Under the pieces are notes generated by a model, which had not been told where the DNA came from, did not search any database, and saw only the letters and a list, made by a program, of their open reading frames with translations. From NCBI GenBank assembly GCA_965287045.1, contig OZ336872.1:94054001-94118000 (forward strand): a stretch of DNA of 64,000 bases, read 5' to 3'. Source of the stretch: Carcharhinus amblyrhynchos. Lineage: Eukaryota. The position numbers and the translations under genes are program-made. Positions 1 through 64,000 of this stretch are shown piece by piece (within the stretch, counting starts at the first letter, position 1; each line of letters starts with the position of its first letter).

Positions 1-1439
1 ATTCCTTCCCCGTTCCCCCCCCCCCCGCCCCTTCCCGCAGACAGACTCAATGCAGAGAAATTGACTTTGCTGCCAGTGGCTTTGGTCTCTGCGGCCAGTT
101 GTGTGGAGTTTCATTTTGTTACAGAGTGCTCCTAACTCCTTTCCACCACCTCCCCCCCGTCCTCTCTCTCCCCCACACAATATGTGGTGTTTGTGACAAG
201 CTGCAAATCCAGTCCAGAGCTCTGCCCGGTGCGCTGAGTCCAAGCGGTGATACCAGTGAGAATCTTCACCAGTTCTGCAGTTGCGAATGGAACTGGATGA
301 GCAAAGTGTCAGTTTTGAGTTGTGGTCTGGCTCTGAGGGCGCCGTGGCCACATAGGGATCAGGATGGGTTTTGACGGGTGATTTTCATTATATCTCATCC
401 CAGCACCCCCCCCCCCCCAGCAACAGCAGCTTTGGCTAAAATGCAGGCGAGGGCGGCTTCACTTAAAAAAATAGTTTCACTGTGTGAGAACCGGTGCAAT
501 GAGAATTTTAAAAAAGGCACAAGTTATCCGCTGGTGGCAGCCGGGTTTGTGGCCACAGTTCCTTAACATTCAATCCACGTCTGTCCTCCATTCTGAAGCG
601 GGGGGGGGGGGGGGGGGGGAGGGTGCGGATTGAGTCCTCATTGTCTTCCCGCAGTGTAAGCTACCTTCTATTCACCCAGAGAGGTCTGGCAAGCAATTCG
701 CAACACGCCTTTAAACGATGGGGGGTTGCAGTGTTAAAGCCTGTGGTTTTCCAGCTCCCTCACTCCCCTGGAAATCGGATTGAGATGCCAGTCAGCGAGA
801 AGCCTGTAGGCACTTTCCAACAAATCCTTAAATAAGATTTACGAGTGTGTTTCAGGCTCCCTAACACAACCTGATGGCCAGCGTCGATTTCATTCAAAGT
901 CCGCTGGAAGAGTTGGGAACACATTGCTGCTTTCGAAGCCGTTCCCTGAAAATATCCCCTCCCCTCCTCTCTTTCCCCCCCCAAAAAAACCCCACGGAGC
1001 TGTTAAAAGCCACCAGAGCGACAGAGGTCGCACAGCCCCTTGGCAGATTTCTATTTAAATGTCCTGCTTGTCCTTCCCACCAGCCAGTGCAGGAGACGAG
1101 TGCTTACCGCTATCAATACATCGTATACCTGCAGAGTTCGGTCAGTGTGCATTACAGGCAGTTTCAAACAGTTCCATCTCTTCTCTGTACAACTCTTCCC
1201 CCCTCCCCACCACCGTACCATTGAAAACAACCAATAAAGCTACCCCTGTCTCAGTTTGCTTCCATTTCACATAAAACGTAACCAGTACCCTCAGATGTTG
1301 CTGCACACTGCAATGCAATCGAACTAACAATCTGCTCAATAAGGAATGTGGTGATGACTCCGAACTTCAGTGCAATATTTCAAGTCGACTCATCTCTCAA
1401 TTGTCAGTAGATGTGTCCGGCTCCAGTAACCTCTGCGCC

Positions 1440-1541
1440 CTCTCCTCTATGTGTGGTATGCTTTGTCTGTCTGGCGCGCAAGAAACAATACTTTTCACTG
1501 TGTACTAATACATGTGACAATAATAAATCAAATAAAAAAAA
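1440..1541 (+). mobile_element. non-LTR retroelement 3' tail fragment (possibly Rex1/Babar-like)
   Basis: ...gcgcgcaagaaacaatacttttcactgtgtactaatacatgtgacaataataaatcaaat followed by an A-run; family assignment from recall only. Confidence 0.5.
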
Positions 1542-1747
1542 GGAACCAGGAATGTTAAAGCGTTAATAAAGTTGGGGCACGGCAGCGGGACACATTGGGT
1601 TGGCCACTCCATTCCTTTTGAAGTGGTTTATTGGCAAGTTGCGGAGACGCAGTGACATTTTACATATGGAATGGGGAAAGAGTTGGAGCCATTTATCCAC
1701 CGCTGCACTTGTCCTCTCTTTAATGGTTTTGCTTCTACACCCCACAG

Positions 1748-1815
1748 TGATTCTGTTGGATTCCCGGTCTGTTCAAGGCGAGCTGGGCTGGGAGGCATTC
1801 CCTGCCGAAGGCGGA
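1748..1815 (+). CDS. EPHA4: EPHA4 coding exon 2 (start of ephrin ligand-binding domain)
   Basis: cccacag|TGATTCTG...GGCGGA|gtgagt; 68 bp; encodes (V)ILLDSRSVQGELGWEAFPAEGG, matching vertebrate EphA4 VTLLDSRSVQGELGW...EGG; ends in phase 0 and joins TGG of the next exon. Confidence 0.95.
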
Positions 1816-4379
1816 GTGAGTATTACAACTTACACTGTCTCATATTGAGAAGTATTCGGTTCCCGGGCTAATGGGAGCATTTGGAGCAGATCGCGGAGGG
1901 CGAGGTCAGGTTTCCACAAATGCTGCCGTTGAACTGAATTAGTCTTTGTGAGCAGAAACCGTATCCTCCCCTCGGAAAACTCCAGCATGTAGAACTGGAA
2001 ACCCGAACGGCCAGGGCTGAAGCCGAGCTGCTTAAGTAGAAAACGGATAAGATCATTTCTTCACCCCCCCCCCCCAAACTTTCCTGAGTGATCACATGAT
2101 TGAGAAAATAAAACCCATTTGAACAGTCGAGAAGCAGCTAAAGGAAACTTAGTGTGCGGATTAATAAAAACTCAGAGAGGTGCCAAAATACAAGGTTGCA
2201 GTGGCTAGCTCATCGAAATGGTTTGAGAACATAGACAACGTAGTTTGACAGTATTGACCTAGTGAAGGGTTTGGCAAGGATTGCGGTGAGTTGGCCAAAG
2301 GTAACCAGGCGTTAGATGGGGGGGGGGGGAAGCCGGTGAATGGGAAAAAGATTCCAATGGCATCAAGAATCGAGTGGATCCCTGAGGATGCAGCCGGACT
2401 GAGGTTAGATCAGAGAGACAGGTCAGCTTTCTTTAGCAGACTCAGTGAACCTGGTGTTGGAGCTGGAATGGGAACTCGGGGGCGGCAGGGGGGATGAGCA
2501 CGAGTTTGCACACAGTCTCCATTTCCAGATAAGTGAAAAATGTCAAAACACAAGTCTGAGCTTTCTGCCGGTGACAAGCCCGTCTTCCCAGACTCGCTTC
2601 AACCACCGCTTGTGACTGCTCACAAGACACGGCCTGTCATTTCCAGTAACCCCGCACCCAAACAAAACAACTACACATTTTCTTTCCATACAACAGAATA
2701 CTCTAAATATGTAATTTTAAAAACCCAAACCGCTGTCTGCAAGTAGGTGGTTCCCTGATGATTTCTTCCCATCATTAATGTCACAAAGCCTCCTCAGTCA
2801 AAATGCTGTAGTTAGTAATTAAACACACTAAACCTCTTGTCTGTAATAGGGATTGCGTTACTGATTCGGTTTCAATAGATACAGATCTGCGAAATAGCAA
2901 ACGCGGACGAGATGGCTACGGTTTGAATGGCTGATGCGAGCTGAACTTGAGCTGTGAATTTCCTATTTGCACCGTGTGTATTTGCACGTTGCTGCTTCTG
3001 GGGCTGGAGCTGGGCAAATGAAGGTTGATTGACAGCCGGCAGAATGGAGATGTGCAAACACGCTTGTGGTGGCGGGAGTTTCTCCCATTTTCTGAGCACT
3101 AAGACGCGGGGACTGGCGGGGGGCGGGGGGGAGTCATCTCAGCAACAGTCAGACCCCCTCCCGGAACCCAGCACCCACACAAGGTCGCTGATTGTAGAGA
3201 CAAGGGGAAACTGGAGTCGAGACTGTCAATGATGGTCGTCTTGAATGAACTGATTTCTCAAAGAAGAAAGGTTTGGGTTTGAATGGTGGGTCATTTAATT
3301 AAAAGCGGGTGGTGGCCATAGCGGGGAGGACACTTTTTTTAAATTTACAAAACGGTGTTTAATGTTGAAACGCTTTCCATCTACTTGAAAGGTTAGTTGC
3401 TTTCATAACATGCACTTCAGTCCTATTTATAAACCCTTGTGAAAAATTAAACAGCCCCCTTGCTTCTCTGCCGCACAAAGTGCACTTGAGGCATTTATTT
3501 CGATTTCCCTTGGCCAATGTTTTATTACAATATGGTACGCAGCCTCTCCTGGTTCTCATTTCCAAATAATAACACCTTCATACAAGCCAACGCAACGAGC
3601 GTGGGGAAGGTGTCCATTGCAAAGCGGGATTTACAGTAAACAAAAAAAATGTTTGAAATTACAGCTGCGCCATTGAAAATAAATGACAGAGTTTAGAATT
3701 AATTAAAAAGGGCGGCGAGGGACTCCAGTCAGTCCACTTGCACACACACTCAGTTGATGAAGGTGGGCGGATCAGGAGCAGACATGACCCCGGTGTGTAG
3801 TTTCATTTAAAGGCAGCTTCTAATTAGAGTTTATCGTTTTGTCGCTAACAAGATTTAACACATTGCACTGATAAATTAAACCCTGGAACCCAGTCTCCCG
3901 GGGGCTCAGAAGGACGCGATGGTCATTGAATCTTTATTAATTCCCCAGCAAGTTCAGGGTAATGAGTGGGAGATTACGGGGCTGACAGGAGGACTCGTGT
4001 GGCGAGCTCGGCAGATAGCAGGTGCAGCTCACCGGCTCCACTTTTTTCTTATTAAACGGAACCAGCCACATTGACAAATGCGAGATGAAAGGGCTCTGGT
4101 TAAAAACCATCTGAATCTCTCCCTACTGCACTCTACTCTGCACAAAGAACTTTCCCATATGTGAAGACTGATTTTGAATACAAACGGGTGTAGTATTGAG
4201 TTAACAGGTACCATTTTAAAAATACATATCAAACAAGGTTTTTCAATATAAAAATATTCAACTTTACACATTGACATCTAATTTAAGATTTTAACAAATG
4301 GAAACGTTATTGTTCAGCACGTTATCCAAAAGGTACATTGATTCCATTCTATACAAATTCCAATTTATACAGTTCTCAT

Positions 4380-4750
4380 CTGTTTCCATGCTATCTTCCT
4401 TGCCTCTCTTTTTGCTGTTGGCCCATACTTCCCCAAACTCTTTGCCTTTACAAGTCTATTCCAGCCTTACCCCATCTTCTCTCTGCAGCCTCCTCCAATG
4501 CTGTCTTTGCTCACGTTCTCTGCTGTTCCAAGTCTGGTTTCTTGCACATTCTCCCCTTTTTTTGCCCCTTGGGAACTATCTCTCTTATCTCTCTTATTAT
4601 TTCACACCCCACCTAAAACCTTCTGCAACTTATCTCTGATCATCAGTCATCTCACTAATATGTCAGTGCCTTTTGGCATCTGCCTGTCCTTCAGGAAGCA
4701 TCTTGGAGTGGTTACTTTATTAAAGGGGCAATACAAATACATGCAGCTGT
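4380..4750 (+). mobile_element. degraded L2-clade LINE 3' end
   Basis: pyrimidine-rich body ending ttaaaggggcaatacaaatacatgcagctgtt; similar to the 3' end of the L2 at 31130-32680. Confidence 0.55.
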
Positions 4751-4845
4751 TAAAATGCTCCAACTTTTGTTACTGCATATACACAAAGTAAAATTAGACA
4801 ATTCTTGGGGGATGCAGATAAATGCACTTTCTTGTGGCAAATACA

Positions 4846-5175
4846 GCATGGTGGCACAGTGGTTAGCACTGTTGTCTCACAGCGCGAGTGACCTGGGTTT
4901 GATTCCGGCTTTGGGTCACTGTGTCTGTTTGGAATTTGCACATTCTCTCTGTGTCTGCGTGGGTTTCCTCCCACAGTCCAAAGATGTGCAGGTTAGGTCA
5001 AGCGGCCGTGCTAACTTGCCCCTCAGTTTTCAAAGATGTATAGATAGGTGGATTAGTCATGGTAAATGCACGGGGTTATGGAGATAAAGTGGAGGGAGGG
5101 CACTTTCATTTGGAGAGTCTATGCAAACTCAATGGGCCCAATGGTCTCTTTCTGCAATTAGGGATTCTATATTCT
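4846..5175 (+). mobile_element. tRNA-derived V-SINE (HE1-like), CR1-type tail
   Basis: head gcatggtggcacagtggttagcactg (A box), gggtttgattcc (B box), V-domain gtgggtttcctcccacagtccaaagatgtgcagg, tail gggattctat. Confidence 0.88.
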
Positions 5176-5224
5176 TTCAAAAGCATACGTTTTATCATCA
5201 AAGCTAATTGGCATTTCATAATAA

Positions 5225-5941
<717 letters not shown>

Positions 5942-8900
5942 TAATACTGTGTGTTTGGACTAATTCCATTTAGACTTTATACATACGTAATTTAATTAGT
6001 GATGGGACAATATGGTGTAAACAGGGATAATTAGCAGGTCCAGTGGGACATTATGAGACGGAACAATGTGATTAACAATTCTGTCAGTTCCAGGTGGTGT
6101 TTCTTTGACTCCATAGTGTAACAGACAGGCTGCATTACAGTAAGAAAATGTCTTGCTTAAAAATAGTTGAGAATTTCATCCTTCCCATCAAAAGTAGGGA
6201 CTTACAAATCATGTTGAATAATTTCATAAAGGAATGAAAGTTAAACAAGCATCCATTATCATAGGAATAATTTAACATAGCACACCCCTAACGTATTTAG
6301 AATAGATAGAGTACCTATTTCAATGCCAAATGATAATGTCATTTGATAATGACATTATTGATAATCCCATTCCTGAATGTAACCCTGTATTGTTTGTAAA
6401 CAATTGGTCATGGTGCTGCCATACTGGCTGCTCCAACACTGCACCATTCAAAAGGTTATAGCTCACAATGAAGTTTTAGTACCTCTATATTTTTGTAAAG
6501 CTGACAATTTAAGCTGATGTAATTTCTATCACTTTACAAATTATTTATTTTCAAACTGCCACACTGCCCTCACTGTTATACTACAGTCAAGGTGGAGCAC
6601 TGCATCATGTCTCTCAAAATCATCCAAATTTAAAGTATTAATAATTTTTTATTGAATTGATGAACTATTGCTGTACCTTTGCTGTTGAATTTCCCTTGTA
6701 GTTAATGCATCTAAGGGTAAGTGTAAAACCAAAGTGACTTTCCATTGGAAGCAACAAAGTAGGCATGGTATTGATTCAACTTTAATAGAGGCTTTAAATT
6801 AAGGAACATTTTACACTCAATTCAGCCAAAAGTAATTTGATTTCTGCTAAATAAAAAAAAACAGGATGTGATTCAAATGCAGGATGTGATTCAAAAATCG
6901 ATAAGAATGACATGAAACAGTTTATACTGGGAGTAATTTAATTTTAGAAATCATTGGTGAATTTTTGGATTGTGAGCTGCTAACAAATTAAAAAATAACA
7001 TAATAATAATGCTTCTGCAGAGCATGACTCATTTGTCCATAAAGTAAAATTACAATTTAAGAAGAAGCTGGAAAAGCATGAAATTACAACTCTGTCGAAT
7101 TCATTTAACAGTCTGGTCTAGAAGTGCTTTGGTTATATACTTTTTGCTTTTAAATGATCCTGTGTTCACTTTTTCAATATTAGTTTCTCCACATTTTCAA
7201 TGTGGTAAAAGAAATGCGCATTACCTTTCATGTATTTATAGTCTTTATGTGATTGGTTTGGTTTGGGCAGTCAGAGGATACTCAGGAACACAAGATATAT
7301 AACAAAATGAGTCACCATTGGGTTGTCCTGATTAATGACCAAATAACAAAGTTGTTTTGAACTCTTTTATTAGCTTTGTGTCCAGGTTTTGTGTAGCTAA
7401 TTATGTTGCAATGTTCAAAAAGAACCTTTTGATAATTTAGACTGATGAACAGTACAGAAGGTAGGACCCCACCCCCCACTCACCAAAACAATTTCTTTAA
7501 CTTAACCAAAGGCCTCTTTGAGTGACAAATTCCAGAACACTCTTAGCACTTGGTGCAGACAGAGCACATACAGAATTGATCATCTGATCCTTTTTTGTAA
7601 CCACGATATTGTTCAAAAAGAATGAATCAGAATTATGTGTTTGGCAATCTAGTGATAAATTCTTCCACGTTTTTAGGCCTGTTCTTCCACTTCTTACTAA
7701 ATTAAGAAAAAGGAAAGTAAGGAAGTTATTGGAAGAAATTAGACTTTGGGTATAATTCAATATTTAATGACTTTGTTCAAATTGTAACCACTTTTATTGC
7801 ACTGGAGCTGCAGTTGTTTGGCCAAGACAAGACAGCTAGGTTAAGTGCAGTGAAATGATGGTGCACATTCCTGCAAGGTTAAGGGTCATTTTCTTATCTT
7901 TTATCTTCAATCTGAAGTTCATTTTGTTTTAGAAAGTAAATAGATTTTTTTTTGTAAATGTAAAAATCCACCTTTGCTGTGACAGAACTGACAAGGTGTC
8001 ACAGTAGGGGACTAGGGTTCTCCCCCAGCACCTCACCCCCATTTAATTCAAGTAACACTGACTGTGTTTGAGGCTTTTGAATAGGAACTGCCCCTATTGT
8101 TTTTGCATGAGAGAATCCTGACGGGACAATTATGGAGCAGGGGTCAAGGGTCACTTACTTCCTCATCCATCTTCCTCCTGTCATTGGGGGTCAGCGTTAG
8201 ATTGATTAAGATCTCATGGTGTGACAAAGGCCTGGCAATCAGCAGTGGTGGGTGCTTATTGTTATTGCAGTCACCGACGCTGGTCATCTGCTGGGGCCTG
8301 AGACCTCATGGGACAGAATTACATTTCCTCTTCCAGTTGTCACTTTCAACAGAATGTGTTAATACTTGAAAGCATTGAAAGATTGGAAGGGACGTATCTG
8401 AGGCCTCAAAGTGACAGACGGGTATTGTCTGTGCCACCTGCAAGTTCATCTGAAAGGGGCAATGATGTCTGACAGACTTCCCAATAAGACAGCAAGTAGA
8501 AGAGAGTCCAGTGATATCATTGTACCAATGATGAAATGTTACTGAAAACTGATCAAAACATTTGGTTCAACAGAAGCAAAGAAAATAATTCAGATGCTGC
8601 CTGGCAAAATCTCACAACTTTAGCTAATTCAAATACTGCTTTGCCAAATCTCACGACTGTTGTAACACAAGGGTTCCCAATACGTTTTGATATAGTTTAC
8701 AGAACAGATTCCACTTGCTTGATTACAGGATGTTGAGTCAGTTCAGAAACTCCCCATTAAAACCTCTTTAATTATTGGCCCATTGCAATAATCCTCAATT
8801 TAAATGCAGTCTCTTAATTATGATGCTTCGTGTGTGGGTTTTATCAATCCAGAGAAAATGTATTCAAATTTTAGTGATGAAGCAGTAATTGCCTTTTGTT

Positions 8901-10384
8901 GAGAGAGTTAGGCTTTATAACATGAAGAAAAATAGACCAGTTTTGGGGGGGTACATATATATTACTTGTTCTGACACATTAGGAAACAACTTACAATCAT
9001 CAAATATGAAATGGGGCAAGTCAGAAATGTTGGGCTGCATTATTTCTGAGGAGTGATAGAATGGTGCACTGTGTAGTACAATTATGGCCAAATTAGGGAA
9101 TATGTAATCAACAGGCTTTGGAAGCGGCACTTACACACAAAGGCAGTAATGGCAGCCTTCAGCCGAATATTCAAACAGTCTTAAAGGGGAACTGCCTTTA
9201 TGGGAAGATGTTGAGCAAATCTTTTTGCCTGTATCGACAAAGTCATGTTTGCAGCTGTTGTGAAATCACTTTGTAACTTGTGCTCGATACAGTGATGAAA
9301 ATAATTTGCAGCATTCGTGGTCTGCCTGGAACCTGGCACATTTCTAGTCTGTGACTCAAGTACTCGCTGGAGAGATTTACTTGATACGTAGGGAACCTGC
9401 CAAATACTTTTTTTAAATCAAGGTGTTGTTTCTCTAAAGGCAGTGTCACTTGTTCTTGTAATACCATTACAGTATGGCAGCTACATTTCTGGTTCTTTGA
9501 AACCAACTGTTTGGTACATTTAGAGATATTTGATAAACAATTCAAAATCTCTAAAATGTTGCACAGAGAAGGAATAACCACACAGAATAATAATTTTAAT
9601 GTGTAAATCAAAGCTACTTATTTGTGCTTATTAAATATTTAGTAAGCTAACTGAACAAAACAGACTTTGAGTATAATAATGTAATTTTGGAGAAAAACAT
9701 CTTGCTTATTGAAGCTATTTTTAGTAAATAATGGATTCACGATTTAGAATCCAGGATGTATGTTAAATTTCCTAATTGAATGAATGCAGTGGCTGACTGT
9801 AATTTTAAAATGCTGCAGTTGACAAAAATCCTTCTGAACTCAGTACTTGGGATTCACATGCAGATCACTTGTGTTTGACTGTCAATCAATGCTGAAAGAT
9901 CAATATGATCTTCCTCAATGTCATCGTCATACTGACCCCCACCCCCCATTCATCTATTCTGATGAATGAACATTGTCAACAGGCCAGCCAATGTGCTCTT
10001 GCATATATCAACGTCCTCATTTGCAAATATCTTATACCGCATTATGCAAAATAATACATTTCTTTTCTGATTCCACAAAGGAAAGGAACTTCCTTTGCAA
10101 ATTGTGGCCAAAGTGCTGACATAGAAGATGAATGCAATTTGGAGACTGTATGTGGATACATTGGAACCAATTTTAACTTGGTGCAGGATTTTGCTTGGGT
10201 TGAGGGGTGTGGAAAGGGAGTGCTCAAACAGGGAGCTGGAATTGTAAAAGCGCGTGAGGCTAGGCTGTTAAAATAACAAGGCCCTCATTTACTGTTCATT
10301 GGAGGCCAGGTTGGACAGTAGCAGCTGTGAGCCTATGTATTATTCCATTGGGAAGTACAGGCGACTCTCTGAAGGGTGAATCCA

Positions 10385-10870
10385 CTTAGAATCCCATATA
10401 GAATCCCACAGTGCAGAAGGAGGCCATTCGGACCATCAAATGCACCAACCACTATTCCACCCGAGTCCTATCCCCATAATCCCATGCATTTACCCTGGTT
10501 AGTTCCCCCGACACTAACGGGCAATTTAGCATGTCCAGTCCACCTAACTTGCACATTGTTGGGCTGTGGGAGGAAACCCAGTAAAAAGTCTGACAACACG
10601 AGGTTTCAGTCCAACCGATTTATTTGATAGTAAAGTGTGAGTTTACTATCAAATAAATCGGTTGGACTGAAACCTGGTGTTGCCAGACTTTTTACTGGGT
10701 TTACCCCAGTCCAACGCCGGCATATCCACATCATGACTACTATCGACACGGAGGAAACCCACACAGATATGGGGAGAGTGTGCAAACTCCACATAAACAG
10801 TCACCCAACCTGGGAATCGAACCTGAATCCCTGGCTTTGTGAGGCAGCAGTGCTAACCACTGTGCCATTT
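10385..10870 (-). mobile_element. HE1-like SINE interrupted by a fold-back PLE-type insertion
   Basis: reverse-complement head gaggcagcagtgctaaccactgtgcc at the right end, tail agaatcccacagtgcagaaggaggccattcgg at the left end. Confidence 0.88.
10574..10749 (+). mobile_element. short Penelope-like terminal fragment with inverted duplication (61-bp-arm hairpin)
   Basis: arms 10574-10634 and 10642-10702 are reverse complements with 2 mismatches; followed by tail ccccagtccaacgccggcatatccacatca, shared with 33301-33330 and (inverted) 38447-38474. Confidence 0.8.
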
Positions 10871-11145
10871 CGCTGCCCCATTTCTTAACAGGAAGTTGCA
10901 TTCATTCAACATGAGTCTTGTTACTGAGTTGCTTCTTGAGGATAGTTACAGAGTGGCGAAGGTTTGTTCCCAGGTTTTCTGATGTCTCCCTGCAGTGCTA
11001 TTTACAGTACCAAGGACAAGGTGGAGATTTCCTTTTCCACCAAGTGGCAAGAGAATGTCCAAACAGCATCACTAGGATTGTCTGTTTGTTGATGGCAGAG
11101 GAAGTTGCAAGAGATCACGCCAAGGATCTGGATAGAGTGCCTGGG

Positions 11146-11500
11146 TTAAAAACAAAATATTCTGGATGCTGGAAACCTGGAATAAAAACTGAAAATGCTG
11201 CAAAAACTCTGCAGTTCTGGCAGCACCTGTTGAGAGATAAAAACAGTTAATGTTTTGAGCCCCTTTGACTCTTTTTCAGACTCTTCTTCAGAGTTGAAGG
11301 GGGGTAGAAATGTGATGAATCTTATACTTTCAAGATGGGGTGGAATATAAAGACAGGGATAGGTGGAAGTTTAGGAGAGATTTGGCAAGGATGCCATGGA
11401 CACAAGACAGAGGAAGTGTTAATGGTAGTGATAAAGACTAAAGAAGGTGCTAACACTGGCATAAAGGTAAGACAGCAGAAGAAGAGTCAGCACTCTGCTG
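11146..11500 (-). mobile_element. Penelope-like pseudo-LTR fragment (family B), degraded
   Basis: aaaactgaaaatgctgcaaaaactctgcagttctggcagcacctgttgagaga resembles 34750-34820, which adjoins a PLE ORF relic. Confidence 0.65.
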
Positions 11501-11537
11501 AAAACCTGAATTCATTGGCATTACTAGATAAGGAATT

Positions 11538-11567
11538 GGCCTTTTGGTTAAGATCAAGTGTCGGATC
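11538..11567 (+). pseudogene. U2 snRNA 5' fragment
   Basis: ggccttttggttaagatcaagtgt matches U2 GGCCTTTTGGCTAAGATCAAGTGT at 23/24 positions; continues cggatc versus U2 agtatc, then diverges. Confidence 0.75.
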
Positions 11568-12635
11568 AACTCAAGATGGGGTCAGTTTGGATTTTATTTG
11601 TCTCTTGTGGAGACTGTGAATTGGATCCTATGAATTTGCATTTGGATTTTGGAGCAGATTCAGGTCTGTCAGGTCCATTCTGAGCATTGACTTTGTAACT
11701 TTAAGAATGGAGTAAAAAATTTTTTCTTAAAATCTGTGGATCAGGAATGGTCAGTACAGTCCTCCTTTTGCAATCTCTTGCATTTCCTCTGCTCACCCTC
11801 ACCTCACTCCTACACTGTTCAGATCGCCTCTAATTGTCGACTTTCCTTCCATGCTGGTCTACCAGCTCTTCTAATGTACAGTCCCTGCTTTAGTTGCTAT
11901 TCCCACTGTTCATTAACTCTCAACTGCACTTTCTTTTGACACTGCCTCCTTAATTTTCATCCAAGGCACTCACTCCCCACTCAATGTAACCCCATTTTCT
12001 TAATATCTTGTGTCATTCTCTTTTACATGCACAAGTCATTCATTCATCTCTACTTTTTTATTACATAGCCACACATAATTCTTTGCTTTTCTTTGCAAGA
12101 GAAAAAGTGCCAAAGTATTTGGGCACAATGTCTGAAAATGCAAAAGGTCCACCTTTAGTTAGTGCAGTGTTGTTTCACGTGGCACTTCGGGGAGGTGTAC
12201 CACTGCTATGAATTTTTATGTCCTCATTGTGACTGTTATCATTCATTGGAAAGGAAATGTACCGGCTAATCTTTGAAAATAGTGCATTGGTGGGTCATTT
12301 AACCAACCTAACATGAAATCTTTGTAATAGAAGCAAAAATTGTCTCAAAGAAGGACTATTAGGCGCAATAGCTTAATGGCCAATAGCCTTGTGCTTATAC
12401 ACAAGAACTGAGGGTAATGGTAAATTTTATTGGTATTGGTATTGGTCTCTTGGTTGACCAAGCAGCAGGTTTTGCTGTAAGAGACTGCAGAGTTTAAATA
12501 CCATGGACAAGTACAGCCTGCTTTGACACTGCTCTTCACACAGGTTGAAAAAAGTGACTCTTGTCCTGTCTGCCCTGTTGGGTGGGTGAGCCCTTCTGCA
12601 AAATGTGCTCATGGCTGCTGCATTTGCACAGGATC

Positions 12636-12932
12636 ATAGAATCTCTACAGTGCAGAAGGAGGCCATTCGGCCCATCGAGCCTGCACAGTCTCACCCAGGC
12701 CTTATCCCTGTAACCCCATGCATTTACCCTGCTAATCCCCTGACACTAAGTGGCAATTTAGTATGGCCAATCCAATTAACCTGTACGTCTTTGGATTGTG
12801 AGAGGAAACCGGCGCACCCGGAGGAAACCAAGGAGAGAATATTCAGGTCCTGCACAGGCGTTCACCCAAGGCTGGAATTGAACCCGGGTCCCTGGCACTG
12901 TGAGGCAGCAGTCCTAACCACTGTGCCACCAC
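12636..12932 (-). mobile_element. HE1-like SINE, CR1-type tail
   Basis: catagaatctctacagtgcagaaggaggccattcggcccatcgag ... gaacccgggtccctggcactgtgaggcagcagtcctaaccactgtgccacc. Confidence 0.9.
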
Positions 12933-13564
12933 GACACATGTTGTGGGCATTGTTGATGCTGCTGCCTTTTCTCTTCCTACACCCAGTACAGTGTACGTAG
13001 AGCAGCCCCTATCTTTATCAGTTCCAGCTTCTTGAAGGTTAGTTTTCAGAAACCTCTTCAGTCAGTAAAGTGCTCAGAATAAACAATTAATCAACTGCCC
13101 GAACACTCCAAAGCTGAAATACTCAATTACAATCTGTTACAGCTGATTCGAGTGCCTGCAGTATGTGGCCTCTTGCAATCCTGCAGCCAATGCACTCTGC
13201 AGCCAACTGTGGCAGGTTTTCCTAACTCGCTGATGAAGTGAGACTCTGTCTTTTGTTTTTAAATGTCATTGGAGTCCCAAATACATCATAGAATCCAGAT
13301 TTAAGAAGTACTCATGAGGCTCCTGCCTGCTTGTAGCAGGCAGCACGGCTGACTTGAAAGTTCAGGGAGATACATGTTGTCAAGAGGAAACGAAGCAAGC
13401 TCAGTAAATTCAGTCAGAGGATTTTAATTCCTCCCACGTGTCGTTCCCACTGGAGAGGGTGCGCAGTTAAAATTGATCCAGCAACCCTTTCACCACTCAC
13501 ATTCTCATTTCAGCCAGAATCTACCTGCTATAGCTATTCTCTGTCATGCCTTTGTGTAAATTTC

Positions 13565-14493
13565 TGGCAGAATTCTTCTCCCCACCCCCACAAAAAATAA
13601 AGTTTAATAATGGCGAGAAAAATGGAGTGATCTGCGCCGGTCTCTCAGGTGCATGCCGAACCGCAATCGTTCCGCACTCAAGTCACTTTTTGGAGGGTGG
13701 TGAGTTATGCACCGGTACTGAGGGGACTGAGGCCTAAACACACTGGTGAGCCTGGCCACGGAGAGCTTGGGCATCGTTTCGCAAGGGTGTCCCAATCTCT
13801 CAGTGAAGTGGGAGACACCCGCCTCCCACAGACTTTGGGGTACACCTTGACACAGGTCGCCTGCACTTGGGCATCAGTGCTCTCACAATGGGTGGCCTTG
13901 TGAAAATACTGAAGTGCCTCCCTCCCCCCATCATGATCCCCTCCATGATCCACCTCTGCATGACCTCTCTTGCATAGCACCCCTCATCATGGTCCTCATG
14001 TCCTCACCCCACTCCCCCCGGTATTGCTGCTGGTATACTGGCAGTGCCCAACTGGTGCTGCAGGGGTCCCTAGTTGCCACTGCCAGGATGCATGCTGGAC
14101 ACCATTAGAATATCCAGTGGGCAGTGCCATGTGGGTAGTGTCTGACATGCTCCCAACCACCCCCTGCCCCCTCCCCCACCAGCATGACCAGCTGACCATG
14201 TTTGTGTTTGTGGAGAGCTGTACCAGTTCTTGCCATGGTGGCACTGAGCCCAAGGCCAGAAGATTCCCTGCACTGGATTTTGAATAAGCCATGCATAGTA
14301 AAATGCTATTTTAAATATGCTAATCAGCCTCACCCCCTTTCTGGGCATGAAAGAGTTCGTGCCATTGGAGAGGGGCCAGGAAAATAGCAAACTGCTTGGT
14401 GCTGGGCACTAATTGGATTTTTAGCATTGCACACTAGTTTTTCTGGCTCACCGCACTGTTCGTCGGGCACGGCAAGGTGTCAAAATCACACCC
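13565..14493. mobile_element. GC-rich non-autonomous PIF/Harbinger-type element (degraded)
   Basis: ends ggcagaattcttctcc and gtcaaaatcacaccc resemble the GGGC.(G/A)ATTTT TIR class seen elsewhere in the window; GC-rich body similar in style to 53186-54054. Confidence 0.5.
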
Positions 14494-14574
14494 TTGATTT
14501 TCATTCCAGAATGCACACTTGGTTTACTTGTTTGCCTGTGTGTGACAGACACACTGAACTTCCTCTGTAAAGTT

Positions 14575-14636
14575 GTATATTGTGTATTATCAAATAAATC
14601 GGTTGGACTAAAACCTGGTGTTGTCAGACTTTTTAC
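14575..14636 (+). mobile_element. single-arm copy of the PLE-type terminus
   Basis: tattatcaaataaatcggttggactaaaacctggtgttgtcagactttttac is near-identical to the hairpin arms at 10642 and 38550. Confidence 0.85.
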
Positions 14637-16879
14637 CATGTTATATATTAACATGGCAAGTTTTACCTGTGAACTATTTTCTGGTAGATCTTAGGTTAAC
14701 TCCACGCCCATTGAATATTTTGTATGTTTGTTGCTATTAACTGTGTTAAGAATGCGAACCAAAATGAAGTAAGCAAAACATGATAATCTTATAAATTAAC
14801 TCTTAATTTTATTTTGCTGCAACATATCTGGCAGACGAAGGGTAGCACTGATACTTACTCTAATAAGGCAGATAATCCAATTGGTTCCAAGTTAAATGCA
14901 ATAACTAACAACCGTGCTCCTTGAGGATTATAAAACATTCTTGTTAACAGTTGCTTTAATTTATGGGCAGTGGAAAATCAGGTATGTCAACCTACACCAT
15001 ATGGGGAAAAACATAATTATCCTTGCTGCAAACTGTTCCTTGCAGCCTGTTTTGTAACTATTAATGTCCAGCATAAAGTTTGAAAGTGAAAGTGACTTCA
15101 GCAACACAAATAAGTGCTGCTAATGTTGTTTTAGCCTGGGTTTTTCCAGATCATTTTTCATGGTTTGTCTCTCTGAATAGCAGGAGCATCAGAGACTGTC
15201 CAGTATTGAGTGCCAAGTGTTGTTTTGACAGTCTGATCCCCTGCCGTTTGCCATTTGACTGTGTTCTGACATGGCTCCAGAACGACTCTTTGTTTCTTTC
15301 AACTACAGGGGTCAGAGGTTAACAGAAAACTCATTTTTCCCCAGCGGTGATGATTTTGGAAATAGGCAAATATTCAGTATTGAGCTGATATTCAAGACTT
15401 GAATGTCTATCCAACCTAATGTTTGGCATTAATTGATTTTTGTGATGATTGAACAATCTTCATTTGATACATCTTAAAAGTATGACTATAAATCAGGATT
15501 TTGTTCCACAACTGAGTGGTCATTACGTTGGGTTCAAATTATAAAATTAACATGGACCCTCTTTTGCTCTATTGTGGGTTAATGATGGTGCTATTCCTAC
15601 TAATTTTGATGAACAAATTACTGTAATTAAGGTGCTAATTGTGCCTAATTTAATTGATTTCCATCTCAATCTCAGACTTTCTTAAATATACAAAATGTAA
15701 TTATAATTAATGTTGCGTTGAATAGCTCTTAATTGTAAGTGATGTATTTCTAATAGACTCCCATTTGAAACAACTAGTTCTATACTTAAAAGTCTCACTA
15801 GGCTTTTCTGTTGAAATCGAAACTTGTCATAAGACAAAAGTTTCACCTTTTTGCTTGCAAGCATAATAATTCAAAAAGTAATGATTTGTAAATAAAAAAT
15901 TTGTAAATAAATAGTTTGTCCAAAAGTCTCCAGCCAATGAACTTGACAGTTGAATGTGTTTGTTTGAAAATAAGTGCATTCTTGTTGAAAAAGACATCCC
16001 AGCTTTGAAAAATGTCCCATTTTGAAGCGTGCCAGGATGGGAAAGTGATTAATGCAGTGGCTAAGCAAATTAGCATGTCAAAAGCTTTGAATCAATACCA
16101 GTACTTTTTGCACTAGATGCAGAGGGGGGGAAGCCTGAGAAGCACCAGGAAGCTCTTGACAGCTGTGCCAATGTGCAAAAAAGGCTGTCGATGGTAATGC
16201 AGACATGGAAATGCTTTGGCAGCGAGGCTAATCCCAAAAAACGACTGGAGCAGATTAGTCAAAAACTACTTCAAAGAACCTAATTGCCTCAACAGAGCAA
16301 GGTGGAGAAATTGAGAACAGTGTAAAAAACAATTGGTGGTCAGTATCAAGCCAACACTTGATAGACATTGCATTAAATATTTACTCCACCCATCTTTTGT
16401 AGAAATAATTAAACAAGATCATTCCTGAACAAAGAGCTTGGCATATTAATATTTTACACCATCATAATTCTGGTAATAGATAAATATTAAATTCTTGCAT
16501 TTCAGATTGAGGCTGAACTTGAGTTTATAAATCTGTCTAGATTTGACAGATGTTTAAGCATGAAATTATTTTTGTAATGACTAGCTAATCTTTATATATA
16601 TAATATATATATCTTTCAACTTTTATTTTGCTGAAATTTTTGATTGGCCATACATTTGTAACATATTGTTGTATGAAACTGCTCAGTTCAGTTGACTCAG
16701 GTATATCCTATTTAGTTGGCAGCAGCTAAACTTCATTCTACTGTTGCATATGTTAATTCCACAAAACTACCTCCCTTGCAAGCTTTTTGTCAACTGAATA
16801 CTTCACTTAGTGATGCAGGTTAAGTTAGCCTACTCAGCAAAGTAACTTAGACAATGTGCTTGCTGACCTTTATGGGCAT

Positions 16880-17690
16880 CTAGTCCATCAATCTCTTGAT
16901 TTTTAAATACTCAAATCCCTCCTTGGCCTCACTCCTCCTGTCTTTGCAATCTTCTTCAGCCTTACAACTCTCAGAACTCTGCATTCCTCCAATTTTCGCC
17001 TCTTGTGCATCCCCCACAGCTTTCTCCCAACGTTGATTCAGCTGTCTAGACCGTAAACTCTAGAATTCCCTCCCCAGTCTTCTCTTTTCCTTTACAGTGC
17101 TTCTCAAAATCTGCCCTATGACCAAGCATTTGGTCACCTATCTTAATATCTCCCTCTCTAGCTCAGTTTCTTAACTTTTTATTAGCTCATGGGACATTGG
17201 CATCGCTGGCTGGCCAGCATTTATTGCCCATCCCTAGTTGGTGGTGAGCTGCCTTCTTGAACAATTGATAACACTGAGTGGCTGGCTAGGTCATTTCAGA
17301 GGGTATTTGAGAGTCAACCAGTGGACCTGAAATCACATGTAAGCCGGACCACGTAAGGACGGCAGATTTTCCTTCCCTAAATGACATTAGTGAACCAGTT
17401 GGGTTTTTCAATCAATCGAAAATGGTTTCATGATCATCAGTAGATTATTAATTCCAGATTTTTTTTATTGAATTCAAATTCCAGCAGCTGTTGTGGCAGG
17501 ATTCAAATCTGGAGCCCCAGAACATTAGCTCAGTTTCTAGATTAATAGTCTAGCGGTAATATCACTAGGTCATTGCCTCCTTTCACTGTCAATAGTTGTT
17601 TGAGAATTACATCTGTGAAGTACTTTGGCATATTTTATGCTGTTAAAGGTGTGATATAGGTACTATATACATGTTGTTGCATATAGCTGA
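16880..17690 (+). mobile_element. L2-clade LINE 3' fragment interrupted by a SINE
   Basis: tttaaatactcaaatccctccttggcctc...tagaattccctccc...ttaaaggtgtgatata...atgttgttg; similar to 32300-32680. Confidence 0.6.
17175..17580 (-). mobile_element. second tRNA-derived SINE family
   Basis: minus-strand head ggaggcaatgacctagtgatatt...agatttgaatcctgcc; 3' tail (ccagcatttattgcccatccctagttg on +) shared with LINE ends at 26915 and 33620. Confidence 0.7.
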
Positions 17691-17726
17691 AAGCAAATGA
17701 TATGTCCGCAGAGTTTGCTTAGTGAC

Positions 17727-17852
17727 CAATGCTGCCTCTAAGTTACACGGAAACCTGAAAGTTCTTGTGCAGGCCGCATTTAAGTTATGCGCACAGCTGT
17801 CCAAAATACTTGAAAGGACCCGTGAACTACGAAAAAAAAGAGGGTATATTTG
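17727..17852. mobile_element. small hAT-type MITE
   Basis: imperfect TIRs caatgctgcctct / agagggtatatttg, flanked by an ~8-bp duplication (tagtgac core on both sides). Confidence 0.55.
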
Positions 17853-20004
17853 TAGTGACCACGACATTGTTGCTGTGACACCTTAATTTAACGTTATGGT
17901 TTTTGAAAACAGCGCAGGGTTCAATTGTAAGAATCCAGCATGTTATGGGTTTTTGTGAGCTGAATATTTCCCCTTGTGATACGGACTTAGTTAGCCTTCT
18001 CAGCAAAGTAACTTGGACAATGGAACATAGGTCCTGTACCCACATTGACTCTGGGATGGAATTCTGTTTTGAATACTTTCCCTATTGATCCAGTCCGCAA
18101 CTTTGAGCTCATTCATAAAGGTAACTTACTGCATTGTGAACGTTTGCATGTGCTGAATGGTTTCTCCCCTGTTTGATCATCCAGAATGAGTAATTTTTGT
18201 GTTGAAATATGATTACCAGAACAGTAGAAGTCTTAACCTCCTTCAACACATAAAATTCTCACACAGTCCATCTTGAAGCACCCAAATAAGAGTTGACATG
18301 AACATTTTAGTAAACTATAAGAGTCAGTGTGTAAAATTTTAATAACATGTTCATTTATATTGGGGGGCAAACACCTGGCAATAAACTTATGGATTTTGTC
18401 CTTCCAAGTGTAGTCTGTGTTTTGAAGTATAAAGTTAACAGCTGTATAATACTAAACAGAAGTGTTGGTGGTTACATGTCTTTCAGTGCTGTGTGTGGTA
18501 GTGGCACAGCTATTTGCAGTGATAAATAAAGGGGCACTTTTATATTTCATGAGACTTGAGTGTTCCCCCAAGCACAGTTTCCATACAGCCATTGCAAGGT
18601 AAATAGTGAAACTCCTCTGAGGTTTGCTCAGAACAGTGGCATGAAAGCCCCACCAAAGATGTTAGCAGCCTTCTTTAAGAAACTCCAGCAGCTTTGCATG
18701 TAATATTCAACCATTTACACTGCATCCAAGATTCAAAAGTCCCATTGATACCAGTGTGATATAACATTTCCTGAAGACAGCACACAAGAATTATTTTAGC
18801 AGAATGTTTTTGATCTTTACTGGCAGGTGTGTGATTTATAAAAAAAACCCCTGCAGCTTTTAATGATTGTAGAACTTTGCAGTTTCTAAAATTGGCTCCA
18901 TTGCATTGTTTTGCTTTTTAGTGTTAATTACATGAATAATTTTGAATTGCTACTATCAAATGAACACATCAACTTTTAAAAAAAACTACTCGTTCTTGCT
19001 ATGGTTTGAGCTTGCTGCGTGTAAATGCACCACTTCACTGCAGACAATTTCAAAGTGCATCAGTTGGATGCAAATGTATTCCCCACTGTCTGTACAAATG
19101 GGGCAGTGCACTCTGGGGAGTCTAGTGCGTATAAACAATTGCAAATCTGGTTCCGTCAGAGTTAAAATTAGCCCTCCATATTCTCTATTCTGTAAAGCAT
19201 CGGTGTGCCACAATTTAAGTTGCCCGTTTCCCCTTCAAGCGACTGGAATAAACAGTGACAAGCAGACAAATATCCACATATAAAGGACACAGTACTGCAA
19301 ACACAATTCCAGCCTGCCCTTATCAGATACTCTGCTGAAGCTGGCTTATGATAAGAATAATACACAGTAGTTAGCCACAGCTTAACTAGATCTTATCAAT
19401 TATACTTCAACGTGCAATCTTGAAAGGATCAATACATGTGCTGTTTTTGTGTGGAGAAAGCAATGCTACTTTATCTCATGCTATGATGCACTGTAGATTA
19501 AGAACAACACTGTATTTGATCTGTAATGGTTACTAGAGCCCTTTCTAAGAAGCATGTTTCATCTTTAGAGAATTACTTGTTAGTAAACAAGTACATTTTG
19601 GTTGAGTTTGATATGAGAGCAATCGTAAAACACAATTTGCACATTAAAATTTGGCTACATCCAGTCTAAGAAGTAGGAACAACTACGTTAAATTTAAAGC
19701 AATTTTTTTTACTACAATGCATGTATTCTTGCTTTAACTGAGCTTCTGTGAGTTTAAATGTGAATTCTATTTATTGTTTTCTCTCAAATATAATTCAAAT
19801 TTAACTTGATTAAATTGGCTCTTGTAATTTGAATTCTATTCTAGGGAAGCAATAAAATCATTCACATTTGAATACACAAAAGTATCTCAGGCTGGTTTTG
19901 GAAGGGGAGAAAGTGCTGCAATGAGTTGTATTTATTTATTTGGATGGTAGCAGAGCAAGCTGGGCTGATGCTGCTCCATTGAAGGACACTGCTCGTTTTC
20001 TGCT

Positions 20005-20150
20005 ATAGTTATAGAGTCGTGGAGCAATACAGCATGGAAACAGGCCCTTTGACCCAACCAGTCCATGCCGACCATGGTGCCCTCCCAACTATTCCCAATT
20101 GCCTGCTTTTCACCCATATCCCCCTAATCCTTTTCCATCCGTGCACTTAT
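20005..20150 (-). mobile_element. CR1 LINE 3' tail
   Basis: atacagcatggaaacaggccctttgacccaaccagtccatgccgacc resembles the CR1 tails at 50830 and 52080. Confidence 0.7.
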
Positions 20151-20239
20151 CCATATAAAATGTTCTGCTATATTTGTTTTCTATTAAACAACATAAAAGT
20201 TAAATAATTTAAATATTTGAAGAATTTGTCATTTACAGT

Positions 20240-20583
20240 GGCTAGGATTATCTCAGAAGGTGGGGTAAGTCCCATGTGCAGTTCTGAGCCTGGACAGGCA
20301 TGCAGCGGGAATGGAGCCGCAGTCTCCCCAGAGGCGACCTCTTAACTGGTCGATGGCCTGACAGCCAGCCCTCCAATCAGCTCTGCAGGTTCAGCAGTGC
20401 CACAAAGAGGTGCTGAGGCTCTAAGGAAAACGAGAGAGCATCTTCTCGCAGGAGGGACAATGCAGCAAGCCCTGAGGATCGGCATGCTAATCCCTTTCGC
20501 AGTGATATTGGGACCACATTAGAGCTTCTGGTAGCCTCCCTCTGCTTTCCTGCCTGCGAGCTGTGGGTGGGAAAATCCTGCCC
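20240..20583. mobile_element. Harbinger-type MITE
   Basis: ends ggctaggattatct / ggaaaatcctgccc. Confidence 0.55.
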
Positions 20584-20679
20584 AAAAATATTGTCACACT
20601 AAAAAAAATCAGAATTCTTGTTTGCAGTGGGAGGAGGACTGTCATTTGACACAGTGCTGTCACTGAAAAATATTCAGAT

Positions 20680-20869
20680 GGGCGGGATCTTCCTGCACCC
20701 AGCTCATTTTCCAGTGGCAGCGGCAGCTCACCATTGGCTGCTGGGGTAACCTTCCAGTCCCACCAATGTCTATGGCACTTCACATGCCTTGCCCATCCTG
20801 CTGGCAACCCTTCAGTTGGATCACCTTTGAGAAGATCCTGTCACCAAGATGGGCTGGAAAACCCTGCCC
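20680..20869. mobile_element. Harbinger-type MITE
   Basis: TIRs gggcgggatcttcc / ggaaaaccctgccc. Confidence 0.65.
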
Positions 20870-21194
20870 AATGTGTCTACTGGAGTTTGCTTCGTTATAG
20901 CTTATGTTTGGAAAGAGGTTTTTCTGAATACATTTTCCCAAGGACAACAATGGATTTTAAATTGTGTGACAATGCTTCCAAGTAGAAAAGAATTATTCAA
21001 ATAACTGATGTGCATTCTACCATATAAATTCTTAAGATATAGGAGCAGAATTAGGCCATTCAGCCTATCATGTCCGCTCCACCATTCAATCATGGCTATA
21101 AATGGGAAATAGTTGTTACTATCCTGAGCCCTCATTTTGTAAGTAGTGCAGCTTTACTGCACATTCTTTCGTGTTGCCTATGTATAGTTGCTCG

Positions 21195-21319
21195 CGAAAC
21201 CCACGCAGAGTCGGGGAGAACATGCAAATTCCACACAGTCAGTGACGCAAGCAGGAATCGAACCCGTGTCCCTGGCACTGTGAGACAGTAGTGCTAACCA
21301 CTGTGCCACCATGCCACCC
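21195..21319 (-). mobile_element. HE1-like SINE, 5' half
   Basis: gaaacccacgcagagtcggggagaacatgcaaattccacacag...gtgctaaccactgtgccaccatgccaccc. Confidence 0.85.
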
Positions 21320-21565
21320 TGGTTAAAATGGAAAGCCCCTGAGAAAGGTATAGGGATCACAGTACATGGTTAACTCTCACCCATTGATTGCAATCAGGCA
21401 ATATGCCATCCATCCTATTCATTGGCTAGATGCATCTGCAGGAGGCCAAATTCATAACTCGTAGCACCACTAAAAGCTGATTTGCATTGTGGGTGGAGCA
21501 GCTACAGGGATGCATGGCTGAAGAGAATCTGAGCTGCAGGAGAAAGGAGTGGTACAGCTGGGGAG

Positions 21566-21720
21566 AGATTAACTCCAAGATTTTGAGACTTCTCACTGGA
21601 AGTCTTGGTGGGCGGAATGAAAAGGAGGAGCGATATCATGTATCAGCAACGGGGAAGGACGTTCTTCAGATGCAGTGGAAGCAGCTAGCTGTGAATGCCA
21701 GGAGTCCAGTGCTGCAAGAA
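21566..21720 (+). pseudogene. Myb/SANT-like (MSANTD-type) DNA-binding gene relic of a PIF/Harbinger transposon
   Basis: manual translation RLTPRF*DFSLEVLVGGMKRRSDIMY, then after a frameshift LQMQWKQLAVNARSPV; resembles the PRFSDxxLExLxxxVxxRRxxLY...WxxxAxxVNA motif. Confidence 0.65.
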
Positions 21721-22104
21721 GATCAATCCTCAAAAACAAGTAGTCAAAATCAAATGGAAAACTGACTATTGCCCCTTGATATTACCACCAAACCCTCACT
21801 GATTGGCCCTCTGCTCCATTGGTTCAGTCTGCCGAGAGATGGGAAGTATCAGGAGCAGTGATGTTTTTCGGCTGTCTGCCGCCCCTTCTTTCCTTTCCCT
21901 TTATCTCCCACTTTGTTCTCCTGTCCCATTCTGTTGGCAGGAGCTTTGCATGTCTCCTTGGCAGTAGTCAGGATGGCTGTTCTGTCTCCTTGGCCTTTGT
22001 CATCTGTACATAATTAAGGCCATATTTAGGGTAGATCTTATAGAGATGGCCTGCTCCACCACACAGTGGTGTCTGTTTTTAGTCCTTTGCTTGATTCCTG
22101 CCTG

Positions 22105-22345
22105 CAATCCTTGGAAGATCCCCTTCCAAGTCACTCACCATCCCCATTTGGAAATATGATCACCGTTCCTTCACTGTTACTGGGTCAAAATCTTGGAACT
22201 CCCTCTGTAATGTGGGCGTACCTACACCACATAAACAGCAGTGGAAGAAAACAGCTCACCACTACTTCCTGAAGGGCAATTAGAGATGGACAATAAATGC
22301 TGGCCAAAAGGCAACCCGCATCCCACAAATGAGAAAAAGTGCTGA
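22105..22345 (+). mobile_element. CR1-clade LINE 3' end (family with gggcaattagggatgggcaataaatgctgg tail)
   Basis: ttggaaatatgatcaccgttccttcactgttactgggtcaaaatcttggaactccct...gggcaattagagatggacaataaatgctggcc; reverse complement of the ends at 26900 and 33600. Confidence 0.7.
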
Positions 22346-22941
22346 TTCAGATGTAGATCAAAATGTTTGGTGCAGTTGGAGGCCTGCCAGAAATCCTGTG
22401 GTGGTTCAATGTGCCAAGAGGTGTCTGGTACCAAGTTGGCAGAACTTGAAGCCCATCCTTTCCAGTGTGAGACAGCAAGCCAATTCCATTCACATATTTG
22501 TCGATCCAAACATGATGGTCGATTTCTCAGCTTCTGTTGTGACACCAATAACGTCCGCATTCTGCTATAGGCTTCTGTCATCATGGATGTGAATTATAGT
22601 GTGCAAAGGCATTCCAGCAATCTGCTCTCTGACAAATCTTTCAGATTGCTGAGGCGCCACCTTGGCGGAGTGGCAATGACTCCATCGTTGTGTGCTGATT
22701 GATGTCATGATCCGCCTACTCTGCAAACATCTGGTGAATGTTCACTGTGCGTGCACTAAAGCAGTCTGGTGTCAGGTGCGAGACACTACAAGTATGTGCA
22801 TGCTATTTGGCCACCATTTTGAAGTTTTTAGTTTTAATAATAAATTGGGGCTAATTTGTCCCCCATTCCCTTTTCTATTAAGACTGCATCATCCCTGAAA
22901 TGTAAAACAGGACTACACTGGCCACAGTTTCACTTCTAGGT

Positions 22942-23168
22942 AAAGTCACCATTGTACCAGGTGACCATAGACTCCTCCTCCCTTTTGAGGAGAAGAGCTG
23001 ACTGGTAATGATTTAACTTGAGGGTCATCACACCTCAGGCGGAGGAGGCAAGATTGAAAGGGTGGACATTCAAGAATAACCTCAGCCAATGTTGGAATTG
23101 AATCCACACTGTTGGCATTGCTCCACATCATAAATCAGCCGTCCAGCACACTGAGCTAACCAAATCCC
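22942..23168 (-). mobile_element. third tRNA-derived SINE family
   Basis: minus strand starts gggatttggttagctcagtgtgctgg (A box) ... gtggattcaattcc (B box); ends ggtgactttacc. Confidence 0.65.
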
Positions 23169-23939
23169 TAAGTTCAACAGCAGTACAACAGTGTGGCAAG
23201 AATTTGTGTTGTTATTTAATGCATTGCGGAAGAGGCTCTTGTAATATGAGCCTTCCAGGATAATTACAGCTCCATTGTTTTTCCTCTGCAGTAACTAATA
23301 CATTGTGATTCAATATCAACACCATACCAACCAAATAAAAAGAATATATTTTCCTTTTAAGGTAGAGAAAATACAGTATCTGATTGTGCTTTGAGGAGAT
23401 CTTTTTATTTGAATAGAACAAAGCATTTATCTTGGCTTCTTCTGTTATATGTTACCCTATTTCCCTGTGTGACTGCATCTTTGCACCACATTTTTGAGAT
23501 GGGTTTTTTGTCCGCAAGTTATTGTTTAGTGGGAGCGGATTAATGGACCCTTTGTTGATGTTATCCTTGCACAATATCAGATTAACTTCTTTTATTGGTG
23601 ACAGAATTCTACACCTCAGTATCATGTGTTCAACCAAAGAAACAAAAGCAAGTTAAGAGGAAAATCAGAGTTGTTTTCAGTTTTGTAGGTACTGTAGATT
23701 TCTTGACTCAATGGCCTGATTCAGATTTTGTTGCAAAGCAACACACAACATTCATCATGCTTACAGTTGCCTGCAGACTTTATGTGGAATTTTGAGCAGT
23801 AAACTTCTGCAACTGGGCATCAATGCAGTGCCCTCCATGGGGAACCTGCGGCCTGTGTGAGCAAGGAAGGCAGCAGCCTGCCTTTCCAACCAATCAGATT
23901 GAAGAATTCTCACAGGGACATGCAAGGTGGAATTTTATC

Positions 23940-24430
23940 AACAAAAACTTCCATTCATATAGCACCTTTAACATAATGAAACTTGCCACGGTACTTTATA
24001 AAACATCATAAAACCAAGTATGACACAGGCCACTCAAGTTGATCCAAAGACCAAGAGCTTGGTTAAAGAGGATATTTGAAGGAGTGTCTTAAAGTGAGGT
24101 GGAGAGGTGTAGGGAGGGTAGTCCAGAGTTTGGAGACCAGGCAAGTGAAGGCACTGTCACCAATGGTATAACAATTGAAACTTGGGCAATATGAGAAGCC
24201 AGAATTAAAGGAGTGCAAAAATTTCAGAAGGTTATGGGTTGGGAAGGAGAGTCATTATCATAGAGTCATAGAAACCCTACAGTGCAGAAAGGCCATTCGG
24301 CCCATTGAGTCTGCACCAATCACAATCCCATCTGGGATTGCCACATCCAATGGAAGAATCGTAAAATCATGTATATGTTGCAAAATAGAGTGAAAACAAG
24401 CTGGGAGTGAGAGATAAAGATTTAAAAAGA
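23940..24430 (-). mobile_element. L2 3' fragment containing an inserted SINE/CR1 tail at ~24258-24330
   Basis: aacttccattcatatagcacctttaacataatgaaac is the reverse complement of an L2 end; catagaaaccctacagtgcagaaaggccattcggccc lies inside. Confidence 0.65.
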
Positions 24431-26879
24431 TAAAAGAAAAAGTAAAAAAAATTAAATACTAAAGGAACTCGACTCCAGACTTGTAAAATTAAATTTCCAT
24501 TCCAGCGAGGTACATTGACAGTAACTTATTGTTAAACTTTAATTTTCATCTGATGCAATGTTACGGCCTCAACTCCATCTGGCAATGGATAACTAATGGG
24601 TCAGTAATAACAACTTAATGGTTTTATGTAGATTTTAATGCCAACTTGATGGTAGCGATGTAACTAACACAGCTTGTGAAAGCAGAGTAAACTTCTGGGC
24701 CATTCATGCCTTGCTGCCAGAGAGGATGGAGAATTTGGTGCTCAGCCAAATCTCTGTTAGCTGTAGTGGGACAGGAGAATCCCACTGGTGTGAATGGTCA
24801 GAGAATTTCATCCTTTGTTTTTACATTTGACTGCATTTTGCAGACTTTGCAAGTTCTGGTCTAATTTGCTTCAACGTAATGGTGAATGTTTTTTGCTTCT
24901 TGGCTATTCTTAATGCAAAATTTGGGCCACTGTGGCATATTATTTGGATTTTGTAGCAGATAAACTGCTTTAGTTTGGGAAGTTGAGATCTCCCGAAAAT
25001 GCTGCACGCTCAGGACACTTTCAAAGCATTCACAGGTATCATAGGCAATAACTGCATTCGGAATATGTAATCGGACCATATGATAGTGTTAAGAACCAAT
25101 CAGTGTGAAAGGTTAGTGGGTGGCAATCCACAGAAATCTTTACACAACCATTTCCTTGTTGAAGTTGGAGCCCCAGCACAGAAATCAATAAACTGGTTGT
25201 AAATGGGTTTATGTGAAAAGTGAAACATTCCAGATATTGTGCCCAGTGGGGATTGGGATGCAGGCTAAATATAACCTCCCATTCAGCTTTACACCATAAG
25301 TGCTCATTGTTAATAGAAATCAATACATGGTTAACAACCTCTGATAGCCTCAAAAAGGAGCAGTTATTGAGACAATTCTTGGTAAAGTAAATCCCAATTG
25401 CAATGGTATGCAGCAATGTGAATAACTTCAATTCAGTGTTTAAGTATCACATCCTTCTACTAAACACCAGACTTTATCATCTCTGGCTTTAATTTGACTG
25501 ATTCTCTTGTCCAGATTTGCATTACTGTCAACTGTTGATAAACCAAAAACAAAAGCACTTGAGTTGGAGATGAGCTGAAATGAGTAATGGGAATTGTTCC
25601 TTGGACTCCTAACTTTGCACTGGCCCTTTAAGCCGTATGAAAATTAAAATTTCATGCTTAATTTAACTTGTCTCCAATTGTAATCATGCATCCATAGCCA
25701 CAAACCAAATGAATGTGTAGTTCACAGCGTACTTGCATTTTCTAAACTAAGGTACGCATTGAAATACGGGAGGGAGGCAGTGACTTGGCAGTCATCCAAA
25801 TGGAACATTTCAAATACATCATAGATTACACAAATACAGCTTGATTGGTTTGTGGATGTCATCTGAACCCTGAGAATGGATTACAGCCTTCAACCATTCC
25901 CCAGATATTTATTGTTTTTGATATAATACAGCAATGCTGAATGGTATAAAGTTAATCATCCTGACACTCCAGCATGCTGAGCATGGTTGCAAGGTTGAAG
26001 TAGCATGATGCTTGACTGGAAGATATAGAGTGCCTTGTGGTGGGTGCTGTTGTACTGTGATAATTTCCTCCTTTGGACTCCATTTTCAGCATTAGCATTG
26101 TTCGTGTTAGAATGGCCAGTGTTGTGTTTCAAATGCCAGTGGTCAGTTTACAGCATATTTACCTTAATCAGCATAGCTAAGTTTGGGATTGGACTGGTCC
26201 AGGGAGCACACAAGTGATGTGAAGAGAAAATTGAGCAGAACTGGTATTCGAAGCAGTGTCATTTATGTCACAGTAGGGGAACACAATCTCAGCAGAACCT
26301 GCAAGGGTATGACAACCCATTAAGCGATATTTTAATACAGTGATCGTTAGAATACAGCCTGTGCTGAAAGAAGTGAAAACCACTTCATTTTACCAGCTAT
26401 AATGATTTGAAATAATGATTTTAGTGATTTTAATGATTTAAATGGTTTTAGTCTCAGCTAGTTCGCAATGTTTATTGGTACTAGCATTAAAAATACGCCC
26501 ACAAAATAATAGTCTTCGAGAGGCCATAAAAAGGTGGTTAGTGCGCTAAATGGAAAAAATCTACACTGCTGCACTTATGAATTTGGAGCTGAGGTATGTT
26601 ATTGGGAAACTTGACTCTGGATCTAAATGCTAAATATTCAATGCAGAACAATTAGATTCAGTGAGTTCCTGTAATAGGCTGAAGCTATTGTGATTAAAGT
26701 AGATCAGGTTTCCCTTTTCAGACTTCATTGGAAAAATGCTACCTGCAATGAGCCATCAGGCTGGTTTATCCAGAGATTTTTTTTAATTTCTATTGGATTC
26801 TGATTTCATATTTTGGTCTTTGCCAATATGAATGCACTGCTATACAAGACTGTACAAATGCAGAAAATACTGTTTATTT

Positions 26880-28080
26880 TGTTCATTCAATGGGTGTGAG
26901 TAACTTTGACAAAACCAACATTTATTGCCCATTCCTAATTGCCCTTCAGAGGTTGGTAGTGAGCTGTCTTTTGAACCACTTCATTGTGGTGAAGATACAC
27001 CCACAGTGCTGTTAGGGAAGGAGCTTTAAGAATTTCATCCAGTGACACTGAAAGAAGTTTTAGTGCATTTCCAAGTGAGGAACGTAGGTACCTTGGAAAG
27101 TGGTGTTACCATGCATCTGCTGCCCTTGTCCTTCTAGATGTAGAGATCACACATTGGGGAGATACTGCCAATGAAGCTTTGGTGAATTGTTGGAGTGCGT
27201 TTTTCTAAATTATATATAGTACAGCCATGGTGCGCCAAGGGTGGGGGGGTTTGATAAAGTTTTAGGCGTGGAAGGGGTGCCAGCCAAGCAAGTGTTTTGT
27301 CCTGGGTGGTACTGAATTTTACTGAGTGTTGTTGGACATACACTCATTCAAAAAGTAGAGATTATTCCATCATATTCTTGACTTCTGTCTTGGAGATGAT
27401 TGAAAGGATTTGGGTTGTCAGGAGGTGAGACATTCATCACACAATATTGCCCTTTGACCTGCTCTTGTAGTCACAGTATTTTTATGGCTGGTCAAGTTAA
27501 ATTTCTGGTTAATGATGATGCCATGATGTTGATAATGAGAGATTCATTAATGGAAATGCCATTGAATGTCGGAGAGGAGATGGTTGAATTTTATATTGTT
27601 GGAGATGATCATTGCCTAGTGCTTGTATGTTGCAAATACCACTTGCTACATTTTAACCCCAGCATTAATGTCGTCCCATTCTTGCTGCATGTGGTTCATT
27701 ATCTGAGGAATTGCAACTGGAAGTATATCCTACATAAGAGTGAGCATTCCCATGCCCGATCTTATGACGAAGGGAAGTTCACTGACAAAGGAGGAGAAAT
27801 GGTTGGGACTAAGACATTACTTCAGGAACCACTGCAGTCCTGGGGCTGAGATGATTGGCCTCCAATAATCATACCCATCTTTCTAGTTCAATTCCAGCTT
27901 TGACACCTTGATGGCACGTGTGATCAAATGCTGCCTTGATGCCAAAGGTAGCTGCTTCATCTCTGGAATTTCAGCTCTTTTGTCCATGTCTGAACCAAGG
28001 CTTGAATGAGGTCATGGCAGAAGGGAGTTTATTTGTGAGTATATGTTGCTTGGTAGAACTGTTGATAATCCTTTCCATTT
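26880..28080 (-). mobile_element. degraded CR1-clade LINE (RT fragment plus 3' end)
   Basis: minus strand at ~27905-27950 reads FGIKAAFDHTCHQG, resembling RT motif LDIKAAFDRVWHQG; tail atttattgcccattcctaattgcccttc. Confidence 0.75.
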
Positions 28081-29827
28081 GTTTGCTGATGAAATAACGT
28101 GATTTGTAGAAGCATCGGGCTTTTGGTGGTTTGTGTGTAACTAATGTATTTGCCTGTTCTTTGTGTAAATAATAATGGCAATGCAAATAGTGTTCACTGT
28201 CCAAGAGAAACTTTCCAAGTTAAACATGGGAATCCAGAACTTGCACCCCAACAAAGCTGTGTCAATAGACTCAGCATTAAAGTCCATAAAATGGTGTTAA
28301 ATTAGGGTCTCTATCTCCTAATTACTCACTATGCAGACAGTAAAATATTGGAGCTGGCACATTCAGCAGTCAGTGAAATTTTAATGATGTAATGATAATT
28401 GCTGTAAATAACCTCTTTGGTTCTGAAAACATAACTTTATAAGTGTGGAGTTTCTTTCCTTCATATGCTAATTAGTGTTGGAGATCAAAAAATAATTAAA
28501 AGATAATTTAATTTTTTTCTCATTTTTCTAATCCTATGTCTTGCTCCCAATCATTATTTCACATTCTGTACATAGTTCAAGACTAGTTTATACTTTTTGG
28601 TTTAAACTCTGCTGGAGTGAGGGTAAATTTTAACCCCCACCACCCCCCCTAAAAAAAAATCCGGCATCCTGGATGTTAAAAATCAGAAATCCAATCCCAA
28701 CCCTCCATTTCTGGTTTTAACTGAGGTTGCACAGAGGTGGGAAACCAAGCTCTACAGAAACCGTGGGCTGCCAATTTAAGTATTAAAATGAGCTAGGATG
28801 CTTCATTTTTAAGCACAGTTTAAAATCTAATACTGGCTGGTTAAGCTTTTCAGGAAAGCCACTGGCAAAATGTGATATGAGGATTGCTGGATCCAGGCAG
28901 CTAGTGTCTTTTCACTTACCAGCTGGATCCAGTACAGCTTCTTCATCCAACCCATACTAGTGGACACATTCCTCCCCACCTCCCCAACCAAGCACCCCTG
29001 CCCATTTTCTTTCATAACATCTTCAAACTGCCCCTGGCTTGTGCTGTCCAATGATCCTGGCCTCTGAACTGCCTCAGGATCCTGATACTCCCCCAACCCT
29101 AGCCTTTCAAAAGGCCAGCCATTCCCTGGGCCAGAAAAATGCTAATCTAGGTCCTAATGCTGTTGGAGCCATCGGGCAACCCTTTCTTCCAAGCTTCCTG
29201 ACTTCAGGCTAGACTCGAAGGGCACCTCACGGGATCAGATGCAAGATGAGAACACTATTCCATTCACCATTGACTGAACATTACTGGACCTCTGGAAAAA
29301 GCAAGCAAAGGAAAAAGAGTGCATTTCTTTACAGAGTGGCTCTCACAACATCAGGGTGTTCCAAAGCATGTTACAATCAATGATATACTTTTGATGGACA
29401 GTCACTATTGAGAATAAAGACAACATTATTTGTAATGTACTGAAGACTGGATTAGACAAGTGTGACTAAAGCATTTCTGAAACCTTGACACAATTATTGT
29501 AATATTTGTGTAAATCAGAGCAAAGAATACTGCACCTCATGAAGGATTCTTTTCCCTGCTTGGGAGACAAATTCCTTTAGAACCATGAATTTTTTGAAAA
29601 TTAATACTAGCAATGAAGAATGAAACTGAATTTAAAATGATTGACTTCCTGAATTTAGATGGGCAGTACGTTGGATCAAGTCCATTACAGATGTACATTC
29701 ATCATTTCATCATCTGCTTCATCCAAGTGATTCTTTACATGGATGTGTTAGAAGGGGAAAACCTGTTCTGATATGTCCCCAAATTATGCCACATCAGAAT
29801 TCTGAGGTGAATGCATTATTATCTTGA

Positions 29828-30240
29828 TGGTCAGCTTGAGTCAGTAGTAGCACTCTCATCTCTTTCATTAGAAGGTCATGGGTTGAAGCCCCACTCTAGA
29901 TACTTAGCATTAAAAGAAATAACTTGCATTTGCACAGCACTTTTCACTACCTCACTGTCCCAAACAAAATACTTCTAAAATGTAGTCACTGCCCCAAGGA
30001 AACACAACAGCCAATTTGCACACAGCAATTCTACAAACAGCACTGTGTTCATGACCAGTCTATTGTTAGTGATGGTGATTGAGTGTCAAATATTTTCCAG
30101 GAGAGTGGAAGAGCTGCATTGTTGGAACTGTTTCCTGTTAGATGGTGAAATATGTCCTCTTAGGTATTTGTAATCGTCTTGAGTCATTATACCATGAAGA
30201 GCAGGGAATTTCCTGGTATTTTGGTCAACATCCGTCTTTC
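29828..30240 (+). mobile_element. old tRNA/Deu-domain-type SINE (SacSINE1/AmnSINE-like) with an opposite-strand L2-tailed fragment inside (~29912-30110)
   Basis: head gtcagtagtagcactctc...agaaggtcatgggttgaagccccactctaga; later gaagagcagggaatttcctggtattttggtcaacat; inner aaagaaataacttgcatttgcacagcactttt; family name from recall. Confidence 0.55.
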
Positions 30241-31119
30241 ATCATTCTTAATATTAAAGGTCAAATTCATAAATGATAGTTTTGAAGTGGGTTGCCGTTG
30301 CATCAATCAGTTCCTGCAATATTCATGTGTCAAGTTCACATAACACATCAGGACTTTCAGAAGGATGGAAAGCCTGGTCTGACTCTTAACTAAGCAAATT
30401 AGTTCTGAAGTATCACATAATAACAAGCTGTTCAAAGACATTCCAAGGTTATACATAAACAGCTTCCCCCTTGTGTATCCTTAATAACAGTATTAATAAT
30501 TATGACAAAATTTAGATTACTAAAGACTGCTGCAGAATTTATCTCATCTTCCAAAATTAGCACTCAAATTATGAAGCAATAAAGTAGCAGGTCAAACTTG
30601 TTTGGCAATTACAGCAAAGCAAACAAGCATTTTTGGTAATAACATAAAGATCTTCCTTTTGTAAGAGATGCATCACTAAACATCTGAAAATGATGTCTTT
30701 TATCACTAACTTTCAATGCACAGTAATGCTTCTAAACAAAGCTGCATCATAACAAATGGAATCTGAGGATTAGACTCAGGATTCAGTTCAGCTTCTATTT
30801 TACTATGTGTTCTTAAGTGCATTTCAGTGAGATGTTTCATTTTGTGCCATGATGAAGTAGGTGTTTCATTTCTTTGAATTCAAGTTTGTTAATTCCTGAA
30901 GAATCTTCAACACAACATTATTTTTCTCGACAGAAATCCTAGTCAGTTACCTCTTACAAACTTAGCAACCACTAAATCAGGGCCATGAAACACAGGAGTT
31001 TCAAGTGACACGTTCTAATTAACTGTCGGGTTATTTGAGGAATGCGAACCACAATTAAAAACTTGCCTTGGCAGGAGACGTAAACAATCAGATCCCACAA
31101 CCTGGACTTGCCAAATAAT

Positions 31120-32685
31120 TGTGCTTATCATAACTGACATCCTATCTGACTGTGGCAAAGGTTAAAATTTCCCTCCTTGTCTGTGGCAAAGGGAAAATCT
31201 CCCTCTTCATTCTTCTCAATCTCTCTTCAGCCTTTGACATAGTCAACCAAACCATCCCCAGCTCCAAAATCTCTGTGGGCCAACTGAGTGAGACTGCTCT
31301 GACCTGCTTCCATTTTTATCTCTTTAATCATAGCTAGAGATTACAGTTGGAGCCCAAAATCAGCCATGATGGTATCCATTGGTAGAGCAGGCATGACAGA
31401 CCATAGGTTCAACAAATATCACCACCTCCCCCCCCGGCTTCCTATTTTCCTCAGCTCTGGTGAAGGGTCATCCAGACTTGAAACATTAATTCTATTCTCT
31501 CCCTACAGATGTTGTCAGGTCTGCTGAGATTTTCCAGCATTTTCTGTTTTTGTTTCAGATTCCAGCATCCATAGTCATTTGGCTTTATATAAGGCCATAG
31601 GTTCTACTCTGCTCCTATTTCTTGTGTTCTTGTAATCACTTCCAATGGCGTCACTTTCTGCTACTGCACAATCACCCGAGAATCAATCCCTGACCTTCCT
31701 CTTATTTCCCATCTACATGCTGCCTTTACTATCAGAAGGCATGGCTTTAGTTTTCACATGTATGCTTATGACACCCAGCTCTACACCACCTGTACTGGCT
31801 CGACTCCTCCACTGTTGACAAGTAGTCAGACTGCTAGATGAGCATAAATGTTCTCAAATTAAATATTCTTTAGACTGAAGCCATTGATGTTGGTGCCACT
31901 CCAAACTCTGTTTCCTAACTACTGACTCCAACTCTCTCCCTGGCAACAGTCTAAGATTATCCAAGTCTGTTCACAAGTTTGGTGTCACATTTGATTCAGG
32001 GATGAGCTTCTGACCACATGTTCATACTATCACTCAAACTACCTTTCTCCCATCTCCGTAGCATCACTCAATATCACCCCTGTTTTGGCTCATCTATTGT
32101 TGAATTCCTCATTCTTGTCTTTATTACCTCTAGACATGACTATTCTAACACACCCCTGGCTGGTCTCCCATATTTTACCCTCTGAAAACTTGTAGTCATT
32201 GAAAACTACATTGCCCATGTTTTAACTCACAGTATGTCATGTTTCACCATCACTGCTGTATTCATTGACCTGTGTTGGCTCCCAGGCAAGCAACATCTTG
32301 ATTTAAAAATTCTCTTCCTTGTTTTCAAATCCTTATCTCTGTACCCTCCTCCAACACCACAATCTTCCAGGCTGTCTGTGCTTCTTAATTCTGGCCTCTT
32401 GTAAATTCCCAGTAATAATTTCTCCACCACTGGGGGCCATGCCTTCAGTTGTCTTAGGCTCCCAAGATCTGGAATTCTCTTCTCACATCTCTCAGCCTCT
32501 TACCCACACTTTTGTCATTTGAGACACTGCTTAATAGCTACCTCTTTCACCAAGCTTTCCATCAGATGGCTTAATTTTTTCTTTGTGGCTTGGTGTAACA
32601 CTTGGTTTTATCTTGCTTTGTGAACTGTCTTGGGATGTTTTGTTACGTTAAAGGTGCAATACATAAACATAAATTGTTATCGTTC
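31120..32685 (+). mobile_element. degraded L2-clade LINE (RT domain to 3' end)
   Basis: LFILLNLSSAFDIV (LLDLSAAFDTV motif) in ORF 31152; tttcacatgtatgcttatgacacccagctctac = FHMYAYDTQLY (YADD motif); 3' end acgttaaaggtgcaatacataaac. Confidence 0.85.
31425..31590 (+). mobile_element. Penelope-like pseudo-LTR (family B) with decayed hammerhead core
   Basis: ctggtga-a-gggtc-atcca-gactt-gaaac at 31457-31484, followed by acagatgttgtcaggtctgctgagatttccagcattttctgtttttg. Confidence 0.7.
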
Positions 32686-33036
32686 TTCCTGATACTTCCT
32701 GCTGATTGACTTCTGTTGCTACAGACCTATTCATTTTTGGTTTGAATCACATTAGTCCTGTAAACTAAGAACTTATATGTGATGGGTGATATGATTGTTG
32801 TATTAAAGATCCAGATGTAGAATTCAACTGTTGTGACTGCTAGCAATATTGAGCTAGTTGTATACATATAATTTAATGCCCAAATTATTTGCAGTTAATG
32901 AGGAACAGAGAGGAAAATCGTATTACTGTACTATAACCTTTTAATATGGATGACCTTGAAGCACAGTTCAGTATATGTCCCTCCCCTAGCTACAAGCTAA
33001 GTTAGAGTCCCTGTCCTGCCTGTTATACAAGAGGTA

Positions 33037-33331
33037 AGCACAGTAAGAAGTCTTACAACACCAGGTTAAAATCCAACAGGCAGCACAAGCTTTTGGAGCA
33101 CTGCTCCTTCATCAGGTGAGTGAGGACTTGTGTTCACAAGCAGGGCATATGGAGACATAAACTCAATTTACAAGATAATGGTTGAAATAGTTGGCAGGGA
33201 GCGCAGCTGTTGGCATGATAGTCGGGACGCAATGTTGTGTGTGTCTAAAGCACACCTGTTGGACTTTAATCTGGTGTTGTGAGACCTCTTACTATGCTTA
33301 TCCCAGTCCAATGCCAGCATCTCCACATCGT
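33037..33331. mobile_element. Penelope-like insertion (family A) with inverted ends, hammerhead core and 11-bp TSD
   Basis: TSD tacaagaggta at 33026-33036 and 33332-33342; arm cagtaagaagtcttacaacaccaggttaaaatccaacagg is inverted relative to cctgttggactttaatctggtgttgtgagacctcttacta. Confidence 0.85.
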
Positions 33332-33577
33332 TACAAGAGGTACCCATATCATGGTGTCCACATGGTACCCATTATCACCATCGTGTTGTTCATTGTGCTT
33401 GACCCAGTAACAATCTGGAAGGACTTGAAGGAGTGTAACTTGGACAAGATAAGGGAGCACAAGCACTATCCAAATTAGCCACTCTTAATAAATGAGCCCA
33501 AACCATGAGTATCTGCATCTAAGTAGGCATCAGAAAAAAGCTGGTTCCTGGCTTTCTTTCATCTGATGTACACATGT

Positions 33578-34300
33578 TTTTAAAAATTCATTAATGGGTT
33601 GTGGGTGACACTGGCTGCACCAGCATTTATTGCCCATCCCTAATTGCCCTTGAGATGTGTTAGTGTGCTGCCTTCTTGAACTGCTGCTAAATTCTCCCTT
33701 AGTGTACCTGAGCAGGCACCGGAGTGCGGCGACTAGGAGATTTTCAAGTAACTTCATTGCATTGTTGATGTAAGCATACTCATAAATAAATAAATATTCC
33801 ATTTGACCTATGTGGTATAGGTACACTCGCTGTGCTTTTGGCAAGGGAGCTCTCAGAATTTGGCCCAGAGACAGTGAAGCTGTTATATTTCCAAGTCAGG
33901 ATATTGAATGGCTTGGAGGGGAACTTTGAGTTGGTGGTGTAACTATGTATCTGCTGCCCTATCCTTCTAATGGTAGCATTCATGGGTTTGAAAGTTGCTG
34001 TCTGGAATGCGTTGCCCGGGGTGATGTTGGGAGCCGGAATGATAGTGGCATGTAAGGGGCATCTAGATGAATACATGAATAGGATGGGAATGGATGGATA
34101 CAGACTCCATAAATGCATACAGCTTTAGTTTAGGGAGGCATCACGGTCAGCACAGGCTTGGAGGGCCAAAGGACCTGTTCCAGTACTGTACTGTTCTTTG
34201 TTCTTTTGTTTGAGGTTTGGTGAGTTCTTGCAAGACATCTTGTAGATGGTACACACTGTTGCCACTGTGCATCAATATTGGAGAGTGTGTCATTGGATAA
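33578..34300 (-). mobile_element. CR1-clade LINE 3' fragment hosting two insertions (SINE end 33685-33807; + strand CR1 tail ~34000-34208)
   Basis: ccagcatttattgcccatccctaattgcccttga...atatttccaagtcagg; inner tggaatgcgttgcccggggtgatg...ctgttctttgttc. Confidence 0.75.
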
Positions 34301-34820
34301 CAATTAGGATGATGCAATTTGGCCTTCACAAAGTGGGGCTACTCAAGGGAATTGCAGCAGTTTGCCATTTTTCTGTTTGTAATGTACTAACTCACCTGCT
34401 ACTTGGCATTAGACCTGGGAGCTGCCTGGTCTGTAACTCAGTTCCTCACTATCTTACCAGCAGGTCTACTGAGGGAGCTTTGAACAATTTTCTGAACTGT
34501 GACAGACAAATGAGGCAGAATCATAACTAAGGAACAGTCCTGCATGAATGGCCAACATTGTGAGAATTATTCTCAGAGACTGCAAACTACTTTGTGAAAA
34601 GAAGTGTTGCTTGTGGTCAATTTGGCACCCAGACGTAAGAAAGCCAACCATTGCATGTTAGAAAGGACTCTGAGGTTGCATGGGACATCTTGAAGTGCAG
34701 TACTCCCAAAAGCTGTTCTTCAAGAGTCCCAGGAATAAAAAAACGTGACATAAAACAGAAAATACTGGAAATACTCTGCAGGTCGGACAGCATCCACGGA
34801 GAGAGAAAAACAGAGTCACT

Positions 34821-34938
34821 GGGCACGATTTTCTAGTCCTACCTACCCCAGGACTGGAAATGCTCATTGAAGAACTTTCAATTGCCTCTTCCACCCACAA
34901 TGATTCCCATGGCAGGGCAGGACTGGAAAATTTACCAT
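34821..34938. mobile_element. small Harbinger-type MITE inside the PLE terminal repeat
   Basis: TIRs gggcacgattttctagtcc / ggactggaaaatttacc. Confidence 0.6.
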
Positions 34939-35074
34939 ATTCCACGCCTTTCATCCGAACTAGATTTTTTAACAGGGGAAGAGACAAACAAAGGGAAGGT
35001 CACTGATAAGCTGGAAAACAGGAGAGCCCAAATTACAAAAGGAATGTTGTCCAGAGCAGTTGTCAAATGGAATA

Positions 35075-35363
35075 TTTATTTATTTATTTATGAGTGTCAC
35101 AAGTATGCTTACATCAACACTGCAATGAAGTTATTGTGAAAATCTCCTAGTCGCTGTACTCCGGTGCCTGCTCAGGTACACTGAGGGAGAATTTAGCATG
35201 GCCAATGCACCTAACCAGTGCATCTTTTGAACTGTGAGAGGAAACCGATGCAGACATGGGGAGAATATACAAACTCCACACAAACAGTGATCCAAGCCAG
35301 GAACTGAACCCAGGCCCCTGGCACTGTGAGGCAGCAGTGCTAACCACTGTGCCGTCATGCCAC
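35075..35363 (-). mobile_element. HE1-like SINE with alternative (taataaataaa) tail
   Basis: same head and V-domain as other copies; tail ...aacttcattgcagtgttgatgtaagcatacttgtgacactcataaataaa on the minus strand. Confidence 0.9.
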
Positions 35364-36469
35364 ACCTGATAGCAGATTAATTAATAATAACTGCTGTTCA
35401 AAACATGGGGACAGAGATGATGACCTGAAATTGTTGAATTCAGTGTTGAGTCCATTGGGTTGTAAAGTGCAAAAGGTGAAGGGCTGTTTTTCAGTTGGAA
35501 CAGGATAGGAGGCGAAGGACTGAAATGTCAGGGTACGAGTGAAGTCGATCATTAAGAATGATAGTTGAACAGTTGATGAGAAGCTCAGGGACACACTTGT
35601 TGACTAAATGGAAATGTCCTCCCAAGTATAGAATGGACCACATTCTGAACACCAAACATAATATAAATAAATTGAAAGAAGTACAACTAAATTGGTGCTT
35701 CACATAGGAGTGTTTGAGCCTTTGGACGGTGGAAGGGGTGGAGAGAAAGGGCCGGTGTTGCATCTCTGCGTGCATGGGATGGTGCTGTGGGAAGCACAGA
35801 GGGCGCTGAAAGTAATTGAAAAATGGACCAGGTAATGTGCAGGGAATGGTCCCTGTGGAATGCTGAAAGGTGAAGAGAGGGGAAGATCAATTTGGTGGCG
35901 GCATCAAGATAGAGATTTTGAAAATAGCAGAGGCTGATCGACTGTATATCATTATTATTGTGGCAGCTATTAATACTGGACATTTACAATTCCAATACAT
36001 GTCAGTGACAAAGGCACTGCTTATACTTTATGAAACACGTGGGCTAGGTCAGCTATTCAATCAAGTGTTGACATCCAATTAAGTCCCTATAATCTTGGCT
36101 AGTGAATCCCTATCATTACAATTTATTCTAACACAGCTGACTGCAGCGGTTAATATGGCTGGAAAGAGAAAAGCATGGAGACTCTGCATAAAAATTGACC
36201 TTCTCAAGATGGATGAATACAAAACAATTTTCTTGGAAGTTATTAAACACAAATGGAAAGATTTGGCACATTGTTATGAATTTATTTCCCCCATCCCATC
36301 AACCAGTGCAGAATTCCATAGCAAAAAGAGATAGTGGCAGCCTAGACTCTGACTTCTGTTACTGTAATTTTCAGCTTGTAGGCAAGAATAATGCATGTTA
36401 TTTCATGCTCTGAACTTAACATTGTTCCCTCTTGTTGGATAGCTACTAAAATCCATTTAGTAGGAGACA

Positions 36470-37900
36470 TTTACGGCATAGGATGTCACCATTCAGCCCA
36501 ATCAGTCTATGCCAGCTCTCCATGCAGTAATTTCCCTGCTCTATCAAGGGACAACTGAGTTTCCTTTTGGAATTGTTGATTGTCTCTGCTCCCACCACCC
36601 TCATTGCCAGCGAGTTCCAGGTCATTATGACTCACTGTTTAAAAAAAAGTTCTTCCTCACATCTCACTGCATCTCTTACCCGAAACCTTACATCTGTGTC
36701 CCCTAGTTCTTCTGCCATCAGTTAATGGGTTCAATTTTTCCTTGCCTACCTCTATCCAAACCTCTCAATATCTTTGTTATATCTCACCTCAATCACCTTT
36801 GCTCTAAGAAGAACGACTCTAACTTCTCCAACCTAATGTTGTAGCTCAAAACCCCATCCTTGCATCCATTCTCGTAGGTCTCCTCTGCATTCTCTCAAAG
36901 ACTGGGTGGCACACTGGCTAGCATGCTGTTTCACAGCGCCAGGGACCTGGATTTGATTGCTGGCTTGGGTTACTATTTGTATGAAATCTGCATGTTCTCC
37001 CTGTGTCTGCATGGGTTTCCTCCAGGTGCTCTGGTTTCCTGCCATAGACTAAAGGACATGCTTGTTAGGTGTATTGGCCAAGGTAAATTCCCCTTCAGTG
37101 TACCTGAACTGACGAGGAGATTGTCCCAGTAACTTCATAGTAGTGGTAATGTAAGCCTACTTGTGACGCTAATAAATAAACTGTGGTGACCAGAACCAGA
37201 GATAATACTCTCATTGTAACCTCACCGGAACTTTGTAAAGGTTCAGCATAATTTCCCTGCTTTTGTGCTCAATGTTGTACCATTTATGAAGCCCAAGGTC
37301 CGATATACTTTGCCAGTTACTTTCTCGGTGTGTCCTGCACCTTTTAAAGATCCATGCACACAAACTCCAAGATCCCTTTTCCCCACCCTAATCTTTAAAC
37401 TCTGCCATTATCATCAAAAGCCTCCATCCTTGTTCACTGCTGGAATCCACCGATGCCATTGAAAGTGAATGGAGTTTTGGCAGGACGCAAATTCTCCATT
37501 CTCACTTGCAGATGGGATGGGCACGAATGAGATCGAAGAATCCTGCCCAATGTTTATACCACCTCCCCCAATCTTTCTGCTGAAATGTATCACTTCACAG
37601 TTCCCTGTATTAAATTGTGTCTGTCACTTTTCTGTCCATTTTGCTAGCCCATGCCCTGTTACACTTGATTCATATCATCCTCGCTGTTTGCCAGAACTCA
37701 TAATTCAATATCATCAGCAAATTTTAAAATTTCACTCTGTGTTTCAATGTCCAAGTCATTTATACATATCAAAACAAGCAGTGGTCCGAGCACTAACCCT
37801 TGGGGAACATCACTAACTACCATCCTCCAGTCTCAAAAACAGCCGTTCATCAAAACTCACTATTTTCTGTCCTTTTTTTTATCCAAGCGGAATGCTGAGA
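36470..37900 (-). mobile_element. degraded CR1 LINE containing a SINE (36903-37182) and a MITE remnant (~37420-37550)
   Basis: gcgagttccaggtcattatgactcactgtttaaaaaaaagttcttcctcacatctc, tgtggtgaccagaac and gtggtccgagcactaacccttggggaacatcac are antisense CR1 ORF2/3' motifs, homologous to 52160-52780. Confidence 0.75.
36903..37182 (+). mobile_element. HE1-like SINE with alternative tail
   Basis: gggtggcacactggctagcatgctgtttcacagcgccagggacc ... gtaagcctacttgtgacgctaataaataaac. Confidence 0.88.
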
Positions 37901-38059
37901 GTCCTATTTCATGATCCACAGTCTAGGTAATCAGCCTTTTATATATTACCATGTCTCAAATTTACGTGGACGTTATCCACTATATTTCCTTCATCAACTT
38001 CTATCAATCAATTCAATTAGGTTAGCCAAACATATGATTGGACTAGAGGTTACTTCGAA

Positions 38060-38711
38060 CTGTGTGAGTGGGTGCCCGATGCCAGTGGGTCTGAAGGTCA
38101 TACTCCCCCTCAATTTTTATGCATCTGGATCTTTCCCAAGGTCAGTGGGGGATCTGAGTGGAGTGTCCCAATCAACTGTCCATGATTGCATCAAGCTGAT
38201 ATTGTATGCTCTGTTCTGACAGGTCCACACATTACTGGGTGGACCAGGCCACCAGACTGAGCAAGCCAAAGGCTTAGCAGCTATTGCTGGATTTACCCGC
38301 ACCCAGTGTGCCACAGACTGCACTCAGATAGCCATCCAACACAATCAGCCAGGTGCCTTTGTGAATAGGAAGGCTTATCAGTCCATGAACATCTAGATAG
38401 TATGCATCCACAGGACCAGATTCAGCAAACCTGTGTAAGGTATACCTGATGTGGGTATGCCGGCGTTGGACTGGCGTAAACACAGTAAAAAGTCTGACAA
38501 CACCAGGTTTTAGTCCAACCTATTTATTTGATAATATACTATTATAATATATATTATCAAATAAATAGGTTGGACTAAAACCTGGTGTTGTCAGACTTTT
38601 TAAGGTATACCTGGCAGCTTTGATGATGCATACATCCTGTTCCTGGCTCCAGCTTGGCTGAATGGTTGGTTGCTGGGTGACAAAGGGTATCCACTGAAAA
38701 GGTGGCTCATG
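38060..38711 (+). pseudogene. PIF/Harbinger (HARBI1-like) DDE transposase relic
   Basis: LNFYASGSFPRSVGDLSGVSQSTVHDCIK; AIAGFTRTQCATDCTQIAI; FVNRKAYQSMNI*IVC; [10 protein letters not shown]; [16 protein letters not shown]: collinear HARBI1-family motifs with stops and frameshifts. Confidence 0.9.
38449..38600 (-). mobile_element. short PLE-type fold-back insertion with perfect 53-bp arms and 13-bp TSD
   Basis: TSD taaggtatacctg at 38436-38448 and 38601-38613; arms 38486-38538 and 38550-38602. Confidence 0.9.
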
Positions 38712-39934
38712 CAAAGTAGTTATTATATGCTCTAGCCTTGCCTAGTACCTCTAGCCATATATCACCTTCTTTGTCCCAAATAGGAACAACAACCACCCCA
38801 TCTCTTACTATTATGTCGGTGGAGCATATTTAGGTTCCCTTTCAAGTTGAATGGCATTCTAATGTCAGATTTCTTTTTGCCAATCTTATATTCCTCTTCA
38901 TTCCCCCCCTTGGCCTATCGTATTTGATCTGTTTTTTGCTTGATGAATTTAGTTTACACATAAAACAGCTCATCAGAACCTTGGAATTCATGGAATAAGA
39001 GATCTGAATACTGCTCTGTGATATATTGAACAGCATGCCAATACACTGCAACATCAAGTCACCTGATACTGTGTGTGTTTTTAATTACTTCACAGTATTA
39101 GTGATAGCTTATTGAACTATATCTCATCTAATTGGCCATTCTTTAGCTGTGAGTTGAAGTTCTGAGCCTGTCCAACTATGGCTGAACTGAACAACCACAC
39201 TTTGCAACAGTGGTCAATGGGTAACAATTGGACGTGGACCCAGGGTCATTTTTTTCCATAAAAAGGTAGCTTTATTTTGAGCAATTCTTAACTCCTACTT
39301 TCATTGTAATTAGCTAATTTAGTGCAGATTTGAAATCAAATTTGGGATGTTTGTCCTGTTGATCAACTGGCTTGGAAGCAGTTACCTTTACCTACCAGGC
39401 CATCAGAGGTGTTTGTACCTTTAATTTTCACAGAATAAACTGTAACCTTTGTCTGGGGAAAGTCATTGCCACACAGATCAAGCAAGTATTTGTTTGATCC
39501 TACCGGAACTGATGTTTGCTTAATGACAACAGTAGGTAAACCCATGTGGAAAAATATTTTCAATTTTATAATCCCACCAATAAATTGCAAAGCAGCCCAA
39601 CCATTGGGTGTAGATTCATAGGCAAAGATTACAGGGTGATACCCATTTAACTTTTGTTGCAATTAATCAGGCATGGCATCCATTCTATTATAAACACAAA
39701 TGAATTGCACTGGCCTGTGATGTTGAATGGAAATTCTGTGCTTCATCTTGGCATGGTGCCATTTTCCTCATAAGCGTAGGCACAGGTTTAATCTTTAATT
39801 TCCTCCTGTGACTCCAGGCAAGAAAGTTTTGATAGATTGGTGCAACATTGACATTTTAATTTCACACCCGTGTAATCAGAATTTTAACTTTTGAGACTTA
39901 CAGCAATATAAACTACAATACATACGCTACATCT

Positions 39935-40210
39935 GTTTTTTGCATGAGATGTTAAATAGACAATTCATTTGCATCAGTGCACATAAAATATCTTGTGGCA
40001 CTATTCAAAGAACGCAAAGGGGTTCTTCCAGTAAATTGACCAAGAACTAACCCTTAACCAACATTGCTAAAACAAATCTGGTCATTTATCTCCTAGCTTG
40101 CACACAGCAAGATACTAGCTAACTGATGTGTTTCCTATATAACAACAATAACTACATTGCAGAAATATTTGGGACACCCTTAGGCCATGTTAATTCAAGT
40201 ATTTGTTTTA
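39935..40210 (+). mobile_element. degraded Deu-domain-type SINE 3' part
   Basis: gagatgttaaatagac...taaaatatcttgtggcactattcaaagaacgcaaaggggttcttcc...aaacaaatctggtcatttatctc. Confidence 0.5.
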
Positions 40211-40261
40211 ATGTGTGGAGAAGCTTTCTTCGCTATATTCTACTAGTGCTTTGGATGACAT

Positions 40262-40507
40262 ATGATGGGATTTTCCAGCGCCGCCTGCCACTGAGATCGT
40301 CCAGTCCTGCTGAGTATCATTGGACTTTAGGCTGGAAAATTGCAGCCCTTGGCTAAGTACCTCATATTGGTTGATCAAAGTCCCTCAGAGAAAATGGGTG
40401 GGATTTTACAGCCTCGCTTGTCCCAAAACCGAAGAAATCCTGCCCGAGGTCCACAAATCTTTCTTTTGATGATTCCTGTGATAGGTGAGGTGATAAAATT
40501 CTGGCCA
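40262..40507. mobile_element. two adjacent ~90-110 bp MITEs of the GGG..(G/A)ATTTT TIR class
   Basis: gggattttccagc/gctggaaaattgcagccc and gggtgggattttac/gataaaattctggcc. Confidence 0.55.
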
Positions 40508-42139
40508 TTTTTTTTATTCTTTTAAAAAAAATTGTCAGGAAAGCTGCTCTACTAGGAGCTTATCTGATTCCCAATTAAAGATAAAATGATACATAATGGA
40601 AGACCATGTCTCCTAATAACAACACATCATCATTGGACCCATGGCATGACAACACTGGCACATGTAAAGAAACAGCCCCCAGTCTACTTAGTTAACTTGC
40701 AGCAAGACTTGTGTCCATGGGTATTATACATGCAAGAGGAAAGCATATGTGGGTTTGCCTGGCATCATTTTCCTGAAAGCGATGAAACTTATAAAAAAGC
40801 TAATGCACCAGTTTCACTATTTCAGCCGGGCAGCGTCTATAATAATTGCTTTGATATGTGTGTTTTATTCTTTGAGGAGATTCATAAGATATCTGACAAG
40901 CCAAAATCCAGTAAACTTAGCATGGGCAAGCTTCTCACATAAATTGCTGTGCAATAAGTAAAATAATTGTATGGAGTGTTTGGAGACATTTCATTGACTT
41001 GATAACAGACTGTATCAGTATTTTGTTCGTTGTAAAAGTGGTGATACCAGACTGTAACCGTGCTCTTTGCAATACACCAGCTGTTCTCCCAGACCATGCA
41101 GGAAACAGCCTGACCCATCAATTTACATTTGATGGTTTGGCACTATTTTGGTAATTTTGCAACACTTCCGTATTTTACTGATGATACAGATTTCCATGCT
41201 GAAAACAAACCTACCTCATAATCTGACTGAGCCCAACCATTCTGTTAGGCAAGTGGTCACCTTGGCATCAATCTAAAATTACATTCCAAGACAGAAAGCA
41301 TTCATTCAGCACAACTTCTTAAACTAACTGTGAAGTACTCCAAAAAAATTCCATTGTACAAGAATCTGGACAAGTCTGAAATAGCAAGACATTCAAGAAA
41401 TATGACCAAATTTAACTTGGAGCACTGTGTGTGGAACACAAGTAATCGCTTTGTGTATTTAAAGGTGGAGTGCCAAGCTCCTCTATGATTTGCTGTATTG
41501 TGTAGATGACCTTTACTATTTATTTTTCAGGTGGTAAGTTGACCCTGTCATTGATTTGGCAAAGTCAGCCTCTACAAGCCTTTCAAAGGCTCGTGCTACA
41601 ATCGAGCTATTGGCGACATGAGTTTAATTTTATCAGTTCCCTCCAAGTAACTGAAGGGAGTGGGGCTGGTAAGAGAGCAGGGACCCATGTCAGGATAGCT
41701 CCCCATCACTACCCTACTGCTGGGAAAGCTTCCTGACCTCTGAGAGAAGACAGGCTGTGAGGCAGATTGGTTGTCTGCTGAAGGAAGGTGTGCAACTGAT
41801 GTACATAATTAAGGCCCAATGTTAGGCCATTGTATGGGACTGCCTCCATTTTTCTAGAGATGGAGTAACAACAACCACCACCCCCCCGCCACTTCAAGTG
41901 AGGAAGCCACTAGCTTCATTAAGGGCCTGTGGCAAACCAGGGGACTATCGGAGCCACAGGCAGAAAATACAGCCCTGTGGCCCCAACTATCACAGTGGAG
42001 GGCTTTTGCTTCTATCCATGGAGCCCTGTGTCCTTGATGCCGAAATTTTAATTTTTACATCCCTACCTGACAGTGTTTCATGTTCAAGTGGCCTCGCAGT
42101 CTCCTCGCTGGCTCAGCAGTGCCCATCTCTCCTAGGATA

Positions 42140-43525
42140 GATCGGTCATTGGGAAAGTGTTAAGAGTCCATTATAAAGGATGTAATAGCAGAGCATTTAG
42201 AAATGCATAATCAAGCAGAGTCAGCATGCCTTGACGAAGAGGAAATCACGCCTGACAAATTTATCAGCATTCTTGAGGTGGTAATGACCATGATGGATAA
42301 AGGGGAACCTGTAGATACAATATGCTTGGATTTCATTAAAAAAAGCAGTTGATAAGGTACTACACAAAGGCTAATTAATAAGAGTCCATGGTGTTGGAGG
42401 TAGTATGTCAGCTTGGATAGAAGATTGGCTAACTGATGGAGGAGTTGGCGTAAGAGGACCTTTTCAGGATGACAACTTGTAACCAGTGGTCAATGTTGGG
42501 GCCACAATTACTTACAACATATATTAATGACTTGGACAAGGCAAGTGAACTATTACCAAGTTTGTGGATGACACAAAAATGGGTGGGAAGGATGGTGGTG
42601 GTGAGGATGATGCAAAGGCCAGAATTTTACCGCCTTGCCCACCCTGATTCTGGGGGGTGGGCAAAGCTCATTTTCCGTTGGCCTTGGGCGGGATTGTATG
42701 AAGCTTGAGCGGATGTGCTGGTAAACTTTTACCCAGACGGGCATAGACAGATTGTCTTGTGAGTGGGCAACGACTTGTCAGATGGAATATAATGTAGGAA
42801 AATGTAACATCATGTACTTTGGTAGGAAGAGTAAAGGAGCTCAATTATATTTAAATGGAGGAAGCTGCAGCAGTGAGCGTGTCCTTGTAGCTAGCACGTA
42901 AATACAGCAGACAATAGGGAAGGTAAATGAAATGTTGGCCTTTATTTCAAAGGAAATGGAGCATAAAAAGGGAAGTCTTACTAAAACTATCCACACCTGG
43001 ACAACTGCAAACAGTTTTGTTTGTTTTATCTCAGGAAAGATGTGCTGGCATTGGAAATTGCCTAGAGAAGAGGTTGATCGGGTTATCTTCTGTGGACAGG
43101 CTGAGTAGGCTGGGCATGTATTCAGTAGAGGCTGGAAGAATAAAAGACAAACTTATTGAGACATATAAGATTCTCAGGAGGTTTGACAAGGTAGCCGCTC
43201 CTTGTGGGAAAGTCTAGGATCTCAGGGCATAATCTCAGAGTAAGAGGTCACCCATTCAAGTCAGAGATGAGGAAGAATTTATTCTCTCAGAGGGCAATCT
43301 GTGGAATTCTTTACCGTAGAGAGCTGTAGAGGCTGGGTCGTTAAATATGTTCAAGGCTGAGATAGACAGCTTTTTAATCAATAAGGGAAACAACAGTTAT
43401 GGGGATAAGGAGGGAAATGGGGGTTGAGGATTACTACATCAGATCAGTCATGATCTCATTGAATAGCAGAGCAAACTTGACAGGCTGAATGGCCTACTGT
43501 TGCTTCTATGTCTCATGATCTTATA
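42140..43525 (+). mobile_element. degraded CR1 LINE (RT to 3' end), apparently inserted in a GC-rich MITE (~41650-43730) and itself interrupted by a MITE (~42617-42735)
   Basis: SIIKDVIAEHLE..KQSQH..RKSRLTNL-like reading, atatattaatgacttggac (YINDLD), 3' end aggctgaatggcctactgttgcttctatgtctcatgatcttat. Confidence 0.85.
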
Positions 43526-43911
43526 GTGGTACTGTTGTGGCTGCTGGTCCCTCAATTGGGCTGACAGTATCAGAAGCCTGCCTGCTATCTTTAATTGGAT
43601 GGTAAGCTCACAGACAGCCAGTTAGGAGCCATCCTACGATAAAATTTTAGGGTGATCCCACTGCCAGGATATGTGGGCTTGGACTCACTTTTCAGCCTGG
43701 CGCCAAAGTCAGGAAAAATCAGCCTTATTAGTTTCAGTAAACTAATTATTGTTGGTCAATAAGGAATTCACATAAGCCAAGAAAAGGATACTTTTCCTAT
43801 GTTAAACATATTTTACAACAATATTGCAATAAGATGAGCTAATATTTTTACGCTGATTATTCCCACAAAAATATATTTTTAAACCTTGCAGAATTTCTAA
43901 ATTAAGCAGAA

Positions 43912-44193
43912 AGTAAAGTTTATTTATTAGTCATAAGGAGGCTTCCATTAACACTGCAATGAAGTTGCCACACTCCAATGCCTGTTCGGGTACACTGAGG
44001 AAGAATTTAGCATGGCCAATGCACCTAAGCAGCATGTCTTTTGGCCTGTGGGAGGAAACCAGAGCGCCCGGAGGAACCCCACATACACATGGGGAGAGCA
44101 TGCAGACTCTGCATAGACAGTCACCCAAGCCAAGAACCAAATCTAGGTCTTGGCGCTGTGAGGCAGCAGTGCTAACCATTGTGCCATCTTGCC
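43912..44193 (-). mobile_element. HE1-like SINE with alternative tail
   Basis: aagtttatttattagtca ... ggcgctgtgaggcagcagtgctaaccattgtgcc. Confidence 0.9.
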
Positions 44194-45679
44194 ACAACAG
44201 ATGCATTCTGAAACATATGACAAAGAGCTACACATAGAAAGAAAGGTGGGAATGGTGCTGATTTTCCAGAAAATAGTCATTATGCAAGAAGTATTTTAAC
44301 TTGAGCTTTACGTAATTTACTGCGATTCTGTAGAACAGTTAAAAAGAATCTGCCTTATTGTTTGTGCAGTTGCCCTGGAAGAAATGTCATTGCGGAGGAA
44401 TTTTAATTGTAGTTTTCAGGACGTTTTATTATCAGCAAAGGAGATTACAGGCACACAGTTGGGAAACTGCTCATCGCATAGCACGAGGGGTGGTGCACAG
44501 GGGTGGTTAATGAACTCTTTAGGAAGACAGATAAAGTTGTTTCAGTCAGCACCGTATAAATCAATGGATTATCATCGAATTGGAATTTACCTGCTGGCAG
44601 TGTTGGCTGGGGGCCCATTCCCAGGGAGTTGTCTCAATACAGTGAGCTATACAAACCTGCCAAAAAGAATCCCTATTTAGCCCTGAGGTGAAAATGCAAA
44701 ACACTTCAGTTATAAGTGACTTAAAACAGCAACCTAAAAGCACTTAACCTGCTCCGCTGCCTCTTTTTGCAATACTGGAAGTAAAATTATAATTTCTTTG
44801 AATGGTTTTCTGAAGAACGGATTTGCTGTGCTTTCCCTTTTGAAATCAGCAGCTAAATCCAGGCCAAAATGAAAGCTTTTCTCTGCTCGTTTAAGGCTTA
44901 TAAGTGAAGTGAGTTTGTCCATCCTCAACATGGAGGTTGGTGTGTGAGTTCATCATACAAAACTGCTATATATTTCAGCATTAATTGGTGCTCCAGTATA
45001 TGTCTCAATCAGAGATAACACAAGGATGGCTGGTGCTGGTAATGGAAATGTCACACTAAGCAGTGGGAGGTGGTTCTATGGGACCAAAGTGCATTGATGG
45101 AGTAGATTAAGGGAGGCTTACTCTACATTCATAAGAAGTGCTTGATGTTCACATTTGGTTAAAAAGGTTTCTCAGTGCTGATGCCCTTCATGTTAATAAC
45201 CACAAATTATATCTGCAAAAGTTTCAAGTTAGTTTCCACTGACAGAGGCCTTCATTATCTATAGGTATGTGCACGTTTAATTTAAAGTTGCTCAAATTAA
45301 TACATAAAGGGAATTGGAGATTGTAATACGTCATGCCATCTATTTTATGCTGTGCTTCTTTGTACACTCAACATAAAACAGAGCTAAGCTCAAGAACTTG
45401 TTAGATTTACCTTTAATTTAGAGTTAGTCAATTCTACTTGTCCAAAATTGCAGCAGGTATTGCGATGATTTTTTGTTTCATCTCAAATTACCTGAAGAAA
45501 ATAATTAGTTGTGAGTAACTATATGGTGCAGAAAACATCTATAGCTGTTCTGAATTATATCACATCTTTTCATTCAATAAGTGTATGCCAACTCTAGCTT
45601 TACGGCTAGAGCAGAAACATTAAATTAAAATTTTTCACAAATTGAGAAATCACCTTTTGTTTAAAAAAAACTCAACTTT

Positions 45680-46016
45680 TGTGGACAGCGCAGTGCTAAC
45701 AGTTGTCTCACATTGCCAGGGACCCGGGTTCAGTTCCAGCCTTGTGTGTATGGTGTTTGCACACTGTCTCTGTGTTTATATGGGTTTCCTCCGGATGATC
45801 TGGTTTCCTCCCACGGTCCGAAGATATGCAGATTAGGTGAATTGGCCATGCTAAATTGTCCCTTAGTGTCCCAAAATATGTAGATTAGATGGGATTAGCC
45901 ATGGTAAATGTTTGGAATTACAGGGATAGGGCCAGGGCAGGATGTTCTGTCGGGGAGTCAGTGCAGACTTGATGGACTGAAAGGCCTGTTCTGCATTGTA
46001 GGGATTCTATGATTCT
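45680..46016 (+). mobile_element. HE1-like SINE, CR1-type tail
   Basis: gccagggacccgggttcagttcc...gggtttcctccggatgatctggtttcctcccacggtccgaagat...gtagggattctatgattct. Confidence 0.9.
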
Positions 46017-47817
46017 TTCTCCCTCCTGCAGGTGATGACTTATCCTGGCATGTGGTTCTGCTTGTGGCAGACATTCTTTTGAACTTAACCTGACTGCCCA
46101 TTGCTTGCATGTAGATTGGCCACAAATTGTGAGGAGCCAGTAAACTCTCCTTCATTCGAATTATTTTGTATATCTTTGCTAGCTGAACTCCACCTGATTT
46201 TCTGTGGGTCAGACATTCATTGCATTTAACTTTGGTGGTGGAAGATTCTGCAGGTCAGTCTGCCAAAGCATTTACACACATGCCGTTTACCTAATTGGGA
46301 TGCTCATAATAAAGTGCCTGCATACCTCACTGTCCACGCACACTTAACATCATTCCTGTCCAAGGAAATTATGTCTATAATGTGGCTTTTACAATCTTGT
46401 GCTAGCCAATCACAGTGCTGACATATCAATCTCAACGTGATTAATTCCAACTTTTAGTACTAAATATAAACAGTTTGGCTGAGTATAAACTGAAGTGAGT
46501 ATATAGATCTAAGTTACTATCTAAATTGAACGTTTCACACTGTTTGTTGAAAGATAATTCATTATCTCATGATTGTTAACTTTTAGAATAAAATGGACAA
46601 AGTCTATTAGTCTAACCATCAATTACGCTAGTAACAAGTCCCCTGTGTTGAAATTTGTATACTTAGTGAGTGACCTAATACTATTTTGGTGTTTGATTTT
46701 AGTTAAGTGTGGAGTGGGAGAGCATATTTAACCTTTGGTGTCAAGATACTAGGCTTTTAACTGAGAAAAGATTAGCCAGTGTATATATTTCTTTATCTCT
46801 TGCCTTGTTCACTTTTATAGCGGGCAAAAGAATGTTACATAAATACCTGAAAAATAGTCAAATGATTTATGATGAGCATCCTTACTGGCTTCGGCCTTTC
46901 ACTTTTTACCCCCTCAATTAGTCCACATCAAACATGTGTTGAGTGTACCTGTGACTCACCAAAAAACTTGCTGCACTCCAATGATGATCACTCACAGGCA
47001 CAGACTGTTAGCCATGCCAACTGGATCATTGAATAATAACTGTTCTTTGTTTCAATAACCTAGCTACTCGGGTTGATCCCAGCTGCTCTCTGAGTTTGGG
47101 AGTTAAATAGCTTTTTAAGGATCAATGTGGCTTAAAAGATCAGAGATAATCCCAGGCAGACTACCCAGTTTTTTAAGATATGGATCTGTGCTTCCTTCAC
47201 TTTCCTTTGTTCCAGGAATCATGTAAATAATTCCCCTGTTACAAGTGTGAGATCAGTATAATTCCTCAAACTGATTATTTATTATTGCACAACATTATTA
47301 ATGGATAGTGTTTTATAAATCACAACTACAAGTTCAATTCATATCCGGCTTCAGTTTATTTGTTTTGCCAAGATACCAAAGCAGGAGGAGAGAGTAGTTT
47401 AAACAATAGAATATTTCATTAACTACTGTGATATGTGGTCCCAACACAAGCTACACAGATCGCCAGCTTCAATACTCAGGAGGTGTTTTTTTTCTGTCTC
47501 AAATATATTTGCAATATTTATATTCTCAAGCAGAATGCCTAATCTCTGACATGACTTAGTAATTCCACTAATTTAAGTCTTCCCATTTTCCTTCTTGCTC
47601 CAAAAGAAGTATTTAATCTTTTGCTAGCAGTGTGCTCATTAATATGAAGGAGGGGACAGGGCCTGTCTCCGCTATTTAAACACAAGACACAGGCTGAAAG
47701 CGTCTCTGGGGAAAGTGTTTGTCTCTGGGACAGCTGAACAATCTGAAAGGCTGACTGTACAGCTCAGCTCTCCAATCACTTCTCAGTATTGAGTCCTTGC
47801 GAAAACCAACCTTAATA

Positions 47818-47945
47818 TGCAAAAGCAAAATACAGCGGATGCAGGAAATCTGAAATAAACACAGCAAATGCTGGAAGCGCTTACGTTCTGGTGGGATTCG
47901 TGAATAAAGAAGCAGGTTTAATGCTTCAGGTCTTTTATCAGAATG
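47818..47945 (-). mobile_element. PLE family B terminal fragment
   Basis: aaaagcaaaatacagcggatgcaggaaatctgaaataaacacagcaaatgctggaa is the reverse complement of 31530-31580. Confidence 0.65.
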
Positions 47946-49396
47946 GCTAACAAATATCTTTGTGAAGGTCAGGATTTTCAATTTCATTCTGTATGTTAAA
48001 TTGTGGCTGTTCGCATTTAATCTGCCCCTGATATATATGGAGATCAAACATTCATGGATTGGTGCACTCTAGAACTGACCCCATAGAGTTTGAAAGGATA
48101 GTGGGTCCAACAGATGCCCATGTAATTACAGGCATATCACAAATGTCCATCTGCCCTGCGGTACTGGAAGGTCTACCGCCTGCCAGTTATCGGGGCAACG
48201 GGAGTGGTGGTGGGGTGGGCGGGGGCAGGTGGTGGTGCGGTTGATAACACAGTCTACCCAAAACAGATCATTTCACATTCCATTTGGCCGCTGTGTTGAA
48301 GGGGGCCGATAATAATTTGGCTCTTTCCAAATAAATAATGTTGCCACCTTCCCTGGCCCAGATTCGTAACCCTCGTAGTGCCTGTTGTACCCTCTGAGAG
48401 GTTGGTATGTCTCGTCCGACCATGCAGAGCCTGTAGCCTTACAGTGGATTCTTTATAGACCAGAGAAGCAGCAATTTTCAAGGAAGTGTTTGTCTTTCAC
48501 CCCACCCACTCAGTCAAAAATGATGAAGGCTTTATTCTTTACAAGACTGAGTAAACATTACTGAGTAAACATCGCTGCATGAGGTAAACACCTAGTGTAT
48601 CCAGATCCTGGCCATTTTTCACACTCCCCCTAGTGTTATAATACCTGCAGAGTCTTTTAAAAAGGAACTTGAACTTCCAGTGAATGTGTGGAAGTATTAC
48701 TCAGTGTTTAATACTTTAATTGTAACACATTAACTAAAAACAACACTGACGAGTCACTATTTCAGCAGGCAATTTAGGGTTGCATTCTCCCATCTGTGAC
48801 TAATTCCAGTGGTGGGGCAGGAGCAAGGCATGTTTCCACTATGGAGCATGGTGGGAAACTATGCCATATCTTCCTGCCCTGACCTCATTAATTATGCACC
48901 CCGGGGGTTCAGCACCATGTTCCATGGTAGGTCAGACATAAAGGTTTGCATCCCACCATCAGATCTGAGCGCCACGTTGAAAAAATGCCCAGCATCACTA
49001 AAGAAAAAAACATGGACCTAGAGAAAAAGATGGTTCTCCAGAAACACTCTGAGGCTGGAAGATGGACCTCTTTGATGACACTGAACCTAGAAGACCTGCC
49101 TGTAGATACTCCCTCCACCCACTGGGTTGGTATTCCGGGTTACAGAGTTAGTGGCAAACTCCATCCTGAATGCTGGAAGCAACTCCAGCTATTGTTAAGG
49201 TAAGTCCTGACTTCTGCATACCACATTGTTCCAGATGTGTTCTGAATTCTCTCCACACCCGCCATTGAACCTGTCAACGGGCCATTGGAGAATTCGGCTC
49301 TTAGACTCTAAACTGCAGGAAAACTGTCCTCACTCAAAATGATCAAAAATCCCCTTCCATGGTTATGCTTCACCCTGTTCTTTAAGGAGACATTTA

Positions 49397-49921
49397 GGCC
49401 ATGATTCTCCAATTTCAACCCGCAACTTTTCTGTCACATCGCAGTGGGAGACATGCGTCTGTGGCCTTGAGTAGGGATTTGCGCATGTGCCGGTAACACA
49501 TGCGCATCTCCCAGAGGCTGCGAATAGTCGCCAGCCAGACTCTGCTGGAAACTGGCGGGAAGGCAGGTAAGTCATTTAAATCTGTTTTTAATCTATTTTA
49601 ACTGTGCCTTTTAGGTCCTGATCAGGCCGTGGGGGGTGGGCTGGAGGGGCAGCACTGTGGTGGCCCCAGGCTGGCCAGTGATTGGGCTGGCCAGCAAACA
49701 GGAGATTGACAGTTTGAGGCCACTGTGCATGCATAGAGCTCCGGAACTGTCAAATCTTGGCATGAATAGACCCCTTCCCCCCTGGTTTCTTAATGAGATT
49801 CATGACTAGGACCTCTTCAGTGCACAAAGTGCGGCGATTCAGGTGAGAAGCTGAACTGACAGAACAGTCGGGATTTAGAACAGTTCCCTGACAATTCAGT
49901 ACTTTTGGGAGAAATTGCTCC
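49397..49921. mobile_element. Harbinger-type MITE
   Basis: ends ggccatgattctcc / ggagaaattgctcc; internal gcgcatg(c/t)gc motifs as in 53186-54054. Confidence 0.6.
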
Positions 49922-50387
49922 TCTTAGTTCTCCAGGAACCAGCATAAAGCTATTCCTGGTTCATTTTCCTTTTTCTAGCTAGTTTACTTCTACTCCCAGT
50001 ACTAACTTTCATGAGATATGTTAGCTTGGTGATCTGCCCTCCCACCCCTCTAGCCAAAGTAGGGTGAATCTTTTAACATTGCTTAAACCTTCACTATCTC
50101 GAGCTGCCACCTGCACATTGAGTAGTGTGCAGTAGAGACTTGCCTCTATTTCTCTGCTCTCACTTCCTCTGGCTTGTCATGAGATTCAGGGATATCTTTA
50201 GAAAAGCTTGTCCCTCAATCTTCCTTCTCTAAGCACATGGGCCTTGTATCTGGATAGAAATGCTAATTACCTACCCTCTCAACTCTCCAGTTCCATTATT
50301 TTTATCTTGGAAGTATATAGACAAAATAAATTGTAAATAGACATTTGCAAAACCTTTTATTTCGCCACCTCCCTGGCAACAAAAGAC

Positions 50388-50514
50388 AGCCCTATTTGTG
50401 AATAGAACTCCCACTCACCTGACGAAGGGGCAGCCAGCACTCCAAAAGCTAGTGGCTTTTGCTACCAGATAAACCTGTTGGACTTTAACCTGGTGTTGTG
50501 AGACTTCTTACTGG
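50388..50514 (+). mobile_element. PLE family A terminal fragment with hammerhead core and 9-bp TSD
   Basis: TSD acaaaagac at 50379-50387 and 50515-50523; cac-ctgacga...ccaaaagctagtg; arm aacctgttggactttaacctggtgttgtgagacttcttactg. Confidence 0.85.
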
Positions 50515-50804
50515 ACAAAAGACTGACCATGGTCAGCACAGCTGCTCTGGTCATTGTCTACAGCTATGAATATTTTGCATCTTCTTCCCAGTAAGACAAC
50601 ATGCCGTCTACATTCAACCCTTAACAGCCATGCCACCCGGTTGGTTTTCTCAACAGAATTCAGAACAGGTCACATGACCTTCATCAATCCTCCATTTTAT
50701 CCTATATTAAAGACACAGTCCCAAAAGATAACAATCTTCTAAACCTTTTATCTGTAACAGTAAATCCCTTTCAGAGCTCCAGAAGAAAAAACCGAGGAAA
50801 TTCA

Positions 50805-51710
50805 AAGAAGGAAAAGAACGAAGAAAATTACAGCACAGGAACAGGCCCTTCGGCCCTCCAAACATGCACCGACCATGCTGCCCGACTGAACGAAAACCAG
50901 CTAGCCTTCCGGAGACCATATTCCTCCATTCCCATCCTATTTATGTATTTGTCCAGATGGCTCTTAAAACCCACTATCATATCTGCTTCCACGGCACCCA
51001 CCACCCTCTGTGTGAAAAAAAACTTGCGTCCTGATAGAAGTTTATAAAATGTTGAGAGGAATGGATAGGGTGGATTCTCAGAGGCTATTTCCCCGGGTTG
51101 AAATGGTCACTACGAGAGGACACAGATTTAAGGTGCGGGGAGGAAAGTACAGAAGTGATGTTAGGGGTAAGTTTTTCACTCAGAGGGTGGTGAGTGAATG
51201 GAATCGGCTGCCGTCAGTGGTGGTGGAGGCGAACTCACTGGAGTCTTTTAAAAGACTTCTGGATGAGTATATGGGGTTTTATGGGATTGGGGGTTATAGA
51301 TAGGTCTATAGATTGGTAGGTGTTGATGTGATCGGCGCAACTCGTGGGCCGAAGGGCCTGTTTGTGCTGTAGTGTTCTATGTTCTATGTTCTATACGTCT
51401 CCTTTAAACCTTGCCGCTCACACTTTAAATCTGTGTCCCCTAGTAGTTGACCCTTCCACCCTGGGAAAAAGCTTCTGACAATCCACTTTGTCCATGCCTC
51501 TCATAATCCTGTAGACTTCTATGAGGTCTCCTCTCGACCTTCATTGCTCCAATGATAACAAACCAAGTTTCTCCAACCTCTCCTCATAGCTAATGCCCTC
51601 CATACCAGGCAACATCCTGGTAAATATTTTCTGTACCCTCTCCAAAGCCTCCACATCTTTCTGATAGTGTGGTGACTAGAATTGAACACTATATTCCAAG
51701 TGTGGTCTAA
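50805..51710 (-). mobile_element. CR1 LINE 3' fragment (outer, interrupted at ~51031-51394)
   Basis: tail aattacagcacaggaacaggcccttcggccc; body cataccaggcaacatcctggtaaa homologous to 52500-52522. Confidence 0.85.
51031..51394 (+). mobile_element. CR1 LINE 3' end (inner, young) with (TTCTATG)n tail
   Basis: ORF LIEVYKMLRGMDRVDSQRLFPR...TRGHRFK...FFTQRVVSEWNRLP (CR1 ORF2 C-terminus); ends gttctatgttctatgttctat. Confidence 0.92.
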
Positions 51711-51902
51711 GGTTCAGTTTCCTTATTATTTCTTTGTAGTGATTGCTTACTAAATCCCTCAATCTAAAGCTCTCAAGATTTTACTGTGACATTTGAGAGG
51801 ACCTGAGAGACAGGAAGATGGTAGCTTTGGCAATATTGTACTTATCATTATCTGTGATTATGCAAATGATTGTCATTTAAGCTCCATATTTCAGTTCTAC
51901 GT

Positions 51903-52026
51903 GCAAACGAAATACTGAGGATGCTGGAGAGCTGAAACAAAAACAGAAAGTGTTGGAAAAGCTCAGCCGGTCGGATAACATCCGTAGAGAGAATAACAGA
52001 GTTAAAGGGCGGAACCTTGTTCAGGC
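51903..52026 (-). mobile_element. PLE family B terminal fragment
   Basis: ggatgctggagagctgaaacaaaaacagaaagtgttggaaaagctcagccggtcggataacatccgtagagaga. Confidence 0.7.
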
Positions 52027-52056
52027 ATTGAGACTCTAAGCTGCTGACTGTGGATT

Positions 52057-52780
52057 CATAGAACATAGAACATAGAACATTACAGCGCGGAACAGGCCCT
52101 TCGGCCCACAATGTTGCGCCGACCAGTCTTATTTTAAAAAAAAACATTGACCCACTAATCTAAACCAATCCCTTTTCGTCCATAAACCTATCCACCAATC
52201 TCTTAAACGCCCCCAAACTAGGCGCATTTACAACTGCAGCAGGCAGGGCATTCCAGTCCCTCACCACCCTCTGGGTAAAGAACCTGCCCCTGACATCCGT
52301 CCTATAACTACCCCCCCTTAATTTAAAGCCATGCCCCCTCGTGCTAGATTTCTCCATCCGAGGAAACAGGCTATCACCATCCACCCTATCTAAACCTCTA
52401 ATCATCTTATATGTTTCTATAAGATCCCCTCTTAGCCGCCTTCTTTCCAGTGAAAACAACCCCAAATCCCTCAGTCTCTCCTCATAGGACCTCCCCTGCA
52501 TACCAGGCAACATCCTGGTAAACCTCCTCTGCACCCTCTCCAAAGCCTCCACATCCTTCCTGTAATGTGGGGACCAGAACTGCACACAGTACTCCAAGTG
52601 CGGCCGCACCAGAGTTGTGTACAGTTGCAACATGACGCTGCGACTCCTAAATTCAATCCCCCTACCAATAAACGCCAAGACACCGTACGCCTTCTTAACA
52701 ACCTTATCTACTTGATTCCCAACTTTCAGGGATCTATGTACACATACACCTAGATCCCTCTGTTCATCCACTCTATTCAA
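52057..52780 (-). mobile_element. young 5'-truncated CR1 LINE with an open ORF2 C-terminal frame
   Basis: 206-aa uninterrupted frame QRDLGV...LYTTLVRPHLEYCVQFWSP...LERVQRRFTRM...LERRRLRGDLIETYK...TRGH...FFTQRVV..WNALP; (CATAGAA)3 tail. Confidence 0.95.
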
Positions 52781-53185
52781 AGCTCCTTCACTCTATTCAG
52801 TACGAGACCAGCGCTGCCTCTTTTTGGGAAAGCCTCCAGAGCAAAGCTGGTTCTTATTGGGAAAGCCTGCTGAATCACAGGCCAACCTGACAATGTCAAG
52901 GCCAGCGGTGAGCCTTCCCTTGGAATCAAGACACCAATCAGAGGCACTTATGCTCAGCAGCACCACTGGGGAGTCTGCGGTAGGCTGCTAGAGGGACAGG
53001 CACCAGAACCCCTGGATCACAGAGCAATCCCGGCCACAGATAAGCAATGTGGGGGAAGGGGTTTCGTATGGTGGAGACCATGGAGGAGGGATGCAGAGAG
53101 TTATCGTCAAGAGCAGGGAGGTGGTTCTCAACAGCATCCCCCCCACTCCCCTCCAGCTGATGTCCAGTGCCCAATCAGATACTGA

Positions 53186-54054
53186 GGACCATATTTTACC
53201 ATGTTGATTCATGTTGGGTGGACTTGAAACTGGAAGTGTTTCAGATCTGACTTTTAAACCTTTTCTGAGGCACCCCCATCCACACGGTGTGTAAAATATT
53301 AGCGATTCTGAATCACGCCGCACAAGCCCGTGGGCAGAGCTTAACATGCCCAAAATCCTGCAGCTCCCATTGGTGTCTCCAACTTCGCATGCGCAGAAAA
53401 AGAATGGTAGAATGTGGTTCCCCTGCCACATCCCTCCTGGGCCAGATAGTGCCTCCCCCTGGCCCCCACAGACATTGCCCCACCCCCACAACATTGCTGA
53501 CCCCCTTACTCCCCACTCACCCGCCACGCAGAGTGATCATGGCCCCCTCCCTCCCTTACAACCACCAATCTCAGGCAGAGTGACAGCGGAGCCCTACACT
53601 TCCCCCTCACTGATTTCAGGCAGATTGGCAGCGACCCCCCCCCACCAATTTGAAACAGAGAGCCTTTGTCCCCCCCATCCCCCTGCCCCCAACCTGAAGC
53701 AGAGAGCCGTCGGACACTTGTCACTTATCTCCTCAGTAGCTGGAGTGCCCAAATCAGACCTTTGTAGAGCACATCTGTTTCGCGCCGAATCTGGATGGGT
53801 GAACGCGGTGGTAAAGGGGGAAGTGCCTGTATGGTTGGGCGTGCAGCCCATTAAATCAATTTAAATGTGTGCAAATGCATTTAAATGGCCATCACGCCCG
53901 TTTCAGGGGCGGTCCCGATCGCAGCTATTTTTGGGCCTTGGTAAAGGAACAACCGGCATGGAGGCTGGAGCGGATCACGCTACTCGCCTCACGTCCAATT
54001 TTAGCAAGTTTACTCCCCCTAAAACGGGTGCAACACGATGATAAAATCAGGCCC
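53186..54054. mobile_element. non-autonomous PIF/Harbinger element with 3-bp TSD
   Basis: TGA|ggaccatattttaccat ... atgataaaatcaggccc|TGA; GC/CpG-rich interior. Confidence 0.75.
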
Positions 54055-54404
54055 TGAGTGCCTTTGTTCCAGAGGATCACGAACATCCCCACCTCTCCGT
54101 CTCCTCCCTGAAGTGACAAGCTGGCCACATGGCTTTAGTTGCAGTGCACACCACATGGCAGCAGCCCCACCTGCCATTGGGCTACTCTTAGTGGAAAGAT
54201 GAAGCATTTAAGTGGTCAAAAAATAGCAATTTAAAGGCTGCAGTTGACAGTGGGCACCCAGAACATAACTCTGTCAAAGGTGGGAAGGCAGTGGGGAAGT
54301 TCAGATATGTCACCTAATTACATGCCATTCCGCCTTCCAAACTTGCCATCAAAGAGAGCAGAAGATTCCATCCAGTGTTTTGAGTCCAATAGGACTCTTC
54401 TTTG

Positions 54405-54506
54405 GAACAGTGCGAAGAACTGGACTCAAAACGTTAACTCTGTTTCTTTTTCCACAGATGCTGCTGGACCTGCTGAGTTTTTCCAACATGTCCTGTTTTT
54501 ATTTCA
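54405..54506 (+). mobile_element. PLE family B terminal fragment
   Basis: ggactcaaaacgttaactctgtttctttttccacagatgctgctggacctgctgagtttttccaacat. Confidence 0.75.
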
Positions 54507-55185
54507 ATGCTATGTGATGTTTCCTTGAAATTGCTGAGTTATCTGATGTGGTGAAACTACTGCTGTTGGAAGAGGGCGGGGGTGTAACCCTGTTATCTGC
54601 TTAAGTCAAGGGTTTGTTGCTCTGGCGACTGCAAGGTTGCATAATTAGTGATTACTGCTTTCGATTACTCTGTTAAGCAGTTGCAACATTCATCTCATGA
54701 GATGTAATATTTATCTAAAGAAAAACAAAGGTACTGTTTTTAAAGTTTCAGTGTCTGGGGGAAATCATTTCTTGTTTCTTACCTAAATTGAAAGTTGCTA
54801 AAGGAAGATAGTAATTAACAACTCCGCCCAGTATATTATGAAACAATTATTAATGAAATTCCTGAACAGTTATTCCAGGAAGTACGTTTGTCTTACCATG
54901 TACTTAATGCATTTAGTGCTTTATATGCCATTTAATTGAACATTCAATTTCTTTATTTTAATCTCATTAAACAGTTTTGGCAGGTGGGCATGTGCCCTAT
55001 TTGGTAATGTTTTAAACTAGACAGACCATAAAGGTCCTTGATTCAAGTTCTTAACAATGCTGAGATAACTGATTGCTTGTAACGTTGTAATCTTACATCG
55101 GCCTTGATACACCTTGATCATTATCGAGTGACTAATGCTAGAAAAGGCCCGCTTGTGAATATCTGATCAGGATAGAATCCATATT

Positions 55186-55450
55186 TCATAGAATCCCTAC
55201 AGTGCAGAAGCAGGCCATTCAGTCCATCCAGTCTGCACCAACCACAATCCCACTCTAGTCCCTAATCTCATATTTACCCTGCTAATTCCTTGATATTAGG
55301 GTCAATTTAGCATGGCCAATCAACCTGAAAGACTGTGCAGAGTTATGGAGAGAACGTGGGAGAGTGGTACAATGTCAGTTGTACATTTGGAGAGCTGGCG
55401 CACACATGATGGGTGAATGGCCTCCTTTGCACTGTACCAATTCTGTGATT
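55186..55450. mobile_element. minus-strand SINE 3' part (55186-55328) joined to a plus-strand CR1-type tail (55335-55450)
   Basis: catagaatccctacagtgcagaagcaggccattc...tttagcatggccaatcaacct; then gttatggagagaacgtggg...gggtgaatggcctcct...ttctgtgatttct. Confidence 0.7.
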
Positions 55451-55671
55451 TCTATCCGGTTTCTGAACAACAGTGTCACAAATTGTCTGGCCTTGTTTCT
55501 TCTGTGGTTACTGCCAGTTCCTATTGAAATGATAAATTAGTGCACTTTTCTCATTATCATTAAAATATGGATAGAACAGACATTTAGATTAGAATTTGTA
55601 TTTCTGTTAGTCTAAGCACATTTCATATAGACAATACTGGAAGTACACTGCACATCAGCCCCCAAGTATAA

Positions 55672-55772
55672 ATAGTTCTGATGAAGGATCAAATGACAAG
55701 AAATATTTGTCTCTTCATGGATGCTGACTGATCTGTTACGTACTCCCAGCACTTTCGATTTCAGATTCCACC
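55672..55772 (+). mobile_element. PLE family B terminal fragment retaining CTGATGA
   Basis: agttctgatgaaggatcaaatgacaagaaat...atggatgctgactgatctg...tcccagcactttcgatttcagattcca. Confidence 0.6.
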
Positions 55773-56898
55773 AACATACTTTCAGTTTATTTTCTTGTCT
55801 TAATTTCTATTTATTAAGGAAATACTTCTTAATATTTAGAAGTTGGCAAATTAGAACAAAGATCTTTTTGTTCAATAGCAAATGCTTTTGAATGTTAAGT
55901 TTAAACTTGCTAACAAGCAAGACTTTACTATAGAAAAAAGCTAATGAAGTTTGCCTTTAGTCTGTCTAGTCGGTGTAGTTTAACAGTCAGATGCAATAGT
56001 TGATGCATATTTAAAATGTTTCACAGGAGATTTTACTATATCAGCTTACACTTCTGCGTTTTTTTTTGAAAATTAACCAAATGTGGAATGTATGGGCAAC
56101 TGTGACTATAGTGTTTCAATACAGCTGTTAAAATCAGTGCATTGGAATGCTCAGTGCTAACAGGACAATGTGCTTCACACTCTCCATTTGTTTAATCTGA
56201 CAGCCTTCCTTGCCCACTTGAGCTGCATTATTTGTTTTTGGGATTGCTTAGGTTAGCGTTGTTTGATGTGGAGGGAAGGCTTTGACCTTTATACTTTGTA
56301 CTTTTCTGTGGTTCTTGATTTTTTTTCTCTCTCTCAACACAATCTTGGAGCTGCTGAACTATAGCCAAAAGCATCTTGCATCCCTATGTAACAATGCTGG
56401 TCCCATAAATCTTACTCACACCAGTTATGGATTTGAAACCAGGCCCAGGTTAGATTGATTGTTTTGCGTAATCAGATTTTTTGTGAAGTCGGAAGAAATT
56501 TATTGTACCAATCAAAACTCTGGTTTGATTTGTAACTAGTGGGAAGGATGGGTAACCAGAGCAGACGAGTTTACAACTTTCAGGTGACATAAATGTTTTA
56601 AATCCCTCTTTTCACTTTCATTCAAATCTCTGCCTGTTTGAGGTGAAACATGGTCTAGTGATGACAAAATGATGACATTCAGACCAGCAGGGCTATTAAA
56701 TCTGAGACACAAAAACTGATGGCATGTAAATGTTTTGAAATCCATCCCTTTACTCCTCTGGTTATTTACATTAACACTCCATTTCTCTTCCATTAAAAGT
56801 CAAGTGTTATCCCACTATTGAGACTTCAAAAATGTTACCAGAAGGTTCTGCATAAAGCTATATAAATAACACAGTGACACTTCCATTCTTTCTTCCAG

Positions 56899-57054
56899 CT
56901 TGTAAAATTGGATACTACAAGGCCTTGTCGACAGATCCAAGCTGCTCAAAATGTCCGCCGCACAGCTCGTCCACCCAGGAAGCTTCCACATACTGCATTT
57001 GTGAAAGGGGTTACTTCAGAGCTGAAGATGATCCCTTGTCTATGCCTTGTACAA
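56899..57054 (+). CDS. EPHA4: EPHA4 coding exon 4 (EGF-like cysteine-rich region)
   Basis: polypyrimidine tract ttccattctttcttccag|CTTGT...TGTACAA|gtgagc; 156 bp, phase 1/1; (A)[22 protein letters not shown]...[19 protein letters not shown] continues the exon 3 frame. Confidence 0.96.
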
Positions 57055-58509
57055 GTGAGCCTCATTTTCATTTTATATTTTGTCTCAATTATTTTTCAAA
57101 GTGCGGTTCAGTCCCTCGTTCTGCCTATGATTCCAACAATTAAGTAATTTTAATATAAGTATGCTCTGGTGCATTATAGATCTAAAAAAATGAATAGCTG
57201 TGCTTTAATGGAATTTAAATCTGAATGTATTTTCGCCTTTTGAAAACAAAGGGGATTGCTGGCATATTTAATTCAATTTTTCACTTAAAACATGACAGAG
57301 TGTGTATTAGTTTGAAATGAGCTGTCCACAGTGGATATTTACGTGTTGGTAGAGTAACGATGTGTAAACAAAGTAAACTGCATTGTGTTTAATCGCACAT
57401 TCAATTCAAGAAAAGAGGCAAGTGGGGGGAAACAGACGCTGAGCACTAGTAGTAGAAAAGGAACCACGGGAGATGGCCCAGGAGCAATGATGAAAGAGGT
57501 TCTTTCAGAAGACTTTGAAAGTAGCAAAGTACTATTAAGAGAAAGGAGCTCCAGAGTTCAAGGTCATGGTGGTTAACAAATCTTCTGGCTTTCGTGACTG
57601 GTTGATGGAGCTGCAAGCTGCACTGTGATGCATTTTCAAAGATCATCCCTATTGGGATCCCTGTTGTGTTCATCACCAAAGTACCAGTCGCACTTGGCAC
57701 ACAGAGTAAAGCAAAGGGATGGGGAAAGACATCAGTGAACCAGAGCTGAAAGAGTCAAGGACACACGCTGAGATATGTAGGAGGGTGATGATGAACTCTG
57801 TCAGGAGAAGAGACAGACAGGGTTAAATCTGTAAATTGCATTCTTTAGCTGTATTCTATGATTGATGGACCTCCTGCCCCTTCAGATGGAATTTTTAGCT
57901 GTTGGAAACTCCAAGAACATCAATGAGGGCTGCTGTTTGAGTGTTGCCCAAGATAGAGTGCTAACCTGGAAACCGTCTGATAGATGATTCAATGTCAATA
58001 CACTTTCTGTGCCAAAGGGACTGTAAATTTGAAATCAATTTGACTTAATTGAAAATTGCTTGGGGATTAACCATGAAACTAAGATTTTCCAATTCACTCG
58101 AGCATGGTCAGAATGTTGTTTAAGTAACTAGAGTTTTGCAGTACATCAGATTGCTTCATTAGTCTCATCGAATGGGTATTAGATCTAATAATGAACAATA
58201 ATTTATGCAGTAATTAAATATAAACACTCTGATTTTAACAAGAAAATGAAATATCAATATGGTTGTCATATTGGAATAAGGTGGAATTAATTTCAACCTA
58301 TTCGATAGATTTGATATGTGTTGCCAAAATACATAACAAACTTTAGAATGGAATGCTATATTTTAAATACACTTTCAACTTTTCATTCAGAAAAAAGCAT
58401 CACATTCATTGCTTCAATATTAAACAGAATTATTTTCTGCAATATGTAGAATTTGCATATGTTCCTTAATCTGACACCTGCAGATACAACTTTCTGAACA
58501 ACTAAAGTA

Positions 58510-59088
58510 AGGTGGCACAGTGGCATAATGGTTAGCACTGTTACTCACAGTGTCAGTGACCCGGCTTGGGTCACTGTCTGTGCGAAGATTGCGCATTCTC
58601 TCCCCATTTGGCCCATCAGGTCTGCACCAATCACAATCCCATCCAGGCGCTATCCCCATAACCCCATGCATTTACCTTAGCTAGCCTCCCTGACATTAAG
58701 GGGCAATTCAGCATGGCCCATCCATCTAATCCCCACATCTTTGGACTGCAGGAGGAAACTGGAGCACCCGGAAGAAACCCACTCAGACACAGGGAGAATA
58801 TGCTAACTCCATACAGAGAGTGACCCAAGCCAGGAATTGAACGCGGGCCCTTGGCGCTGTGAGGCAGCAGTGCTAACCTAAAAGATATGCAGGTTAGGTG
58901 GGTTGGTCATAATAAATTACTATCTAGCGTCCAACAATTTGCAGCTTAGGTAAATTAGCCATGGTTAGTGCACAGGGTTACGGGGATAGGGTCAGGGGAC
59001 TTAGGTAAGATGCTCTTTCGGAGAGTGGGTGCAGACTTGATGGGCCAAATAGCTTCCTACTACTCTGTAGGGATTCAATGGATTCTGT
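58510..59088 (+). mobile_element. HE1-like SINE (outer) split by an antisense HE1-like SINE (inner, ~58605-58878, minus strand)
   Basis: + head to ...gcgcattctctcccc, then an inverted copy ending gaggcagcagtgctaacc, then + strand resumes aaagatatgcaggttaggtggg...gtagggattc. Confidence 0.88.
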
Positions 59089-59384
59089 TAGTGAGCTACA
59101 GATTACACTGCTAGAAGCTTTACAGTATTTACTCCACATTACTTTTCTTAATATGTAGACCCAGAGAGAAAATATTGACAGCCTGTTCAACTACATCTGA
59201 GACCAATGTCAATCAATGAAAACTAGTCTAATAGATGAGTATAACCTTCTACAAGATAAGCTATAAGAGTTTGGAGACGATAAAGGGATGAAGGTGAGTT
59301 GCAGCAGGGGGTAATAAAAAATATACAGTATTATGAAGCTGTAAATAGTCAGTTTTTGTGATGGAGAAGATGGATTAAAACCAA

Positions 59385-59533
59385 TGGGTTTTGTGAGGAT
59401 GAAGATGGGTTTTGTGAAACAAAAGATGAGTTTTTTGAAAAGGTAGATGGCTTTTGTGAAGATGGTTTTTTTATGAAGATGAAGATGGGTTTTGTGAAGA
59501 CGAAGATGGTTAGTGAACATGGATTTTGTGAAG
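59385..59533. repeat. degenerate ~21-bp minisatellite, about 7 units
   Basis: consensus approximately gggttttgtgaagatgaagat, with shortened units. Confidence 0.8.
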
Positions 59534-62329
59534 TGCTGGATAGATGATATGCCCAATCCTTTAGTCTAAATCATAGCAAATGTTTCCAAAATATTTTCCA
59601 CACAACAATAATCTGACATATTACAAAGGCTGATTACTTTTTGACAATACTTTCTTACACTTGCCTCAGGCTTTTTGGCTATAATATAGACCCTATTTCA
59701 TTGATGTTTAACCCCTTTTTCTGATAATCCACCCCCCAATCCCCAATTTTATTAACTAAATTTTGCTCTCAAGGAAGACCATTTCTGAATGCTGCCTGTT
59801 ACAGGAGTTTATTGTTTGCAATCTTGCTTGTACCCTTTGTGTTTTGGATTATACTTTCTATCATCACTGACCTTTCTGTCAGGCACTTATGCCCTGCCCT
59901 CTAGAACTCACTTCTTGAACTTTGTCTAATAATTCTGCTGTAAGATTGTTCAAAATAGTGACATATGTGGTTAAAAAAAAACGACATGCTGAAAGCCAGT
60001 TTTATTGTTACTAAGTGGGCTACTGGACCTTATTCCCAAAATGTTTGTCAACAGAAATTTGGAAAGAAATTTATTACCCTTTTCCAGCCTGAAATTGGAA
60101 AGAAGCACTAAATGTAAATCTGTTTCTCATGTTGAATGATAAATGGTGCAGAATGCCACAGAAACTTTTGCTAACAGATAATGTAATCTGAGCACCACCA
60201 TTTGAATAAACTGGCCTCCAGCAAACTAAACACTTTCCATATCTGTTGAAAGAAATCTATTAATGCTGGTGATATGTGGATCCGTCAGGAAAGAAGCAAA
60301 AACAGACCCCAAAACAATCATTTAACAATATTGAAATAACTTATTTCTCTTGTTTACCGCCATTAATTTTCACAGAAATGTGCCTTTCTGCTTCACTGAG
60401 TTGACAATGTTTAGCGGTTGATTTTATTCACCATGTTAGTCCATGGTAGTGTTTATGTATGGTGTTGGCTGGAAATGATGAAATTAAAGAGATTCTGGCA
60501 TCATTCGTCAAATCTCCTCAAAAATCAAGCTGGAGAGCTAAGCTTTTCAAGAACAGTCTTGAGACATATAAATAAAGAAACTTTCTTCTTGATTGAAATT
60601 TTTCTCATCTCATACAAAATACTTAGAACTCATCTCCAGTGCTGGAACCACTTTCTTCTCTATACAAATAGCTTCCACAGATAAAGCATGGAGCAGATGT
60701 GAAATATTACGATTTGCATAATGTTATTATTTTCTTCCTTTTTTTGAATGCCTCATCATCCACACATCACTTTTTCCATTATTTTGCCATAGACTGTGAC
60801 TCAGTCGAGGTGTTCCATATGTAAAGACAGCCCTCTGGTACCTTGACCATGTTCAACGTTCTGGGAAATTAAGTGTTGGTCAACAGTTTAGCCATGAGGA
60901 CATTTATAGGCTCTGACATCACAAAATGTCCATCCCAGCACAGAAGTCACAATGTTCCTTACCCAAAGCCAGGAGTATCAAGTCCAATTGTAACATCCTA
61001 TCATTAGTTCAGCTGGATGCAACTGACTTAACCTTATCTAGGGCTCAATAAGAAGGTTTTAATGCAGCCTGCAAGAGAGGAAAAATGAAAATTTAATTAG
61101 GCAGGATGCAAAATCTCAGTTTCCTGATAGCAGGTTGAGATGTAGAGATAAAGTTTGTGTTTTGTTACGCCATGCGCCAGCTTGTGGTGAGTCCATATTT
61201 CTAATGGATTTGCATGCTATTTGCTTAAAACAATTCAAAATTACATTCTTGGTGAATGAGAATCTCATGTCAACTGGTTCACATTTGTTTAAAGGTGGTG
61301 TGCATCAGTTGGCTTTGTGCAGCTGTGTGTCAGCCCAGCGCTTTTCCATATTTAACTCCGTAGTACAAGGGAGAGGAGCAGGAGAATGGTAGCTTGCATG
61401 GAGCTTGGGATCAGTAAGGGTGAGCGGCACAGGGGGTGGGGTTGAGGGCCTGGAGGAATAGAAAAGAGACCTGAAGATGGAAGAGGAACCCAAGAAAGGA
61501 CAGAGGGTGGGATCAAGGGGATAGAGGAGTGAAGTGGGAAGAACCTGGTGTCCTGGGTGTGTTGGGGTTTGAGTGAGGCAACAATCAGTCATGGTCAGAA
61601 AATGAGAGGCCTAAGGAAGATGTTAGCACTATCCAGATCCATTTTGAGGTGTTGGCCGGCAGAGTTCTTACCAGGATTTGAGTTCGCCTACCACATTTCA
61701 GTTGTCCCTCCTGAGACTGATCTCAAACAATCTCTCTTACAATGGATAGAAAGGAGGGCTGGCTGAGCCTGCAAATTTGGCCATGTCCCACAGAGTAGCA
61801 AGTACAATATTGGACATGAACATACAATAAAGAGTGAACAAAAAAAAACAAAATAAAGTAAGTGTCCCAAAATCCCCTGTAACCATCTATGCATGCCAAC
61901 CATGCACTGATACCAGTATATTTTGCTCTTTAAGTCCCAACAAATAATGATGCATGCACGAATAAAGTGAAACAAATGTAATGTGACATTTAATTTTGAA
62001 AAACACCCTTTGTGCTTTCAATTTTGATATTAGATGGAGTTGGGCAGGAAGGCTTTGGCCGTGATGCAAAGTCTCCCTATTTATCCAGGAAACTCTTTAA
62101 TAGCTTAACCATAGCTGCTGCACTGTCAGTGGGTTTCACCACTGGAAAGCACCCACGCCGCAGAATTGCACATCTACATTGCTGGCACTTCGGATTTTAA
62201 TTGTAATCATGTGGGAAATGGGAAAGAGCAAGAAAGTGCAAGCATTTCCACTTCCAGTTTTGCTGTCAGTCACTGACACAATTCTGCCCAATAGGGGCTG
62301 AATCTTGAACTCAATTTAATGTGTATCGG

Positions 62330-62464
62330 AGTATTTATCTGTTAAATTGGCTGCTGCGTTTCTAACAGTAACTACATTTCAAAAATACTCAGTTGGCTAT
62401 ACAGAACTTTGCGTTACCCTCGAAGTTGTGAAAGGCACTATATAAATGCAAGTTCTTTCTTTCT
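62330..62464 (+). mobile_element. L2-tailed SINE/LINE 3' end
   Basis: aaattggctgctgcgtttct...actacatttcaaaaatactcagttggct...gaaaggcactatataaatgcaagttctttct. Confidence 0.7.
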
Positions 62465-64000
62465 GTTAACCAGCAGGGAGCCATATTCAACCTTATTTTT
62501 ACAAATTGCTGGACTGTATCAAATTTGGATTGATTCCTGGTAGATGTTATCTTTGCAAACAGTAACCCTATTGACTCAAAAGTAAATCAGTGGACTTTAT
62601 TTCAATGTTGTACTGTTTTTGCAATACTGGTTAATGCATTTTTGTTAAATTCATGTTTATATGTTTTAACATAGCTATTAATCCATTTAAAATAAACATA
62701 AAACATTAGTGTAATAAAAATAGTGTCTAGAAGAAAATAAATCCTCAAGATGGCAGGAGTCATCTTCAACCTGCTTTTTTTAATGTTTGTTATTGTCCTG
62801 TAACAAGTTGTGTTAGTACTAGTGAAAAATATATACTTGCGGAACCATTTCCTTCTAAAATCATTCCATTTTAATTATCTTTAATTTCCCCCTTGCTAAG
62901 GATCAATATCAGCAGTCAAAACACAGCAAAGCCACCGATCTTTGCCCTTTGAACCTAGTTCCCAGCAGTCTCAGGACCAAGTGCAAAGCCAAGAAATCTG
63001 AATACACAAACTGCATGTTACCAGTATCGATTTCTTCTGGTGAAACAAAAATTATAAGGGTACTGTCTGAAAGGATATGTTTTCATAGTGAGGCTCGTAC
63101 ATGTAGATTGGAACAAAATATAATTACAGTACAGTGGAGCATTAACCCCATGTCACTTAAAGTAGTCCAAGAGGTTCCTACTGGTTTTTTTAAATCTTAT
63201 GTTACATATTGCATTAACTACATTTCATTTCCAAAAAATGTTCAACACTAACTGCATGGTCCCACTGTAAAGTGTTCCTAGTCTGCTAACGAGATTGGGT
63301 AATGGCGTTTCAAAGTTAATTATAATGCAAACTATGCTTTTCCAGAGCCTTAATAAAGTAGCCGAAAGGCATGTCAGAAACATCAACATGGTCGCTTTAA
63401 TTAATATTAAACAATTTCCCTGCGCAGGAACAGCAGAATGGGAATTTAATTGCTATTTATAAACTTAACTGAATTAATAATGGGATGGTTGTAACTGCGC
63501 AGAGCTTGCAGCTCTAGCTGGATTAGAAATGGCTACCCTCTTCGCTATAAGCTGGTGCACAATGCTGCTTTTCCTTTTGCTCAGCTTCATCCTTCCACTT
63601 TGTTGTGTAACCATGTTTCTCTTCTTTGGTGTGCTGCTCCTCAACTCTTACAAGCAGCTGCTTCCCAGTTTTACGCCTCACTGGTTCCCTGTTTAGACAC
63701 TGTCGTGCCCTGTCCCACATAATAATTATTGACTTTTGCTTCCAAAAAGCTCTTATTCAGTGCGGGACATTTTCCCACGTGAACACAAGAGCATTCTGTT
63801 GTGATGCAGTTTGAAAAGTCCAATCCACAAAATGACCTTCTAATAAACTAGAAATATTCCCTCCCAATCTTGCCACTGCAGGTTTATTCCTGATTATTGT
63901 TTTGAAAGCACGATCCTTGCTCTTGTGCGCTGAGCATCTTAAAAGTGTTTTTATTGCTTACCATTCAAGAGTGCAAAGGAAAGGTTTACAAGTGCAGTCA

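Follow-up and report, generated by a model that had tools for sequence, protein, structure and literature searches.

Short hairpins in a shark genome are stubs of an abundant retrotransposon with a mirror-symmetric target site and a 12-base target duplication

The short hairpins found in the window (the whole 64,000-nucleotide stretch of shark DNA that was analysed) are stubs of an abundant shark retrotransposon that landed at a mirror-symmetric site, duplicating 12 bases. The five repeats are short, 5'-truncated remnants of a Penelope-like element (PLE) of the Neptune type, of which about 10,000 young copies are present in the shark genome. Because the site is mirror-symmetric and 12 bases are duplicated, both strands are likely cut at once and the RNA copied inward from both ends. 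We consider it probable that the whole reading holds, namely a 5'-truncated Neptune-type PLE, a 12-bp target-site duplication (TSD) in TG-N16-CA, a double nick by a dimer, and two cDNAs joined head-to-head. The hairpins themselves are dead by-products.

A sequence-only reading of the window had assigned one common terminus, in two subfamilies, to five insertions in host pre-mRNA. Sequence comparison confirmed the terminus and the subfamilies, and all five copies lie in an EphA4-like intron (Table 1); no RNA match was listed for window positions 38000-39000. As that reading had also described, three insertions are inverted pairs (66 nt at 94%, 53 nt at 100%, and 46 nt at 89%), and in each the tail follows just one of the two arms. 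The hairpins of e1 and e4 fold with z-scores of about -20 relative to shuffles. In e3, the hairpin is not the bulk, and about 65 nt of filler separate an inverted arm of about 150 nt from a 75-nt direct arm plus tail. A search for the source of this filler among the fetched loci returned only two matches of 14-17 nt. The ribozyme is absent from e1, e2, and e4, and decayed mini-hammerhead cores were found in e3 and in the arm of e5; an Rfam scan of the window gave no hammerhead match, only generic miRNA-hairpin matches below the gathering score.

The TSDs, earlier read as 13, 11, and 9 bp, proved instead to be 12-bp duplications in the dyad frame at all five copies, with the register printed by program for e1 and e4 and read by eye for e2, e3, and e5. 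That e4 is a true insertion is shown by contigs from three other organisms, which carry the empty site, with 38435 joined directly to 38601 and a single TSD copy. No contig bridging the e1 site was found. The apparent TSD of e1 might be an internal repeat of the SINE itself; another locus, L125, carries a true duplication at the SINE position shared with e1. A tail ending at about +16, as in e1, is unusually long (2 cases genome-wide), and a SINE-homing subfamily was rejected because e1 and L125 alone combine the +16 tail with this SINE site genome-wide.

Table 1. Features of the five insertions (e1 to e5) and their host intron; in element numbering, 0 is the A of the ORF ATG
Feature	Window position	Strand	Remarks
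Host intron, ~51 kb	5934..56898	+	between two coding exons of EphA4-like receptor gene
e1, left TSD	10569..10580		12 bp, CTG-TG before; within SINE
e1, tail-less inverted arm	10581..10634	-	element positions ~-37 to -91
e1, apex (7 nt) plus direct arm with tail	10635..10749	+	tail to ~+16 of ORF start
e1, right TSD	10750..10761		12 bp, CA-CAG after; 12/12 vs left copy
e2, whole	14570..14649	+	solo tail-less arm 14582-14636
e2, TSDs	14570-81 and 14638-49		degenerate 12 bp, 10/12, in dyad frame
e3, whole, older subfamily	33025..33342	+	
e3, TSDs	33025-36 and 33331-42		12 bp, 11/12
e3, inverted arm	~33037-33188		decayed mini-hammerhead on - strand
e3, direct arm and tail	~33255-33330		
e4, whole, young subfamily	38436..38612	-	
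e4, TSDs	38436-47 and 38601-12		12 bp, 12/12
e4, tail	~38448-38485		
e4, arms	38486-38538 and 38550-38602		100% identity
e5, whole, older subfamily	50378..50525	+	solo tail-less arm ~50390-50513
e5, TSDs	50378-89 and 50514-25		12 bp, 10/12, in dyad frame

The parent element was recovered in longer copies, which bore out the PLE origin and the 5' truncation with an inverted end that had been suggested. One locus (L061) combines an inverted 849-bp copy at 99% identity with a direct pLTR; its 3,023-bp unit encodes RVT_1 and GIY-YIG, both scoring above the Pfam cut-offs in pieces of L061. Another (L280, positions 3531-6209) holds a naturally intact 893-aa ORF with RT and GIY-YIG, including DKG, YIDD, the linker CX4CX2C, and the Cys/His pairs of the endonuclease (EN); a Pfam scan of this whole protein reported RVT_1 and did not report GIY-YIG. 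Residues C755, C760, C763, C798, C802, H838, and H844 were kept in 85-87 of 88 aligned proteins. A single ORF with RT plus a C-terminal GIY-YIG endonuclease, together with a pLTR present as a partial tandem plus an inverted 5'-truncated copy with a one-sided tail, identifies an EN+ PLE. The linker CX2-5CxxC zinc finger and the CCHH in EN mark the Neptune/Nematis type, the Neptune-type label being drawn from these motifs. A minimal hammerhead was predicted in the pLTR, with core and helices in 35 panel copies, which were also folded. A PDB sequence search using the ORF gave no match.

We then consider the target site. The TSD is 12 bp inside the dyad TG-N2-[12]-N2-CA. Where its apparent length was 12 bp (57 copies), both half-sites were present in 45 (background 0.6%), TG at -4/-3 in 50 (background 7.8%), and CA at +3/+4 in 51 (background 8.0%). 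All five window copies fit the frame CTG-N2-[12]-N2-CA(G/T). Apparent TSD lengths of 12, 13, 14, 15, and 16 were seen in 57, 36, 14, 10, and 1 copies, where a fixed 12 plus chance extension predicts 65, 35, 14, 5, and 2; the lengths fit a near-fixed 12 bp with chance extension, the register of those above 12 having been picked using the motif. No exact TSD of at least 7 bp was found in 16/141 hairpins and 14/23 solo copies. The TG..CA spacing was 17 at 33/121 sites, so a minority may be 13-bp cuts. The older subfamily gave 488 matches to a 1-in-16 subsampling pattern, and its 12-mer had both half-sites in 7/28, its copies being too diverged for the same tabulation. A target rule of the TG-N16-CA type was absent from the published PLE work searched, and older reviews or repeat catalogues may hold one; the available portions of PMC12910113 and PMC8969392 contained no statement on PLE targets.

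Arm starts fall at two positions, about -38 and 0 as counted from the ORF ATG, and an insertion has one of each. Tail-less arms began at -42..-33 in 89/96 cases and tailed arms at -4..+4 in 91/96, the median spacing between the two sites was 38, and a single inverted arm among 141 extended past -20. In the arm-anchored sample, all 12 partnered tail-less arms had a tailed partner and all 14 tailed arms had a tail-less partner, the two sets being partly the same copies. The junction microhomology noticed earlier is real and short, with 1.19 and 1.23 nt at the two outer junctions compared to 0.46 and 0.38 nt under permutation, exceeding all 5,000 shuffles. The 6-nt 'aaaccc' match at the e1 junction needs a base present in only 1 of 242 tail arms, e1 itself. 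This private base of the e1 tailed arm equals the host side of the other arm; with 1 such case among the 4 informative ones, copying of host bases into the tailed arm was rejected as a general feature.

The layout of an inverted end plus a tail in PLE copies has already been published. In a sample chosen regardless of hairpin shape, 147/172 copies were head-to-head, with apices from 60 nt to more than 2 kb into the element and insertion sizes forming a continuum that reaches full length. These unbiased counts leave out 30 e4-like hairpins and 9 dropped duplicate loci, the anchor pattern misses copies mutated at -47..-18, and eight junction calls were hand-corrected or came from an earlier pass. 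Apices showed microhomology, blunt joins, or templated fillers. The tail-less arm was the longer one in 76/146 copies and the tailed arm in 43 (split 76/27/43), with a tail-less excess above 25 nt in 30/146 copies and up to about 2.4 kb. Arm lengths were strongly correlated (100/146 within 25 nt compared to 31.5 expected; among long copies, 17/50 compared to 3.3), which needs an added step, either the same RNA end or fold-back then annealing, if the cDNAs are independent. Arm pairs were mostly concordant (102/102 at one site; mismatch 1.2% compared to 3.9%), as snap-back of a single cDNA would predict equally. In about 8/147 copies the two arms came from two source haplotypes; such mosaic arms could also stem from later gene conversion. 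Some tail-less arms stand alone, flanked by a 12-bp TSD of their own (e2 and e5), and 4/16 tail-less arms in the arm-anchored sample had no partner in view.

We propose that the two strands are nicked, at a 12-nt stagger, by a predicted dimer of the protein. Each monomer would nick 2 nt 5' of CA(G) on its own strand, leaving 12-nt 3' overhangs, and both 3' ends would prime separate reverse transcription. One reaction would begin at the tail end and the other about 38 nt deeper in the element, an offset that would explain why the tail is one-sided. The cDNAs may then join head-to-head, either through a template jump or when one of them folds back over a short length and then anneals to its partner. 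Most cDNAs would end within about 150 nt, chiefly just 5' of the hammerhead at -123 to -146, a stop zone that is possibly the 5' end of the RNA; together with internal priming, these early stops would account for the tiny size of the copies. In solo copies, only one end would have been extended or retained. We lean towards a concerted double-ended form of target-primed reverse transcription (TPRT), in which a homodimer reads TG-N16-CA, the two starts are obligatorily different and sometimes lie on two RNAs, and an inverted pLTR plus tail is the normal product of every insertion; by analogy, such a homodimer might read its spaced palindrome as an integrase or restriction enzyme does. If true, this would be a sequence-guided, fixed staggered double-strand cut with writing on both strands, unlike the TPRT of R2 and L1. 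In the PLE family, thousands of young insertions made in vivo come with exact predictions for cut site, stagger, paired starts, and two-template mosaics.

A dimer model of two copies of residues 1-345 scored 0.47, compared to 0.20 for the best control, with a pLDDT of about 60, and contacts agreed in at least 18% among runs. The mark used to call a dimer was reached by 21/30 solved homodimers and 0/23 monomers from microbes, by 17/29 and 0/30 from eukaryotes, and by only 1/7 eukaryotic pairs without an older solved relative. The model, whose N-terminal interface comprises residues 42-77, supports protein-protein binding, short of demonstration.

It is doubtful that self-cleavage of the pLTR mini-hammerhead sets the RNA 5' end at -96 and hence the apex of the smallest hairpins (e1 and e4). 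The rate of arm ends does rise locally at -89..-99 (0.96%/nt compared to 0.18 and 0.41 on the flanks), and 8 arms among 30 e4-like copies start no more than about 2 nt from the predicted cut. However, nested genome-wide counts gave 10,515 arms reaching -92, 10,028 reaching -96, 9,720 reaching -100, and 9,626 reaching -102; about 97% of arms reaching the cut read through, and the excess loss over baseline was about 4%. The main pile-up lies upstream, at -123..-146 (2.2%/nt), joining at -91 would be favoured in any case by an AT-rich stretch that is self-complementary, and uncut RNA was the main template in vitro (PMC11167929). The hammerhead cut was rejected as the main apex; it sets few apices.

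Snap-back is unlikely. In this scheme, one cDNA primed at the tail would fold back and copy itself until about 38 nt before its start, and microhomology would join it to the second target strand; the available sections of PMC3846280 hold a related self-priming proposal. Snap-back accounts for the single tail per insertion, the concordance and correlated lengths of the arms, the palindromic fillers at apices, and apex overlaps of at least 3 nt (52/107 compared to a 5% null, inflated by BLAST ends). A copied arm cannot outrun its template, however, so the longer tail-less arms count against it, as do the two-haplotype arms, the tail-less solos, and the dyad target, which points to two equivalent nicks. 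As a general cause, snap-back is largely refuted; while the cDNAs are being joined, a short fold-back may occur at the apex. The earlier suggestion that the hairpins record an integration step thus stands for their origin at integration and falls for a single snapped-back cDNA as the general cause.

Palindromes are generally unstable, and long ones formed at insertion might later be shortened by central deletion and arm-to-arm conversion, which the e1 private base matching the host side (1 of 4 informative cases) would suit. We find such trimming very unlikely: ends pile up at fixed element coordinates, solo copies end similarly, near-perfect long inverted copies survive (849 bp at 99%), and the start sites, TSD, and dyad are left unexplained. 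Least credible is a non-autonomous hairpin family, MITE-like or retrozyme-like, copied as a unit, which is refuted as the main source: although e4 has 40 closely related hairpins and a small number of apices recur (4 copies share one junction and 3 its mirror), the 32 hairpins of at most 200 bp have 32 different breakpoint sets and 30 different apex pairs, loops differ among e4-like copies, the recurrent apices lie on a natural 3-nt inverted microrepeat and on different helix-II haplotypes, and the size continuum to full length, with asymmetric ends that are not TIRs, leaves no fixed hairpin family. The sequence-only reading had named a DNA transposon with fixed TIRs and identical breakpoints in all hairpins as findings against itself, and neither was seen. 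A MITE or TIR DNA transposon was rejected on the asymmetric ends, the differing breakpoint sets, and the RT encoded by the parent; the near-constant TSD length is one trait of that class and does not define it alone. A non-LTR retrozyme was rejected because the arms are head-to-head, not tandem, and 3/5 window copies lack a ribozyme. Overall, the earlier observation is partly confirmed and its interpretation partly supported.

Double-ended priming at a dyad, the reading we prefer, can be set beside known systems. In L1 twin priming, a further cDNA starts from the second target strand, and the result is an inversion with junction microhomology; the inverted part comes mostly from upstream, non-overlapping RNA, in a minority of insertions. 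In contrast, the two arms of the shark PLE cover one and the same segment in 147/172 copies, with starts that lie 38 nt apart. According to the available sections of PMC3846280, Pen2a_Av and Pen2 of Adineta vaga carry an inverted 5'-truncated pLTR and a one-sided 30-40 bp tail, and they resemble the shark copies in the head-to-head pLTR, the TSD, the tail overlapping the ORF start, an inverted arm about 37 nt shorter, and a palindromic apex. Those sections give TSDs of 8-10 bp in a few copies, report no target dyad, and propose self-priming on an antisense template, whereas the shark PLE has a near-fixed 12-bp TSD in TG-N16-CA, strictly paired starts, and some mosaic arm pairs. The available parts of Craig et al. 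2021 (PMC8557442) present the general EN+ PLE insertion scheme and name the formation of inverted repeats and one-sided tails as unresolved. They describe for the Neptune clade a C-terminal GIY-YIG with CCHH, a linker CX2-5CxxC zinc finger, a DKG motif, and a mini-hammerhead in the pLTR, all as here, and for the Neptune/Nematis clades a microsatellite insertion bias, not a spaced dyad. The minimal type I hammerheads of metazoan PLEs and non-LTR retrozymes, as portrayed in the available portions of PMC4209133 and bioRxiv 10.64898/2026.07.22.740005, share with the shark pLTR a minimal core with a palindromic helix III; the shark copies show neither tandem monomers nor unit-length propagation.

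For PAc (Poseidon_Ac, Anolis), in vitro TPRT showed that both strands are cut and extended and that RT starts at two sites, one on either side of the tail, close to the ORF start; a dimer was modelled via the N-terminal helix, ribozyme cleavage was dispensable, and later PLE integration steps were called unvalidated (Frangieh et al. 2024, PMC11167929). Cutting and extension of two strands by a dimer are also what we propose for the shark PLE, from sequence alone, and two start sites are seen there as well. However, PAc belongs to the Poseidon clade and prefers to cleave at ATT, no stagger or dyad was reported, priming was described as non-homologous, and the main text does not attribute its inverted copy to two-strand priming (PMC11167929). 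That the shark sites differ from those of the lizard enzyme is a point against our proposal. The shark PLE is set apart from PAc by its Neptune-type linker, its GC-containing dyad, and its 1-3 nt microhomology excess.

The same Penelope-like element (PLE) end is present at all five window insertions (e1 to e5) and, as the sequence-only reading had described, three carry it as an inverted pair with a tail on one arm, the other two being solo arms. The tail continues into the ATG of the element's ORF, whose A is set as position 0. The duplications of 13, 11 and 9 bp quoted for these insertions are better described by a 12-bp frame, which fits all five copies, the quoted lengths being chance extension and decay. 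All five lie in one 51-kb intron, and the two coding exons on either side have EphA4 as their best solved relative. The same intron also contains what we take, from sequence likeness, to be the 3' terminus of a young CR1-like LINE ORF. The e4 site is empty in contigs from DNA runs of three other organisms, which join 38435 to 38601 and keep a single copy of the duplicated site; no contig bridging an empty e1 site was found. The stems of e1 and e4 gave folding z of about -20.

Positions of the insertions and other features (TSDs included for e1 to e5)
Feature	Position	Structure	Match to 12-bp frame
Host intron	window 5934-56898	51 kb	
e1	window 10569-10761	inverted pair, 66 nt, one tail	12/12
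e1 private base	window ~10698	element position -35, tailed arm	
e2	window 14570-14649	solo arm, no tail	10/12
e3	window 33025-33342	inverted pair, 46 nt, one tail	11/12
e3 filler	window ~33189-33254	~65 nt between arms	
e4	window 38436-38612	inverted pair, 53 nt, one tail	12/12
e5	window 50378-50525	solo arm, no tail	10/12
CR1-like LINE (presumed)	window 52160-52792 (-)		
L125	G000:C1:29205838	PLE copy elsewhere in the genome	
L280 ORF	L280:3531-6209 (G000:C1:24052000-24061500)	intact, 893 aa	
Array around L061 copy	L061:1-2350 and beyond 6954	36/40-nt tandem repeat	
Hammerhead helix II	pLTR -120..-104		

e1 and L125 are the sole two genome copies with the exact +16 tail-to-SINE junction and share the same SINE position, and they look independent because their apices (head-to-head joins) differ. 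The private base of e1 (1 of 242 tail arms) gives perfect pairing with host bases adjoining the other arm. Of 4 informative cases this is the only one, and it may reflect repair between the arms or copying across the junction. No source of the e3 filler was found among the fetched loci.

Searched against the 2.9-Gb genome, a 30-mer across arm and tail matched exactly at 9,785 places and the control at 0. Full-length relatives contained the anticipated RT plus GIY-YIG ORF: locus L061 combines an 849-bp inverted copy with a direct partial tandem and a 3,023-bp unit that has RVT_1 and GIY-YIG domains, and locus L280 has a natural 893-aa ORF with DKG, YIDD, linker CX4CX2C and endonuclease Cys/His pairs, motifs kept in 85-88 of 88 aligned proteins. 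The full-length L061 copy lies inside a tandem repeat array. The L280 ORF is flanked by pLTRs, with a tail-less end, and the family may still be active. The closest named proteins were from shark, and by the feature list in PMC8557442 the parent would be a Neptune/Nematis-type PLE. A minimal type I hammerhead (motif described in PMC4209133), with a predicted cut at -96, lies in its pLTR. Across 35 panel copies, source haplotypes differed in the length and loop of helix II but kept a constant core and an apparently paired stem, which suggests that the ribozyme fold is under selection even though most templates are uncut.

When e4 was used as the query, 40 of 231 candidates were scored and 40/40 were hairpins; the 30 fetched had different loops and were excluded from unbiased counts. 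The unbiased set, anchored on positions -47..-18 only, was drawn from 90 of the first 100 places among the 9,785 matches, 90 of the first 100 among 557 matches of another search and one incidental copy. Removal of 9 duplicates left 172 copies (eight classified by hand or carried from an earlier pass), 147 head-to-head and 25 solo, with a median hairpin size of 243 bp. The proposed non-autonomous hairpin family was mostly rejected, a fixed unit being ruled out because the 32 of 141 hairpins of ≤200 bp had 32 different breakpoint sets.

Exact TSDs of 12, 13, 14, 15 and 16 bp occurred in 54, 35, 14, 10 and 1 of the 141 hairpins with both junctions visible; 11 had shorter TSDs and 16 had none. With solos included, the counts (57, 36, 14, 10 and 1) match a fixed 12 bp with chance extension (65, 35, 14, 5 and 2 expected). 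Of the 57 copies with 12-bp TSDs, 50 had TG at -4/-3, 51 had CA at +3/+4 and 45 had the two together, against backgrounds of 7.8%, 8.0% and 0.6%; full CTG was present in 32 and full CAG in 34. TG-to-CA spacing was 16 in 78/121 sites and 17 in 33/121, one site possibly counting at several spacings, and therefore a minority of cuts may be 13 bp. The older subfamily was noisier (12-mer with both half-sites in 7/28 loci). Repeated insertion beside the same motifs inside other repeats (L037, L043, L068, L108, L221; L081/L066; L085/L234) is as expected from dyad preference and repeat abundance.

Start sites were assessed in 103 hairpins whose 12-mer was placed in register, counting on each side the 96 that lacked inserted bases, the register of apparent TSDs longer than 12 being picked using the motif. 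The tail-less arm started at -42..-33 in 89/96 and the tailed arm at -4..+4 in 91/96, with a median separation of 38 nt; only 1/141 inverted arms extended past -20. In an arm-anchored search with 1,780 matches, the first 100 comprised 49 tailed and 51 tail-less arms (counted by hand). At the 30 loci taken from this search, several also in the main set, tail-less arms had a tailed partner in 12/16 (one ending at -11), a tail-less partner in 0/16 and no partner in view in 4/16, and each of the 14 tailed arms was partnered by a tail-less one (in one case extending to -19). Microhomology at the two primer ends averaged 1.19 and 1.23 nt, versus 0.46 and 0.38 by permutation.

Within-copy arm identity exceeded between-copy identity (divergence 1.2% versus 3.9%), and the arms agreed at one diagnostic site in 102/102 copies (65 expected) and in helix II in 58/71 (8 expected). 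Snap-back, in which a tailed cDNA folds back and primes itself, was mostly rejected: the arm reaching further inward was the tail-less one in 76 of 146 copies and the tailed one in 43, with the remaining 27 within 3 nt (p = 0.003). Differences above 25 nt favored the tail-less arm in 30 copies and the tailed arm in 16, and snap-back fails for at least those 30 because a fold-back copy cannot outgrow its template. About eight copies (L214, L093, L211, L191, L086, L058, L090, L038; judged by eye) had arms unlike at ≥2 linked family polymorphisms, pointing to two templates or later conversion. A simple two-cDNA model is disfavored by the correlation of arm lengths (within 25 nt in 100/146, 31.5 expected; 17/50 long ones, 3.3 expected). 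Either the two RTs run to a common RNA end, or a fold-back of a few bases precedes annealing of the shorter cDNA to the other.

Apex joins showed overlap in 89 copies, were blunt in 18 and had inserts in 40, many locally templated; overlap of ≥3 nt was found in 52/107 versus a 5% null, a figure inflated by BLAST end calls. In L032, L117, L183, L208 and L066, apex fillers of up to ~250 nt are built from short stretches of neighboring element sequence copied several times over, resembling repeated slippage or re-priming. In the complex insertions L047, L219, L056 and L250, pieces of the internal ORF or an additional part of the element have been captured between the arms or next to them (template jumps).

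Copies ended at rates per nt of 0.18% (-48..-88), 0.96% (-89..-99), 0.41% (-100..-122), 2.2% (-123..-146) and 0.52% (-147..-200). The main pile-up directly borders the ribozyme on its 5' side, and a TATA-like box beginning at -162 lies 16-39 nt further upstream; the pile-up may mark the RNA 5' end or an RT block. The D. virilis promoter is internal and TATA-less according to PMC2377424. Copies e1, e2 and e4 fall in a minor class ending near -91. Genome-wide, 10,515, 10,028, 9,720 and 9,626 arms reached -92, -96, -100 and -102; ~97% read through the predicted hammerhead cut.

We propose that a dimer would nick each strand 2 nt 5' of CA(G), leaving 12-nt 3' overhangs; both would prime RT through 0-3 nt of pairing, one at ~0 and the other at ~-38, and the two cDNAs would be joined head-to-head. 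This two-ended model is testable and quantitatively supported. Sequence search found no PDB relative of the PLE ORF. A two-copy structure model of residues 1-345 scored 0.47 (best control 0.20), with contact agreement of at least 18% and pLDDT ~60 (without alignment), and lends support to the predicted dimerisation. The mark used was reached by 21/30 solved homodimers and 0/23 monomers in microbes and by 17/29 and 0/30 in eukaryotes, where it was reached by 1/7 without an older solved relative.

The insertions are genuine and belong to a known class, and the inverted-end plus tail layout is already published in PMC3846280, PMC8557442, PMC8969392 and PMC2377424. Among the papers listed by the literature searches, none was described as covering, for PLEs, a spaced-palindrome target, a stagger of fixed length or start sites that occur in pairs. 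For a Poseidon-clade PLE, PMC11167929 reports cutting and extension of both strands, two start sites bracketing the tail, uncut RNA as the main template and a predicted dimer.
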